Shown: in pieces, positions 1 through 64,000 of the stretch
Position numbering within the stretch: the first letter of the stretch is position 1
Layout: the number at the start of each line of letters is the position of its first letter
From: an uncultured bacterium
GTDB lineage: Bacteria; Chlamydiota; Chlamydiia; Chlamydiales; SM23-39
Length of the DNA stretch: 64,000 nt
NCBI GenBank assembly: GCA_963716985.1
Contig: OY970323.1
Span: forward strand, 96,001 to 160,000
Direction: 5' to 3'
Translations under genes and position numbers: made by a program
Notes under the pieces: generated by a model
What the model saw: the letters and a program-made list of their open reading frames with translations, nothing else
Database searches by the model: none
What the model was told of the DNA's origin: nothing

Positions 1-115
1 CAAGGTATCGTATTTTGATTAATAAAAATTGACCTGCCCCCAAAGATCCGCATAAAAGGGGGGGCTTCTCTGTGAAAAGGAAAGGATACGTAGAGAGGTT
101 TGTCTTTTTGCCATC

Positions 116-967
116 TCAATTCCCAATTTCTTTATCAGGCGTTGTTTGTGTTATTGCGGGCGGTAAATAATTTTCTCTAGAGACTACTTTTTTCTGAGTT
201 TTTTCTTCCAGCTCTATTCGTGCCTTTTTTGCGATATTACCACCTGTTTTTGCGGCAGTTTTGTTTTCGACCATGCCAGCTGCATCAGTGCTTTCAGCTA
301 TTTGCCTTGTAGAGAGTTCGGCCAGAGCGGTAAAGATTAGCTCGGCTTCGCTCATGTGATCGCGTAGGTTTTGGGTTTTCAATCCTTTGAGATCTTTGTG
401 TTGTTTTACTGATATACCCGCCCATTCTTGATGAATGATGTTAGTGAGGATTGCAAATTCTCGTGTCTCTTTAATGTCATGGTCTTTCCAATAATCGGTG
501 AGTTTATTGCGCGTCTCTTGACCCATCATGCGCTGTTGAATCCATTTTTCACTTCGTCCATGTTTCTGCCAGGTTTCTCTAGCTCTATCCAACGATCTTT
601 CTGGATCAGTCATTTCTTGTATGCGTTCATACCCTACTTTTGCCAGCCAAAGTTTTATCGGCTCTGCTTTTGGACTGGGGATTGATTGGATCAGTCGTAA
701 TACGGTTTCAGCATTGGCAACATCTGTGAGATATTTTTTACCGTCAGCGGCTTCCAATTTCAGTCGCTTACAATTTGTAAGCGACTGACTGCCTTCTTTA
801 TTGAGTCTGGTTTTTAAAACGTTCCAGTAGTTTCTAGCTGCCTGAAAATCAGATTGTTGAGTCAATATCTGAACGATATCTATGACGGAAAAATACCAGG
901 TTTCCGTTTCTTCGTCATACAGGCGACGTACTTTGTAGTCCTCAAAAAGGATCAAGTCATTTTTCAT
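116..967 (-). CDS. Bro-N domain (phage antirepressor-like) protein
   Basis: N-terminus VRRLYDEETETWYFSVIDIV...ARNYWNVLKTRL, then RLIQSIPSPKAEPIKLWLAKVGYERI, typical of this family. Confidence 0.75.
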   Translation of the reverse strand: MKNDLILFEDYKVRRLYDEETETWYFSVIDIVQILTQQSDFQAARNYWNVLKTRLNKEGSQSLTNCKRLKLEAADGKKYLTDVANAETVLRLIQSIPSPKAEPIKLWLAKVGYERIQEMTDPERSLDRARETWQKHGRSEKWIQQRMMGQETRNKLTDYWKDHDIKETREFAILTNIIHQEWAGISVKQHKDLKGLKTQNLRDHMSEAELIFTALAELSTRQIAESTDAAGMVENKTAAKTGGNIAKKARIELEEKTQKKVVSRENYLPPAITQTTPDKEIGN

Positions 968-1050
968 AAGTTGGATTCCAAATAGTGCTTGTCAGTATAG
1001 ACTTGAGGAAGAATTCCTTTCAAAGAAAAGTCTCATCATCAATTGATAAC

Positions 1051-1144
1051 AAAATATTTCCGTATTTTCCCATAAAGAACCTTCTTCCGACACTTTGGAA
1101 TGAATACAACTTGGGGGGTCCACCGGTCAAACCAGTGGCGTACC
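1051..1144 (-). mobile_element. IS200/IS605-family remnant (end hairpin fused to a tnpA fragment)
   Basis: Minus strand reads GGTACGCCACTGGTTTGACCGGTGGACCCCC (hairpin end), directly followed by codons for VVFIPKCRKKVLYGKIRKYF, similar to a TnpA(Y1) N-terminal segment. Confidence 0.6.
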
Positions 1145-1170
1145 TATCGGCAGTTATTTTTTTACGATCC

Positions 1171-1218
1171 CTTAGCGAAGAAATACCCAAAGGCGCCTGT
1201 CGAGTGTTTTTTGACTAG
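1171..1218 (+). pseudogene. 3' remnant of a third copy of the small core gene
   Basis: Encodes LSEEIPKGACRVFFD*, matching the C-termini of 2811-3032 (LSEEIPEGGHKVFFD*) and 23445-23666 (LGEEIPKGEYRVFFG*). Confidence 0.75.
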
Positions 1219-1431
1219 TGCTCTGTCATTAAAATTTGCGCTCTACGCACCCGTTGTGATGTTCCCTTGAGTTTTTTGATTACCTCTTCGAGCTGACTTC
1301 GTTCGTCTGGTGAAAGGCGAACAATATATTTTTTTTTCATGATTGTTACCATTTTTGTTAGTAAAGGAAGGAAATGGTAGCAAAAATTTTAATGCTTGTA
1401 ACTCTAAATTTTAACTATGACAGAGCACTAG
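1215..1431 (-). mobile_element. Internally deleted IS630-family element (MITE-like)
   Basis: 15-bp inverted ends CTAGTGCTCTGTCAT (1215-1229) and ATGACAGAGCACTAG (1417-1431) with TA/CTAG termini. The minus-strand 41-aa ORF 1215-1340 (MKKKYIVRLSPDERSQLEEVIKKLKGTSQRVRRAQIL) resembles an IS630 transposase N-terminus. Confidence 0.75.
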
Positions 1432-1445
1432 CCAGATGGTAAGCA

Positions 1446-2334
1446 ATGTCTAAACTTCCATACGTTTTTCTTGCTCTCCCGCATGAGTTTTTGACGGAGG
1501 ATTTTTTAAAAGATCCTGTCATGATGCGCTTTGTTGTATGGATGTTCAAACGTATCTCTCCCAACTCTTCGTTGGTTCCTTTGAAGGGAATGAGCAAGCA
1601 GCTGCTTCTCGATCCATTTGAATTCATGTTTGGTAGAGAAAGATGCGCTTTGGCCGCGGGCATCTCCCTCAAAAATGCACGTACAAGGCTGGAACAGCTA
1701 ATCGGCCTTGGATATATCAAAAAGGTGGCCGGCAAAGGGGCCAGCACTTATTCGGTTTATTGCCTAGAGACGGGAGCTCTTCGTCAGAGTGTTAACGGCC
1801 AGCAAAATGAACAGCAGCTAGAACAACAGACCGGCCAGCGAACGGGCCACAATCTAGAAGCGCAGATCCCAGATCTTAAAATTATAAAAGAGACGCCTAA
1901 CGTTATCTTGAAAACGGTCGACAGGTCGCCTTTTTCAGACAAACAGAAAAGGGATCTTCAAGGATTGCTTGCATATTGCCAAGATAAGGAGCTTCGGATT
2001 TCAGAGCGCGCCTTGAGAAGATGGATTCGTCTCTATGAATCGGAGCGTATAACGGATCATCTCTCATTGTTGCTAAAGGGGGTCGAAGGAATTAAAAAAC
2101 CTGAGGCATGGATGGAGGTGGCCTTGAAAGAAAATTATTCTGGTCAGAATAGCAACATCAAAGTGAATCGGCTTTTTACAGAGGGATTTGTGCGAAGAAA
2201 TAATTGGACTGATATCAAAATAACGCAATCCTACTGCACTCACCCGCCTTCCGGCAAAGATTACTCGTTTAAATTGCCTCCAAGATTTTCGGGGAATGTT
2301 GGTCGATTGCTTCGAGCAATACAGCCAAAATTAG
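1446..2334 (+). pseudogene. Phage-type replication initiator, frameshifted near the C-terminus (ORF reads through to 2486)
   Basis: Highly similar to 22078-22968. A 2-bp deletion near 2283 (CCTCCAAGATTTT vs CCTCCAGAAGGTTTT) bypasses the ancestral TAG at 2332-2334. Confidence 0.75.
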
Positions 2335-2344
2335 GAAGGAAAGC

Positions 2345-2827
2345 TTGGAAGCAAAGATCAAATCTCCTGAAAATTCAGGAAAAATACAGGCGAAGGGAAA
2401 ATATAAGAAGGGATGCTCAGGCAATCCGAATGGAAAGCCAAAAGGCGCGCGAAATAAAGCCACCCTGGCAGCAGAAGCCCTTTTAGAAGGTTCTTTAGAC
2501 AAAATCTGCAAGAAAGTCGAAGAAGAGGCTTTAAACGGAAACATGCAGGCCGCAAAAATGATCTTGGAGAGATTTTTGCCGCCCAGAAAAGATCGATGCA
2601 TCGAAATCGCCCTCCCCTCGATAGACACCTTCAAAGATGTGCTCAATGCCGTTGGATTTATCGTCAATGCAGTAGGGAAGGGCAAGATCACTCCTTCTGA
2701 GGGAGAATTGCTCGCTAAAACGGTAGAAAGCTATTCAAAGGCTCTAGAGGCTTGCGAATTCGAATCCAGACTAAAGAGCTTAGAAGAAAATCTAAATGAT
2801 AGGGGTAAACATGAAACTAGCAAATAG
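2345..2827 (+). CDS. DUF5681 domain protein (terminase small subunit-like)
   Basis: KKGCSGNPNGKPKGARNK motif. Near-identical to 22979-23461; start is TTG here and ATG there. Confidence 0.75.
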   Translation: MEAKIKSPENSGKIQAKGKYKKGCSGNPNGKPKGARNKATLAAEALLEGSLDKICKKVEEEALNGNMQAAKMILERFLPPRKDRCIEIALPSIDTFKDVLNAVGFIVNAVGKGKITPSEGELLAKTVESYSKALEACEFESRLKSLEENLNDRGKHETSK

Positions 2828-3032
2828 AAAACGGGTGGAGGTGTTAGAAAAGGCTTGTAATCCAGAGAGGGGGAAACCCTCTTATGCCTTGGTCATATAC
2901 AGCCCTGAAATATCAGATCAAATTTCTGGACTTGATGTAGATGCTGATTTTGTAGTGGCTTTGCCTGATAATGGAAGAGGCGATCTCAGCGAGGAAATAC
3001 CCGAAGGAGGACACAAGGTGTTTTTTGATTGA
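2811..3032 (+). CDS. Small conserved hypothetical protein of the element core
   Basis: Overlaps the DUF5681 stop; close paralogue at 23445-23666. Confidence 0.7.
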   Translation: MKLANRKRVEVLEKACNPERGKPSYALVIYSPEISDQISGLDVDADFVVALPDNGRGDLSEEIPEGGHKVFFD

Positions 3033-3060
3033 ACTGGAGTTGTTTTGCATGAAGTTTAAG

Positions 3061-3219
3061 GATAATTTTGCCGGCGCTGGCAAGTCAATCCTTCAGTTGG
3101 TTACAAAATGTAACCATCTCACTGCACTTTACCGGCGCGGGTAACCCAATAATGAACGGAAAAGGAATTGCTCATGCCCAGAAGTGCCCATTCAGATTTG
3201 ACTCCAAGAACTTACTGAT
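3061..3219 (+). pseudogene. Fragmented dinD-like remnant with palindromic cassettes
   Basis: Segments read DNFAGAGKSI, HFTGAGNPIMNGKG, IAHAQK and QELTD, matching pieces of DinD 23729-24616 at the syntenic position. Confidence 0.6.
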
Positions 3220-3384
3220 CGCTATCTCCTTGATAATTACGTAGGTATGACTAAGGTGCGGTTTTTTATGCATAGCACTACACAGTAAAATGCATAGTCG
3301 TGCTACAGGCGCCGTATAATTGAGTAGCTATTGCCCCAGAAGGAAGGCAAAACGCAACGATTTCCAATGACCCTCTCCCATAAA

Positions 3385-3993
3385 CTATTTATAGGCCAAC
3401 CCGTTATGATGGCACCATTCGACTGCTGTTTTGCGTAATCGATTCTTTTGGTATTCGTACCACTGATCTTGAATCTTATAGGCTTGAATTGCCGTATGGA
3501 ATCTCCCAAATGCACCCTTTCCTCTAATAGCGCGAGCAAGGACTTCTTGCATTTTGCTGTCTTCCAACGAGAAAACAAACTCTTCCATGATCTCATACTT
3601 GTTTAATTCCCATCGGGAAGGAAGCGGAACGTACTCATCCGAATCTAAAACACTTGCATCGAGTTCAGATTCATCATCCTGTTCCATTTCTTCAATTTCC
3701 GTCAGTGAGAGAATTTCTCCAGAGGTTCGATTCACATAAAACGAGATGCAATCTGATTGCATATCAAACGCGTCGACCAGTTGAATGAGGTCGACAGGGT
3801 TCTCACCTTTCTTTACTCCGTCGTTTTTCATAAGACTGTTCAGCTTTTCCCTCTCTTCCATTAATTTTGCCTCCTCCCAGGTAAGACCAAAGGGAGCGCC
3901 ACCTTCCGTATGTCCAGCAATAAATTGAAAGTTTTCATCACACTCTGGCTCATCCAAATACAGCGCTGCATTTTTTCTCTTGCGGTTTCTCAT
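3385..3993 (-). CDS. UPF0158 family protein with N-terminal FIAGHTEGGAPFGLTWEE extension
   Basis: YEIMEEFV...LARAIRGKGAFGRF...QWYEY...AVEWC signature. Confidence 0.75.
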   Translation of the reverse strand: MRNRKRKNAALYLDEPECDENFQFIAGHTEGGAPFGLTWEEAKLMEEREKLNSLMKNDGVKKGENPVDLIQLVDAFDMQSDCISFYVNRTSGEILSLTEIEEMEQDDESELDASVLDSDEYVPLPSRWELNKYEIMEEFVFSLEDSKMQEVLARAIRGKGAFGRFHTAIQAYKIQDQWYEYQKNRLRKTAVEWCHHNGLAYK

Positions 3994-4015
3994 GTTTTGC
4001 TCCGATGCAGATCGA

Positions 4016-4849
4016 TTATTTTGAATGATAAATCCATGAGAAAATATCGGGCAAATGTCCCCAAAAGTACTCGAATGGTCGGAGATCTTTCACCTGATGG
4101 TGCAGCATATTTTTCCATTCGGATAAAAACTCCGATTTTTGAGGATGTTGCTCAATCGTTATCAGGTTGGGCATTGGCATTTTTTTAAAGGCGCATTTGC
4201 CTTTGAGTGATTCTAAGAGTTTGGCTATATCGGTAAGGCGATGTCGATCTTGGTAAAGATGAACGACGTCATACAGATCCCGAGGACGGGCTCGTTCTGC
4301 AAGAGCACGCAGCTTCTCAGCAAAAATCTCTTCATAGGAATAACTTAAAATTTGTGGCACAACGCTTGGCCGATCAGAATAGTCATGAAAAATCACTCGC
4401 TTTTCAGGCTTGAGCACAATTTGTTCGTCAGCTGTGAGATCGAGTTTAATAGAAGGATAGGGAACTGGCTGTTTCAATGGGCCTCGATAGGACAGCTTAC
4501 CTTGCACCGACAGGCTGCGATGAGGGTCTAGGGAGATCAGATTTTCAGGAATTTCAATCCCCGACTGATCATAGACCCACTGCGCGATCTCTTTTAAGAT
4601 AGGCCGCAGTGCTTCTTCTTTCATTTGCTGAGAATCCAGTAGAGTGAAGTCCAAATCTTCCGAAAATCGATAGTGATTAAAAAAGCATTTTTTAAGGCAT
4701 GTGCCACCTTTAAAAACCCACGAATCTCTCGTTTGCGGATGATTTTGGATGCCGATCAGCATCCATCCCAAAACATAATCTTTCTCAATAGTGGAAGACT
4801 GTAATCCAAACTCTTTTGCTTTTCGCGAAATTTCAAATTTATTAATCAT
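4016..4849 (-). CDS. abiEii: Type IV TA toxin, AbiEii/AbiGii nucleotidyltransferase
   Basis: IEKDY, FKGGTCLKK, RFSEDLDF, EKLRAL and RPRDLYD motifs. Confidence 0.92.
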   Translation of the reverse strand: MINKFEISRKAKEFGLQSSTIEKDYVLGWMLIGIQNHPQTRDSWVFKGGTCLKKCFFNHYRFSEDLDFTLLDSQQMKEEALRPILKEIAQWVYDQSGIEIPENLISLDPHRSLSVQGKLSYRGPLKQPVPYPSIKLDLTADEQIVLKPEKRVIFHDYSDRPSVVPQILSYSYEEIFAEKLRALAERARPRDLYDVVHLYQDRHRLTDIAKLLESLKGKCAFKKMPMPNLITIEQHPQKSEFLSEWKNMLHHQVKDLRPFEYFWGHLPDIFSWIYHSK

Positions 4850-5646
4850 TCTTTTAGTCCTTCAGGAATCCATAATTTCCATTTTTTGATGAGACGCTTG
4901 CCCTTGGACGAAGGATCTAATTGTGAATTTCCTTCGCTAAGGTGTCCTAGACAATATGCAATCCAATTAACTTCTTGCGGCTTTATTTTCGACAAAATGA
5001 ATCCTAATCTTTTGAATATTGTTTTGTTTTTCATCTTGTCTGTGTATTGAACTAATATGTTTAAATCGCAATTGCTTGAGGCTAGGTATTGTTGGAACAA
5101 ATCAATCACGGAACGAATCCCTCCTCCAGTGGCAGGATCATCCAACATATCGATGATTGTTTTATGAGGATCGGATACTTGGACTTTCATTTGATCTTTC
5201 CAGATGGTCTTGAGTCCAAACATTTTGTCGGGCGCTGATTTTTTTATCAAAAATGCCAATCCTGCAACAAATTGCCCTTTCTGATTTAGGCGTCGAGAGG
5301 TAAAGACGATGGTCGATTCGAAAATCTGTTCGGTGAGACCCCAATACTGGGCCGCAGACCATCCTCCGATATAGCAGGGAGAAAAGATTTGAGAGGCTAT
5401 TATCCATGGATCGAGAGGGCCGCCATCGGGAGTTTCTGCAGCTATGTCTACTGGGAAATATAGCCCCCGCCTGACTCTTCGCAGCCAGCCATTTTTTGCC
5501 CATGAGGACAGATACAGTCTTGCCTGCTCCCTTGAGACGTTTAATGTTTCTGCTACCAAACTTACTGATATGCAACCTTTTGAATTGCGAAGCACCTCTG
5601 AAAGTCTCTTACGAGATAATTTGCCCAGCCCCGCCAACTCATCCAT
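4846..5646 (-). CDS. abiEi: Type IV TA antitoxin AbiEi (wHTH plus C-terminal domain)
   Basis: GWLRRVRRGLY, YIGGWSAAQYWGLTEQ and SDPHKTIID motifs; 4-bp overlap with the toxin gene. Confidence 0.88.
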   Translation of the reverse strand: MDELAGLGKLSRKRLSEVLRNSKGCISVSLVAETLNVSREQARLYLSSWAKNGWLRRVRRGLYFPVDIAAETPDGGPLDPWIIASQIFSPCYIGGWSAAQYWGLTEQIFESTIVFTSRRLNQKGQFVAGLAFLIKKSAPDKMFGLKTIWKDQMKVQVSDPHKTIIDMLDDPATGGGIRSVIDLFQQYLASSNCDLNILVQYTDKMKNKTIFKRLGFILSKIKPQEVNWIAYCLGHLSEGNSQLDPSSKGKRLIKKWKLWIPEGLKE

Positions 5647-5708
5647 GGTACATCCAAGGCGTTAATCGTGTTTGAAAAGATAGGTTATCCATGATTTAGA
5701 TGTACCAT
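5645..5708. promoter_or_regulatory. Possible AbiEi autoregulatory operator (inverted repeat)
   Basis: ATGGTACATCCAA (5645-5657) and TTAGATGTACCAT (5696-5708) match 12/13 as inverted repeats at the abiEi start. AbiEi proteins are known to bind promoter IRs. Confidence 0.35.
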
Positions 5709-5773
5709 AAGGGTATGTTTTAACCAAAGAAAAAATATGCTTTTGTTTTATTTTCAATGATTTAAATACACCC

Positions 5774-6541
5774 CTATTCTTGATCTCGGAGGTGTTTTCG
5801 GACAGCTGCCCGATAGTTGCAAAAATCGCAGGATTCTTTCGGCTCTGGACATATTGGCTCTTCAAGACAATTTCGAATCTGGAATAGGGTCGACTCTACC
5901 CAGGAGTCATCCCCGGTGTAAGGAATAATGGAAATCGAAAATTCGAGTTTTCCTTCGAACCCCTCTTTAGAAGTATCTCCATTGCAATAGACGAAATAGC
6001 CGGTGTTCGACACCTTGAAGTCTTTATGCCTCAAAAGCCACTGATAAACTTCCATCTGGTTTTTGTAAGATTGGCGATATTCCTCATCAAGCGTTATTTC
6101 TTTACTGGTACTCGTGGCCTTGTAATCGACGACAATCAATTCTCCAGCAGGGGTAACCCACAAATCATCCACGGCCCCGCTGACCAGAAAATTCGAGGCT
6201 TCGTGCAAATATTGGACTCCTTTGAAATTTTGACGCCATGCATCGAGGTCGGCGTGGGCGAAAGGAATGGCGTTGATCCCATACTTGACCATCAGGGGAT
6301 GCGGTTCCCCTCTAACCCTGTAAATATCAAATTCCTTTTTTAAGAGCGTGTCGACCGCCGTGTTCAAAGTAAAAGGCAAGGAGCCGGGGTGACCTGTACC
6401 ACACCGTCTATCGAGGTAAAAGCAGCATGGGCAGCTAAGAAAATCTTGGATTTTTGAACGACTGAGTTTGAAAGGTTTCTTTTGCCCCTTCGTAAATAAA
6501 TTTCTTGATCTTTGCGGAGTGTATAAACTCATTATTTTCAT
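5774..6541 (-). CDS. PD-(D/E)XK nuclease (Cas4/AddB-like)
   Basis: SRSKIQDFLSCPCCFY, GAVDD, IVVDYKAT, QMEVY and CDFC motifs. Confidence 0.85.
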   Translation of the reverse strand: MKIMSLYTPQRSRNLFTKGQKKPFKLSRSKIQDFLSCPCCFYLDRRCGTGHPGSLPFTLNTAVDTLLKKEFDIYRVRGEPHPLMVKYGINAIPFAHADLDAWRQNFKGVQYLHEASNFLVSGAVDDLWVTPAGELIVVDYKATSTSKEITLDEEYRQSYKNQMEVYQWLLRHKDFKVSNTGYFVYCNGDTSKEGFEGKLEFSISIIPYTGDDSWVESTLFQIRNCLEEPICPEPKESCDFCNYRAAVRKHLRDQE

Positions 6542-6734
6542 CCAGATTTATTATCGTAATATATCAGATTTGTGTTTTGTATGCACATTTTGTTTTGTAT
6601 AATGTGTTCTAAAGCAAATTGTTTAGGTAAGTTTGGATGGATCTAGTCGATTTGCTTTGTTACAATGATCGATCGGGTCCGATCGGAGTGAAAATCGGAA
6701 CGAATGGCTAACTGATCGATGATGGAAAAAGCTT

Positions 6735-8189
6735 ATGTTCGAACAAACGTTCAAAAACATTGACGATATTCTTCACAAAGATGCCGGCTGTTCCAGCGAG
6801 CTGGACTACACTGAGCAGACTTCATGGCTCCTATTTTTGAAATATTTAGACGCGCTAGAAAACGATAAAGCGATGGAGGCTGAGTTAAGCGGAAAAACAC
6901 ATCCTCACATTCTTGAAACCGCTTATCGCTGGGGAAGTTGGGCTGCGCCGAAAGGCAAAGATGGAAAGATTGATCACAATGTGGCCCTAACCGGAGACGA
7001 CTTGCTGGTTTTCGTGAATCAGAAGCTTTTCCCCTACTTAGTTGGATTCAAATCCAAAGCGACGGGTCCGAATACCATCGAATACAAGATCGGGGAGATT
7101 TTCGGGGAAATAAAAAATCGCATCCAGAGTGGCTACAACCTGCGCGAAATCGTTGATCGCATTGATGAACTGCAATTCCGCTCGCAGACAGAGAAGCATG
7201 AATTGTCTCACCTCTACGAAGCCAAGATCAAGAACATGGGCAACGCCGGGCGCAATGGTGGTGAGTATTACACTCCTCGCCCGCTCATCCGCGCCATAGT
7301 AAAAATAGTGCAGCCGAAGATCGGTGAAACAATCTATGACGGTGCAGTCGGTTCAGCAGGCTTTTTGTGCGAGGCATTCGATTACCTAAGGTCAAAGGGT
7401 AACCTCACCACAAAAGATCTCACCACGCTCCAGACGAGCACTTTCTATGGTAAAGAGAAAAAACCTCTTGCCTATGTCATCGCAATCATGAACATGATCC
7501 TGCATGGCATTGAGGCTCCAAACATCTTGCGCACCAATACGCTATCTGAGAATCTTGCCGACATTCAGGAAAAGGATCGCGTGGACGTGATCCTCGCCAA
7601 TCCGCCCTTCGGCGGCAAAGAACGTAAGGAAGTCCAACAAAACTTCTCCATTCGCACTGGCGAAACAGCCTTTCTATTCCTTCAGCACTTCATCAAGATG
7701 CTTAAGTCTGGTGGCCGAGCTGGAATAGTCATCAAAAACACTTTTCTTTCCAATCCTGACAACGCTTCAGTGAGTCTACGCAAACTCTTGCTAGAAAACT
7801 GTAATCTGCACACCGTGCTCGACTGTCCTGGCGGCACGTTTCAAGGGGCTGGTGTAAAAACCGTAGTACTCTTCTTCGAAAAAGGCACAAAAACGCGGAA
7901 AACGTGGTTCTACCAGCTAGACCCCTGCCGCAACCTCGGTAAAACCAATCCGCTCAACGATGCCGATCTCGCCGAGTTCATTGAATTGCAGAAGACCTTT
8001 GTCGAATCGCCCAAGAGCTGGAGTGCGGATGTTAATAGCATTGACCAGATGACTTTTGACCTCTCTGTGAAAAACCCGAATAGCGGCGAGGCGGTGACTT
8101 ACCGTAGTTCAACCGAGATTTTGGATGAGATTTCCACACTGGATGATGAGAGCGCAGAGGTACTAGCGAACATCAGGGGGCTGCTATGA
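6735..8189 (+). CDS. hsdM: Type I RM N6-adenine methyltransferase
   Basis: GEYYTPR, YDGAVGSAGFL and NPPF motifs. Confidence 0.95.
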   Translation: MFEQTFKNIDDILHKDAGCSSELDYTEQTSWLLFLKYLDALENDKAMEAELSGKTHPHILETAYRWGSWAAPKGKDGKIDHNVALTGDDLLVFVNQKLFPYLVGFKSKATGPNTIEYKIGEIFGEIKNRIQSGYNLREIVDRIDELQFRSQTEKHELSHLYEAKIKNMGNAGRNGGEYYTPRPLIRAIVKIVQPKIGETIYDGAVGSAGFLCEAFDYLRSKGNLTTKDLTTLQTSTFYGKEKKPLAYVIAIMNMILHGIEAPNILRTNTLSENLADIQEKDRVDVILANPPFGGKERKEVQQNFSIRTGETAFLFLQHFIKMLKSGGRAGIVIKNTFLSNPDNASVSLRKLLLENCNLHTVLDCPGGTFQGAGVKTVVLFFEKGTKTRKTWFYQLDPCRNLGKTNPLNDADLAEFIELQKTFVESPKSWSADVNSIDQMTFDLSVKNPNSGEAVTYRSSTEILDEISTLDDESAEVLANIRGLL

Positions 8190-9227
8190 GGGATGGATGG
8201 CAGAAAAAAAGGCTGGGTGAGGTTTGCGAAATCATCAAGGGCCGGAAACCAGCGCTGAAAAAAAAACCTTTGAATGACGATTTACCTTACTTGGTCGCGA
8301 AAGTGATGCGAGGAAGCAAAGAGGCCGAATACGCATCATTAAAAGACAGAAACTCGATTCTGGTTAACGAATCAGAGACTATCATCATCTGTGACGGATC
8401 AAACTCTGGCGAAGTCTTTACTGGATTTCGGGGAATACTTTCTTCAACTATGGGAAAAATCTCTAAGAAAACAGAGATTGATGACAACTACCTTCAAGCA
8501 TTTCTTACTTCTACATTTGAAGTCTTCAATGGAGCAAAGTCCGGCGCTGCAATTCCTCATCTCGATAAGGAAGCCTTCTATCAGCTTGAATTTCCCCTCG
8601 CACCCCTCCCTGAACAACAGCGAATCGTCGCCATTCTCGATGAAGCATTTGACGCCATTGCAATTGCCAAAACTAACGCCGAAAAGAACCTCCATAACAC
8701 TCGAACCCTTTTCGAAAGCCAACTCCAATCTATCTTCGCGGAGTCGTGGCAAACATGCGAATTGGTAAAACTTTCAGACTTATCAAGTAATATCACAGAC
8801 GGGGATCATTTGCCGCCGCCGAAATCTTCAAAGGGTGTTCCGTTCATAACCATCGGAAACATCGCAAAGGAAACTCACAAGATTAACTTTGCTGATACAT
8901 TCATGGTGTCGCACTCGTACTTTGATGCGCTAAAACCTCACAAGAAACCGAAAAAAGGTGACGTTCTTTACACAGTTACAGGATCTTTTGGCATTCCGGT
9001 AATCGTGGATGATACTATTGATTTTTGCTTCCAACGACACATCGGACTGATTCGCCCGAAACTTGAAACGAATAGTTCTTGGTTATATTACCTACTCATG
9101 TCTCCGCAAGTGTTCAAGCAGGCAAAGGAAGGAGCAACAGGCACTGCGCAAAAAACCGTTTCCTTGAAACTATTGCGCGGTTTTGAGGTACCAAAAGTCT
9201 GGGGTGTGACAAATTGATAGTTGACCA

Positions 9228-10652
9228 CTAAAAACCAATCGCTTCGCTCCTGACGGCTCCAGCCGATTCGTGTACAATATTTTTTTGAAAATTCTTTTTT
9301 CTCCAGAACGCCAAAGCTTTCCTTCTTCTGGAAAGTAGCGTCGATCCGACCTGTTCTCTTGTCCACGTGTCGACATCACTTATCTTTATATGTGTCATGG
9401 CTGCCTTCACCAAAGCAATATCCACTTTACCGACGCACGCAGCTACTCCCAGAATAAGCGGCGTGAAGCCTCCCTTGCTTTGGTCATTCTCGAGACTTTT
9501 CAATTTTCCAAATAGAGATTCTATGATTTCGCTTGAACCAAGCCAGGTTTGTCCAAAAGGGACGACTTTCGACTGTTCGTAGAAGAAATCTATCAGCGCT
9601 CCAGCGTATTCGCATGCTTCTGCATTAAAATTTAAGGACTTCATTTCCTCTTCCAAAAATGCATCTATCTGCTCTCCTGTGCTAAAACTCACTCCATTCT
9701 CGCGGATATACTGTCTAGTTTTCCGACTGATGAGGTCAAATTGTTTCAATCTTTCAATGAGCCCTGTATATTGACGAATCCAGCCACAGTATTGTTCGAG
9801 CAGATCCTTGTCAGGATGGTTCGGCGTATCTATGGCAACCATAATGTCAATTCCCCATCGCGCAAGAATCTCGATATTGAGGAATCGAGACTTCGTCCTT
9901 TGGTTGGGTGGCATGAGATGAGCTGCCTGTGTTTGCTGCATCTTATTCTTGGCAGCTGCCGCAGCTGTTGAAAAAGCTTGCCATTCCGAATCATCCTCGA
10001 AAATCTTTTTTAAAAAAGTGCCAATTTTATGAATAGTGTCAAAAACGCGGCCAGCACCATGCTTCTGACAAAACAGTTCAATTCCGCCTCGGAGATCTGA
10101 ACCATCATCAGCGCATACCATAGCAGCCTTTCCAATTTTTTTCTGTGCATTCTCCAATGCCCTGCAGACAATATTCGCGTTGGACTGATCATGGAGCTCT
10201 ATAATCAGTACTTCCATGTCCTCGAGAGTTAGTGCTTTTCCCTTCTGAAACTTACTCAGACGCATTCCTAAAATTACAAGACATTTTTGAGTACCAATTT
10301 GGACTGAATTGTCAATGACTAGTGCCCAGTCATTTGCTTGTTCTTTCGGGCAATTCAACTTATAGAGACCTATCTGCGTTAGCCATCTGCTGATGCTTTT
10401 GTATGTTGGAATCGGTTGATCTTTGACAGCATCGAATTGAGAAAATGCAATATGAATCGCCTTAGGAGCTGCGCGAAATGAAATAGTAGCTTGGAGCACT
10501 AGCCTAATGCACATGATGATCATCAAGATGGGATACCAACCACGCGGGGCTTTCTCTCCCATCTTTGGAATCAAATTTTCAAGACCCCTGTTTTTTTTTT
10601 CGAGCTGCTTCAATTTCAGTTTGGAGTTGATCTGCGCGCCTGCGTTCCTCAT
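9228..10652 (-). CDS. DDE transposase OrfB (true start uncertain; possibly fused to OrfA)
   Basis: IDNS, ADDGSDL, DTIH (DxxH) and GSSEIIESLFGKLK motifs; paralogue at 58481-59812. Confidence 0.85.
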   Translation of the reverse strand: MRNAGAQINSKLKLKQLEKKNRGLENLIPKMGEKAPRGWYPILMIIMCIRLVLQATISFRAAPKAIHIAFSQFDAVKDQPIPTYKSISRWLTQIGLYKLNCPKEQANDWALVIDNSVQIGTQKCLVILGMRLSKFQKGKALTLEDMEVLIIELHDQSNANIVCRALENAQKKIGKAAMVCADDGSDLRGGIELFCQKHGAGRVFDTIHKIGTFLKKIFEDDSEWQAFSTAAAAAKNKMQQTQAAHLMPPNQRTKSRFLNIEILARWGIDIMVAIDTPNHPDKDLLEQYCGWIRQYTGLIERLKQFDLISRKTRQYIRENGVSFSTGEQIDAFLEEEMKSLNFNAEACEYAGALIDFFYEQSKVVPFGQTWLGSSEIIESLFGKLKSLENDQSKGGFTPLILGVAACVGKVDIALVKAAMTHIKISDVDTWTREQVGSTLLSRRRKALAFWRKKNFQKNIVHESAGAVRSEAIGF

Positions 10653-10944
10653 CAGCTCGTATTCGCTCGCGCTCTATCTCTTTCTTTGCAGTCTGTATCT
10701 TCTCTTGAGCCTCCAGTAATCTCTCCTGCGCAACTTGTATTTGTTGCTCCAGGCCTTCCTTTTGCTGGTCAAGCTCTTTATTACGATCTTTCCAATGATC
10801 GCGACTTTCAGCAATCTCTACATTCCTGTCGCGAAGTTTTTTGTTCTGCTGGGTTTTTTCATAATTGTGATGCTTCAGCGCATCTCTGGATGTTCGTAGC
10901 CGCTTGATTTTCTGGTGCAATTCACCAGGCCGTTCTTTCTTCAT
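10579..10944 (-). CDS. IS OrfA, coiled-coil protein
   Basis: Inside the TIRs; ends just after an A10 run overlapping the OrfB frame; paralogue at 59829-60137. Confidence 0.75.
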   Translation of the reverse strand: MKKERPGELHQKIKRLRTSRDALKHHNYEKTQQNKKLRDRNVEIAESRDHWKDRNKELDQQKEGLEQQIQVAQERLLEAQEKIQTAKKEIERERIRADEERRRADQLQTEIEAARKKKQGS

Positions 10945-13108
10945 TTTTATCCTATCGGGAAAAATGACTAAACATTGTGACGGTTTTGTTGTTGTGAAGT
11001 CAAGATTTTATTGAAAGGTTTGTGTAGTAAAGTTGGACAAAAAATAGGGGGGTAGTACTACGGCTCTCTTGGGCCATTGTTGGACGTCTTCTGATTGTTT
11101 GTCACACCCCACCAAAAGTCACATTCAAGCAACAATTGATAGTCGTAGAGAAGCTTGACTTCCTTTCTGCCGAAACTAAGCGCCTTGAATTCATTTATCA
11201 ACAAAAACTTGCCGCACTAGATGAACTGAAAAAATCTCTATTTTACCAAGCCTTCGCTGGGAACCTATAGGCCGGCCCATGAACGAAGCCGAAACCAGAG
11301 CAGAACATATTGATCCCGCGCTGAAGGCGGCTGGTTGGGGCGTTGTTGAAAATAGCAGGATTCTGCGCGAATATTCCATTACTCCTGGCCGGATCGAAGG
11401 TCGTGGACGACGTGGAAAGCCTCTCAGCGCCGATTACGTGTTGGTCTATCGCAACCGAAAGATCGCCGTCATTGAGGCCAAACCGTGGGATCAAGCATTG
11501 ACTGAAGGCGTTGCTCAGGCCAAGGACTACGCATCGAAGCTGGCCATCCGTTTCACCTACTCCTCAAACGGCCAAGGTATTTACTGTATCGACATGGAGA
11601 CTGGAAAAGAGAGTGAAGAATCGCGCTATCCCACGCCGGATGAACTTTGGGATATGACATTTGCTAAAGCAAACGCATGGCGTGACCGTTTCGCCGAAGT
11701 GCCATTTGAGGACAAAGGCGGTTCATTTTCAAGTCGGTATTATCAAGATATCGCTGTTGAACGAGTGATGGAAGCGATTGCAGAAGATCGCCAACGCATT
11801 CTTCTTACTCTTGCCACAGGAACAGGGAAAACGTTCATCGCATTCCAGATTGCATGGAAATTGTTCCAAAGCCGCTGGAATCTGAATCGCGATCCGTCCC
11901 GCCGACCGCGCATCCTCTTTCTCGCCGACCGAAACATCCTCGCCAACCAGGCATTCAATGCATTCTCCTCTTTTCCCGAAGACGCATTAATCCGGATTGA
12001 TCCGAAGGAGATTCGCAAGAATGCCAAGGTGCCGAAAAATGGCAATTTATTTTTCACAATTTTTCAGACCTTTATGAGTGGGCCGCCCAAAGAAGGTCAA
12101 CCATCTCCCTATTTTGGGGAGTACCCACCTGACTTCTTCGATTTCATCATCATTGACGAGTGCCATCGTGGCGGTGCGAATGACGAAAGCAATTGGCGCG
12201 ATATTCTGGAATATTTTTCTCCAGCTGTTCAGCTCGGATTAACGGCCACGCCGAAGCGTAAAGATAACGTGGATACTTACGATTATTTTGGCGAACCGGT
12301 CTACATTTACTCTCTGAAGGAAGGCATCAACGACGGGTTCCTCACGCCGTTTAAGGTAAACCAGATTTCCACGACACTTGACGAGTATGTCTATACCCCT
12401 GACGACGAGCTGATCGAAGGAGAAATCGAACCAGGGAAGCGTTATACAGAGGTCGATTTCAACAAGATTATTGAAATCACGCCGCGTGAAAAGAAGCGTG
12501 TTGAGATTTTCATGAATCTGATCAATCAAAATGAGAAGACTCTTGTATTCTGCGCCACGCAGGACCACGCCTTGGCGGTGCGAGACCTCATCAATCAGAT
12601 GAAGACGAGCAAAGATCCCGGCTACTGCCAACGAGTGACTGCCAATGATGGAGTGTTGGGCGATCAATACCTCCGCGCTTTTCAGGACAACGAGAAAACG
12701 ATTCCGACTATCCTTACCACTTCACAAAAGCTCTCGACTGGCGTAGACGCCCGTAATATCCGCAACATCGTTCTCATGCGACCAGTCAACTCAATGATCG
12801 AATTTAAGCAAATCATCGGCCGCGGCACGCGGCTATACGATGGTAAGGACTACTTCACGATTTATGATTTTGTGAGGGCACATCAACGTTTCCAAGATCC
12901 GGAATGGGACGGCCCCCCGGAAGAAGAACTCCCCTGTTCCAGGTGTGGTTTTCGGCCTTGTGAATGCGAAAGGAGACCTTCGCAACCATGTTCTAAGTGC
13001 GGCCAACATCCTTGCGAATGCCCGAAGGAGCCTTGTCCTGTTTGCGGGAAGCTCGATTGTGAGTGCAGAAAAAAGATAAAAACAAAAGTGAAGCTCGCTG
13101 ATGGCAAG

Positions 13109-15074
13109 GGCTATTCGTTTAATTTCGTCCAGTTGGTAGCTTAAGCCGCCTGCTTTTCCATGCCATTTTTTGCCCGTCTCTTGTGATTTTTTCTGGGTCT
13201 CGGCAATTCCACCTTATCTAATAACCATGTGAACAGATCTCGAGGTTTTTGTTCGAAAAACCTTTCTGCCGCAGTAGTGCCATCCGCTCGTCGTATAAAA
13301 AAATTGTGCAACACTGTTAAGACCGTGAGTGTATGTGCAGTCAATCGCCGAAATGCATGGAATTTTAATGACAACTGGCCATTTCTACCCTCCACACATG
13401 AGCTCGATCGTTGAAAAATTTGGGCGCATTCCAAGGCTCTACGCCACCATTCTACCTGCATAGAGCAATTTATTCCGCCCCATAACAGATTCTGTTTGAG
13501 GCCTTCTTCCAATTTGCGTAAAGTTGTCTTTATCGCTTCTTTTCGGACCTTCTTTTTAGTTCTTTGCAAACAGAGCTTTAAGTACTCTATCGCAACAAGC
13601 TTCTCGAATAACTGCCCATGCCACTCATCTAGTCCCATAGACTTGATTTGGACTGCAAGGAAGGAAAAGAAAAAACACAGCACGGCAATCATAGAGAGCA
13701 GCGATCCCTTGGATTTTTCCAGTTTTTTCTTTTGCTTGTCTGTGCAATCAGCCTCTTTGGCTACAGTTTCAAGCGTCTCGTAGGCAGTCTCAATCTTCGC
13801 TTTAACCTCCTCTGGAGCCTGCTTATCTCCTGTATCTAAACTGAAGGGATGATAAGCATGAGTGATGGCTCGTCTTGCTTCCTGAGCCATTCTATACTGC
13901 TTTTCGGTTGCCTCTATTTTCTTGCGATTCGCTTTTTCCTCTTTTTCTATTTCAAGAAGCCGATTTCCCACATTTATCCCTCTCTTAGATAGCTCTTCAA
14001 CCCCACCTGCACGTTTCAACTGATCTCCAAATTTATTCAACGCTTCAAGTTTTTCTTTTTGCAAATCCTCTTGTTGCTTCTTCACTTGCTGGACAGTTCT
14101 TGCCAAGTGGCTTGTAAGTCCCTTGGTGATCTCTTGTTGGACATGAAAAAGATCCGAGCCCTTTATGACGTTCAGTGAATGGGTGGCAAGTTTTTTGAGT
14201 CCTGATGCCTCATCTCCCACTAACTGATATAAAGTGACATTCAATCCCTTGAGAGCAGATTGCGTGACCTTATGCCAGGTCTCAGCATCTCTTTGTTCTT
14301 CAAGCTGCTCTGCTAAAATATAGCCAGAGATCGGCTCCATCAAGATGAGAGTCATATCATCCATTATAAAGTTTTCATCAAGAGCTCCTGGGATGTTTTT
14401 ATGTGGCATTTGTTTTGCAAGCCTTTCGAACTCTTCCTTCCCAAATACTGCCACCTGTTGGCCGAGCGTCTTGCAAACCTTCTGCAATGCAGACTCAGAG
14501 GTCCCTACAAATGTGTTTATATCAACTCTTTCAAAAAAATCATGGAGCTCTGGAATACCGCTATTTCCATTCAGATGGAAATGCATACAAGTGGCTAAAA
14601 CCATATTATGCAACCAGGTTTGTCCGGAGGGAGATTCGAAAAAATGTACGACAGCCGGATCTCGCCTTCCATTAAGTGCTTTCTTCCGATCGATCCAGTG
14701 TTGCAAGGAAGTTCTGGGAATGTTATATTTTTTAGCTAGATTGCGCTGAGATAGGCCTCTTGCTTCATCTATAACCTTAGCCTGCGTGGATCGACCGATG
14801 ATGCAATATTTTCTGGGCTTTTTTGCTTCCGTTTGACATGCTGTTTCCATAAGGCTTGCTCTTTCTTTATTTTTTTGTCCAAAAAAATTTTACTGAGCAA
14901 GTCCTTTTTATTTAAATATTTAAATGTCAGTTTCTGGAGAAATCAAGCTTGTGGGGAATCTCGGCAGAATCCTAGATAGCGTTCAACAGAAAAGAATCCC
15001 AAGAGACGGGCAAAAAATAGCATGGAAAAGCAAGCGGCTTAAGCTACCAACTGGACGAAATTAAACGAATAGCC
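13109..15074 (-). mobile_element. IS with DUF6399-type transposase and very long TIRs
   Basis: TIRs 13109-13195 and 14987-15074, first 41 bp perfect; 8-bp TSD ATGGCAAG at 13101-13108 and 15075-15082. Confidence 0.92.
13141..14850 (-). CDS. Transposase, DUF6399 family-like
   Basis: N-terminal HTH; ALDENF, VGDEASGL, DLFH and QRSSSCVEGRNGQL motifs; bounded by TIRs and TSD. Confidence 0.8.
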   Translation of the reverse strand: METACQTEAKKPRKYCIIGRSTQAKVIDEARGLSQRNLAKKYNIPRTSLQHWIDRKKALNGRRDPAVVHFFESPSGQTWLHNMVLATCMHFHLNGNSGIPELHDFFERVDINTFVGTSESALQKVCKTLGQQVAVFGKEEFERLAKQMPHKNIPGALDENFIMDDMTLILMEPISGYILAEQLEEQRDAETWHKVTQSALKGLNVTLYQLVGDEASGLKKLATHSLNVIKGSDLFHVQQEITKGLTSHLARTVQQVKKQQEDLQKEKLEALNKFGDQLKRAGGVEELSKRGINVGNRLLEIEKEEKANRKKIEATEKQYRMAQEARRAITHAYHPFSLDTGDKQAPEEVKAKIETAYETLETVAKEADCTDKQKKKLEKSKGSLLSMIAVLCFFFSFLAVQIKSMGLDEWHGQLFEKLVAIEYLKLCLQRTKKKVRKEAIKTTLRKLEEGLKQNLLWGGINCSMQVEWWRRALECAQIFQRSSSCVEGRNGQLSLKFHAFRRLTAHTLTVLTVLHNFFIRRADGTTAAERFFEQKPRDLFTWLLDKVELPRPRKNHKRRAKNGMEKQAA

Positions 15075-15733
15075 ATGGCAAGGAGCGTACCATTCAGTAT
15101 ATGACGGCCACTTCTTTTTGGCATCATGATGGAACGCCAATGTCCGCGCAACAGTTCATGGAACAGCTTTTCGGTAAACTGCCTGATTTTTTCAAAGATG
15201 AAGAGGAACTCCGCACGTTGTGGAGCATGCCGGATACGAGGAAGAAACTTTTGCAGGGACTCGCTGAGAAAGGTTTTGGCTGCGAGCAACTAGCCGAGAT
15301 GCAGAAAATCATTAACGCCGAGAAGAGCGATCTGTTCGACGTTTTGGCCTACGTAGCCTATGCTCTTCCCCCGTTGACCCGCGAAGAACGAGCATCACGA
15401 GCCAAGGTCATTATCAGTCAGGATTTCAATAGCAACCAGCAAATCTTTCTCGATTTTGTGTTATCGCACTATGTCAATATCGGCGTAGAGGAGCTTGATC
15501 AGGATAAGCTGAACCTCTTATTGCGGCTCAAGTATCACAACTCTATTGCCGATGCTGTTGTCAAACTAGGGCAACCGGCGGAGATTGGCAAAGTGTTCTC
15601 TAGCTTCCAAAAGTATTTGTACCAACGACCGGACAACCGAATAGTTTGCAGACGCTAAAAAACCTCATCGACCTGCTACTCAAAATATTCTCGATTAATC
15701 TCGAATTGATTATACTCATCTTTTTGAGGATAA

Positions 15734-16183
15734 ATGGAAAAGGTTCGAATCTATTGCGACTCCGGGGCTGATATTTCGAAGTTAAAAAACGTTGAAGTTC
15801 AGTGCGAATTTTATCAATTCCCATACGACTCTCCGGATCGACCTAAAAAGCCGCTTCTGCTTGCCAAACCTTCGGAAGCGCAATGGAGGGATTGTCATGC
15901 TGCTTGGATGGAATTTTCCGAGATAACTTGGGATGATTTCAAAGGAAGCCCTCTTCATCTACAAATCGAAACCATTATAGGACCAGACAATCGACGCGAT
16001 GTTTTGCATTTTGACTCTGCGTATAAGTCTGAATGTTCGATCTTTCTAACTTCCGATAAAGGAGACATCTGGTCGAAAAGGACAATCTTGGAAGCCCTCA
16101 CAGGGATAAAAACCTTTTGCACTCCGCTTGAACTGCAAGCGGTTCTCGAATGTTTTTCTCTGCTAAGTAAACACCAAGCATGA
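15734..16183 (+). CDS. Hypothetical protein, PIN-like
   Basis: IYCDSG near the N-terminus and DVLHFDSAYKSECSIFLTSD resemble PIN acidic motifs. Confidence 0.55.
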   Translation: MEKVRIYCDSGADISKLKNVEVQCEFYQFPYDSPDRPKKPLLLAKPSEAQWRDCHAAWMEFSEITWDDFKGSPLHLQIETIIGPDNRRDVLHFDSAYKSECSIFLTSDKGDIWSKRTILEALTGIKTFCTPLELQAVLECFSLLSKHQA

Positions 16184-16330
16184 AATCGCGACAGTTTGTC
16201 GTTGTCCCGCCACCCCTTTCCCTTGCTCAACCAAAAATAAGCGATTGTGGGGCAAACGAAACCTCAAACCGTCGACACAGAAAACGGGCAGAGATATACT
16301 CCTCCACCTATTCTCAGGCTGGGAAACTTT

Positions 16331-17695
16331 ATGACGACTCTTCAAAACGCTGTGGCAGTGACTGACTACGACGCATTGCTCGCTGAACTTTGGAACCAAC
16401 CCGAAGATAGGGTCGATTTCAAAGAACCATTCCGATTAGACCAGGCCCCTAAAAAACAGGTCTGCGGTCTCGTAAAGGATATCTTAGGAATGTCGAACCG
16501 AGCTGGAGGTGGATTCATTATCATCGGGAAAAAAGATGTTACCGGAGAAGCAATTAACTGTGATGAAGATATAGTCAAGTCCTTCGATACTACAAAAGTG
16601 CATGATAAGGTTCGCTTCCATGGAAAGCCAGAACCCACTTTCAATATCCACTCGGGAACATCTCCCGCTGGAACTACCGCTATTATCATCCACGTAAAAG
16701 AATTCCCCGAGGTACCCGTAATTTGCTCGCAAACCATTTCCTTCACAGAAGATAAAGGTCCTCCTATCCTTCGCGAAGGCGCTCTATACATCAGAAGCAA
16801 AACTGGAAATGCGCGAACTTGCGAAGTTTCGTCTGAACAGGATATGCGGGATCTGATTGACCGAGCTGTCCTCAAAAGCGGAAAAAAACTTACGACAGCT
16901 TTTGAAGATCTAATCGGCCGATACTTGCACGGGGGAATAGTTGACCCTATGGAAAAAAAAGAGGCTGTTCGGAGCTGGCAGAAGGAACAAGACCTAATTT
17001 GCAAAAAACTGGAGACATTACCTACTCTCTCCGATCCGATCCTACAAATCATTGTTCATCCTGGTGATTATGAAAAAAATCTGTTCGATACCAAAACCCT
17101 ACAAAGTAAACTAAGCAGGTCGGCTTCTTTTCATCGCGGCTGGTCATTTCCTTGCCCTGACTTCGAAATCACCAAAGAAGCGTATGATTTCAGCGAAGGG
17201 CTTCTCATTCATGCCTCCAGCAAAAATTTTCGCGACGGAGAATTACATTCTGTTTTTGGTCTGAATACCTCAGGCCTAATGGTCTACCGAGAAGAGATGT
17301 CATCCGCTTATGACGCAAATAGGGCTGGTAAGCCTCTCTTAGTGTTATGGGTTTTTTTGACCATTTATAGAGCAACAGGCTTTCTGGCCGGGTTATTCGA
17401 CTTTATGCCAAAAACCAGTCAACTTAAAATTCAACTCTTACTCTCGGACACTTATCAACGGCTGCCTTGCACTCATGTCTATCTGCCGCTAGATCATCCA
17501 ATGGCTTTTTTTAAGGCTACGCAGATCTCTGCCCCAAAAATTTCATTTGAAATTGAGGTGACCCGCGAAGAAATCTCTGTCGATCCAGTCGAGGTAACTT
17601 TTAAGGCAGCCAGGAAAATTATTGAGTTTACAGATGCTCAGATATCCGATCAGCAGCTTAGGGCTGAAATCGAAAAAATCGCCGATCCAGCCTAA
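16331..17695 (+). CDS. AlbA_2/Schlafen-like domain protein
   Basis: EDRVDFKE...LVKDILGMSNRAGGGFIIIG and a later YIRS motif; uncharacterised C-terminal half. Confidence 0.8.
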   Translation: MTTLQNAVAVTDYDALLAELWNQPEDRVDFKEPFRLDQAPKKQVCGLVKDILGMSNRAGGGFIIIGKKDVTGEAINCDEDIVKSFDTTKVHDKVRFHGKPEPTFNIHSGTSPAGTTAIIIHVKEFPEVPVICSQTISFTEDKGPPILREGALYIRSKTGNARTCEVSSEQDMRDLIDRAVLKSGKKLTTAFEDLIGRYLHGGIVDPMEKKEAVRSWQKEQDLICKKLETLPTLSDPILQIIVHPGDYEKNLFDTKTLQSKLSRSASFHRGWSFPCPDFEITKEAYDFSEGLLIHASSKNFRDGELHSVFGLNTSGLMVYREEMSSAYDANRAGKPLLVLWVFLTIYRATGFLAGLFDFMPKTSQLKIQLLLSDTYQRLPCTHVYLPLDHPMAFFKATQISAPKISFEIEVTREEISVDPVEVTFKAARKIIEFTDAQISDQQLRAEIEKIADPA

Positions 17696-17729
17696 CGGCG
17701 TCTCTTTTTTAGGGTGCAAAAACAGTGAG

Positions 17730-17837
17730 GTCAGCTCTGTTGAACGGGGTAAAAGGAACCTTTCGCTTGAGAACATCGGCAAGTTGGCCAAAGCGCTAGA
17801 GTGCACAATCGGCGATTTGGTGTCTTTTTTAAAATGA
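17730..17837 (+). pseudogene. XRE-family HTH fragment (C-terminal half)
   Basis: VSSVERGKRNLSLENIGKLAKALECTIGDL; the N-terminal helices are missing. Confidence 0.65.
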
Positions 17838-17840
17838 CTC

Positions 17841-18740
17841 TTACGATATGTTCTTGATCTGGTCAATAAAAGTGAGAAGATGATCTTTAGATACTACAAA
17901 AACTGTTTTGTTATGAGAGCCTTTAAAGCGTTTATCATCTTGGAATCGGTTCCCCCAAGCAGGTTGCCCTATGTGAGGAAGGACTTTTTCGTATTCGTTA
18001 CCCCATTTCAAAATTTCAGAATGATTAAAAGCGGCAACCTCAATTGATTCTAAGGTTATTTTGCTTAAGTTTATTTTAGAGTCGACATCCGAACTGCTAT
18101 AACGGCCGGAAAGAAGTTTAGCGTTTGTGACAATGATGGAGATGAAAATGCGGTGTGATGCGCTCCAAGAATCGTCATCTAGATGACTGTGAATCAAAAT
18201 TTCAGTGTTAAAGAGAGCTTGTCTAAGAGCGGCGCGAACTAACTCATCCCTAGAGCTACGCACAGGCAGAATTTCTTGGGTTTTGCCTTTAGGGGGCTGT
18301 TTGCAAAGGATTGGCTTGGCGTCGTCAGCCAGTACTTCTACAGCCTGTTTGCTTACACAATCGACGAAATTTAGGATTCTGTTGTGAACAGAGACAGTTT
18401 TATTCGGCCCTGAGATCAGGTGGACGTCTTTTGCCGCATCCTGATCTTGCGGGAAAATCCAATCATACTCAGATCTCTTTGATTCAATAAGGAAAACGAA
18501 GTTGCCGCTTTTTATCCATAAATCGATTTCTGTTCTACTGTTATCTCGATGTGGGGCTCCTTGAAAAACCTCCCCGCGATGAAGAATGGCACCATGTTTA
18601 TTTCTGGAGAGAATCTCGTAAACAGCGTCCTCGAGAAGGAAGCCTTCTCGATTTAGAAGACTAAGCAGCACCTGCTGTTCATTTGGATCTTCATACCAAT
18701 TGCGAATTGCGCGTTGTTGATTTTGAGCTGTTGCGGTCAT
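17841..18740 (-). CDS. Putative PD-(D/E)XK (restriction endonuclease-like) nuclease
   Basis: GFLLEDAV, EIDL and FLIESK motifs. Confidence 0.6.
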   Translation of the reverse strand: MTATAQNQQRAIRNWYEDPNEQQVLLSLLNREGFLLEDAVYEILSRNKHGAILHRGEVFQGAPHRDNSRTEIDLWIKSGNFVFLIESKRSEYDWIFPQDQDAAKDVHLISGPNKTVSVHNRILNFVDCVSKQAVEVLADDAKPILCKQPPKGKTQEILPVRSSRDELVRAALRQALFNTEILIHSHLDDDSWSASHRIFISIIVTNAKLLSGRYSSSDVDSKINLSKITLESIEVAAFNHSEILKWGNEYEKVLPHIGQPAWGNRFQDDKRFKGSHNKTVFVVSKDHLLTFIDQIKNIS

Positions 18741-18788
18741 CGCTTTCCCTTCAGCTACTCTTCGATTTAACTTTATGTGCTGTGGTAT

Positions 18789-18810
18789 CATCCACCACCC
18801 ATCCACCACC
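18789..18810. repeat. 11-bp tandem repeat CATCCACCACC x2 (putative integrase arm site of element B)
   Basis: Ends 57 bp before the att repeat, mirroring the repeat at 33389-33410. Confidence 0.55.
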
Positions 18811-18867
18811 TAGCATAAATTTGAGTGGTTATTGGAACTCGTGCGTTGAACATAACTCATTCGTATA

Positions 18868-18920
18868 AAAAAATCTGGGTGAGAGGATTTGAACCTCCGA
18901 CCTCTTGCACCCCATGCAAG
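18868..18920 (-). repeat. att site: 53-bp copy of the tRNA-Pro 3' half
   Basis: Identical to 33467-33519; ends exactly at the anticodon stem. Confidence 0.95.
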
Positions 18921-19050
18921 GTTTTTGCTGTTTTTTGCCACATCAACCCGTCTCGTTTTGTGTCATCCATTTCCGTATAACATTCTCTCATTTCTTGATT
19001 TGAATCAACTTTTTGTCTTATGTTGATGCAACATGGTTTATGTGGACTTG

Positions 19051-19070
19051 CCTGCCACATACCTGCCACA
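19051..19070. repeat. CCTGCCACATACCTGCCACA putative arm site of element A (left arm)
   Basis: The same 20-mer occurs at 33390-33409; a single TGCCACAT also lies at 18936-18943. Confidence 0.65.
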
Positions 19071-19083
19071 GAAAGGAAGGCGT

Positions 19084-19923
19084 ATGAATAGGATTTTTAT
19101 CGCCCTGGGTTCCCAGGAGAAATTCGCAAAGCTTGGTGCCTTCAACGTGACGGTTGATGGCGATGAGGTGGATCTCTACTACAACCTCGACCTCGGCGAT
19201 CATCGTACAAGCATGTTTGATGTCGATAGCGGAACTTACAAGGATTTGGCAAAGGCGCATCGCTCCTTTCACTACTCAGGACGAGGGCACTTCAAAGAAA
19301 CAACGAAACGCGGTACGCGCCCCCTTTTTATTGGTCACATCTCAGATGGAAGTGTATTGAATAGTCCTGATAAGGATCCTTTGATTTTGGGAGTAGAGTC
19401 GTTCTTTTTCGATCTAGCGGCAACTGCGGGTGCAACTGAGTCAAACACGTTATTTTTGCGGCCGCCGAACGGGGTTAAGCAATATTCCGTTCTTTGGCTG
19501 TGGATGCCTGCTGATGCTCTAAAAATAATCCCTCCTCGATGGTTTTATGTGAACCTCTGGCATCCAATAGGTGGTTACGATACTTTTCGCACTGCTGCCA
19601 TTGCAGACATGGCGATTACGCGAGAAACCCAAACAATCCTGACAGTCAATGGATGGGAGGTTAGGGCACTTTTTCTTAAGACATTGCTGCCGGTTATGAT
19701 TCAGGGCGTGATATTGGCTCATCCCCAAGGGAAAGAATGTCCATGGCGAGCTTGGGCTTCCCTAGATGCGCACCTTCCCCTTTCTCAAATGGTGCGCTTT
19801 GAGGCGTTCAAGAAAAAACCACTGATTACTACAGAGCATCACAAAATAGCCGAAGAGGCCAGAACGCCGTCGAATTGGGTAAAAAAGAAGGAGGTTGCAG
19901 ATGGAACGAATTCCACGAACTAA
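19084..19923 (+). CDS. Hypothetical protein between att and integrase
   Basis: Long ORF with AGGAAGG RBS; overlaps the integrase start. Confidence 0.65.
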   Translation: MNRIFIALGSQEKFAKLGAFNVTVDGDEVDLYYNLDLGDHRTSMFDVDSGTYKDLAKAHRSFHYSGRGHFKETTKRGTRPLFIGHISDGSVLNSPDKDPLILGVESFFFDLAATAGATESNTLFLRPPNGVKQYSVLWLWMPADALKIIPPRWFYVNLWHPIGGYDTFRTAAIADMAITRETQTILTVNGWEVRALFLKTLLPVMIQGVILAHPQGKECPWRAWASLDAHLPLSQMVRFEAFKKKPLITTEHHKIAEEARTPSNWVKKKEVADGTNSTN

Positions 19924-21199
19924 CGCCGATGACTACTGCCGGAAACTGGAACCTCGAGATAAGCCGCTCTATATCCATGATTCACAAGTCAAGGGGCTTG
20001 TCTTTCGCATTATGCCTACCGGCTCGAAATCTTGGATATTACGGTATCACTTCAAGGAAGGCGATGAGTGGAAGCAACGCAAGACCGGCCTCGGCCCCTT
20101 TCGCCAAGGGCGCAACGATGTTACCGGCCTCACAGTACCCGCGGCGCGTATCGAGGCTGAGCGGCTCAAAAAGGAAATCAAATACGAAGGTGCCGATCCA
20201 ATCGAAGATCGACGGCAGCGAGCTAATGATCGAGCCCGTGAGCAAGCCGGCAAGGTTCTCGTCAAAGGCCTCTTCGAACGTTGGGCGACTACAGATCTCA
20301 TCAACCGCAAAGATAAGGGCGCTGAGGCTCGCCGCATGATGTTGAAAGACGTTCTCCCCTTCATAGGCGATCTCAATATCAAAGATGTTCGCAAGGGCCA
20401 CATCGCCGAGATCACTGATCGCCTACTTCAACGAGGGGTTAATCGGATGGCTAAGGTCGTTTTCAGTCTCACTCGCCAGATGTTTCGTTTTGCTGTCACT
20501 CGCGATCTTCTCGAATCGGACCCAACAGCATTGCTCAGCAAAAAGAACATCGGTGGAGCGAATGTAGAAAGAGAGCGAGTTCTTGATGAAGATGAAATCA
20601 AGGAGTTGGCCAAGAAACTGCCCGCCGCCAATATGGCAGAAACAGCAACTCTTGCGGTTTGGATAGTCCTTGCCACGTGCTGTCGAATTGGAGAGCTACT
20701 CAAAGCTCGTTGGGATCACGTGGATCTTGAGCGCAAATTTTGGCGAATCCCAGCGCAAAACAGCAAGAATAATAGAGAGCATATTGTTTATTTATCTTCT
20801 TTTGCTGCCTGTCATTTCACCACACTTAAGGAGTTGACGGGCGCTGGAGAATGGTGCTTTCCAGCATGCCGCAAAAGCGACGGCCTCAGTTCCAATACAG
20901 TGACGAAGCAAATCACAGATCGTCAGAGAAACAGTGAGGGGCATAAAAATAGAAGCAAGCAAATTGGAGCGCTCAAGCTTTCCCGAGGAATTTGGAAGCC
21001 ACACGACTTGCGCCGCACAGGAGCCACTCTCATGAATGCCTTGGGCGTTCTTCCTGAGGTCGCCGAGCGATGCTTGAATCATATGGAAGAAAACAAGATA
21101 AAACGGATTTACCAGCGCTATGGCTATGAGGCTGAAATGCGGCAGGCATGGGAAAAGCTCGGTGAACGGTTAAGTCTATTAACCAGAGCGGCGCCATGA
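19901..21199 (+). CDS. int: Tyrosine recombinase, P4-like integrase with arm-binding domain
   Basis: N-terminal GLVFRIMPTGSKSWILRY; catalytic R (CCRIGE), HDLRR, H (CLNH) and Y; AGGAGG RBS. Confidence 0.95.
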   Translation: MERIPRTNADDYCRKLEPRDKPLYIHDSQVKGLVFRIMPTGSKSWILRYHFKEGDEWKQRKTGLGPFRQGRNDVTGLTVPAARIEAERLKKEIKYEGADPIEDRRQRANDRAREQAGKVLVKGLFERWATTDLINRKDKGAEARRMMLKDVLPFIGDLNIKDVRKGHIAEITDRLLQRGVNRMAKVVFSLTRQMFRFAVTRDLLESDPTALLSKKNIGGANVERERVLDEDEIKELAKKLPAANMAETATLAVWIVLATCCRIGELLKARWDHVDLERKFWRIPAQNSKNNREHIVYLSSFAACHFTTLKELTGAGEWCFPACRKSDGLSSNTVTKQITDRQRNSEGHKNRSKQIGALKLSRGIWKPHDLRRTGATLMNALGVLPEVAERCLNHMEENKIKRIYQRYGYEAEMRQAWEKLGERLSLLTRAAP

Positions 21200-21789
21200 C
21201 CAGCACTTTCACAGCAACAACCTCTCCCAGGCTTCTTCAAACTATTCAAAAACACCCCATCGGAAAAGGGGTCAGAGAATTGACCGGGTTTGGCCTAGAA
21301 AACATTCTTAACCACTGTTCCTTAGAAGTACCCGACGAATCTTTATCTGGAGTGGGGTGGATTGTAATCTGGGCCTCCGAAGACCTGGACATCAAACCAG
21401 AGCATGTTTACATCATCCAGGTTTTGCTCAAACTGGCTTGGCTCTATTCCGAGCAGTCAGATTCCCCACTAAAAAGCATGGTTGCGCAAGAACTGACCAT
21501 GTTTGAAGCTGGAATGAAACTGGAAGCGAACAGACGTCAAAAAATTGAAGCAGCCCAAAAAGCGCGTCCATGGCCCGCTCTTGATCAATGGATTAGTAAA
21601 AAGCTTAAACTCAAGACGGAATGGACAAGCGCAAAACTATGGACCGCCTTACCCCTGAGTCATGATGGTGATCTCATTTATCAAGATGGAGGAAAATTGC
21701 ATTGCTCTCAGGGCAATTATAGCTCAATTGGTTATCGTGCATTTTGCGATCATGTCAAGCGACAGCGTGAAAAAAATAAATGCAGATAG
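21196..21789 (+). CDS. Hypothetical protein
   Basis: ATGA overlap with int; 197-aa ORF. Confidence 0.7.
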   Translation: MTSTFTATTSPRLLQTIQKHPIGKGVRELTGFGLENILNHCSLEVPDESLSGVGWIVIWASEDLDIKPEHVYIIQVLLKLAWLYSEQSDSPLKSMVAQELTMFEAGMKLEANRRQKIEAAQKARPWPALDQWISKKLKLKTEWTSAKLWTALPLSHDGDLIYQDGGKLHCSQGNYSSIGYRAFCDHVKRQREKNKCR

Positions 21790-21853
21790 CGACGCTAGCT
21801 GCATCTGCATGTGAGACGCTATGTCACATAGTAACTTCAAATGAGGCTATGTG

Positions 21854-22063
21854 ATGAAAAATATAACAGCTTTCCTAAGAGACACCGAAGCCGCTGTCCG
21901 ATATGGCGTGAGCCGTCCAACCATTTGGCGGTGGACCAGAAACGGCAAATTTCCCAAACCAGTCAAGCTTGGGGCTGGCTCGACTCGCTGGCGTTCCACT
22001 GACCTAGAAGCTTGGGAACAAACCCAAATTGAGAATATCGCTTCTCGCGGCGCAAATTCCTAG
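21854..22063 (+). CDS. alpA: AlpA-family regulator/excisionase
   Basis: YGVSRPTIWRWTRNGKFPKPVKLGAGSTRW. Confidence 0.92.
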   Translation: MKNITAFLRDTEAAVRYGVSRPTIWRWTRNGKFPKPVKLGAGSTRWRSTDLEAWEQTQIENIASRGANS

Positions 22064-22077
22064 CCGGACGACAAGCT

Positions 22078-22968
22078 ATGTCTAAACTTCCATACGTCTT
22101 TCTTGCTCTACCGCATGAGTTTTTGACAGAGGATTTTTTAAAAGATCCCGCCATGATGCGCTTTGTTGTATGGATGTTCAAACGTATCTCTCCCAGCCCT
22201 TCGTTGGTTCCCTTGAAGGGGATGAGCAAGCAACTGCTTCTCGATCCATTTGAATTCATGTTTGGTAGAGAAACCTGCGCTTCGGCCGCGGGCATCTCTC
22301 TCAAAAACGCGCGTACAAGGCTAGAACAGCTAATCGGCCTTGGATACATCAAGAAAGTGGCCGGCAAAGGGGCCAGCACTTATTCGGTTTATTGCCTTGA
22401 GACAAGGGCGCTTCGACAGAGTGTTAACGGCCAGCAAAACGAACAGCAACTCGAACAGCAGATAGGCCAGCGAACTGGCCACAATCTAGAAGCGCAGATC
22501 CCAGATCTTAAAATTATAAAAGAGACGCCTAACGGCATCTCGAAAACAGTCGATAGGTCGCCTTTTTCAGACAAACAGAAAATGGATCTTCAGGGATTGC
22601 TTGCATATTGCCAAGGTAAGGGGCTTCGGATTTCAGAACGCGCCTTGAGAAGGTGGCTTCGTCTCTATGAATCGGGGCGTATAACGGACCATCTCTCATT
22701 GTTGCTAAAGGGGATCGATGGAATTAAAAAACCTGAGGCCTGGATGGAGGTAGCTTTGAAAGAAAATTATTCTAGTCAGAATAGCAACATCAAAGAGAAT
22801 CGGCTTTTTACAGAGGGCTTTGTGCGAAGCCATAACTGGACTGATATGAAAATAACGCAATCCTATTGCACCCACCTGCCTTCCAGCAAAGATTACTCGT
22901 TTAAATTGCCTCCAGAAGGTTTTCGAGGAATGTTGGTCGATTGCTACGAGCAGTACCGCCAAAATTAG
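22078..22968 (+). CDS. Phage-type replication initiator (wHTH, replisome organiser-like)
   Basis: Follows alpA; wHTH-like segment FGRETCASAAGISLKNARTRLEQLIGLGYI; internal 12-bp period repeats. Confidence 0.7.
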   Translation: MSKLPYVFLALPHEFLTEDFLKDPAMMRFVVWMFKRISPSPSLVPLKGMSKQLLLDPFEFMFGRETCASAAGISLKNARTRLEQLIGLGYIKKVAGKGASTYSVYCLETRALRQSVNGQQNEQQLEQQIGQRTGHNLEAQIPDLKIIKETPNGISKTVDRSPFSDKQKMDLQGLLAYCQGKGLRISERALRRWLRLYESGRITDHLSLLLKGIDGIKKPEAWMEVALKENYSSQNSNIKENRLFTEGFVRSHNWTDMKITQSYCTHLPSSKDYSFKLPPEGFRGMLVDCYEQYRQN

Positions 22969-22978
22969 GAAAGGAAGC

Positions 22979-23461
22979 ATGGAAGCAAAGATTCAGTCTC
23001 CTGAAAATTCAGGAAAAATACAGGTGAAGGGAAAATATAAGAAGGGATGCTCAGGCAATCCGAATGGGAAGCCAAAAGGCGCTCGAAATAAATCTACTCT
23101 GGCAGCAGAGGCTCTTTTAGAAGGTTCTTTAGACAAAATATGCAAGAAAGTCGAAGAGGAGGCTTTGAACGGCAACATGCAGGCTGCGAAAATGATCTTG
23201 GAGAGATTTTTGCCGCCACGAAAAGATCGATGCATCGAAATCGCCCTCCCCTCGATAGATACCTTCAAGGATGTGCTCAATGCCGTTGGATTTATCGTCA
23301 ATGCAGTAGGAAATGGCAAGATCACTCCTTCTGAGGGAGAATTGCTCGCAAAAACGGTAGAAAGTTATTCAAAGGCTTTGGAAGCTTACCAATTCGAATC
23401 CAGGCTGAAGAACTTAGAAGAAAATCTAAACGAGAGGGGTAAACATGAAGCCAGCAAATAG
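22979..23461 (+). CDS. DUF5681 domain protein (terminase small subunit-like)
   Basis: KKGCSGNPNGKPKGARNK motif. Confidence 0.78.
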   Translation: MEAKIQSPENSGKIQVKGKYKKGCSGNPNGKPKGARNKSTLAAEALLEGSLDKICKKVEEEALNGNMQAAKMILERFLPPRKDRCIEIALPSIDTFKDVLNAVGFIVNAVGNGKITPSEGELLAKTVESYSKALEAYQFESRLKNLEENLNERGKHEASK

Positions 23462-23666
23462 AAAACGGGTGGAGGAGCTAGAAAAGGCTTGTAAACCAGG
23501 GAGGGGGAAACCCTCTTATGCCTTGGTCATATACAGCCCCGAAATATCAGATCAAATTTCTGGACTTGATGTAGATGCTGATTTTGTAGTGGCTTTGCCT
23601 GATAATGGAAGAGGCGATCTCGGCGAAGAGATACCCAAAGGAGAGTACAGGGTGTTTTTTGGCTAA
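23445..23666 (+). CDS. Small conserved hypothetical protein of the element core
   Basis: Paralogue of 2811-3032. Confidence 0.7.
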   Translation: MKPANRKRVEELEKACKPGRGKPSYALVIYSPEISDQISGLDVDADFVVALPDNGRGDLGEEIPKGEYRVFFG

Positions 23667-23728
23667 GTTGTTTAAAATCTTTTTTCTGAATATGCTTTGT
23701 TGCATTTTATGAATTCTCGAGAGGGCGT

Positions 23729-24616
23729 GTGGAAAAAAATGATGATAATAGCCTGATTCCTAGCAAACTGTCATTTGAAGATTTAAAAAAGATCAATCAG
23801 CATGGGATTGAGTATTGGAGTGCCAGGAGTTTACAGCCGTGCCTCGGATACTCTCAATGGAGGCGGTTCGAGAACGCTATCCAAAAGGCCATAGAGTCTT
23901 GCAAGCAATCTGGAAATGACCCAGACCATCACTTTGCCGGCGCCGGCAAACAGATCAATCTTGGAAAAGGGGCTACTCAAATTGTTGAAGATTACCATCT
24001 TTCGCGTTTTGCTTGCTATCTTATCGCCCAAAATGGAGACGCTAGAAAACCAGAAATTGCCCATGCGCAGAAGTATTTCGCGATTCAAACTCGTCGCCAA
24101 GAACTTACCGATGCCGCCCTCGCTGATTTTGAGCGCTTAGAGTTGCGGAAACAAACTTCCCAGGATTTCAAAGCTCTCTCTGGAGCAGCTCGCGATGCTG
24201 GTGTCCAAAATAAAATGTTCGGGATCTTCCATGATGCAGGGTACAAAGGACTTTACGGAGGGCTTGGATCGGATGCAATCAAAGCCCGTAAAGGAATTGA
24301 TCCTAAGGAACAGCTGATGGACCGGATGGATAGAACCGAGCTGGCGGCTAATCAGTTTCGGATGACTCAAACACGAGAAAAGCTCAAACGGGAAGGCATC
24401 AGGAATCAAAGAGATGCTATCGAGGCTCACGAAGCAGTTGGAAAAGAAGTTCGGGCTGCTATTGCTAAAATCGGCGGTACAGCTCCAGAAAACATTCCTC
24501 CTGCTGAACACATCAAAAAAGTAGAAAAACGTTTAAAAAAAATTAAGCCAAAGTTGCTTCTTGATGAGAAGGATTCGGGATTGCAGCGACAAAATTCTCT
24601 CGAAAATCCTGAGTGA
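23729..24616 (+). CDS. dinD: DNA-damage-inducible protein D (DinD, Bro-N-related)
   Basis: EYWSARSL, DYHLSRFACYLIAQNGD, AQKYFAIQTRRQE and ELAANQFRMTQ motifs. Confidence 0.9.
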   Translation: MEKNDDNSLIPSKLSFEDLKKINQHGIEYWSARSLQPCLGYSQWRRFENAIQKAIESCKQSGNDPDHHFAGAGKQINLGKGATQIVEDYHLSRFACYLIAQNGDARKPEIAHAQKYFAIQTRRQELTDAALADFERLELRKQTSQDFKALSGAARDAGVQNKMFGIFHDAGYKGLYGGLGSDAIKARKGIDPKEQLMDRMDRTELAANQFRMTQTREKLKREGIRNQRDAIEAHEAVGKEVRAAIAKIGGTAPENIPPAEHIKKVEKRLKKIKPKLLLDEKDSGLQRQNSLENPE

Positions 24617-24667
24617 CTCTATTCGTGATTAGAGCTTTATGTAAGCTATGCAATTTTTTAATACATA

Positions 24668-25432
24668 GTGTTGCACAGTAAATTGCATAGTATTTTTGAT
24701 AAAACAAGGTTGATAATGTGTCAGATAGAGATGAACTCTTCTTGGTTAGATCAGTGGTGGAAATTTTGGCCGATGTGGGCTCCCCTTCTTGCTGCTTGGT
24801 GGAATCTGAGAATGGAGATTAAGGCCAATAGAAAAGCATCATTAGAAATGTTTAATCTTCAGGAGAGAAAAAATGACGCCCGAACCAATATTCCTGTAGT
24901 GATTGAGATATTGGACGATCTGGCGGATTTACAGCAAGCATTCATATTTCGAGGTCGATTCATCCCTGGTCTAGAGCATCGATGTCCAGATATTCAATTT
25001 AAAGACGGTGGAACCGAGGGGCAAATATCTGTCGCAGAAAGAACCCATCAGTTGCGTTTGATTGCGCGGAGAATGCTTACCAATTGCCGGAAGGTCATTT
25101 TTCTAATGCCAAAGAATGTTATGCCGGAAACGGTTAAGGTGTGTAGGTCTATCAGAGATGCTTGGACTTCAAAAGAACCGGGAAAGAAATATGCCTACGA
25201 AGTTAAGATAAACGCAATTGGATCTTTATTGCAGAATGACTGCGATCATTCGGGATTATCCATGGATGCCCAGCAACAATTCCATCAGTCGCGCCAAAAA
25301 ATCTGCGACACTGACGAAAAGTCATGCGATGCGATTGCTGCGGAATTGGGAATATTTCACTCCGATCTAGAAGCTCGCGTAGAAGAAGAGTTTCCTACTT
25401 ATGCGTGTGAAAGCCCTGGGGGAAAATCTTGA
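24668..25432 (+). CDS. Hypothetical protein with W-rich hydrophobic N-terminus (start uncertain)
   Basis: 254-codon ORF; WWKFWPMWAPLLAAWW segment. Confidence 0.6.
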   Translation: MLHSKLHSIFDKTRLIMCQIEMNSSWLDQWWKFWPMWAPLLAAWWNLRMEIKANRKASLEMFNLQERKNDARTNIPVVIEILDDLADLQQAFIFRGRFIPGLEHRCPDIQFKDGGTEGQISVAERTHQLRLIARRMLTNCRKVIFLMPKNVMPETVKVCRSIRDAWTSKEPGKKYAYEVKINAIGSLLQNDCDHSGLSMDAQQQFHQSRQKICDTDEKSCDAIAAELGIFHSDLEARVEEEFPTYACESPGGKS

Positions 25433-26172
25433 ACATGTTTGAGTGCCGCTTGTCGGTAACGACAAAAAGGACAGGCATTGTTGGAGGGCGGGCATTGTTC
25501 TCGTTCTAAGCATGCGCGAATTTGCAATAGGGTGGGTTCGATCCAGCTGTCATCGCCTTCGTAAGGAAGAACTGAGATCGAGAATTCAAGCTTGCCGCCA
25601 AATTCTTCTCTAGAATCATCGCCATTACAGTAAACAAAATACCCTGTTTTTACGACTGCAAAGCCTTTGCATCGAAGAAGCCATTGGTAGATTTCCATCT
25701 GGTTTTTATAGGATTTTCGATAGTCTTCATCCAGCGAAATCTCTTTCTTGGTGCTAGTCGCCTTATAATCCACAACAATCAACTCCCCAGTTGGGGTGAT
25801 CCAGAGATCATCAACTGCACCCGTAATGATGAAATTCGTTGGTTCATGCAGATATTGAATACCCTTTAAGTTCATTCGCCAATCGTCAAGCTCGGGGTGT
25901 GAAAACGGGATCGCATCAATCTCATGGTTAATAAGAAGGGGATGGGGTTTTCCTTGTAACCGATAGATATCAAATTCTTTTTTTAAAAGAGTGTCGACGG
26001 CTGTGTTGAGAGTGAACGGGAACCCGGGAGGCTGAGCAGTCCCGCACTTGCGGTCGAGATAGAAACACCGAGGACAGTCAAGAAAATTCTGTATTTTTGA
26101 GCGGCTCAGTTTAAAAGGACGCGACTCTTCTGAGGAAAATAAATTTCTAGATCGATTTGGATTGTAATTCAT
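25399..26172 (-). CDS. PD-(D/E)XK nuclease (Cas4/AddB-like)
   Basis: Clear paralogue of 5774-6541 with the same motifs. Confidence 0.85.
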   Translation of the reverse strand: MNYNPNRSRNLFSSEESRPFKLSRSKIQNFLDCPRCFYLDRKCGTAQPPGFPFTLNTAVDTLLKKEFDIYRLQGKPHPLLINHEIDAIPFSHPELDDWRMNLKGIQYLHEPTNFIITGAVDDLWITPTGELIVVDYKATSTKKEISLDEDYRKSYKNQMEIYQWLLRCKGFAVVKTGYFVYCNGDDSREEFGGKLEFSISVLPYEGDDSWIEPTLLQIRACLEREQCPPSNNACPFCRYRQAALKHVQDFPPGLSHA

Positions 26173-26384
26173 AATAAAAAACTAACTACCGGTTCAAATA
26201 ATCATTCGGTCTGTTTTAATAGCGACGACTAATGTAGCATATATCAATATATTGGCAAAACAACAAAAACAAACTAATCTTGAAGAAAAAAATATGGATC
26301 TTGATTAGCAATTTTAAAGGGATTATTGATCGAAAAAAGGAACTGCTTTCGGCAGATTAATTTGTTAAAGGAGATATTCGGCCC

Positions 26385-28133
26385 ATGAATCAACCAACAC
26401 TCTCATCTCTTATTTGGGCTATTGCCGATTTATTGCGTGGAGATTACAAGCAGTCCGATTATGGCAAAGTGATTCTCCCCTTCACTATGTTGCGTCGCTT
26501 GGATTGTGTGTTAGCCCCGACTAAAGACACTCTATTGGCCGAATTTTCAAGGCTACAGAAAAGCGGAGTGGATCCTGAATTGTTTTTGCAACGCAAATCC
26601 GGCCACAAATTTTACAACACGTCCCCCTTGGACATGAAAAAGCTCATGGATGACCAAGACCACATCAAAGAGAACCTCTTTAATTACATTCAGAATTTTT
26701 CAGCTTCTATACGGGACATCTTTGAGCGATTTGAATTTGCAACCCAAATCGAGCGTCTTCAGAAATGTGGCTTGTTGTACCGCGTAACCGAACAATTTTC
26801 CAAATTCAATCTGCATCCCGATGCGCTGGACAATGCGCAGATGGGGCTTGTTTTTGAGGAACTTCTTCGCAAATTTGCCGAACTTTCAAATGAGACTGCC
26901 GGAGAGCACTTTACTCCCCGTGAAGTAATCAAGCTAATGGTCAACCTGCTTTTCATCGAAGACAATGAGATCTTGACCAAGCCCGGCGTAGTGCGAACCA
27001 TTTACGATCCGACCGCGGGAACGGGCGGAATGTTGTCAGTGGCCAGCGAGCATTTGAGGGGGCTTAATCCCCAGGCCAGCCTTACGGTGTTCGGGCAGGA
27101 ACTCAACCCTGAATCCTACGCCATCTGCAAAGCCGACATGCTCATCAAGGGTCAGGACGTCGCTAACATCATTTGTGGCAACACCCTTTCCGAAGACGGC
27201 CACCTCGACAAAAAATTCGACTACATGCTTGCGAATCCCCCATTTGGCGTCGAATGGAAAAAAGTCGAAAAAGAGGTTCGCAATGAACAGGAGACGCAAG
27301 GGTATAACGGGCGTTTCGGCCCCGGTCTGCCGCGAGTCAGCGATGGCTCACTCTTGTTCTTACTGCATCTTATTTCGAAAATGCGACCAGCAAAAGACGG
27401 GGGTAGCAGACTGGGCATCGTTCTTAACGGCTCACCGCTTTTCACGGGAGGGGCAGGGTCGGGCGAGAGCGAAATCCGCCGCTACGTGCTCGAGAATGAT
27501 TTGGTAGAGGCCATTATTGCTCTGCCTACCGATATGTTTTATAACACGGGTATTTCCACTTACGTCTGGATTCTCTCTAACCGCAAGCCAGAACACCGCA
27601 AAGGCAAGGTACAACTGATCGATGCAGGAAACTTTTGGCAAAAGATGAGAAAGAGCCTGGGCAGCAAGCGCAAAGAAATGAATGACGAGCAAATCGAAGA
27701 GATCACACGGCTCTTCGGTGGTTTTGAGGAAGCTGAACGAGATGGCGCGCTAATTAGCAAAATTTTCCGAAATGAGGATTTTGGATATAGGACCATTACT
27801 GTTGAAAGGCCACTACGCGATGAAGCCGGACAAATTGTAATGGGGGTCAAGGGCAAGCAGAAAGGCAAGCCGCAAGCCGACAATAATCTGCGCGACACCG
27901 AGAATGTGCCTTTGGACGAGAATGTGGAAGCCTATTTCAAGAGGGAGGTTCTTACTCACGCAGCGGATGCCTGGATTGACCATGAGAAAACTAAGGTTGG
28001 CTATGAGATTTCATTCAATCGCTATTTCTACGTATTTAAGCCGCCCCGCCAATTAGGTGAGATCGATGCCGAGCTAAAGGATGTTACTAACCGCATTCTA
28101 GTCATGCTCAAAGAAACAGGAGTATCGGCGTGA
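26385..28133 (+). CDS. hsdM: Type I RM N6-adenine methyltransferase
   Basis: GEHFTPREV, YDPTAGTGGML and NPPF motifs. Confidence 0.95.
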   Translation: MNQPTLSSLIWAIADLLRGDYKQSDYGKVILPFTMLRRLDCVLAPTKDTLLAEFSRLQKSGVDPELFLQRKSGHKFYNTSPLDMKKLMDDQDHIKENLFNYIQNFSASIRDIFERFEFATQIERLQKCGLLYRVTEQFSKFNLHPDALDNAQMGLVFEELLRKFAELSNETAGEHFTPREVIKLMVNLLFIEDNEILTKPGVVRTIYDPTAGTGGMLSVASEHLRGLNPQASLTVFGQELNPESYAICKADMLIKGQDVANIICGNTLSEDGHLDKKFDYMLANPPFGVEWKKVEKEVRNEQETQGYNGRFGPGLPRVSDGSLLFLLHLISKMRPAKDGGSRLGIVLNGSPLFTGGAGSGESEIRRYVLENDLVEAIIALPTDMFYNTGISTYVWILSNRKPEHRKGKVQLIDAGNFWQKMRKSLGSKRKEMNDEQIEEITRLFGGFEEAERDGALISKIFRNEDFGYRTITVERPLRDEAGQIVMGVKGKQKGKPQADNNLRDTENVPLDENVEAYFKREVLTHAADAWIDHEKTKVGYEISFNRYFYVFKPPRQLGEIDAELKDVTNRILVMLKETGVSA

Positions 28134-29467
28134 GTTTTCAGCACTATGAGAAGTATACGGGCAGCGGAATGTGGTTGGGAGAAATTCCCGAACATTGGGA
28201 TATTTCCAAAAGCAAGTTGATTTATCGCGAGGTAACGGATCTTTCAACTACGGGCAGCGAGGATCTTTTATCCGTCTCAGAATATTACGGAGTAAAGAGA
28301 CGAACTGAAGTTATGGAGAATGACGATCATATTTCTCGCGCCGAATCACTTGAAGGATATAAAAAATGCAATGCTAATGACTTAGTAATTAACATTATGC
28401 TTGCGTGGAAGCGTGGATTGGGTGTTAGCGACTTTAATGGTATCGTTAGCCCTGCTTATTGCGTGTTTCGTCCTATTAATGAAAATTTTATCAACCCCAA
28501 ATATTTTCATTATTTACTTCGTACGGACCTCTATACCGGTTTTTTTAAGAGTCGATCCACAGGTGTCATTGATTCAAGGTTGCGCCTTTACCCCGACGTT
28601 TTCGGATCAATCGAGATCATATTTCCACCCAAGCCGGAGCAGGATAACATCGTATGTTTTCTTGACCGCGAAATCGCCAAAATCGATGATCTCATCATTC
28701 AGCAGCAGCAACTCATCGAACTTCTGAAAGAAAAGCGCCAAGCCATCATTTCGCACGCCGTTACCAGAGGGCTGAATCAATATGCCCCGATGAAAGAAAG
28801 CGGAGTGGAATGGCTAGGTGTAGTGCCAGAGCATTGGGCACTCTCAATACTGGGCTTTGAATCATGGGTACGAGCTCGCTTGGGATGGAAAGGATTAAAG
28901 GCCGAAGAGTATGTCGATAATGGATTCATTTTCCTAGCCACACCAAATATCAAAGGAATCGACATCGACTTTGAAAATGTCAACTACATAAACGAGCAGC
29001 GTTATGAAGAATCTCCTGAAATTAAACTACGTGAAGGTGACGTATTATTGGCAAAAGATGGCTCCACATTAGGGATAGTAAACGTCATTCGTCGCTTAGA
29101 CCGGCCCTCTACTGTGAATAGCTCGATTGCAGTTATCACCCCACACCAAAACCTACACGGAATATTTCTTTATTACCTATTCCAGAGTAGCTTTATGAAA
29201 AATATCATTGAAATAACTAAGGGAGGAATGGGAGTCCCTCATCTCTTTCAAGAAGATATAAATAAATTCCGTATTCCTATGCCCCCATTTCATGAGCAAG
29301 TCTCCATCGCCACTCACCTCGATCGCCAGACCGCCAAGATCGACGCGCTCACCGATGCCGCTTGCAATGCAATCACCCTGCTTCAAGAACGACGAACCAC
29401 TCTCATCTCTTCTGCCGTCACAGGCAAGATCGACGTGCGCGGAATCACTCAACAGGAAGTCTCATGA
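28130..29467 (+). CDS. hsdS: Type I RM specificity subunit
   Basis: WLGEIPEHW, PPKPEQ, MKESGVEWLG and ISSAVTGKIDV conserved regions. Confidence 0.95.
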   Translation: MSFQHYEKYTGSGMWLGEIPEHWDISKSKLIYREVTDLSTTGSEDLLSVSEYYGVKRRTEVMENDDHISRAESLEGYKKCNANDLVINIMLAWKRGLGVSDFNGIVSPAYCVFRPINENFINPKYFHYLLRTDLYTGFFKSRSTGVIDSRLRLYPDVFGSIEIIFPPKPEQDNIVCFLDREIAKIDDLIIQQQQLIELLKEKRQAIISHAVTRGLNQYAPMKESGVEWLGVVPEHWALSILGFESWVRARLGWKGLKAEEYVDNGFIFLATPNIKGIDIDFENVNYINEQRYEESPEIKLREGDVLLAKDGSTLGIVNVIRRLDRPSTVNSSIAVITPHQNLHGIFLYYLFQSSFMKNIIEITKGGMGVPHLFQEDINKFRIPMPPFHEQVSIATHLDRQTAKIDALTDAACNAITLLQERRTTLISSAVTGKIDVRGITQQEVS

Positions 29468-32400
29468 GCCTGCACCGTGAAATCAATTTCGAAGACGAGA
29501 TCTGTGACTATCTCGCAGCCCACGGTTGGCTATATGCCGAAGGAGACGCAGCCCGATATGACCGCTCGCGCGCCCTCTTCTCTGAAGATGTGATTGCATG
29601 GATTCAGTCTACTCAGCCAAAGATATGGGAGGCGCTCAGCAAAAACCACGGCGTACAAGCCGCCGAGATTTTGCTCGGACGCTTGCGCCAGGAGTTGGAT
29701 ACGCGTGGTGCCCTTGATGTGTTGCGTCATGGCTTTGAAATGGTAGGCCTCCGGCAACCGATTCAGCTCGCGCAATTTAAACCTGCGCACACTTTGAATG
29801 CCGACATTTTGGCCAGATATGATGCCACCTATCTGCGCGTAGTACGCCAAGTGCGATATTCGCTGCACAACGAAAATTGCATTGACCTGGTGTTGTTCCT
29901 CAATGGAATTCCCACGGCAACGGTTGAACTTAAGACTGATTTTACGCAGGACATCGAAGATGCAGTCGATCAATATCGGTTCGATCGTTTGCCGAAACTC
30001 AAGGGACATGCTGCTGAGCCATTGCTCTCCTTTCCGAGCGGCGCACTTGTCCATTTTGCCGTAAGCAACAGCGAAGCGCGCATGACCACAAAACTCGAAG
30101 GTCCGGCTACGCGTTTTTTGCCATTCAATCAAGGCAGTCCCGATGGTGGGGCGGGAAATCCCCTGAATGATCGCGGTCACCGTACATCTTATCTTTGGGA
30201 ACGTATCTGGGAGCGAGATAGCTGGCTGGAAATTCTAGGCCGATATCTTGTGACGCGTAAGAATAGTAAAAAACAAATCGAAAACATCATCTTCCCTCGC
30301 TTTCACCAGTTGGATGCTACACGCAAGCTGGTTGCCGCCGTACTCCATGAGGGGCCTGGTGGAAAATACCTAATCCAGCACTCTGCCGGTTCGGGCAAGA
30401 CTAATTCGATTGCATGGTCAGCTCATCTCTTGGCAGATCTCCATGATACGAACAACAAAAAACTATTCGATTCAGTTCTGGTCGTGTCAGACCGAACGGT
30501 TATCGACGCTCAGCTGCAAGAAGCAATCTTTGAGTTTGAGCGCACATTAGGTGTTGTAGCCACCATCACAGGGGACAGCTCCAGTAAAAGCGACGAGCTG
30601 GCAAAGGCGCTGTCAGACAACAAAAAAATCATTACTTGTACAATTCAGACATTTCCCTATGCGCTCAAGACTGTGCAAAAGCTGGCCTTGACCCAAGGTA
30701 AACGATTCGCTGTAATCGCGGATGAGGCGCACTCCTCGCAAACAGGAGAAACTGCAACCAAGCTGAAGGCTGTGCTGTCAGCCGAAGAATTGCAGGAATT
30801 ACAGGACGGGGGAACGTATAGCATTGAGGACGTCCTGGCATCGCAGATGTCGGCGCGTGCGAAAAACACTGGCATCACCTTCGTTGCTTTTACTGCTACG
30901 CCCAAGGCGAAGACATTGGAGCTATTCGGTCGCCGACCCCATCTCGATCGCCCAGCGGGACCGGACAATCTCCCCGCACCGTTTCATGTCTATTCGATGC
31001 GCCAGGCCATTGAAGAACATTTTATCCTCGACGTGCTCAAAAACTATACTCCTTACAAACTTGCCTACAAACTGACGCATGACGGCATCGAATACGACGA
31101 ACATCAAGTTGAGCAGAGCGCTGCCAAGAAAAAGATTTTTCGCTGGGTCAAGCTACACCCGTACAACATCTCCCAAAAAGTACACATCGTGGTGGAACAC
31201 TTCCGCGAAAATGTGGCGCCCTTACTGAATGGCGAAGCCAAGGCCATGGTCGTTGTGGGCAGTCGCGCCGAAGCCGTGCGCTGGAAATTAGAGATGGATC
31301 GATACATTCAGGATCGATCTTACGCGATTGGCACCCTGGTCGCCTTTTCCGGGGAAATAGTCGATGCAGATCTCGGCCCCGTCTCAGAAACCAGCAAGGC
31401 ACTGAACCCAAATCTTCATGGCCGTGATATACGCGAGGCTTTTGGGACTGCTGAATATCAAATCTTGTTGGTTGCTAACAAATTCCAGACAGGATTCGAC
31501 CAAGACATGCTCTGCGGTATGTATGTAGACAAAAGGCTGGGGGGTGTTCAGGCGGTCCAAACTCTCTCCCGTCTCAATCGGGCCCGTGTCGGAAAAGATA
31601 CAACTTATGTGCTGGATTTCGTGAATGACGTGAGGCAAATTCTCGATGCTTTCAAAACCTATCATACGACAGCTGAACTCACTGACGTCACAGATCTGAA
31701 TCTTGTATTCAATCTACGCGCCAAGCTGGATAAGGCGGGGTACTATGACGATTCAGAGGTGAATCGCGTGGTCGCCACGGCAATGGATCCGCAAGCAAAG
31801 CAATCTGACCTTATGAAAACGTTGGAGCCCGTTGCCGAGCGTCTAGTGAAACGCTACAGAGATATTCAGAATAAATTTAAAGCAGCCAAAGAGGCGGGTC
31901 GTGATGGCATGGCTGAAGAAGCTCAAAACGAACTGGATGCCATCGTTCTCTTCAAAAGCGACATGGATTCGTTTCAGCACATGTATATTTTTCTTTCTCA
32001 AATGTTTGACTACGGTTCAACAGCGCTTGAAAAGCGGCATATCTTTTATAAGCATCTCCTACCACTGCTTGAGTTCGGACGTGAACGCGAAGGAGTGGAT
32101 CTCTCGAAGGTCGTGTTAACCCACCACAAATTGCAAGACGAAGGCAAGCTCAATTTACCGCTTGGAGAGGGGGAGCGGATAACTCTGGATCCTCTAACGG
32201 AATTGGGGTCGGGAGCCGTACACACCAAGGAAAAAGCGGCGCTCGCCGAAATCATTGAACAAGTAAACCAACTTTTCGACGGCAACCTGTCAGACGATGA
32301 CAAGCTGATCTATGTTAACCACGTGATCAAGGGAAAGCTTCTCGAGTCAGAAGTGCTGAAGGAACAAGCGATCAATAATACCAAGGAACAATTTGCAAGT

Positions 32401-32592
32401 TCCTCCGATCTCATCAAGGGGATCGAGGGCGCCATTATGGATGCTCTCGAAGTGCACTCGTCGATGAGCAAACAAGCACTAGCCTCGGAACGACTGCGTC
32501 AAGGCTTGAAGGACGTGCTGCTTGGTCCGGTGCAGCTCTATGAGGCCTTGCGGTCAAAAGCAACATCGGCTGCCAGGAGTCTGCATCCGTAA
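29464..32592 (+). CDS. hsdR: Type I RM restriction subunit
   Basis: IDLVLFLNGIP...ELK, HSAGSGKT, DEAH, FTATPK and QTLSRLNR motifs. Confidence 0.95.
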   Translation: MSLHREINFEDEICDYLAAHGWLYAEGDAARYDRSRALFSEDVIAWIQSTQPKIWEALSKNHGVQAAEILLGRLRQELDTRGALDVLRHGFEMVGLRQPIQLAQFKPAHTLNADILARYDATYLRVVRQVRYSLHNENCIDLVLFLNGIPTATVELKTDFTQDIEDAVDQYRFDRLPKLKGHAAEPLLSFPSGALVHFAVSNSEARMTTKLEGPATRFLPFNQGSPDGGAGNPLNDRGHRTSYLWERIWERDSWLEILGRYLVTRKNSKKQIENIIFPRFHQLDATRKLVAAVLHEGPGGKYLIQHSAGSGKTNSIAWSAHLLADLHDTNNKKLFDSVLVVSDRTVIDAQLQEAIFEFERTLGVVATITGDSSSKSDELAKALSDNKKIITCTIQTFPYALKTVQKLALTQGKRFAVIADEAHSSQTGETATKLKAVLSAEELQELQDGGTYSIEDVLASQMSARAKNTGITFVAFTATPKAKTLELFGRRPHLDRPAGPDNLPAPFHVYSMRQAIEEHFILDVLKNYTPYKLAYKLTHDGIEYDEHQVEQSAAKKKIFRWVKLHPYNISQKVHIVVEHFRENVAPLLNGEAKAMVVVGSRAEAVRWKLEMDRYIQDRSYAIGTLVAFSGEIVDADLGPVSETSKALNPNLHGRDIREAFGTAEYQILLVANKFQTGFDQDMLCGMYVDKRLGGVQAVQTLSRLNRARVGKDTTYVLDFVNDVRQILDAFKTYHTTAELTDVTDLNLVFNLRAKLDKAGYYDDSEVNRVVATAMDPQAKQSDLMKTLEPVAERLVKRYRDIQNKFKAAKEAGRDGMAEEAQNELDAIVLFKSDMDSFQHMYIFLSQMFDYGSTALEKRHIFYKHLLPLLEFGREREGVDLSKVVLTHHKLQDEGKLNLPLGEGERITLDPLTELGSGAVHTKEKAALAEIIEQVNQLFDGNLSDDDKLIYVNHVIKGKLLESEVLKEQAINNTKEQFASSSDLIKGIEGAIMDALEVHSSMSKQALASERLRQGLKDVLLGPVQLYEALRSKATSAARSLHP

Positions 32593-32602
32593 GATTACGT
32601 GA

Positions 32603-33253
32603 TCAGGAAAACATTCCTGCGATAATGGGTTGGAGCGTTTGCCATATCGAACGGAGAGAGGCGATCGCACTTACCGTTTCTTGCGCAGTTTGTAAGAGTG
32701 CTTTCGCAACCGACGGACGGCGCTTCTCTTTCGGCTGGCGCGCCTCATCTGCGATCGCGCTCATCAATTCCAGAATAGCCCCCTTCTGTACATCGGACGC
32801 TTCGGCCGATCTCAGTAGAGCCTCGGTAAAGCTCTTGAGGGATTCTTGAAAAGTTTGCATGGTGGGATCGGTTTTTAACACGGTGATAGAGGCATCGATA
32901 TTTTGCAGGGAACCGGTGATCGATCCTGTGCTGAGAACGCCTATGGCACTTTGGTCAATTTTTATGTTATTCAAGACGAAATCTCCTATGACAGAGGTTC
33001 GCTTGGGAGAGGCGGCTGCGTATCTTTCATAAAATCCTCGGGGCATTCCGGTGCTATCCTCCATATTGCTCAGTTCAAAATTTATGCCACGAATATTTTG
33101 TTCTTCCATTTTCCAAAGGCGCTCCTGGTATAAATCCCAACACTTCAAGCAGAGCGGATGCCTAATTTCTTTCCACGTTCCGAAGAGAAAAAAGGCGCCT
33201 CCACATTGTGAGCATTTCAGATTAGCCCAAGGCGGGTCTTCAGGTTTATTCAT
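32603..33253 (-). CDS. Hypothetical protein with N-terminal CxxC...CxxC and helical C-terminus
   Basis: CSQC...CLKC; start codon uncertain. Confidence 0.6.
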   Translation of the reverse strand: MNKPEDPPWANLKCSQCGGAFFLFGTWKEIRHPLCLKCWDLYQERLWKMEEQNIRGINFELSNMEDSTGMPRGFYERYAAASPKRTSVIGDFVLNNIKIDQSAIGVLSTGSITGSLQNIDASITVLKTDPTMQTFQESLKSFTEALLRSAEASDVQKGAILELMSAIADEARQPKEKRRPSVAKALLQTAQETVSAIASLRSIWQTLQPIIAGMFS

Positions 33254-33388
33254 GTGAGGTTCCGTGGAGAGTTTGATTGTGTAATATAAATCGAGTCGGC
33301 ATTCCATCCCATATGAAAACTTGGATCGATCGGCTTCGACGTGAGTCGCTGCGAGATTGGATTTCGAACGATGGGCCATTTGTGCGTT

Positions 33389-33410
33389 ACCTGCCACATA
33401 CCTGCCACAT
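33389..33410. repeat. ACCTGCCACAT x2 putative arm site of element A (right arm)
   Basis: Matches 19051-19070; ends 56 bp before the att repeat. Confidence 0.65.
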
Positions 33411-33472
33411 TTCAGATTTTTGTGGGTTGGTAGCTGACATCGATGTGATCATAACTCACTGATAAGAAAAAA

Positions 33473-33547
33473 TCTGGGTGAGAGGATTTGAACCTCCGAC
33501 CTCTTGCACCCCATGCAAGTGCGCTAGCCAAGCTGCGCTACACCCAG
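33473..33547 (-). tRNA. tRNA-Pro(GGG), CCA not encoded
   Basis: CTGGGTG/CACCCAG acceptor stem, anticodon arm CTTGC-ATGGGGT-GCAAG, GGTTCAAATCC T-arm. Confidence 0.97.
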
Positions 33548-33726
33548 ACAAAAAAAGAAGACTTATAGTAGAATGCAGATCCTCTTTCTGTCAAATTCTT
33601 TCGCTGAAGAAACCGGGGTCTAAAAGTTTCTTGGTGAATGGCAAGAGAAGATGGCGATCTTCTTTCCTCTTTTCTTTTTTTTTGATAATTTCGTTTTGGC
33701 TTTCTAAAAAAATTGAGGTGGGTGCG

Positions 33727-34419
33727 ATGGCTGAAGATGCGTTTTATATGGAAAAGGGGTGGAAAGAGGTTCTTCGGGAAGAGTTTGATCAACCTTATAT
33801 GAAGCAGCTACAGGCGTTTCTTGCCCGGGAGATTCAGGAGGGGCACACCATATATCCGCCCGGGCACCTGATCTTCAACGCTCTTTGCCAAACGCCTTTT
33901 GACGAGGTGAAAGTAGTTATTGTAGGCCAAGATCCCTATCATGGGGAAGGTCAGGCGCACGGTCTTTCTTTTAGCGTTCCTAAAGGGGTGACCCCTCCCC
34001 CCTCTCTACAAAATATTTTTAAAGAGATCGTAGAAGACGTAAAGATCTCGATGGCCCAACAGGGCAATCTTCTCTCTTGGGCAAAACAGGGTATTCTTTT
34101 GCTGAATGCAACGCTTACGGTCAGAAAGGCAGAGCCCAAATCCCATTATGGAAAGGGTTGGGAAATTTTTACCGACCATATCATAGAAAAACTTGTTTTG
34201 AAAAAGGACCCCATTGTTTTTTTACTTTGGGGAAAATCGGCTCAAGAAAAGTGCGAACGCGTTTTTCAAAGAAAAAATCATCCGCATCTTGTTTGCTCAG
34301 CAGCACATCCATCTTTTTATTCGGCGAGCGGATTTTTTGGATGTAAACATTTTTCTAAAACAAATGAATTTTTAAAAACTGTTGGAAAAAGTCCCATTAA
34401 TTGGCAAATTAATGAGTAG
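33727..34419 (+). CDS. ung: Uracil-DNA glycosylase
   Basis: GQDPYH, HGLSFS, LLLN and HPS motifs. Confidence 0.95.
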   Translation: MAEDAFYMEKGWKEVLREEFDQPYMKQLQAFLAREIQEGHTIYPPGHLIFNALCQTPFDEVKVVIVGQDPYHGEGQAHGLSFSVPKGVTPPPSLQNIFKEIVEDVKISMAQQGNLLSWAKQGILLLNATLTVRKAEPKSHYGKGWEIFTDHIIEKLVLKKDPIVFLLWGKSAQEKCERVFQRKNHPHLVCSAAHPSFYSASGFFGCKHFSKTNEFLKTVGKSPINWQINE

Positions 34420-34456
34420 AGAGTAATATAGTTTTTTTCCCCAGGCGGAGGTTTTA

Positions 34457-35683
34457 GTGGAGATTGTCAGAAAAAGAAGGGTGACTCTTTTCTCCATTTT
34501 TTTCACTTTTTTTGTAGATAATTTGGGATGGGCGATTATCTTTCCGATTTTCGCGCCCTTTTTCCTTGGCTCAAATAGCCAAATTTTCTCTTCCGAGTGG
34601 ACCATCGCCGGACGAACGACGCTTTTGGGCGTCTTTTTAGCTATCTATCCCCTCGCGCAATTTTTCGGATCGCCGATATTAGGAGAAATGGCCGATGTTT
34701 CAGGAAGGAAAAAAGCCTTTCTTTTTTCTCTGGTCTTAACGCTGATCGGATATGTGATAGGAGCGATTGCTCTTTCAAAAGGGAATTTGATCCTTCTCTT
34801 CTTTTCACGCCTTTGCTGCGGTTTTTTTTCCGGAAACCTTTCCATCTGTTTGGCAGCCCTTTCTGATTTGAGCACGAATGAAAAGATGAAGGAAAAATAT
34901 TTTGGCTATCTTTCGGCGGTTGTGGGATTTTCCTTCATCGCGGGTGCTTTTTTAGGAGGAAAACTTTCCGATGCTACGCTGAGTTCAACCTTTAATTTCT
35001 CCTTTCCCCTATGGGTGGCGGCAGGACTTAGTTTTTTGAATCTTCTCATTTTAAGTTTTGGTTTTTCAGAAACTCTTTTTGTTCCCAAACACATCAAGTT
35101 TGATTTTCTTGAGGGCGTGCATAACATCCAGGAAGCGCTGAAGACTCCAAAATTGAAGGTTTTTTATCTGATCTATTTTCTCTTTCTTTTTGCATGGAAC
35201 ATGCTCTTTCAGTTTACCCCAGTGCGCATGGTGAGCCTCTTTCATTTCTCTTCTTCCAATATCGGAAACGTCTCGGCATTCATGGGAGCCTGCTGGGTCT
35301 TGGGCGCTAGCTTGGGCAATAAATTAGCTCTGAAAAGATTTTCTTCTTTAAAAGTTCTCGAAATCGTTCTCATCTCTTTTACGACCTTCTGCCTGATCCT
35401 CTCTTTCCAAAAACAGCTGATCAGCGTCATTGCGATCGTGGGTGTATGCATTATCATCACGGGAATCGGCTGGCCTTCCTGTGCGACGGTGATTTCCAAT
35501 CTAGCTCCGAAAGGGATTCAGGGGAAAATTTTAGGAATGAGCCAATCGATGCAATCTCTTGCCATGGCGATGGCTCCTTTGCTCGGAGGCATCGGAGATA
35601 AGTTTTTTGTTCGCGCTCCTTTTCTCTTAGCGGCTTTTGCTAGTTTTATTGCATCACTCTTTTATTTTCGCATTAAGCTCTAA
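34457..35683 (+). CDS. MFS transporter (TetA-like)
   Basis: About 12 hydrophobic segments; GEMADVSGRK motif A. Confidence 0.88.
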   Translation: MEIVRKRRVTLFSIFFTFFVDNLGWAIIFPIFAPFFLGSNSQIFSSEWTIAGRTTLLGVFLAIYPLAQFFGSPILGEMADVSGRKKAFLFSLVLTLIGYVIGAIALSKGNLILLFFSRLCCGFFSGNLSICLAALSDLSTNEKMKEKYFGYLSAVVGFSFIAGAFLGGKLSDATLSSTFNFSFPLWVAAGLSFLNLLILSFGFSETLFVPKHIKFDFLEGVHNIQEALKTPKLKVFYLIYFLFLFAWNMLFQFTPVRMVSLFHFSSSNIGNVSAFMGACWVLGASLGNKLALKRFSSLKVLEIVLISFTTFCLILSFQKQLISVIAIVGVCIIITGIGWPSCATVISNLAPKGIQGKILGMSQSMQSLAMAMAPLLGGIGDKFFVRAPFLLAAFASFIASLFYFRIKL

Positions 35684-35768
35684 TGTTGCAGAAGATTACG
35701 TAATGTTTTTTAAAACGAAGAGTCCTCTATGAAAAATCCTTTTTTTCCACTGTCATGCTTAGATCCAA

Positions 35769-36038
35769 CTAAACCTTTAAATTTTTAAAGAAACACCAAT
35801 AATAGAAAATTGGCAGATGAAAAAAATCAACAACGGCAACTGTCGCCAAAATGATAACACCTACCCCTTTTGCAAGGGCAAAATATTCAAAAAAAGCGGC
35901 GATCAAAAGAAGAACCACATTCGCAACTGCCAAGGTCTTCCAAACTGAGGAAGCCTCAGCCTTGACCTCTTTAAACTCTTTAAAAAAATAATACAAGTTT
36001 ACTCCCGGAATAAGGGGAAGAATTTTGTCTTTGATCAT
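35769..36038 (-). CDS. Small hypothetical membrane protein
   Basis: Two hydrophobic segments. Confidence 0.5.
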   Translation of the reverse strand: MIKDKILPLIPGVNLYYFFKEFKEVKAEASSVWKTLAVANVVLLLIAAFFEYFALAKGVGVIILATVAVVDFFHLPIFYYWCFFKNLKV

Positions 36039-36344
36039 TTTTGTTTTTCCTGGCTACAAATCCAACTAACCGTAATTGTGGCAAGGCAAAGAAACTCTAC
36101 TATATGAAATAGGGCTTTCTTGCGTGCTCATTTTGACCTTCGGATTAAAAATTCACAAGAAACACCTTGTGACAGAAAGTGATTATTTTCAAGATTTCTT
36201 GTTATCTACCTGCACGAGCAATGTTGAAAAGAATAAACTTCGACCTGCCTCAAAAAAAGAAAGTTTTTGGGATTAATCGCTGGTGTTGCAGAAAATTTTT
36301 TGAATAGTTAATGTGGAAGTTTCATTGATCATGAAAGGTTTTGC

Positions 36345-36566
36345 ATGTCTTTTTCCTCTGATGAAGGCCACAAATCTTTAAGTGAAATTCTTGACGAGCA
36401 TCTTTTGCAGAACCCTCCTTCTTCGCATACGGAAGCTCTTTTGTCGGAAGAGGTCAGCGGTAAAATGAACGACGCCTCTCTTTCGTTTGATTCGCTGATG
36501 AAGATGCAGAAAAGGCTGACGGAGGTCTATCACGATTTGATGAGTAAAAAGGTGCGTCCGAAATAA
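36345..36566 (+). CDS. Hypothetical protein (C-terminus FliE-like)
   Basis: AAAGG RBS; ASLSFDSLMKMQKRLTEVYHDLM. Confidence 0.5.
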   Translation: MSFSSDEGHKSLSEILDEHLLQNPPSSHTEALLSEEVSGKMNDASLSFDSLMKMQKRLTEVYHDLMSKKVRPK

Positions 36567-36709
36567 TCAACTGGCAGTCTTCAAAAAACGTTTATTACGA
36601 AATGTTCAAAACGAATTTTCTCAATAAAAACTAACATGTATAGACAATCTTTTCAGGTGCAAAGAAACGCTCTGTTTTTCTATACTAATTAAGTCGCCGG
36701 GAGAGAATT

Positions 36710-37066
36710 TTGTTCGAAAAGAATTTTTGCCAAGAGCTTTTTTTATCTTTAAATCAGAAGGGAAGTTTTCGTCTTTCTTCTCAGGGATTTTTGATCCGCC
36801 TCGAGAAAAATTTCTCCGATGGGTGTCTCACCCTTTCGACCCTTTTGTTTCAAAAGGATTTTTTGCCCCCATCCATTCAAAATTTAGCTGAAGGGACGCA
36901 GAAAAAAGAGAGTCTGTCCCCCTATTTGACCATCGACGAAAAAGGGATGGAAATTTTTTTAATTCAAAAAGTTCCTTTGTTTTTGCCAAGGCAGCTCGAA
37001 TGCCTCGTGCCCAAATTTCTTTTTTTCGCCAAAAGATGGTTCTCGCTTATTCAGGAGCTTTCTTAA
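36710..37066 (+). CDS. Hypothetical protein
   Basis: 118-aa ORF, TTG start after GGGAGAG. Confidence 0.5.
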   Translation: MFEKNFCQELFLSLNQKGSFRLSSQGFLIRLEKNFSDGCLTLSTLLFQKDFLPPSIQNLAEGTQKKESLSPYLTIDEKGMEIFLIQKVPLFLPRQLECLVPKFLFFAKRWFSLIQELS

Positions 37067-37073
37067 AACCTTC

Positions 37074-37823
37074 TTATTCTTTTGACAAAAGAACAGAGAG
37101 CTGTTTCAAAAGGGTTTTAATCTCTTTTGCTTCGTGTTCTTTGGGATGAAAGAGCGGATGGGAGAAGAGGTCGATCAGCCGCTTCAGAGAGATGGCTGCT
37201 TGCCCTGCAATGTTCGGCAGCCTCTTGTCATCTTTATCAAGAGGAAAGGCTTTTCGAATAAGGGTTAAAAGCTCCTGCTTGGTTTGTCCCTCCTGATAAT
37301 TTTTAACGATCTCCTCTTTTTGCGTCGCAGCACCCGATCGGCTTGCTAGGGTGTAGATGGCCTGCCTTGGCATTTGGTCGATGACGGGCTGTAGTTTTTC
37401 AGGCATGGAGGTGTAGAATTCATAGTATTGAAGAAAGTTGTAGGGCGTCTGTCTGTTGCCATAAGTAGCAAGCAGCCAGGCGGTGAAAGCGCCCTCTTTG
37501 TAATTTTTTAAAATATCTTGCGCCCTCTTAATTCTCTCTCCATGAAGCATGACGGCTTGATTGGTGATGGCCTTTACTTCGGAGGTAATTGCCGATAGTG
37601 ACTGAAAGTCTTGCTCTGTGCCTTCGTATTCTTCCTTTTTGAACTGCTGCAAAAGCTCTTGCAGAGAATTCTTTTCTCTTTGGTTCAAAGCGCTTACGCG
37701 AAAAATTCCCGAAAAACTGGATAGATTTCCCTCTGTCGCGCGCGCTCCCAGAGAGGCCATCTTGTCCTTTGGTGCTTCTTTTTGATGCAACCTGAGATTT
37801 AAAAGAGCCTGAAATTTTCCCAT
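37074..37823 (-). CDS. pGP6-D/CT583-family protein
   Basis: HGERIKRAQDILKNYKEGAFTAWLLATYGNRQTPYNFLQYYE and MPRQAIYTLASR. Confidence 0.88.
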   Translation of the reverse strand: MGKFQALLNLRLHQKEAPKDKMASLGARATEGNLSSFSGIFRVSALNQREKNSLQELLQQFKKEEYEGTEQDFQSLSAITSEVKAITNQAVMLHGERIKRAQDILKNYKEGAFTAWLLATYGNRQTPYNFLQYYEFYTSMPEKLQPVIDQMPRQAIYTLASRSGAATQKEEIVKNYQEGQTKQELLTLIRKAFPLDKDDKRLPNIAGQAAISLKRLIDLFSHPLFHPKEHEAKEIKTLLKQLSVLLSKE

Positions 37824-37853
37824 GGATTTTCCTCCCCTAGAGGTAAAGCGGCT

Positions 37854-38606
37854 TTACAGTCTATTGATCATTTCTTTTGTTAGCAATTGATAATCGTCCG
37901 CGGCCCGGCTGGCGGGAGAAGTGTCGAAGATCGGCTTTCCGTAAATAGTCGCTTCGGAGACAGCGATGTCTCTTCGAATTTTTGATTCTAAGAGTTTGCC
38001 GGGAAATGTCTCCTCAACAACCTTTTGAAATTCCCGATTATTTTTGCCGCGGGGATTCCAGAAAGACAAAGAGACTCCTAATACTTTCAAAGAGTGGCGC
38101 TCGGACATATTGTTTAAAAAAAGAGAAAGCCTTTGCAGGCCCTTCACGCTATAAAATTCGGGCGTGGCGCAGATGAGTGCATAGTGCGACGCAATGAGTG
38201 CGGACTCGGTGAGCCAGCAAAGAGAGGGAGGGGTGTCGATCAAAATAAAGTCATAATCGAGGGGGGAGAGGATTCTTTTTAAACGCTCGTGCGAATAACG
38301 GTCGGCAGCCAAAGGCCCGGTCACTTCAATTCTTTCTAGCCAGGTATCGGCAGGGATCAAGTCCATTCCCTTTTGGCAGGTAGAAACGATCACTTGTTCG
38401 ATTGTCTGGTTTCCCTGAAGAGGGGCGGCTAAGCTTTCCTGTTCATCGGGATTCAATCCGAGGCCGGCGGTAAGATTTGCCTGAGCGTCGAAATCGACCA
38501 GCAGCACGCGTTTTTTATGAAAACGATTGAGCGCGGCGCCTACATGCAGGGTCGTTGACGTCTTTGCTGTCCCCCCCTTGAAACTGCTCACTGTAATAAT
38601 AGTCAT
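37854..38606 (-). CDS. ParA/MinD-family ATPase (pGP5/CT582-like)
   Basis: FKGGTAKTS, DFDAQANLT and IDTPPS motifs. Confidence 0.9.
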   Translation of the reverse strand: MTIITVSSFKGGTAKTSTTLHVGAALNRFHKKRVLLVDFDAQANLTAGLGLNPDEQESLAAPLQGNQTIEQVIVSTCQKGMDLIPADTWLERIEVTGPLAADRYSHERLKRILSPLDYDFILIDTPPSLCWLTESALIASHYALICATPEFYSVKGLQRLSLFLNNMSERHSLKVLGVSLSFWNPRGKNNREFQKVVEETFPGKLLESKIRRDIAVSEATIYGKPIFDTSPASRAADDYQLLTKEMINRL

Positions 38607-38623
38607 CGCGCTCCTCAGCAACT

Positions 38624-40546
38624 CTAAGCAAGGGCGAAGATAGACACGAGGCTCTTTTCTCTTTTTTCGGTCGTGATTTTTTCAAGAAAATGAGGCAACT
38701 CTAAACCACCATGAATCACGTTGTCCCTTGTTCTCAAAGAAAGGGTCTGATTCTTCACTTCTTGATCGCCCACCGTAATCATATAATTGATTTTTAATAA
38801 TTGTGCATTACGAATTTTTTTGGACACCGACTCGTTCGAGTCATCCACGTCGCAACACACATCGGTCTCCTCTTCGATCTTGTTTGCCAACATACGGGCA
38901 TATTCCACATGGCGATCGGCGACGGGAATCATTCGTACTCCAAGAGGAGAGAGCCACAGGGGAAATTTTCCCGCAAAATGTTCGATCAGAACGCCGAAGA
39001 AGCGCTCGATTGAACCGAAAAGCGCGCGGTGGATCATCGCAGGTCTTTGGCGCGATCCGTCGGCAGCGATATATTCTAGGTCAAATTTCTCCGGAAGAGA
39101 AAAGTCTACTTGCACCGTTCCGCACTGCCAGCTTCTTTCCAAAGCATCGCGGATATGGATGTCGATTTTGGGGCCGTAAAAAGCGCCTCCTCCTTCATTG
39201 ATTCGATAGGGGTGGCCGATTTCATCGAGAGCAGCTTTGAGAGCAATCGTTGCATTTTCCCAATCCTGATCGGAGCCGATGGTTTTGGATTTTTCCGGCC
39301 TTGTGGAAAGCTCCATGCGGATCGGAAGGCCGAACGTATTATAGAGGTTTTGTGCAAAGGAGAGTATGAGGAGGATTTCTTCCTTGATTTTTGTTTTTTC
39401 CGTAAAGATGTGGGCATCGTCTTGATGAAAGCTGCGAACGCGGAAAAGACCGTTGAGAGCGCCGGAAGCTTCATATCGATGTACGTTGCCAAATTCGGCA
39501 ACGCGAAGCGGAAGCTCTCGATAGCTATGCGTGTTTGTTTTGTAGTAGAGCATGCAGCCGGGGCAGTTCATCGGCTTGATTGCAAATTCGCGATCTTCAA
39601 CAATCGTGGTATACATGTTCTCTTTATAGTAGAACCAGTGGCCCGAACGCTCCCAGAGCTCTTTCGTTAAAAGAATCGGGGTTTTGATTTCGATGTATCC
39701 CGCTTTTTTGAGACCTTTTCTTAAAAACTGGAGCAGATTGTCCCAGATGATCAATCCCTTTGGATAAATAAAGGGCATGCCGGGGGCCTCCTCTTTGAGG
39801 CCGAAGAGAGAGAGTTGCTGGCCAAGTATTTTGTGATCTCTCTTTTTCGCCTCTTCTAAAAGAGTTAAGTATTGCAAGAGCAGATCTTTTTCCGGATAGG
39901 AAATGGCGTAAATGCGGGTGAGCATTTCTTTAGTAGAGTCTCCCCTCCAATAGGCGCCGGAAGTTTTTAAAATTTTAAACGCCTTGATTTTTCCCACGTT
40001 GGGCAGATGGGGCCCTCGGCAGAGATCGAGAAATTCTTCAATTTGATAAGCGGTGAAAGGACCCTCGGGCAGATCTTGAATGAGCTCTTTTTTATAAGAA
40101 TTATGGGCAAAGGCGTGCAACGCTTCTTTTTTGTCCTTGAAAACCTTTTTTTGAATCGATGCGTTGTCCTTGATAATTTTTTTGACCTCTTCTTCAATGG
40201 CCCCGAAATCTTCTTCCGAGATTTTCAAATTTGCAAAATCATAATAAAAGCCCTTATCAATCGCGGGGCCGATCGTTGGAACTGCAGAAGGGTGAAGTCG
40301 TAAGATGGCAAGAGCCAGAACGTGGGACGAGGTATGCCAAAAGATTTCCTGTCCTTTCGGATCGTCAAAGGAGAGAAATTCGATTACGTCTCCATCTGTC
40401 AGCATCTGGCTGGCATCAAAAAGGTCCTCTCCGATTTTTACTGCAAGCGCCTGCTTGGGCTCTGTGAGCTTGAGTGTTTTTGCCAAATCGAGGGCAGAAC
40501 TTTTTTCCGGAAGAGAGATTTCTTTGCCTTGATATTTGATCTTCAT
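38624..40546 (-). CDS. thrS: Threonyl-tRNA synthetase
   Basis: TGS domain; DLCRGPH, KPMNCPG, FYGPKID and IHRA motifs. Confidence 0.97.
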   Translation of the reverse strand: MKIKYQGKEISLPEKSSALDLAKTLKLTEPKQALAVKIGEDLFDASQMLTDGDVIEFLSFDDPKGQEIFWHTSSHVLALAILRLHPSAVPTIGPAIDKGFYYDFANLKISEEDFGAIEEEVKKIIKDNASIQKKVFKDKKEALHAFAHNSYKKELIQDLPEGPFTAYQIEEFLDLCRGPHLPNVGKIKAFKILKTSGAYWRGDSTKEMLTRIYAISYPEKDLLLQYLTLLEEAKKRDHKILGQQLSLFGLKEEAPGMPFIYPKGLIIWDNLLQFLRKGLKKAGYIEIKTPILLTKELWERSGHWFYYKENMYTTIVEDREFAIKPMNCPGCMLYYKTNTHSYRELPLRVAEFGNVHRYEASGALNGLFRVRSFHQDDAHIFTEKTKIKEEILLILSFAQNLYNTFGLPIRMELSTRPEKSKTIGSDQDWENATIALKAALDEIGHPYRINEGGGAFYGPKIDIHIRDALERSWQCGTVQVDFSLPEKFDLEYIAADGSRQRPAMIHRALFGSIERFFGVLIEHFAGKFPLWLSPLGVRMIPVADRHVEYARMLANKIEEETDVCCDVDDSNESVSKKIRNAQLLKINYMITVGDQEVKNQTLSLRTRDNVIHGGLELPHFLEKITTEKREKSLVSIFALA

Positions 40547-40704
40547 GGGGAACTCTTGTCTAAAATGGTTGTTCAAAATAGAACTGATGTTACTTGATTG
40601 TGATGAAAAACCAAATAAAAAAACAAGAGGGAGAAAAACTTTTTCTTTTTGTGATTTTTGTGGTATGAAGGAAACCATTCTTAAAAACTTTTTGAGGAAT
40701 TCTT

Positions 40705-41517
40705 ATGAAAAAGCTTCTTTTCTTCGCGCTTCTTCTCTCCGGGGGGACGCTCCAAGCGCTTGCTACGTACAATCCAAAATCTCCATCGATGATCCATGAA
40801 GGTTTTTTCTTTTCTCCTTCGAGTTTTATCGGCTGTCGTGCGGGCTATGAGGGAAGCTTTGTCTTTGATCGGAGAATGGAGCAAGAGGATCCCGAAGGTG
40901 GCCGTGTCGATGAGTGGAAAATGGACTCCCACCTTGGCCTTGCGGTTGTGAACTTATGGGATCGTCTCGACCTTTATGGCGGGGCCGGACAAGTGCGCAT
41001 TCGCTCTGCATGGCGCGTGGAACCGCTGGGGCAAGATATTTCCCGCATTGATCTCGAGACCCATTATGGCCTTACCTGGACCGTGGGGGCCAACGTGATC
41101 TGCTACGAATGGAAAGATTTTTGTTTTTCTGTGGGAGGAAGATATGAAGAGGGAGATCCCGCGCTTCTCTGGATATCCTCGAATGGCCAGCCGTTTGCCT
41201 TGGGAAAAAAGAGTGAAATGGAGTGGAAAGAATGGCAGGCCAACGCCTCCGTTTCTTATAAAATCGATTTTCTGATCCCTTATATCGGTGTGAAATATTC
41301 TGAAGCCGAGGCAACCGTTACAACCTTTCAGGATGAAATGGCGCTTCCTATTGCCATTGCTAGCGATGACGGATCTTCCTTAAAAATGGAGAGCAGAAAA
41401 ATTTGGGGCATGGTCTTGGGTTGCGGCCTTTCCAATTCCAAATACTTTCAGCTTAATATCGAAGCGCGCCTGTTTGATGAAGAGGGCGGCGTTATTTATG
41501 GAGATTTTCGTTTTTAA
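40705..41517 (+). CDS. MOMP/PorB-like outer membrane protein
   Basis: Signal peptide; EWQANASVSY and PYIGVKYS; C-terminal FRF. Confidence 0.75.
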   Translation: MKKLLFFALLLSGGTLQALATYNPKSPSMIHEGFFFSPSSFIGCRAGYEGSFVFDRRMEQEDPEGGRVDEWKMDSHLGLAVVNLWDRLDLYGGAGQVRIRSAWRVEPLGQDISRIDLETHYGLTWTVGANVICYEWKDFCFSVGGRYEEGDPALLWISSNGQPFALGKKSEMEWKEWQANASVSYKIDFLIPYIGVKYSEAEATVTTFQDEMALPIAIASDDGSSLKMESRKIWGMVLGCGLSNSKYFQLNIEARLFDEEGGVIYGDFRF

Positions 41518-41526
41518 AAATCAGGC

Positions 41527-42330
41527 TTGATGAAAAAATTGGCCCCCTATTTTGCGACAAGAGAAAAGGTTTTTTGGCTTTTCTTCAGCCTTTTCTTTCC
41601 CGCACTCGGCTTTTCTCTGTTCGTGGACAATCCTTCCTCTCCCTCGATCTTGGAAGAGGGGATCTTTTCGAAGGATGCGCCTGTAAATCTTCGCGTGGGA
41701 TATCATACTAGCATTGTGGGGGATGAAAGGCTGCGCGTTTATAAAAGCGAGGAGGAAAAATTTGTCTCTCTTCGCGCACCCGCACGCATGCAGGTTTTTT
41801 CCCTTATTTTAAACGTGAAAGAAAGAGCGGACCTTTCTCTTTTTTCGGGAAGCGATCTGGTCTTCCTTCGTCTGCAAATGAAAAACCACGTTTATGATTT
41901 AAAGAGCAGAGAATCCTTCTTTGTTGCCGGAGGGGGGAAGATCCTTTTGATTGAAAATAAAGAGTTTTCTTTTGGCGTAGATGGGAAATATCTATTTTTT
42001 CGCACCCATGTATCAACATTTTATAAAGATGCCGCTCCCCTGCCTTTTTTTGGGAGTCTCATGCAGCTGAAAGAGTGGCAGATCACGCCGCTTATCTCCT
42101 ATAAAACGGGTTTTCTCATCCCCTATTTCGGCATTCCTTGCAGGTTTGCCAAGATGCATGTCAAACATCTGCCTTTTGTGGAATCGGCTCTCTTGCAGCT
42201 CAAATCTCTTCACAAAGCCGGCATTTGTCTTGGCGTAACCATCTCCCCTTGCCTTGGAACATTCGTGAATCTTGAGGGCGAGTGGCTTTCGGAAAATTCC
42301 TTTAACCTTTCTTCCGAAGTGCGATTTTAA
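41527..42330 (+). CDS. MOMP-like outer membrane protein paralogue
   Basis: NPSSPSI, EWQI and IPYFG shared with the upstream gene; C-terminal VRF. Confidence 0.65.
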   Translation: MMKKLAPYFATREKVFWLFFSLFFPALGFSLFVDNPSSPSILEEGIFSKDAPVNLRVGYHTSIVGDERLRVYKSEEEKFVSLRAPARMQVFSLILNVKERADLSLFSGSDLVFLRLQMKNHVYDLKSRESFFVAGGGKILLIENKEFSFGVDGKYLFFRTHVSTFYKDAAPLPFFGSLMQLKEWQITPLISYKTGFLIPYFGIPCRFAKMHVKHLPFVESALLQLKSLHKAGICLGVTISPCLGTFVNLEGEWLSENSFNLSSEVRF

Positions 42331-42525
42331 CGCAGTGCGGCTTTGAATCGAATTTGTGAAAATAGAAGAGGGAACCTCTTTGAAAGGAGTCTATTGATAG
42401 CAAAAAGACTTTTCTTCGGCAACATTCACAATAAGAACCACTTTTGATATTCGTTTTGCGAAAAAAGAGAAGCTCCGATAATCTTTACCCCTAGATATTA
42501 GGTTTTTCAGACAGGATTTTTTTTT

Positions 42526-43755
42526 ATGACTTGCGGTTTTAAATTGTGGACGGCGTTTTTCGTGTTGGGCTTTTTCCTTTTTTCAAGCAAATCTTATGCA
42601 GATGAAAAAGAAGATGCTCAGATGAAGGAGCTGAAAGAATGGATTCGTCAAAAACGCTTGGTAACGATCAAAGAACTTGGCGGAGAGCTCGCAATTAGCG
42701 GCGAGACAAGGGTGGAAGGACAGTGGATTTCGGAAAAAAGCAACGGCATCAAACAGCGCGGAAGCCATGCGGCCACAAAAAAACCTGAATATGGTTGGGA
42801 CATTGAGGTCAACTTGATGTTCGACTATCGAACGGAAAATACCTGGACCTCGGTCAAGTTGGAATTTGATAATGATATGGGAGTTTCTTCCGGAGTCGGA
42901 GATCATTTGAATTTGGAAAGAGCCTATTTGGGAGGAAGAATTGTCCAGCGCGATACCTTTACTTTTGACGCAGAACTGGGCCGGCGTCCCATGAATAACG
43001 TTTTCGATTCAGACATCGAATTCAATTCTAGACTCGACGGTGTTGTTTTCAGGTTCAACAAGGCCTTTGAGCCGATCGGCAACATGTATTTCAACATTGC
43101 CCCCTTTATTGTCGATGATCGCATAGATCATTATAGCGTTGTAGGAGAGCTGGGCCTTTTGCAAGTCGCCCATACGGGTTTTTACGTGAAATATTCGCTT
43201 GTCGACTGGAAGAAACATTATGCAAACGAAGTGCGCAACCTTTTTTATAACTATCTGAATTCCCAAGGAATGGTCGGTTATCAATACGTCATTGCTCCTT
43301 GGCACAAGCTGGTCGATTTTTATGCGGCCGTTCTTTGCAACCATCTGGCCAAGAAGATTCCTCTGACCCATAACAAACGGGATAATTGGGCGGGCTATTT
43401 CGGCGTGGACATCGGACAGATCAAGAAGAAGGGAGACTGGGCTATTCTTCTTACTTTCCAATATGTAGAGCCTCAGGCAATACCCGACTTTGACGTTTCC
43501 GGCATCAAGCGCGGCAATGCCGCAGGCGTTGGACTGTACACAACAGATGTAAAGGAAAGCGAAGGAGATCCGACAACCCGAGCCGATGCTGTCGGCAATT
43601 GCAACTATAAGGGATTTGTTTTGGATCTTCTCTATGGCGTCACGAATAATTTGACCCTGTACCAGAGCTTGGAAATGTCGCAAAATATCAAAAAGACGTT
43701 AGGGCCATTGGTCTATTATAAGAAATATGAGCTCGAATTGATCTACACCTTCTAG
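42526..43755 (+). CDS. Putative outer membrane beta-barrel protein (chlamydial CT623-like)
   Basis: Signal peptide, amphipathic strands, C-terminal YTF. Confidence 0.65.
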   Translation: MTCGFKLWTAFFVLGFFLFSSKSYADEKEDAQMKELKEWIRQKRLVTIKELGGELAISGETRVEGQWISEKSNGIKQRGSHAATKKPEYGWDIEVNLMFDYRTENTWTSVKLEFDNDMGVSSGVGDHLNLERAYLGGRIVQRDTFTFDAELGRRPMNNVFDSDIEFNSRLDGVVFRFNKAFEPIGNMYFNIAPFIVDDRIDHYSVVGELGLLQVAHTGFYVKYSLVDWKKHYANEVRNLFYNYLNSQGMVGYQYVIAPWHKLVDFYAAVLCNHLAKKIPLTHNKRDNWAGYFGVDIGQIKKKGDWAILLTFQYVEPQAIPDFDVSGIKRGNAAGVGLYTTDVKESEGDPTTRADAVGNCNYKGFVLDLLYGVTNNLTLYQSLEMSQNIKKTLGPLVYYKKYELELIYTF

Positions 43756-45401
43756 GCAATAAAGAAAGAGACTTTTTTTCGGGGAAGATAGCGGTGGAAA
43801 TGCCATTCTTCCCTTTGGTACCGGATGATTTTCCAATCGGAAAAGGGTCCGTGCTCTTTCGTCTCCCAAATTTTCTTAAACGGCTGCAAGAAAGAGCCTT
43901 TTTCCATGAAGAGGATGACAAAATCCCCATCTTTTTTGACCGCCTTTGCTTTCTCAAAAAGAGAGTCCATCGATCGGCAAATGAAAAGCGTGTTGAACAA
44001 TCCGTTCAAAAAAGGAAAACGGAGAGAGCTTTTTTTATAGACGATGATCTTCGCGTTCGGCAGAAAAGAAAAGAGCAGAAGGGGGATGATCCAAGAACAT
44101 TTTGATAGAAGCAGAAGAGTATCGAAAGAGGGCGCTTTTTTCACTTGAGGGAGGAAGAAGGTCTTCAGAATTTTTTGAGCGAAGAAGGAAAAGAAAAGAT
44201 GGGACATGCGTCCCGTGAGGGTAAGGTTGAAAAGGAATGCGATCAAGGAGATCCATCCAAAGCCGCTGGCTGCCGTAAAATGAAATACCTCGCTGAAAAA
44301 GTAGAGGGCAAAGGAGGCCAGAAGAACGCCGCAAAAACTCAAGAAGTTAGAGGAAGCGATGATCTGCCCGCGCTCGCTATCCTGGCTGTTGATTTGTAAG
44401 TAGGAGTCAAAAGGAATCAAATAGAGGCCTCCGGAAATTCCTAAAAGAATCAAAAGAGCAACCACGGGGAAGAAAAAATGGGAAAAAATAAATAATAGCA
44501 AAAGAAAAAGAGACATGAAGAAGCCGGCTAAACAGGAAAGGGCAAGCGGCGCATCTCCCTTGGCCCATTTGCCCGCAAGGAAAGAGCCGAAAGCAATTCC
44601 AATGGCGGTTGCGAGAAAAAGATAGCCTCCGTTTACCTCGCTCAAATGGAGCGATTGGATCGCAAAGGGGATGATGTTGAGCTGCACAAATCCGCCTATA
44701 AATAGGAAGAATGCGGAGCCGCATATGGCAGAAAGAAGATTCGGGGTTTGCGAGCTGATTTTTAAGGTTTTATAGATCTCGTAGAAAAAAAAAGGATTGA
44801 TGCGCCTGGAAGAGCCTTGCGGAGCTGTTCGTTGAATCTGGAAACAGCTAAGGAGGCCAAGAATGGAAAAAAAGCAGCAGGAAAAAGAGACCACATAGAA
44901 ATTTTTATGGGAAATGTCGGTAAGAAAGGAGGCCAAGAAAGTTCCAAAAATGATGGCTAGAAAGGTGAGAGAGGTCAAGGTTCCGTTGGCTTTCGAGACG
45001 TTTTTCGATTCGACGATTTCGGGAATGATCCCATATTTTGAAGGTCCAAAAATGGCACTATGCGTTGCCAGAAGAAAAAGAAGAAAATAGAGCCATGTGG
45101 TTGTTTGCAGATAGATGGCAAGAATGCTCAGGAGCATGATGAGCAGCTCGAAGCTTTTCATGGAGACGATGATGGTCCTTTTGCTCAAGCGGTCGGCCAA
45201 AATACCTGCCGCTGAAGAGAATAGAAGAAAAGGAATGACAAAGAGCGCTCCCGCTAAGGAGAGAATGGCAGGGGCCATCTCGACTCCCTCCTTGTCGATC
45301 AAAAAATAGACGACGAGAAGTTTAAAGATATTATCGTTAAGGGCTCCTAAAAATTGGGAGATATTTAAAAAAAGAAAAGAATTTTTAGGGTAAATCCGCA
45401 T
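43752..45401 (-). CDS. MFS lysophospholipid transporter (LplT/Aas-like)
   Basis: QFLGALNDNIFK and FGPSKYGIIPE motifs. Confidence 0.85.
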   Translation of the reverse strand: MRIYPKNSFLFLNISQFLGALNDNIFKLLVVYFLIDKEGVEMAPAILSLAGALFVIPFLLFSSAAGILADRLSKRTIIVSMKSFELLIMLLSILAIYLQTTTWLYFLLFLLATHSAIFGPSKYGIIPEIVESKNVSKANGTLTSLTFLAIIFGTFLASFLTDISHKNFYVVSFSCCFFSILGLLSCFQIQRTAPQGSSRRINPFFFYEIYKTLKISSQTPNLLSAICGSAFFLFIGGFVQLNIIPFAIQSLHLSEVNGGYLFLATAIGIAFGSFLAGKWAKGDAPLALSCLAGFFMSLFLLLLFIFSHFFFPVVALLILLGISGGLYLIPFDSYLQINSQDSERGQIIASSNFLSFCGVLLASFALYFFSEVFHFTAASGFGWISLIAFLFNLTLTGRMSHLFFSFFAQKILKTFFLPQVKKAPSFDTLLLLSKCSWIIPLLLFSFLPNAKIIVYKKSSLRFPFLNGLFNTLFICRSMDSLFEKAKAVKKDGDFVILFMEKGSFLQPFKKIWETKEHGPFSDWKIIRYQREEWHFHRYLPRKKVSFFIA

Positions 45402-45518
45402 GCAACGACCTTAAAAAGAAGGGCTATGATGAAAGTGCCACCCTTCGCTATGATCAACTATATCATGTCTGTTTAGACAAAAAAAGAAACGCAAGAATTT
45501 TAAAAATTTGACTTTTTG

Positions 45519-48500
45519 ATGAAACGAGAGACGGTTTTTTTTAGCAACTACCTGGAAGCGCTCTTTGAAAAATTCAAGGAACATCTTTTTACCCACCTTT
45601 CTTTGTCCTCTCTTATTTATGTATTGGTTCCGGGCGATAAGGTCAAGCAATGGTTGATGAAACGGCTGGTCAAAGATGAAGGAATACTTGGAGCCGTCTC
45701 ATTTTATACCCTCTCCGACCTCATCCCCCTCCTCAAGAAGGAATCCTTTCCGGATCTTTTCGAGCTCGAGCTTTTGGTGCAAGAGCAGATTTTTTTGCAA
45801 ATATCGCAAAGGAAAAAGGAAGAGACTTTAGACGCTCTTTATAGCTTCTTGAGCGAGGGCGGAAAAACTTCTTCAAAAAGAGTTCTCGAGGTAAGCCGCC
45901 TCCTCTCCGAGCTTTTTTCTCTTTATGGGATTTACGGAAAAGAGATGCTTGCCTTTCTTGAAAAATCCCCGGGGTGGCAAGCGGCTCTTTGGCGCTCCAT
46001 TTTTATTGAGAAAAAATGGAAAACGCCCATGCGCGATCTTTTTTCTATGGAAGACAGATCTTTTGAGAAACGGGTAGAGATCCATCTCTTTGCCCCTTCC
46101 CACCTGCCCGCGCTTTATCGCGAAGAGCTCCACCGTCTATCATTTCACAGCGCCGTCTATTTCTATCTGCTCTCTCCAACGTTTTGTTTTTGGGAAGATC
46201 TTGTGTCTGACCGCGAGAGAAGATCCCTTCTTCAATTTTGGAAAAGAAAAGAGGTGTCAGCGGAAAAGAGGGAAGAGATGGACGTTTATTTACAGGATCG
46301 AAACGCTCTTCTTGCCAACTTGGGCAAAATAGGAAGAGAAACGTTGAAAATTTTGGACAGAGAAGAGCTGCAGATAGAAGAGTATTATGCCCCTTTCAAC
46401 AGAGATTCTCTTTTGCACTCGCTGCAAGAAGATCTACTCTCCCTGACCAATCCCCAAAGCGAAGAGAAAGAAGTTTTTTCTTCAGCTGATCGATCGCTGC
46501 AAATCCATGAAGCGCCTTCCCTTTTGCAGGAAGTGGATTGCCTCTATCAGTTTCTTTTAAAGGAGATAGGGGAAAAAAAACTTTCCTTCTCCGACATCAC
46601 GGTCGCATCTCCGGATATTTCTCTTTACGAGCCCTTCATTCATCGGGTTTTTGGGGAGGGACAAATCCCCTATCGAATCTTTGATTTGCCTCTTTGTGAA
46701 AAGAGCTCTTTTGCCAAAGGCCTTCGCGATTTTTTTCATCTGATGCATTCTCGATGGACAAAAGAAGATCTTTTTGCCCTGCTCGAAAACCCCTCGATTC
46801 AAAACAAGCATCCTCTTGATATAGAAGAGCTGAAGGGCTTGTTTTTGCGGGCACATATCAGCTGGGGCATCGATAGCGAGCATCGAACCGGTTTTTTGGA
46901 AACGAAAAATAGCGTGAGCGGGCAGGGAACGTGGCAAGGCGCAATCGAGAGCTTATTAGACGGGTTTGTTTTGTGCCAAGAAAAGAGAGATCCTCTGTCT
47001 CCTTCTTTCTTTTTTGAAAAAAGCGAGGCGCCTCTACTGGATCGTTTTCTTTTGCTGTTCGAACGGTTAAAAGAAGACATTGCTTTTTTAGAAAAAGCTC
47101 CTCTTCTATCCCTTGCGGAGGCAGCTGATTTTTTTGAGAGGATCGCATGTTATTATTTTGCAATCGACTCGGGAAAGGCGGAGGAGCAAAAAGCATTTTC
47201 ATTCTTCCAAGAAACGTTAAAAAAGATACGTTGTAGTGCAAAAAAATTGGAAGAAAAGAAGTTTTTGACCGACGGGCTTATTGCGCATTTACTGCAGAGA
47301 ATGCGAGGGACATTTGCCACTCCCTCCTCTTTATTGGAGACGGTTCATTTTCAGTCTATGAAGGAAGGGGCCTTTGTCCCTTCTAAGATCGTTTGTCTGA
47401 TGGGGTTGAATGAGGAGTTCCCAAGAAATGAGACAGTCTCTTCCTTGAACCTGCTTTTGAAAGAGAAGAAAAGAGAGTATGTCCCCTCTCAAAATGAGAA
47501 GGACCGCGCTCTTTTTTTAGAGGCCCTTCTCTCGGCAAGAAACATTCTTTACATCAGCACTGGCCAATCGAATCTGCAACATAGCCGACGCTCTCTCATC
47601 ATCGAAGAGCTGCTTGCCTATCTAGAGAGCAGATTTTTCTTTGAAAAGGATGTGCGCACACATATTGTGCGCGTGCATCCGCTTTTTTCTTTTGATCGAA
47701 TCTACTTTGAAAAAAACCCGGCCTTTGAAAATTTTTCGTCTCTTTCCTACCAGGCGGCTAAAAGCTATTATCGAGAAAAAAGGAAAGAAAAAAACATTTG
47801 GGAAGAGGAGATATGCTCTCCTCTAGAGGACGTCATCGAGAGCAAATCTTTAGAAAGGCTAGCCTCCCATCCGGTCAAATTTTTTTTCCAAAAGAGCTTG
47901 CAAATATTTTTGCATGAAGAGGAGAAAGAACATTTTTCCCTTTCTTCTCTGGACCGCCATCTTTTGCGCTCCTCGTTGTTGCAGCAAGAGAGAAGAGAGA
48001 TTCTTGCTGCCATCGAAAAAAACGGATCTTTTCCAGGAGGGTCCTTTCTTGAGATGATCAAGGAAGAGGCGGAAAAAGAGCTTCTTTCCTATGAAGAAAA
48101 TCTTCTCGCGCTTGGCGTGGATAAAAAAAAGATTTTTTCCGTCGACATGATCGAGGGATGCGAGGAGCCGGTCCAAAAAGAGAGCGGGGATTGGATTGCG
48201 CCTCCCTTAGAGCTGATGCGAAAGGGAAAAAAGGTTACAATCGTCGGACGGATCGATAGATTGTCCGAGAAGGGAATTTTGCACCATGGACATGGGAGCT
48301 TATGGGACTGGATTCGCATTTGGCCCCGCCTTTTGCTCTACCGGCATTTTCCCTTTCTGGAAAAAGGACACGTTCTCTTCACCAAGAGCGCGAAGATAAA
48401 AGAGATTGTTCTTGGCGATCTTGCGCCGCTTTTTGCTGCCTATTTAGATTATTATGAAAAAGCCAAGCAATCGCCCTCTCCTTTGTTAAGAGACTGGGCG

Positions 48501-48728
48501 GAGGGCTTTTTTTTGGGAGAAAAAGAGCTGGAAGAGGAAATTGTGCGCACAACCTTTATGAAAAGAGGCGATGATCCCTATCTGGAACGTCTTTTTTTCC
48601 TTTCCGAAAAACCCTCCGCTTCATTTTTGCAAGAGCGTTGGAAAAAGACTCTGATGAGCGCCCTTCAGCCCATCCTTTCCCCTTTCTTAGAAAAAAAGGA
48701 AAAGAAGGAGGAAGATGTCTGCCTTTAA
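45519..48728 (+). CDS. recC: Exodeoxyribonuclease V gamma subunit
   Basis: FSNYLEAL, LLANLGKIGRE and LQIHEAPS motifs; operon with recB and recD. Confidence 0.88.
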   Translation: MKRETVFFSNYLEALFEKFKEHLFTHLSLSSLIYVLVPGDKVKQWLMKRLVKDEGILGAVSFYTLSDLIPLLKKESFPDLFELELLVQEQIFLQISQRKKEETLDALYSFLSEGGKTSSKRVLEVSRLLSELFSLYGIYGKEMLAFLEKSPGWQAALWRSIFIEKKWKTPMRDLFSMEDRSFEKRVEIHLFAPSHLPALYREELHRLSFHSAVYFYLLSPTFCFWEDLVSDRERRSLLQFWKRKEVSAEKREEMDVYLQDRNALLANLGKIGRETLKILDREELQIEEYYAPFNRDSLLHSLQEDLLSLTNPQSEEKEVFSSADRSLQIHEAPSLLQEVDCLYQFLLKEIGEKKLSFSDITVASPDISLYEPFIHRVFGEGQIPYRIFDLPLCEKSSFAKGLRDFFHLMHSRWTKEDLFALLENPSIQNKHPLDIEELKGLFLRAHISWGIDSEHRTGFLETKNSVSGQGTWQGAIESLLDGFVLCQEKRDPLSPSFFFEKSEAPLLDRFLLLFERLKEDIAFLEKAPLLSLAEAADFFERIACYYFAIDSGKAEEQKAFSFFQETLKKIRCSAKKLEEKKFLTDGLIAHLLQRMRGTFATPSSLLETVHFQSMKEGAFVPSKIVCLMGLNEEFPRNETVSSLNLLLKEKKREYVPSQNEKDRALFLEALLSARNILYISTGQSNLQHSRRSLIIEELLAYLESRFFFEKDVRTHIVRVHPLFSFDRIYFEKNPAFENFSSLSYQAAKSYYREKRKEKNIWEEEICSPLEDVIESKSLERLASHPVKFFFQKSLQIFLHEEEKEHFSLSSLDRHLLRSSLLQQERREILAAIEKNGSFPGGSFLEMIKEEAEKELLSYEENLLALGVDKKKIFSVDMIEGCEEPVQKESGDWIAPPLELMRKGKKVTIVGRIDRLSEKGILHHGHGSLWDWIRIWPRLLLYRHFPFLEKGHVLFTKSAKIKEIVLGDLAPLFAAYLDYYEKAKQSPSPLLRDWAEGFFLGEKELEEEIVRTTFMKRGDDPYLERLFFLSEKPSASFLQERWKKTLMSALQPILSPFLEKKEKKEEDVCL

Positions 48729-51700
48729 TTGTTTGAGTAAGGAAGCGCCTCTCTTTGGAAGCTATCTTTTAGAAGCTTCGGCAGGAACGGGCAAGACCTT
48801 TGCCATCGAACAAATTGCAGTAAGGCTCCTGATAGAAAAAGAGGGACACCTCTTGCTCGAAGAGATCTTGATTGTGACCTTCACGCGCAGGGCAGCGGCT
48901 GATTTGAAAAAAAGAATTCTATCCAACATAGAAAAAACCATCCGCTCTCTGAGCGCCCCTCAAATCTCTTTCGACGATCTGCCCGAATATCTTTCCGATC
49001 TACTTTCCCGAAAGAAAAAAGAAGAAATTTTGCGCTCCTTGCAAGAAGCCTTGCTCTTTTTCGATCGATCGCAAATTTTCACGATTCACGGATTTTGCTC
49101 GCGCATGCTGCAGGAGTTTGCTTTTGAGGCAAGGGAGGCGAGTGTTTTTTCTTGTCCCGAGGGAGAGGATGAAGAGGAGCTGAGGAGGGAGTCTTTTTTC
49201 GATCTTCTTTATTATGAAGATGTTCAGGCAAGGATGACCTCCTCTCAGTTGGGGCTTTTGCTCAAGAAATTCCAAGAGCCGAAAAGACTCTTCCGCACAC
49301 TGCAAAACGCGAAGATACAAGAGGGGCTTTCTGCCAAAGAGCTTTTGGAGAAAATGCAAGAAACGCTTTCCCTATCTCCTCTTTCGGCAAAGGAGCTTTT
49401 GGACTCTTTTGAAACGCTTTTTCCCCACTTTAAGATCTCTTCTTTCAAAAAAGAAGATCTATTCCAAGAGGCGCAGATTTACGCAAGGCTCGTAGAAAAA
49501 AAACAAGCAACTTTTGCCGATTTGGATGAGCTGTTGAAGACGAGGATTACCCTTTCTTCCTTTCTCGCATCCGAAAACAAGAAAGTCAAAGGGCCCTCTT
49601 TTGAAGAACTTGTTTCTCTCCATTCCGCTCTCTTTGTTTTTCAAGAGAAGCTCTCTTTGTTTTTGAAAAAGGCCACATCCTCCTCCCACCTGCTGTCCCA
49701 GCTGGCGCAGATGGTCGATGAAAAAATGGAAAAAAAACTCGAACAAAGCGATCGGTTTACTTTTGACCGGATCTTGAAAAAAATGAAAAAGGCCCTGGAC
49801 TATCAAGAGTTTGCGGCAGCCGTTCGCGGCAAATATCGTGCGGTGATGATCGATGAATTTCAAGATACGGATCCCCTTCAGTGGGAGATTTTTCGCCGCC
49901 TTTTTCTCGAAGAGCACACACTTGGCGAGCGTTCGGTCGGCTCTTTTTTCCTCGTAGGAGATCCCAAACAATCCATCTACCGTTTTCGAAAAGCAGATCT
50001 ATATACCTATTATGAAGCTGCTGCATTTTTGGGAAAGGAGGCCCACTTTTTTTTAGATACAAACTACCGATCCACCCCCCAGTTGGTCGCATCGATCAAT
50101 GCTCTTTTTTCGCATCAGATTTCCTCTTCCTGGCTCTTTTTGCCCGAGCTCAAAAAAGATCTTCCCTATCATTCGGTAAAATCGGGTCTGATAGAAAAAG
50201 AAGGATGGCCCGACGGAAAAAGGGCGATTCATTTTTTTATTGCTCAATGCCAAGAAACACTGTCTGCAGAACCGCTCTTTTTCTCCTATCTGTCTCGAGA
50301 GATCTACGATCTTCATACCCGCTATCGGGTGGACTTAAAAAAAATGGCCATCCTGGTGAAGGATCGCTATCAACAAGAAAGGCTCAAAGGGCATTTGCTA
50401 GAAAAAGGGATTGCTTTTGTCTCGAAAAATCAACAATCCATCGCGGAATCCGACGCAGCCTGGGCTCTTCTGGAATTTTTTCAGGCCCTTTTCTCCGTTG
50501 AAGACCACTCCTCTATTCGCAGAGCTCTCATTGGCCCTTTGATGAACTGGTCTTTTCAGGAAATGCTCTTAGATTTTGAAGAAAGTCTGGGTTATATTCT
50601 CTCTAAGCTCGCATCTCTTAGAGATCTTTTGGAAAAAGAGGGCGTTTCGCATTTTTTCCGCGCACTTCTTTCTTCCGTTTGGAGGAAAGATCAGCCCGCT
50701 CTTTTAGAAACACTGGTCTCTAGAAAGGATCTTTCCTTTTATACGGATATGGAAATGGTTTTTGATCTTTTGCAGAATCATGAAAGGCAAAGTGGATCGT
50801 CGGAAAGCTCCATTCTCTCTTTTTTTGAAGAGTTGAGAAAAGATTTTCCGCCCGAAGAGGAAAGAAACGCCCCCCCAGAGGGCGTTCAAATCATGACCCT
50901 TCATGCAGCCAAAGGGTTGGAATTCGACGTTGTGTTTGCTCTTGGCCTTGCCTCTTCTTCTCCTTTTTTTGAAGAGGAAGAGAGCGCTCTTGAAGAGGAT
51001 GCGGAAAAGATGCGGCAGTTTTACGTGGCGCTGACGCGAGCGAAGATAAGAAGCTATGTTCCGTTTATTTGGGAAGAAGATGGGCAAATAAAGAGGGGCA
51101 AAGCATCTGCCTCCGATCTTTTCTGTTCTCATGTGTTGACGGATTCCGGCCGCGAGGGCAAAATTTCTTTTTCCGCTTTTTTACAAAAGATGCAGCCTTT
51201 GAAGGAAGAGGGACAGCTGAGTTATGAAATAGTTGAGAAGATCCTTCACACGGATCCCCCCAAAGTCGAAGAGGCGGAGCTTTTCCCTCCGCCGCATATT
51301 TTCTTACAAAAATCTTCTTTGCGCGCCTATTCTTTTTCCAGCCTATCTCCGTTTGAAATCGAAAGGAAAGAGGATCTTTTTTTCGATGAAAACTATCTGT
51401 TCTCTCCCCACGTGTTTCCGCAAGGAAGAGAGATGGGCGTATGGATGCATCGTATTTTTGAAAAGGTTTTTTCTTCAGAAAGAGGAAAATCAATCGGTGC
51501 AATCATCGATGACGAGCTGCTCGGAGATCCTCTTGGCAAATATAGCAAGAAGGCGAAGGAGATGGTGGAATGCGCGCTTGGAACGCCTCTGGAAATACAG
51601 GGATCTTCTTTTTCCTTGCAGGAGGTGGAGAGAAAAAATCTTTTTGCAGAAATGGAATTTCTCTTCACGTTAGATCCTTCTTTAGACCTCATGAAAGGAT

Positions 51701-52029
51701 CGATCGATCTTCTTTTTTTCCACAGGGGAAAATATTATTTTGTGGACTGGAAGACCCATTGGCTAGGAGATAGTTTGGAGTTTTATCAAACCTCCCACTT
51801 ACAAAAAGCGATGGAGGAGCACCATTATTTTCTTCAGGCGGCCATCTACAAGCAAGCAGCGATGCGTCTTGTGGAAAAGATGAAATCTCCCGTTTCTTTT
51901 GGAGGCGCTTTTTATATTTTTTTGCGAGGACTTACCCCGGAAAAGAAAAAAAACCAGGGGGTTTTTGCTTTTTTTCCCGAACATTTGAACAGGGACTCTT
52001 CTTTATGCCTACAGCCGCTTCTTGTTTAG
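48715..52029 (+). CDS. recB: Exodeoxyribonuclease V beta subunit
   Basis: EASAGTGKT, DEFQDTD, GDPKQSIY and KGSIDL...DWKT motifs. Confidence 0.93.
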   Translation: MSAFNCLSKEAPLFGSYLLEASAGTGKTFAIEQIAVRLLIEKEGHLLLEEILIVTFTRRAAADLKKRILSNIEKTIRSLSAPQISFDDLPEYLSDLLSRKKKEEILRSLQEALLFFDRSQIFTIHGFCSRMLQEFAFEAREASVFSCPEGEDEEELRRESFFDLLYYEDVQARMTSSQLGLLLKKFQEPKRLFRTLQNAKIQEGLSAKELLEKMQETLSLSPLSAKELLDSFETLFPHFKISSFKKEDLFQEAQIYARLVEKKQATFADLDELLKTRITLSSFLASENKKVKGPSFEELVSLHSALFVFQEKLSLFLKKATSSSHLLSQLAQMVDEKMEKKLEQSDRFTFDRILKKMKKALDYQEFAAAVRGKYRAVMIDEFQDTDPLQWEIFRRLFLEEHTLGERSVGSFFLVGDPKQSIYRFRKADLYTYYEAAAFLGKEAHFFLDTNYRSTPQLVASINALFSHQISSSWLFLPELKKDLPYHSVKSGLIEKEGWPDGKRAIHFFIAQCQETLSAEPLFFSYLSREIYDLHTRYRVDLKKMAILVKDRYQQERLKGHLLEKGIAFVSKNQQSIAESDAAWALLEFFQALFSVEDHSSIRRALIGPLMNWSFQEMLLDFEESLGYILSKLASLRDLLEKEGVSHFFRALLSSVWRKDQPALLETLVSRKDLSFYTDMEMVFDLLQNHERQSGSSESSILSFFEELRKDFPPEEERNAPPEGVQIMTLHAAKGLEFDVVFALGLASSSPFFEEEESALEEDAEKMRQFYVALTRAKIRSYVPFIWEEDGQIKRGKASASDLFCSHVLTDSGREGKISFSAFLQKMQPLKEEGQLSYEIVEKILHTDPPKVEEAELFPPPHIFLQKSSLRAYSFSSLSPFEIERKEDLFFDENYLFSPHVFPQGREMGVWMHRIFEKVFSSERGKSIGAIIDDELLGDPLGKYSKKAKEMVECALGTPLEIQGSSFSLQEVERKNLFAEMEFLFTLDPSLDLMKGSIDLLFFHRGKYYFVDWKTHWLGDSLEFYQTSHLQKAMEEHHYFLQAAIYKQAAMRLVEKMKSPVSFGGAFYIFLRGLTPEKKKNQGVFAFFPEHLNRDSSLCLQPLLV

Positions 52030-53768
52030 AAATGAAGATCTTTTCTCCTTTAGAAATTGCTTTTGCGAAAAAGATTCTGACATCGATTGAAAAAGAAAAT
52101 GAAGAGGAGGCTCTTTTTCTCTCCTATCTATTCGCTGCATCAATTGAGGGCCATCTCTGCGTTGCGTACAAAGAAAAACTTGTCCCAAGCCCCTCTTTCT
52201 TGTGGGACAGGCCCTCTTGTGAAGAGGTCAGAGTGACGGAAAGCTGTCTGGAGGAAAAAATCATTCGGGGATTGCACAAGATCCTCTCGAAAAAAGAAGG
52301 GCAGAACGGCGCTCTTTCTGATGCCATTTGCGTCGAAGAGTCTCGAGTCTATTTGCAGAGAAATCATTTTTTTGAAACCAAAATTGCGAGCAGCTTTGCT
52401 CGTCTGTTGCAAGCAAAGCCGGCAGATCTTTTTCTTCGTGAAAAATTCTTATATGAGCTGCAGCAAAGACAAGAACGCGGTTTTCTTTTAGAAGAGCAAA
52501 GAGAGTCGATCGAAAAAAGTCTGACCCTTTCCCTCTCGTTGATTGTGGGAGGTCCGGGAACGGGAAAGACCTATACGGCAGCAGAAATGATCTCTCTTTT
52601 TTCCGCCTGTTTCAACAGGGAAAAAAAGAAGAAGCTGCGCATCGCCCTTGCAGCGCCCACGGGGCGGGCCGCGGAGCATTTGAAACAGGCGGTAGGGAAG
52701 CGCTGTGCTCTCGATTGCGCAGAAGCTATTTTTTTGACCCTTCACTCTCTTTTGAAAATACATGAGGGACATGCATGGCCCTTGGAACAAAGGCCCCAAA
52801 TGGCCGATCTGATCATCGTCGATGAAGCTTCGATGATCGATCCCAGGCTCATGGCCTGTTTGCTGGACTCCCTTCCTTCTTCATCAAGGCTTGTTCTCAT
52901 GGGAGATGCCCATCAGCTTCCCGCAGTGGAGGGGGGCAGTATTTTTGCCGAAATGGCCAAGAAAAAATCCTTCCGAGGCAGATCTTTTTCTACGCTTTTA
53001 AAGCATGCTGTGCGTTTTGAAAATGAGGCGATTGTCCGGTTTTCTCAAGACATTCTGGAAGGAAGGAGCGAAGAGGCTTTTGTGGAGAATCAAAAGGGGG
53101 TCTCTTTTCATTTTGTAGAAGAAGAAAGAAAGATGCGCGAAGAATTTTTTGATCTCGGAGGGGGATTTTTTATGCCCCCTTTTGTTGGTAAGGTGGACGT
53201 GGAGGGGTGCTTTGCGTTTTTGCACCGATTTCGACTCCTCTGTCCCTTAAGGAACTCTTTGCTCGGAACGCATGTGCTCAACCGGATGTTTTTTCAAGAG
53301 CTCATGAAAAGGCTCTCTTTTGGGGAAGAGGCTTTTTTCCCTATCTTGATGACGCGCAATGATCCCGACAATAAAATTTCCAATGGCACGCTCGGAATGG
53401 TCCATTTTGTTTTTCGAGGGGAAAAAAACCCATTTCTTCCGACAGACCCTGTCTATTTTTGGGATGGGGAGGGAAACAAATTGCGCACACTTCCCCTTTG
53501 TGCACTTGGCCCCTTTGAAGCCGGGTTTTGCCTCTCCGTTCACAAAAGCCAAGGGAGCGAATTTTCCGAAGTGTTTCTTCTTCTCCCTCCCGGATGCGAG
53601 AGGTTCGGAAAAGAAATGCTCTATACGGCAGCAACGCGTGCAAAGAAAACCCTTTTCATGATCGGAAGAAAGAAAACAATAGAAGAGCTCTTTAAGAGAG
53701 GATCTCTAAAGAGCTCGGGCTTATTGAAAAAACTGCAAGATTGCGAACATTTAAGCGTTCCTCTGTAA
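52005..53768 (+). CDS. recD: Exodeoxyribonuclease V alpha subunit
   Basis: GGPGTGKT, DEASMID and VHKSQGSEF motifs. Confidence 0.93.
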   Translation: MPTAASCLEMKIFSPLEIAFAKKILTSIEKENEEEALFLSYLFAASIEGHLCVAYKEKLVPSPSFLWDRPSCEEVRVTESCLEEKIIRGLHKILSKKEGQNGALSDAICVEESRVYLQRNHFFETKIASSFARLLQAKPADLFLREKFLYELQQRQERGFLLEEQRESIEKSLTLSLSLIVGGPGTGKTYTAAEMISLFSACFNREKKKKLRIALAAPTGRAAEHLKQAVGKRCALDCAEAIFLTLHSLLKIHEGHAWPLEQRPQMADLIIVDEASMIDPRLMACLLDSLPSSSRLVLMGDAHQLPAVEGGSIFAEMAKKKSFRGRSFSTLLKHAVRFENEAIVRFSQDILEGRSEEAFVENQKGVSFHFVEEERKMREEFFDLGGGFFMPPFVGKVDVEGCFAFLHRFRLLCPLRNSLLGTHVLNRMFFQELMKRLSFGEEAFFPILMTRNDPDNKISNGTLGMVHFVFRGEKNPFLPTDPVYFWDGEGNKLRTLPLCALGPFEAGFCLSVHKSQGSEFSEVFLLLPPGCERFGKEMLYTAATRAKKTLFMIGRKKTIEELFKRGSLKSSGLLKKLQDCEHLSVPL

Positions 53769-54134
53769 GAGCGTTGCCAATCTTGATTTGTTACGGGAAG
53801 CGAAATTGGATTCTAAAATGCCCTTTTTCACCCCTTTGTCAAGAAGACTGTGAATGACCGAAAGTTTCGCCCGGAGTTTCGAATCCTCCTCTTTCTTTTG
53901 AACGGATGTTCGCAGGCTGCGAATGGCATTTTTTGTTTTTGACTGGAAAGACTTATTGATCAAACGTCTTTTGTTATTTTGCATTTCGCGTTTTTGTGCA
54001 GTAGGTCTTCGTACGTTCCCTTCTTTTTTTTCTTTTCCTGCTTCGGCAGGGGCGGCAGCCTTGGCCTTTTGTTCTTTAGGCTCTTGTGACTTAGCGGGTT
54101 CTGCTGCTTTTTGCTCTTCTACTTTTTTTTCCAT
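53751..54134 (-). CDS. rpsT: 30S ribosomal protein S20 with N-terminal extension
   Basis: RRPTAQKR...NKSFQSKTKNAIR...LDKGVKKGIL...ASRNKSRL. Confidence 0.9.
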   Translation of the reverse strand: MEKKVEEQKAAEPAKSQEPKEQKAKAAAPAEAGKEKKEGNVRRPTAQKREMQNNKRRLINKSFQSKTKNAIRSLRTSVQKKEEDSKLRAKLSVIHSLLDKGVKKGILESNFASRNKSRLATLLQRNA

Positions 54135-54399
54135 TTCTCCTCGCGGGGTTATAGAAATTTTCAGAAATGCGTCTACTATAAACAGGGGCGATTAATCCGT
54201 CAAAGGTTCTTTCATCAGTTCGCGGGGAAAATAGTAAATACAAGAAAGCGTGAAAAATTCTCTTTAATTCTGTATATTGAATTTTTTGAAAAAAGCAGAA
54301 GTTTTTATCATGGATTTTTGGGGGATCTTTGTTGACTTAAAGACGGGGAATTCTCCAAAATGGGCTGGGCTTTTTTCAAGAGTTTACCCATAGGATCAC

Positions 54400-56064
54400 A
54401 TGGCACATACTGCATCATTTCCTGAGTTTACCGCTCCTCAGCAGCAAAAAATCGATGAACTTGTCACCATTGCGAAAGAGCAGGGCTTTATCACCTTTGA
54501 GGAGATGAATGAAATCCTTCCTATGACCTTCGATTCTCCCGAGCAGATCGATCAGGTCTTGATTTTCCTCTCAGGTATGGATATTCAGGTTCTCAACCTT
54601 GCAGAGGTGGAAAGGCAGAAAGAGAGAAAGAAAGAAGCGAAAGAGCTAGAAGCCCTTCCCAAAAGGATGGAGGGATCGTCCGACGATCCCGTGCGCATGT
54701 ATTTGAAAGAGATGGGGTCGGTTCCCCTGCTTTCTCGCGAAGAAGAAGTGGAAATTTCCAAAAGGATCGAAAAGGCGCAGGTCCAGGTGGAAAAAATCAT
54801 CATGAGGTTTCGCTTTTCCACACGCGAGGCCATTTCCATTGCCCACTACCTTACCTCTTCGAAAGAAAGATTTGATAAAATCATTACGGAAAAAGAAGTT
54901 CCGGACAAACAAAAATATTTGCAGCTGCTTCCCAAATTATGCTCTTTGCTCAAAGAAGAGGACAGTTTTTTAGAAGAGTTTCTCGTCCAACTGATCAATC
55001 CCTCTTTGAAGAAAGATTTGCGCATGAAGAACATGGAAGAGAGCGAAAAATGCCGCATACGCACGCAGGCCTACCTTCGAAGATTTTATTTTCGCCATAA
55101 TGTGATCGAAGATTTTGGCGAAGTGATTCTGTCGGGATATGATCGCTTTTTGCAGCTGGAAAAAGAGATGCAGGAGCTAGGGCCGAGGGCCGAGAAGAAT
55201 AAGTTTGCTTTGGCCAGGCTCGCTGCCGTGAAAAGAAAACTTTATAAGCGCGAGCTTGCGGCCGGACGTTCTCTTGAAGAGTTCAAGAAGGATGTCAAGA
55301 TGCTGCAGCGCTGGATGGACAAGAGCCAAGAAGCCAAAAGAGAGATGGTGGAGTCCAATTTGCGGCTCGTGATTTCGATTGCGAAGAAATATACGAACCG
55401 CGGCCTTTCCTTTTTGGATTTGATTCAAGAAGGCAACATGGGCCTTATGAAGGCGGTAGAGAAATTTGAGTATCGCCGCGGATATAAATTTTCCACTTAT
55501 GCTACCTGGTGGATTCGTCAAGCGGTGACACGCGCGATTGCAGATCAGGCCCGCACGATTCGCATTCCCGTGCACATGATCGAAACTATTAATAAGGTGC
55601 TCAGAGGAGCGAAAAAGCTGATGATGGAGACGGGCAAAGAACCCACTCCGGAAGAGCTTGCAAAAGAGCTTGCAATGACCCCCGAGCGTGTCCGAGAAAT
55701 TTATAAAATTGCACAGCACCCCATCTCTTTGCAAGCGGAAGTGGGAGACGGCGGAGAGAGCCAATTTGGAGATTTTCTTGAAGATACCGTCATTGAATCC
55801 CCTGCCGAGGCGACCGGTTATTCCATTTTAAAAGACAAGATGAATGAAGTATTAGCGACGCTCACCGATCGAGAAAGAACCGTTCTCATTGAACGTTTCG
55901 GCCTCCTCGACGGCAAGCCCAAAACTTTGGAGGAAGTGGGCATCCGATTCAAAGTAACAAGAGAGCGCGTTCGTCAAATCGAAGCCAAGGCCCTTCGCAA
56001 AATGCGCCACCCTACACGGGCCAAGCAGTTGCAAGCCTTCTTGGATCTTCTCGAAGGGGAATAG
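54400..56064 (+). CDS. rpoD: RNA polymerase primary sigma factor
   Basis: [35 protein letters not shown] and [10 protein letters not shown] motifs. Confidence 0.97.
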
Positions 56065-56163
56065 AAGCTTTGATTTTCCATGATAAAAACCAATGGGAAT
56101 TGGTTTGCCTTATGCAAAAAAATCCCCGCGTCAAGCAGCTTTACATTCATGATTTTGGGAGAT

Positions 56164-56236
56164 TGGAGTGTATCGGGATCGAACCGACGACCTCAACAAT
56201 GCCATTGTTGCGCTCTACCAACTGAGCTAACACCCC
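56164..56236 (-). tRNA. tRNA-Ala(GGC), CCA not encoded
   Basis: GGGGTGT/ACACTCC stem with G3:U70; anticodon arm CAACA-ATGGCAT-TGTTG. Confidence 0.96.
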
Positions 56237-56306
56237 GAAAAAAGCTTTTTTAGCTTACCTGCTTTTCCATTTTGTGAAAAGAGTGCAACTTTTTTTAACA
56301 GTAAAC

Positions 56307-56341
56307 GAGTAGTCTAGAGGGATTTCACCTCTAGACTACTC
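56307..56341. other. Perfect 14-bp stem-loop immediately upstream of the group II intron (probable target structure)
   Basis: GAGTAGTCTAGAGG-GATTTCA-CCTCTAGACTACTC. Confidence 0.7.
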
Positions 56342-56342
56342 A

Positions 56343-58383
56343 TTGTGCCTGGCATGAATAAGACCTAATCGGTGAAAGTCCGATCGTAACCCAGAAAGGA
56401 GGGAATACGTAGACGAAGAGGCAAGGGTGTCCAAAGAAACCTTTACGAGCTGCTGAGAAACCAGACAAAACAGAATCGAAAAAGGCCAATGCGAAATCTG
56501 AAAGAAGCCTAATCAAATTTGCCACCTAAACGAAAGTGAACCTTCGTAAGGCAGGAGAAGAGGGTGAGATAGCTGACAGTATCAAAACCCAAAATCCTTT
56601 ACGTATCCTTCTCAAGTAGTGAAGGTGGGTGGGCAAAGAAAGGGATTATTCTTACCCAGGGAGAATCCGTTGGGAAACCGGAGACATGTAACTACGACAT
56701 AGATCTCCTAAGCACTACAGCGATGTGGATGTTACGGACCAAAGGATTTCGGATTCGGTCATAGTAGTCGTAAAACTGTGAGCCTAAGAGGGTGTGGTGA
56801 CACACCTGAGGATAAAACTCATAGAAAGAGACGCGAGTCGAGGCGAAGGACCGAACATGTTAATGTGCAAACTCTAACATCTGAAGCTATTGTTCTGAGA
56901 TTTGAAGAAACCACCTCAATCCAAAAGAACATCGTAATGTTCCCGGAGGAAAGAGGAATCGACGAAAGAACAATACAAAAGGAGAAGCGAAATGAACAAG
57001 AGCAAGCAACTTGAATTTCAATTTCAAACAGATCTCTTCGAGCAGATCTGCGCACTTGAAACTCTCATGGAAGCTTTTAAATCCGTAAAACGGAATAAAG
57101 GGGCCCCTGGGATAGATGGAATTACCATCGAAAAGTACGAAGAAAATCTCGAAGAGAACCTGAAACAGCTCAAGGCAGAAGTTTTGAGTTGGATATATAA
57201 ACCAACACCCGTAAAACGAGTGGAAATACCAAAACCAGGAGAAAAAGGGATCAGATTGCTCGGAATTCCTATCGTAAAAGATAGAGTTCTCCACATGGCA
57301 ATAAAGATGGTTTTAGAGCCCATCATAGATCCCACATTCTCAGAAAACAGTTTTGGATTTCGTCCTGGAAGGAACCAACAACAAGCGGTTCAACAAGCTC
57401 AGAAAATCGTGCTATCAGGAAAAGAGTATGTAGCGGACATAGATCTTTCGAAATTCTTCGATAGGATCAACCACGACAGGCTCATCTACAGACTGAAAGG
57501 ACACGTAAAAGACCCAAGAATTTTAAAGCTAATCGGAATGATCTTGCGCGGAGGAGTCATGATAGATGGGGTTAAAACTCCATCAGAAGAAGGATCTGTA
57601 CAAGGCAGTCCATTAAGCCCGCTCTTGAGTAACGTTGTCTTGGATGAATTAGATAAAGAACTGGAAAAGCGCAACCTGGAGTTCTGCCGTTTCGCTGATG
57701 ATTGCAACATATTTGCAAAATCACAGAGAGCAGCAGAGAGAATCATGCAATCGATAAAGAAATTTATCGAAAAGAAACTCAAACTCAAGGTCAATGAAGA
57801 AAAGAGCAAAACCAGAAAATCGAAAGAAGTAAAATTTCTAGGCATGACGATCATCGAAGGAACAATAACCATCGCCAAAGCCGCTTATGATAAGGCAATG
57901 GAGAAGGTGAGAAGTATGATTCCTAGAGGATCCCACCTACCCATTGAGAAAGCCATGAAAGAAGTAAACACATGGTATCAGGGATGGGCATCTTACTTCA
58001 AGATGACCCAATACCCTTCTCAACTGAGGGGGATAGAGGCTCATATCAGGAGAAGATTTAGAGCCCGAATCATTTATCAGCAAAAGAAGAAAAGAAATCT
58101 TCTTTCGTTGCTGCTGAAAAGAGGAATAGAGAAGAAAAGGGCAGGTAAAACGGTATACTCCAACCGAGGCACTTGGAATCTGTCTCATACAGCAGTCCTA
58201 GATAAAGCTTTTTCGGTAAGATGGTTTATAGAACAAGCAGGACAAATAATAATTTCCAACGTAACAATGAGACATTGGTTCGAGATTGAGAAATGGGTAA
58301 AATTAACATGAAGAGCCGTGTACGGACCCGTACGCACGGTTCTGTGAGAGGACGGAGCCCAAAGAGGGCTCCTCCTACTCGGC
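56343..58383 (+). mobile_element. Group II intron, IIC-like
   Basis: 5' TTGTGCCTGGCATG; GCAAGGGTGTCC and AATCTGAAAGAAGC domain I motifs; short D5 GAGCCGTGTACGGACCCGTACGCACGGTTC; D6 ending CCTACTCGGC. Ends uncertain by 1-2 nt. Confidence 0.88.
56992..58311 (+). CDS. ltrA: Group II intron reverse transcriptase/maturase (no endonuclease domain)
   Basis: GAPGIDG, RLLGIP, SFGFRPGR, QGSPLSPLLSN and FADD motifs. Confidence 0.95.
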   Translation: MNKSKQLEFQFQTDLFEQICALETLMEAFKSVKRNKGAPGIDGITIEKYEENLEENLKQLKAEVLSWIYKPTPVKRVEIPKPGEKGIRLLGIPIVKDRVLHMAIKMVLEPIIDPTFSENSFGFRPGRNQQQAVQQAQKIVLSGKEYVADIDLSKFFDRINHDRLIYRLKGHVKDPRILKLIGMILRGGVMIDGVKTPSEEGSVQGSPLSPLLSNVVLDELDKELEKRNLEFCRFADDCNIFAKSQRAAERIMQSIKKFIEKKLKLKVNEEKSKTRKSKEVKFLGMTIIEGTITIAKAAYDKAMEKVRSMIPRGSHLPIEKAMKEVNTWYQGWASYFKMTQYPSQLRGIEAHIRRRFRARIIYQQKKKRNLLSLLLKRGIEKKRAGKTVYSNRGTWNLSHTAVLDKAFSVRWFIEQAGQIIISNVTMRHWFEIEKWVKLT

Positions 58384-58480
58384 CTTTAATTTGCGCAGGG
58401 TGCAGTTTGAATTCCTGAGATAGGTCTGCCAAGGTTTTGTTTTCCTTCAGCGCCTCGAGAGCTGGGGTGTGACAAACTCA

Positions 58481-59812
58481 CTAAAACCCCGCCGCTTCCA
58501 TCAATGAACTTCCAGCATGTTCATGTATAACATTTTTAGCTCGATTTTTTTTCCTCCACGATCCGAGAGCTTTTCTTCTCTTGGAGAGTAATGTTGATCC
58601 TATCTGCTCTTTTGCCCAAGCGTCGACGTCTGCCGTGCTGACCTGTTTCATGGCTGCACTGACTATATCAGCGTCCACTTTGCCAACACATGCAGCGGTT
58701 CCCAGGATAAGCGATGTAAAACCCCCCTTGCTTTGATCTTGCTCAAGACTCTTTAATTTTCCAAATAATGATTCAATGATCTCACTCGATCCTACCCAGA
58801 CCCGACCAACAGGAACAATTTTCGATTGCTCCTGGTAAAAATCTATCAACATCCCAGCGTATTCGCATGCCTGTTCGTTAAAATTCAATAGTTCCATTGC
58901 ATTTTCTAGCACCGTATTAATTTGATCGCCTGTGGTGGTGCAAATGCCATGCTCACGAATATACTGCCTAACTTTCTGGCTGATGAGAGTCATTTGTTTC
59001 AGACGCTCAAGGAGTTCTTTATGTTGGCGTATCCAGCCACAGTATTTCTCGAGCAGTGCTTTGTCAGGGTGCTTTGGGTTTTCCAGAGCTATTATAATGT
59101 CGATTCCCCAAAGCACAAGAATCTCAATATTAAGAAATCGGGATTTTGTCCTCTGATTTGGAGGAGCAAGGTGGGCTGCTTGTGTCTGCTGCATCTTTCT
59201 TTTCGCTTCTGCTGCTGCAGAAGTAAATGCTTGCCATTCCGGATCTTTTTCCAAAAGCTTCTTCAAAAATGTACCGATTTTGTGAGTGGCATCAAAAATT
59301 CGACCTACATTGTGTTTTTTACAAAAAAGAACAATTCCTCCTCGTAGATCTGGACCGTCATCAGCACATACCATCGCGACAGTTCCCACTCTTTTTTGCG
59401 CCTTTTCCAGAGCCTTGCAAACGATTTTTGCATCAGATTTTTCGTGGATCTCCATAATCAGCGTTTCCATATCTTCGAATGTGAGCGCTTTTCCTTGGAG
59501 CTTGCTAAGTCTTACCCCCAAAATCACAAGAAATTTATGCGAACCAATCTGGACTGAGTTGTCGATGATTAGCGCCCAGTCGTCTGCCTGTTCTTTCAAG
59601 CAATTTAATTTATAGAGGCCGACCTGAGTAAGCCATCTGCTAATGCTTTTATATGTAGGAATTGCCTGATTTTTCACAGCGGCGAATTGAGAAAACGCGA
59701 TATGGATGGATTTGGGAGCTGCCCGGAATGAAATGGCTGCTTGCAAAACAAGCTTAATACACATGACAATCATTAAGATGGGGTACCAGCGACGAGGCGC
59801 TTTCTTTCCCAT
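58481..59812 (-). CDS. DDE transposase OrfB
   Basis: IDNS, ADDGPDL, DATH and GSSEIIESLFGKLK motifs. Confidence 0.85.
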   Translation of the reverse strand: MGKKAPRRWYPILMIVMCIKLVLQAAISFRAAPKSIHIAFSQFAAVKNQAIPTYKSISRWLTQVGLYKLNCLKEQADDWALIIDNSVQIGSHKFLVILGVRLSKLQGKALTFEDMETLIMEIHEKSDAKIVCKALEKAQKRVGTVAMVCADDGPDLRGGIVLFCKKHNVGRIFDATHKIGTFLKKLLEKDPEWQAFTSAAAEAKRKMQQTQAAHLAPPNQRTKSRFLNIEILVLWGIDIIIALENPKHPDKALLEKYCGWIRQHKELLERLKQMTLISQKVRQYIREHGICTTTGDQINTVLENAMELLNFNEQACEYAGMLIDFYQEQSKIVPVGRVWVGSSEIIESLFGKLKSLEQDQSKGGFTSLILGTAACVGKVDADIVSAAMKQVSTADVDAWAKEQIGSTLLSKRRKALGSWRKKNRAKNVIHEHAGSSLMEAAGF

Positions 59813-59828
59813 TTGCGGGATTAGATTT

Positions 59829-60137
59829 TCAAGTTCTCGATTTTTTTTCCCTCATCGTCTCAATCTCAGTCTGAAGTTGACCTACCCTCTCGCGTTCTTT
59901 GTCTGCTCGCATTCGTTCGCGTTCTATCTCTTCTTGGGCTGCTTGTAGCTGACAATCAAGCTCTTTGCTGCGGGATTTCCATTGGTCGCGATTCTCAGCG
60001 AGCTCTACGTTTCTATCTTTAAGTTTTTTGTTCGTTGCAGCTTTTTCGCGATTGATGTTTTTTAGATTGTCTCTAGAATTTCGCACACGATTCATCTGCT
60101 GACGCAAATCACCTGGTGGGGCTTTTTTCTTTTTCAT
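59829..60137 (-). CDS. IS OrfA, coiled-coil protein
   Basis: Homologous to 10579-10944; ends after an A8 run. Confidence 0.75.
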   Translation of the reverse strand: MKKKKAPPGDLRQQMNRVRNSRDNLKNINREKAATNKKLKDRNVELAENRDQWKSRSKELDCQLQAAQEEIERERMRADKERERVGQLQTEIETMREKKSRT

Positions 60138-60563
60138 TATGATTTCTCCATGGAAAAAACGTAATTTTTTAGCACTTTTTCCTTTAGAAATCAAAATTTT
60201 TATGATTTGTAGTTAAAAATTTATGTTGTGAAGTTGTGCAAAAAAATGGGGGGAGATTTCAGGCGACATTTTAAGTTCTTATCGAAAGTTTGTCACACCC
60301 CACTCGAGAGCTACTCTGCCTTTAAATTGAGCTTGATATGAAACTCGCCTAGCCATAATGTTTTTCTCCTTTTTTGTTTTTTTGGAGAAAATCTTACACA
60401 TGACTTTATTGCTTATTCAAGTGTCCAGTTTTTGGGGGGCAGCGCATTTTTTAAAAAAATTTATTGACACCAAGCCTCCAAAAAAGCATTCTCTTTTACG
60501 GTTTTCACAAAAAAATGCTCTTTGGTCTTCAATCGATCGGAGCTCTCAAAAAAGGAGGTTTTT

Positions 60564-60881
60564 ATGACAATATTAAGTGCAGCAGGAGCTGCAGGAGTTA
60601 CGGGTATTGCTGGGGCAGTTTGGGCTTATAACAGCATTTCGGATTGGTTAGGCCATCATCCGGGCGACCGCGTTAGAACACTCGCAGGAATCGATGTGAT
60701 AGTGCGAGAACAGGCGTTAAATTGGAATGCTCACAAATTAAGACTGACTATTATTTGGTCTCCAGAAGGTAGGGTGAATGATGGATTTGCTGAGAAGCAT
60801 ACGTGGCACGCCCGCTCTTCGCGTAAAGAGTGTCTACGGGAGCTGGAGACAGTAGTGGCAGAGGCCTATCCGAAAAAGTAA
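60564..60881 (+). CDS. Hypothetical protein
   Basis: AGGAGG RBS; shares RLT...SPEGR.N with the next gene. Confidence 0.7.
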   Translation: MTILSAAGAAGVTGIAGAVWAYNSISDWLGHHPGDRVRTLAGIDVIVREQALNWNAHKLRLTIIWSPEGRVNDGFAEKHTWHARSSRKECLRELETVVAEAYPKK

Positions 60882-60948
60882 TGCCGAATAGAATTTCTAA
60901 AGGTCATGTTTTTTAAAACAAAACCATTTTCGAAAAAAGGAGTTTTTC

Positions 60949-61320
60949 ATGTCATTAATCGCAGACGCTGTTACAGCAGGTGCAATAAAAGATTTTGTGG
61001 TTGCAGAAATCGGGAAACCTGTTTTTGATCAGTTTGGAAGATTAGCTGTTGATACTGCCGGAAAATTAGAAGCGTTTTTTAGAACCAAATTAGATAATCA
61101 CCATCATCTTCATATAAGGAAGTTTTTTGGAAGAGAGTTTGCAATTGACGAGTTTGCTCCCGATGTGGGCGGACGTCGCGTTCGATTAACCGTTGCAGTG
61201 TCGCCAGAGGGAAGGATGAACGGTCAATCTTTTGAAAATTCTGGCAAGACTGCTAAAAAAGCACGTGAGGGTGCCCTAAAGTGTCTTGAGTTGTTGGCAA
61301 AATATACTTACAATTACTAA
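60949..61320 (+). CDS. Hypothetical protein, paralogue of the upstream gene
   Basis: AAGGAG RBS; RLTVAVSPEGRMN. Confidence 0.7.
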   Translation: MSLIADAVTAGAIKDFVVAEIGKPVFDQFGRLAVDTAGKLEAFFRTKLDNHHHLHIRKFFGREFAIDEFAPDVGGRRVRLTVAVSPEGRMNGQSFENSGKTAKKAREGALKCLELLAKYTYNY

Positions 61321-61343
61321 GACACCAAAAAACCCACACAATT

Positions 61344-61380
61344 ATTGATAGCCTCTTATCTCATTTAGGAGGTTATCAAT
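61344..61380. terminator. Stem-loop, probable terminator
   Basis: ATTGATAGCCTCTTA / TAGGAGGTTATCAAT with two G:U pairs, 23 bp after the stop; no clear U-tract. Confidence 0.45.
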
Positions 61381-61578
61381 ATGTGAAAAAAACGTCCCTT
61401 CGTGATTGAAAATCAGTGAATTTTTCAAGAAACCCCTAAGCCCTCAAGAAATTTTTTAGAATGAAGGTGAGAGAAATTTTTTAGAAAAAACAGCGCCAAA
61501 AATTTCCAAGAGCCTTGAAAGAAAAACTCTTTTGTAAAAACCACTGCTTTCGACATGATGAGCTAAAAAAGCATCCTT

Positions 61579-62697
61579 ATGAGAAGAGTTGCCTACTATC
61601 CTTTTCTTTTGCTCATAGCTACCCTTTTTCTTTTTTTAACGCTCCCCTCTTCTTTTACCGGTAAGATCCGCCGCTCTGCGATTGGCCTGGCATCTCCCGT
61701 CTGGTCGCTCTTGCATAAAAGCCAAAAAAAATCTGCGGATGCCCTGCAATTATCTTTGGAAAATCAGAGGCTTCACGAAGTTTTGGAAGAGGTGTTTGAA
61801 TGGGTGCTGGCAGAGGAAAATATTCAAGATCAAGTGGAAGCGCTAGGATCGCTTGCTGAAAAGGCAAAAGAAAAAACGGAGAGACAAGATTTTTTTATCC
61901 GAAGAAAAAACGAGCTGCAAGCGCGCGTCGATCTGCAGCTGCAATCCATTCCTGCAAAAATCATTTTTCGCGATCCGCTTTCCTGCAATCACTTTGTTTG
62001 GATCAATGTAGGCGAGAAGGAAAATGAAGCTCTTGGTCGAACAATCATCGCTGTCGATAGCCCTGTTGTCGTGGGAGATTCTCTTGTTGGCGTTGTGGAA
62101 GAGGTGGAGAGGAGCCGATCGAAGGTGCGGCTCATTACCGATTCGGGTTTGGGGATTTCCGTGCGCACTGTTCGCGGATCGTCGCAAGAGAGCATGCTCT
62201 ATCGAATGATTGCCGCCCTTGTCCCTATTTTCAAGGAGAAGGAAAATCTATTTGCGATCGAACAAGAAAAAGAAACTTTTTTGCATATGCTTTCGCAAGT
62301 CCAAGAAAAATTCTTACAGGAAAAAAAGGAGTGGTTTTTGGCAAAGGGTGTTTTGCAGGGGACCAATCTTCCCCTCTGGCCTTTTAGCTCGCAAAAACTT
62401 GAGGGACACGGCTTTAATTATGATTGCGCAGATAGCGAAGGGGAGAGATGCGACTTGAAAAGGGGAAGCGTTTCAGGAAAAGAGGATGCGACGCCTCTCA
62501 TTGCCACGGGCGATCTTTTGATTACGAGCGGCATGGATGGTATTTTTCCATCCGGCCTTTCTGTGGCAATCGTCACCCATGTCTCTCCTTTAAAGGAGGC
62601 AGCCTATGCTTATGATTTAGAGGCTCTGCCGGTTGTCGCAAATTTGTCAGATCTATCTGTCGTCTTTGTCATGCCGCCGCTTTTTGAAAAAGAATAA
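61579..62697 (+). CDS. mreC: Rod shape-determining protein MreC
   Basis: N-terminal TM and coiled coil; LVGVVEEV...SKVRLITD and GDLLITSGMDGIFPSGLSV motifs. Confidence 0.88.
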   Translation: MRRVAYYPFLLLIATLFLFLTLPSSFTGKIRRSAIGLASPVWSLLHKSQKKSADALQLSLENQRLHEVLEEVFEWVLAEENIQDQVEALGSLAEKAKEKTERQDFFIRRKNELQARVDLQLQSIPAKIIFRDPLSCNHFVWINVGEKENEALGRTIIAVDSPVVVGDSLVGVVEEVERSRSKVRLITDSGLGISVRTVRGSSQESMLYRMIAALVPIFKEKENLFAIEQEKETFLHMLSQVQEKFLQEKKEWFLAKGVLQGTNLPLWPFSSQKLEGHGFNYDCADSEGERCDLKRGSVSGKEDATPLIATGDLLITSGMDGIFPSGLSVAIVTHVSPLKEAAYAYDLEALPVVANLSDLSVVFVMPPLFEKE

Positions 62698-62718
62698 TAT
62701 TTCACGGAACTGACCTAT

Positions 62719-63786
62719 ATGAAAAATATCTCTTGCGCAGCAGTCAATTTTGGCTTGGATGAGCGGCTTTTGGATCATATTGCCCCCTTTGCCGCCCTTC
62801 TAGACATCCCCCTTCACGTGACCGAGGAAAAAAATTTTGCACTCTTAAAACGATATTACCCCTTTGTAAAGGCGATCTTGCACAAACCGTCTGAAGTGAG
62901 TGCATCTTTTTTTGAAGATGTGGATGTTTTGTTTCAATCCACCTTTTGGCGAGAGGAAGAAAAGTCTTTTTTTTCCTACAAGAGGAAAAAAAAACTCCTC
63001 TTTGCCTATCTTCCCCATGGGAATTCCGATAAGGGATATCATGCGCCTATGATGGAGCTGGCGCGAGAGCAAGATTTCCTGCTGGTCTATGGAAACCAGA
63101 TGATCGAGCGCCTTCAAAAACAGGGAATTTGGAAGGGAGTCAAACAATGGGCAGCCCTTGGTAATTATCGAGAAGCATTGTATCGAAGACATCAAACTTT
63201 TTACGATGAGATCGTGGAAAAAGAGATCTTTTCCTCCTTGAACAATAAAAAAAAGACCTGTCTTTATGCGCCGACCTGGCAGGATCCGGAACGCTCTTCC
63301 TCTTTTTTTTCAGAAACTAGGCGTTTGGCTGAGGAAGTGAGCGATTCGTTCAATCTGCTCATTAAGCCCCATCCTCTTTTAGAGGAAAGAGATCCCTCTC
63401 TTTATCATGCGATGCTCGGCCTTTGTGAAAGAAAAAAAAATTGTACAATTGTGGAAGGAATGCCCCTGATCTACCCGCTTCTGGCTAGGTCGGATCTTTA
63501 TTTGGGAGATTTTTCTTCGATCGGATATGACTTTCTTACATTTCAAAGACCGATGTTTTTCTTTGCTACAAAAGAAAGAAGGGACGAAAATAGTTTGCAG
63601 CTTAGGACATGCGGTTTTGAAATTCCTGCAAATGAAGAGATCTTTCCTTTCATCGAAAAAAATCTTTGCCTATTTGATGAATCGATGAGAGAAAAGCAGA
63701 GGCAGATGGAATTCTTTTCCTTTGGAGAAAAAAGAGATCCTTTGCAAATTAAAGAGGATATTGTTCATCGTTTACAACAAGTTTGA
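62719..63786 (+). CDS. CDP-glycerol glycerophosphotransferase (TagB/TagF) family protein
   Basis: PHG, LYAPTW, IKPHP and GDFSSIGYDF motifs. Confidence 0.82.
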   Translation: MKNISCAAVNFGLDERLLDHIAPFAALLDIPLHVTEEKNFALLKRYYPFVKAILHKPSEVSASFFEDVDVLFQSTFWREEEKSFFSYKRKKKLLFAYLPHGNSDKGYHAPMMELAREQDFLLVYGNQMIERLQKQGIWKGVKQWAALGNYREALYRRHQTFYDEIVEKEIFSSLNNKKKTCLYAPTWQDPERSSSFFSETRRLAEEVSDSFNLLIKPHPLLEERDPSLYHAMLGLCERKKNCTIVEGMPLIYPLLARSDLYLGDFSSIGYDFLTFQRPMFFFATKERRDENSLQLRTCGFEIPANEEIFPFIEKNLCLFDESMREKQRQMEFFSFGEKRDPLQIKEDIVHRLQQV

Positions 63787-64000
63787 GATGCTCGATTTGC
63801 GAACGCTCAGAAAAGGTCTCATTGTAAATTTTCTTTTGAATCGCACAAAAAGAATCTTCTTTTTTATCGAGGAAGGCTTTGATTTTTTTCAGAAAATCGA
63901 CGGCATTTTCTTTAGAAAAAACATGGCCGCACCGGTGGAGTTGCAGACTATTTTCATCCCTCCTCTCTTCTGCGGCAAAGAAAAACATGGGCTTTTGAAA
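63749..64000 (-). CDS. C-terminal part of a convergent paralogue of the TagF-family gene (continues past the window)
   Basis: PMFFFAAEERRDENSLQLHRCG vs PMFFFATKERRDENSLQLRTCG. Confidence 0.75.
   Translation of the reverse strand, partial: FQKPMFFFAAEERRDENSLQLHRCGHVFSKENAVDFLKKIKAFLDKKEDSFCAIQKKIYNETFSERSQIEHLKLVVNDEQYPL

Follow-up and report, generated by a model that had tools for sequence, protein, structure and literature searches.

The window, a 64,000-nucleotide stretch of an environmental Chlamydiota genome, holds one complete island, here called element A, beside decayed remains of related islands (region B). The features of the two regions are as follows.

116-967, minus strand: region B cargo, Bro-N/PDC-S13-type protein (90% identity in a related island)
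1171-1218, plus strand: third small ORF, of which a 3′ scrap is left
1219-1432, no strand: 214-bp MITE (terminal inverted repeats, flanked by CTAG) that links the scrap with copy B
1446-3032, plus strand: copy B core, with a frameshifted rep and an intact DUF5681 (2345-2827) and small ORF (2811-3032)
3385-6541, minus strand: region B cargo, UPF0158, AbiEii-AbiEi pair and PD-(D/E)XK nuclease (family matches)
6735-15658, plus strand: region B type I restriction-modification (RM) system, broken by two multi-copy IS
15734-18809, no single strand: region B cargo, 149-aa ORF, AlbA-like (93% identity in a related island) and NERD-like
18868-18920, minus strand: attL of element A, 53 bp repeating the 3′ end of tRNA-Pro, and also the right boundary of region B
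19053-19070, plus strand: left arm-type integrase site, a tandem TGCCACA repeat whose position is kept in related islands
19084-19923, plus strand: 279-aa accessory ORF in the attL-int interval (one relative at 48%; without family match)
19901-21199, plus strand: P4/CP4-type tyrosine integrase (Pfam Phage_integrase, Arm-DNA-bind_3, Phage_int_M; phrog_1 E 2e-52)
21196-21789, plus strand: 197-aa core ORF between int and alpA (67-90% identity in close relatives; only unnamed Atlas clusters match)
21854-22063, plus strand: AlpA/excisionase-type regulator (Pfam Phage_AlpA E 5e-9, above cut-off; phrog_66)
22078-22968, plus strand: probable phage-type replication initiator, rep (phrog_186 DnaD-like E 9e-4, weak)
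22979-23461, plus strand: DUF5681, a TerS-like body without the TerL-binding tail
22997-23023, plus strand: candidate pac/TerS-binding site within the DUF5681 gene (a short inverted repeat and a run of invariant codons)
23445-23666, plus strand: 73-aa small ORF with the PDNGR motif, a predicted TerL-docking adaptor
23729-25432, plus strand: cargo, Bro-N/PDC-S13-type protein and 254-aa ORF (family matches)
25399-26172, minus strand: cargo, PD-(D/E)XK (Cas4-like) nuclease (family matches)
26385-32592, plus strand: cargo, type I restriction-modification hsdM-hsdS-hsdR with open frames
32603-33397, minus strand: cargo, 264-aa ORF common to two related islands
33392-33409, plus strand: right arm-type integrase site, the second 18-mer copy
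33467-33548, minus strand: attR (33467-33519) overlapping the tRNA-Pro(GGG)

Element A is bounded by identical 53-bp repeats at 18868-18920 and 33467-33519, spaced 14,599 bp apart, and the tRNA-Pro(GGG) at 33472-33548 on the minus strand is intact. Just inside each att, at 19053 and at 33392, lies an 18-mer arm-type repeat with no further copy in the 2.07-Mb genome. A sequence-only reading of this DNA had proposed 53-bp att repeats and an excised circle of 14,599 bp, and the identical copies and arm-type sites confirm that anatomy; integration at the tRNA-Pro would be the work of the element's own integrase. In the sequencing-run contigs (contigs only, of low depth) we saw no attP junction or excised circle (best share 0.20). 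When we looked for an empty attB, similarity to a same-genus genome stopped at G000:94354, with no tRNA-Pro further on within the 4-kb locus.

Between these boundaries, the integrase, the 197-aa ORF, AlpA, the 296-aa rep candidate, DUF5681 and the 73-aa ORF lie in one orientation, followed by cargo. Family matches and reading frames bear out this order and the defence cargo as read earlier, but that gene list omitted the co-oriented 279-aa ORF. No capsid, portal, TerL or relaxase matched among the larger ORFs of element A, in agreement with the claim that capsid and conjugation genes are lacking. The rep model has an N-terminal winged helix, a disordered linker and a C-terminal helical domain; fold searches returned generic winged helices only (Z up to 7.6), and clear primase-helicases occupy the same position in other family members.

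To the left, region B contains a second core (1428-3027) with 92% DNA identity to 22060-23661, as claimed for 1446-3032, and the scrap at 1171-1218 is, as had been suggested, the 3′ end of a third small ORF. Copy B has neither int nor alpA, and a 2-nt deletion near 2282 in its rep makes the reading frame continue into DUF5681. Insertion sequences at 9199-11113 (end of hsdS) and 13107-15074 (within hsdR) interrupt its type I RM system, and its AbiE pair is 82-90% identical in related islands. Because the att sequence has only two copies in the whole genome (the longest match in region B is a 10-mer), region B is without a left att; the island extends beyond the left end of the window to about -1646, the point at which similarity to the same-genus genome stops. 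The description of the locus as a tandem array holds for one complete element beside related remains, but was overstated, in that about 20 kb is decayed and lacks int, alpA and the left att. With a single complete element present, we infer tandem accretion from decayed remains, and region B would be what is left, after erosion by IS, of one or two members that occupied this site earlier.

A DUF5681 homologue was found in 34/301 genomes of the phylum, in most cases on tRNA islands among which the replication genes are interchangeable. The 37 loci that we fetched include 24 with an integrase and 20 with a replication gene, the latter of four or more unrelated types, and DUF5681 and the small ORF are kept together while these types change; in several loci the fetched stretch shows the pair but neither integrase nor rep. 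Relatives in which both att copies are present measure 10.6-14.7 kb, sit at tRNA-Pro and differ in cargo. A TerL profile had no match in 67 chlamydial loci. The DUF5681 family as a whole comprises 7,013 clusters at 50% identity.

Judged from its gene position in phages, DUF5681 is TerS-like. Of 80 viral loci with DUF5681 relatives, 53 have TerL at most 1 kb downstream; among the remainder, 15 were without TerL by the profile used and 8 had no room for it. Most viral matches cover the N-terminal 30-80 residues only, and in locus L169 a full-length homologue (HHalign 99.3%, 131 columns) lies directly 5′ of TerL and portal. The DUF5681 model consists of a three-helix N-domain and an antiparallel helical hairpin, and TerS structure has been described, in the text cited, as a helical bundle with an antiparallel hairpin (PMC4856287). 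No solved TerS fold matched the model (best BFVD hit E 7e-3; none in the PDB below 0.9), a VIA fold search gave a best Z of 7.3 on the helical hairpin only, and 0/109 DUF5681 members matched a TerS PHROG. The PDB sequence matches were designed helical proteins and uninformative. Within the DUF5681 gene, the pac candidate has a single codon at 4/6 conserved degenerate codons, compared with 4/76 elsewhere (19 sequences), in a region picked after the alignment had been viewed. Its palindrome did not turn up in the five helper loci examined.

The small ORF carries the motif PDN[GRAE] in 36/38 cases. A motif search of viral proteins returned 86 stretches, versus 4 for a scrambled pattern, and downstream of 72 of 87 viral motif matches there is a TerL that has this genome's TerL as its best match (66 within 200 nt), whereas such a TerL followed 0/4 scrambled-pattern matches. 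PDNGR is thus the end of TerS proteins partnered with one TerL clade, a link that is shown by genomics. In the phage TerS proteins of L297 and L321, a DUF5681-type N-terminus and the motif are joined in a single chain; outside Chlamydiota, the ORF that follows DUF5681 lacks the motif. Longer homologues of the small ORF are confined to two single-contig proteins, and one of these, P0151, fuses the C-terminal half of DUF5681 to the small ORF, possibly through a frameshift. We infer that DUF5681 and the small ORF act as a pair. Complex prediction for the small ORF and TerL scored 0.83 (best of three controls, 0.00), with runs sharing at least 93% of contacts and a partner pLDDT of at least 73, and placed small-ORF residues 46-58 against the TerL N-terminus. 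The score mark, reached by 116/157 solved and 2/215 mismatched pairs, is a rough guide for the alignments used here, and by sequence this genome's TerL has no solved relative at E 0.001. The small ORF is accordingly a predicted, structure-modelled binder of TerL.

A tailed helper phage had also been predicted, and a tailed-phage gene set does exist in Chlamydiota. The PDNGR-linked TerL clade belongs to a myovirus-like chlamydial phage-plasmid, with TerL at 72-100% identity in 12/301 genomes and capsid at 78-81% identity in 9/301. The helper genes form a full head-tail-baseplate cluster conserved in several families, and the 89.5-kb plasmid of Criblamydia sequanensis has the complete set, with a TerL 86% identical to that of this genome. 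Tailed-phage genes in chlamydiae were noted earlier as the plasmid 'phage group' (Koestlbacher 2021, PMC7846284), which corresponds to our proposed helper and assigns genes for terminase and tail to the plasmid of C. sequanensis; the passages cited speak of putative prophage-derived plasmid genes, whereas here we find a complete myovirus-like head-tail set together with a satellite. The copy in this genome keeps TerS and TerL, but its truncated portal and lack of capsid and tail genes mean that it is unable to build particles. DUF5681 occurs in 8/17 genomes with the helper clade versus 25/283 without; because genomes with other TerL clades are also enriched (11/33 versus 22/267, in a comparison list hand-picked from strong rows), this co-occurrence is not specific to the helper and is confounded by general mobile-DNA load. 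A phrog_2 tally of 190/300 consisted largely of helicase noise, and we did not rely on it as a count.

Element A shares with Gram-negative PICIs (EcCICFT073; Fillol-Salom 2018, PMC6092414; SatelliteFinder PICI model, PMC10085698) a tRNA-type att, a P4-like integrase, an accessory ORF, AlpA, a probable replication gene, a probable packaging gene, the absence of tail and lysis genes, a size of 10-15 kb and defence cargo. It differs in having neither a capsid-morphogenesis gene nor Rpp, in a DUF5681 that the TerS profiles tried do not recognise, and in the placing of the predicted TerL-binding peptide on a separate protein. Examined for the PICI core, element A has an integrase with a specific att site and an AlpA/MerR/Stl-class regulator (Phage_AlpA), and has no tail, holin or portal genes; no core ORF matched a capsid-morphogenesis gene in Pfam, PHROGs or NCBIfam, and this gene is missing from many type B PICIs (SatelliteFinder core, PMC10085698). 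Its own capsid, portal and TerL, as in cf-PICIs, were not found in element A, and no element ORF had a Pfam or PHROG match to psu, delta, sid or alpha of P4-like satellites. As described for pac-type SaPIs (TerS and Ppi; PMC6739421), an element-encoded TerS is predicted to draw the helper TerL to the element's site, but the SaPI TerS is a single chain and SaPIs have an Stl repressor, whereas in element A TerS is apparently split and regulation is of the AlpA type. The small ORF is also predicted to resemble the Rpp of Escherichia coli PICIs (PMC6739421), a small mimic protein that redirects the helper terminase; in that account Rpp binds helper TerS and is a mimic of the DNA-binding domain of TerS, whereas the small ORF is a mimic of the C-terminal tail of TerS and a predicted TerL binder. 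The main text of the SatelliteFinder paper contains no occurrence of 'chlamyd' (PMC10085698), and we found no chlamydial satellite in the literature, although supplementary tables could list entries. In the part of the source cited, phages of environmental chlamydiae are described as little known (PMC5010888). We found DUF5681 mentioned only in a Salmonella phage virion proteome, and PDNGR only in an unrelated context.

We therefore favour, with a probability of roughly 0.7, the reading of element A as a PICI-like phage satellite of environmental Chlamydiota with TerS split over two genes, one of a widespread family whose members probably commandeer the DNA-packaging motor of a tailed phage of chlamydiae. 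The satellite reading, first made from the letters of this stretch, is supported by the position of DUF5681 in phages, the motif-TerL clade link, the helper genes and the lack of any relaxase or conjugation-gene match among the family ORFs scanned. The element would integrate at tRNA-Pro via its own integrase and, by analogy with Gram-negative PICIs, be switched on through AlpA and replicate from its own rep. Packaging would rely on a small terminase whose functions are divided between two overlapping genes: DUF5681 would provide DNA recognition and oligomerisation, probably at a site inside its own gene, and the 73-aa protein would bring the PDNGR peptide, the C-terminal TerL dock of TerS. 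The helper would be a myovirus-like chlamydial phage or phage-plasmid whose TerS ends in the same peptide, and the cargo (restriction, abortive infection) would shield the host.

The motif and the predicted binding would suit inhibition as well as hijacking, the cargo is defensive, and neither a packaged nor an excised form was seen in the low-depth contigs. The small ORF (with DUF5681) could then be a defence-only decoy that blocks the helper TerL, on an island that is not preferentially packaged and owes its spread to generalised transduction or co-transfer with plasmids. We consider this unlikely: for a decoy, a DNA-binding TerS body, a replication gene and a codon-invariant site within the DUF5681 gene would all be superfluous, and the pair is fixed beside replication genes across unrelated backbones. 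It is also rather improbable that the element is a satellite by origin with another helper, DUF5681 serving a different chlamydial terminase, or that the family is now a relic mostly without a living helper. Several further TerL clades and prophage head modules exist in Chlamydiota, one with a DUF5681-like TerS (L280); the proposed helper clade is absent from 25/33 other DUF5681-positive genomes, and the resident helper has decayed. Against this, the motif goes with a single TerL clade, all core frames of element A are open with att and arm sites intact, and near-identical cores (95-97%) are found beside other cargo.

Environmental chlamydiae have F-type conjugation systems, according to the passages cited (PMC5010888, PMC7846284), and the DUF5681 pair is present on plasmid pWc, but transfer of element A as an integrative mobilisable element by such a system seems very unlikely. 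No relaxase or T4SS family was found among the window ORFs or the 115/732 neighbour ORFs scanned, TrwC was not found in 5/5 genomes tested, this one included, 11/11 plasmids with a DUF5681 match were typed non-mobilisable, and the terminase motif would be left unexplained. As for the tandem structure, no contig or read bridges the att junctions, yet an assembly artefact is scarcely credible. The two core copies differ at 8% of sites (92% identity) and carry different cargo, with synonymous versus non-synonymous codon differences of 24 versus 10 in DUF5681, 36 versus 23 in rep and 6 versus 10 in the small ORF; because this divergence is codon-structured in DUF5681 and rep (not in the small ORF) and the cargo differs, the locus is not an assembly duplication. 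Contigs from run X1, possibly the source sample, match region B, element A and the flank with zero mismatches.

If the phage-satellite reading is right, it bears on gene exchange among strictly intracellular chlamydiae, and on their keeping of restriction, abortive-infection and CRISPR systems. It names a candidate tailed phage in a cultured species, together with a satellite family that would carry 10-15 kb defence cassettes. It would also give DUF5681 a function, point to a short TerS-TerL docking peptide and add a third route to terminase redirection, beside SaPI TerS and Rpp. More tentatively, at a little under even odds, we picture an active three-level system in intracellular environmental chlamydiae, made up of the phage-plasmid and its satellites within the host, in which an exchangeable 73-aa adaptor would switch helper while DNA recognition stays unchanged, DUF5681 would mark satellites across many phyla as a TerS family, very large yet so far unrecognised, and PDNGR would be a clade-specific TerS-TerL docking code.

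Element A is an island in a closed 2.07-Mb genome, of which the window is 96,001-160,000. The assignment of this genome to Chlamydiota is supported by the nearest relatives of the window proteins, which belong to Chlamydiae, Parachlamydiaceae and Rhabdochlamydiaceae. The site is laid out as follows (negative positions lie left of the window start):

33472 to 33548, minus strand: tRNA-Pro(GGG)
18868 to 18920: att copy, an exact duplicate of 53 bp of the tRNA-Pro 3' end, at a spacing of 14,599 bp
about -1646 to 18867: region B, an eroded stretch holding the scrap of a third small ORF, then a MITE and a second core, with AbiE and type I RM genes as cargo

No third copy of the 53-bp att repeat was found in a whole-genome search. 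Each att site is flanked on its inner side by a tandem 18-mer repeat that occurs only these two times in the whole genome and is retained in related islands, the pattern expected of arm-type sites for a P4-like integrase. The core of element A runs int, a 197-aa ORF, alpA, rep, DUF5681 and a 73-aa ORF (the small ORF, overlapping the 3' end of the DUF5681 gene); its cargo comprises Bro-N/PDC-S13, a PD-(D/E)XK nuclease and a type I RM system. Sequence weakly suggests that rep is the replication gene. Several short GGCC(A/G) repeats occur in the stretch of rep that encodes a disordered linker (window 22335-22480); in phage initiator genes, the origin often lies inside such a part. A candidate pac site in the DUF5681 gene is a putative, post hoc observation. 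Neither excision nor packaging of element A was seen in low-depth sequencing contigs.

The sequence-only reading had proposed a tandem array of PICI-like defence satellites at this tRNA. An intact element A and a family-derived second core bear it out in part; the array itself amounts to one intact element plus remains. In region B, the second core has a frameshifted rep with DUF5681 and the small ORF intact, the type I RM system is broken by two multi-copy IS, and int, alpA and a left att are absent. We place region B in the same family as element A because its cargo has homologues at 74-93% identity in related islands of other genomes, and we infer that the simplest history is one in which members inserted one after another at a single tRNA and IS then drove the loss of sequence. 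A 103-bp MITE with CTAG flanks (L001:18752-18853 in a locus that takes in the left flank of the window; window about -1248 to -1146) has 29 near-full genome copies and shares its ends with a 214-bp element (window 1219-1432); the direct repeat that encloses it measures 57 bp and lies upstream of a Fic gene. Left of the island are three tandem Legionella_OMP-family porin genes (L001:9548-13253). At window 56992-59812, a group II intron reverse transcriptase (above the NCBIfam cut-off) adjoins tRNA-Ala, and the IS after it is 72% identical to that at 9199-11113.

Homologues of the DUF5681 protein occur in 34 of 301 genomes of the phylum. We compared 37 fetched loci, many of which stop at contig ends: an integrase of the tyrosine or serine type is present in 24, and 20 have a replication gene (rep, AAA_25 primase-helicase, D5, DUF3987/RepB or Toprim/DUF927/DUF5906). 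Family members are found at tRNA-Pro, Leu, Met, Thr, Asn, Phe and Tyr, and related islands with both att copies span 10.6-14.7 kb. Pfam, applied to 115 of 732 neighbour ORFs, recognised defence genes but did not detect a relaxase, T4SS, capsid or portal; a TerL profile found no large terminase subunit in 67 chlamydial DUF5681 loci. The constant of the family is the DUF5681-small ORF pair. On the 15,593-bp Waddlia plasmid pWc (L153), a D5 primase precedes DUF5681 and then a small ORF with the PDNGR motif; pWc, which also encodes two tyrosine recombinases and ParA, is a satellite-sized episomal relative. Full-length DUF5681 homologues are also present on enterobacterial circles of 8.6 and 13.3 kb, which carry an integrase together with isolated genes for capsid or tail. 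At L033, L036, L115, L120 and L121, the pair stands beside tRNA-Thr/Tyr and heavy-metal or phosphoketolase genes, with rep and integrase absent within the stretch fetched; similar cargo is present on a Criblamydia sequanensis plasmid.

By gene position in phages and by predicted structure, DUF5681 is TerS-like. In its model (pLDDT 88), a linker connects a three-helix bundle to a long antiparallel hairpin; these would correspond to the first two of the three domains of TerS (described in PMC4856287), with the C-terminal part missing; fold searches matched the model to no solved TerS fold. In viral contigs, genes downstream of DUF5681-motif ORFs are TerL (PHROGs). In a second set of 80 viral loci, TerL lay within 1 kb in 53, further off in 3 and elsewhere in 1, with 8 lacking room and 15 lacking TerL by the profile used. 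Most viral matches are limited to the N-terminal part of DUF5681; the homologue at L169, however, is full-length (HHalign 99.3%, E 1e-20) and stands immediately 5' of TerL and portal. In an 87-kb viral contig, IPDNG follows the DUF5681 match directly in frame (codons between checked in part). In Felixounavirus, the DUF5681 gene (L158:3983-4354; L194:10001-10350) is far from terL, whose product is 38% identical to the host TerL clade. A DUF5681 protein has been detected in virions (PMC8954984), and in phages of this type it may be their TerS.

The small ORF is predicted, from sequence and models, to supply the missing TerS tail. PDN[GRAE] follows a hydrophobic strand in 36 of 38 aligned small ORFs, and the only other real PDNGR ORF in the genome is the gene 5' of TerL at G000:806645-807994. 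Back-translated, the motif found 86 stretches in viral contigs versus 4 for a scrambled pattern. TerLs best matching that of our genome (40-93% identity; 25 reference TerLs) follow 72 of 87 matches, within 200 nt in 66; 2 lie within another TerL, 13 have none, and none of the 4 scrambled controls has such a TerL downstream. Proteins upstream of TerL fall into 49 clusters at 50% identity across all 87 matches; the peptide therefore goes with the TerL clade and not with the TerS body. In phage TerS L297 and L321, a single chain has both the motif and an N-terminus of DUF5681 type. Lambda TerS binds TerL through its C-terminal part (PMC6739421). The predicted small ORF-TerL complex, with residues 46-58 docked onto the TerL N-terminus, supports binding at the level of a model: it scored 0.83 (best control 0.00), with contact agreement of at least 93% and partner pLDDT of at least 73. 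Of the solved pairs, 116 of 157 reach the score mark, compared with 2 of 215 among mismatched pairs; these rates are rough for the alignments used here. This TerL has no PDB sequence match at E 0.001.

A candidate for the tailed helper implied by the earlier reading is present in other chlamydiae, as head-tail genes and as a complete gene set on the circular 89.5-kb C. sequanensis plasmid. The plasmid TerL is 86% identical to ours and its TerS ends in the same peptide; PMC7846284 noted its terminase and tail genes as a putative prophage. Of 301 genomes, 12 encode a near-full-length TerL of this type (72-100% identity). In viral contigs of 38-44 kb, where TerL is 66-75% identical, the gene order is TerS-TerL-portal-head. 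The capsid of these viral contigs has matches at 78-81% in 9 of 301 chlamydial genomes, on contigs that also carry portal, protease, neck, tape measure, baseplate, ParA and primase-helicase. Co-occurrence of DUF5681 with this TerL clade is not specific. A sister family in Chlamydiota (L266-L273, L277, L278) has integrase-orf-HTH-primase-TerS-TerL plus cargo at tRNAs, with no capsid seen in 20-kb stretches; PMC5010888 mentions an island of 15 kb at tRNA-Thr that encodes a terminase large subunit. Chlamydiota genomes also hold further prophage head modules with TerL, portal and capsid (L261, L264, L265, L276 and L280), for which binning contamination is possible; in L280 a DUF5681-like gene occupies the TerS position.

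Judged by the PICI criteria in PMC10085698, element A has an integrase and AlpA and no structural genes, fits the replicase and TerS by position and not by named profiles, and lacks the capsid-morphogenesis gene. It is possible that the small ORF/DUF5681 inhibits the helper terminase without hijacking it. Our reading, from genes and models, is that element A works like a pac-type PICI. No account of DUF5681 satellites, of the PDNGR motif or of chlamydial satellites turned up in the literature searched (main texts, few of them from subscription journals). The copy of the candidate helper in this genome (G000:C1:801000-810200, L240) retains a Holliday-junction resolvase, ParB-methylase, TerS, TerL, GNAT, integrase, IS and truncated portal, and the genome has no helper capsid or tail genes. 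Because this copy is decayed, mobilisation of the element would need an incoming phage.
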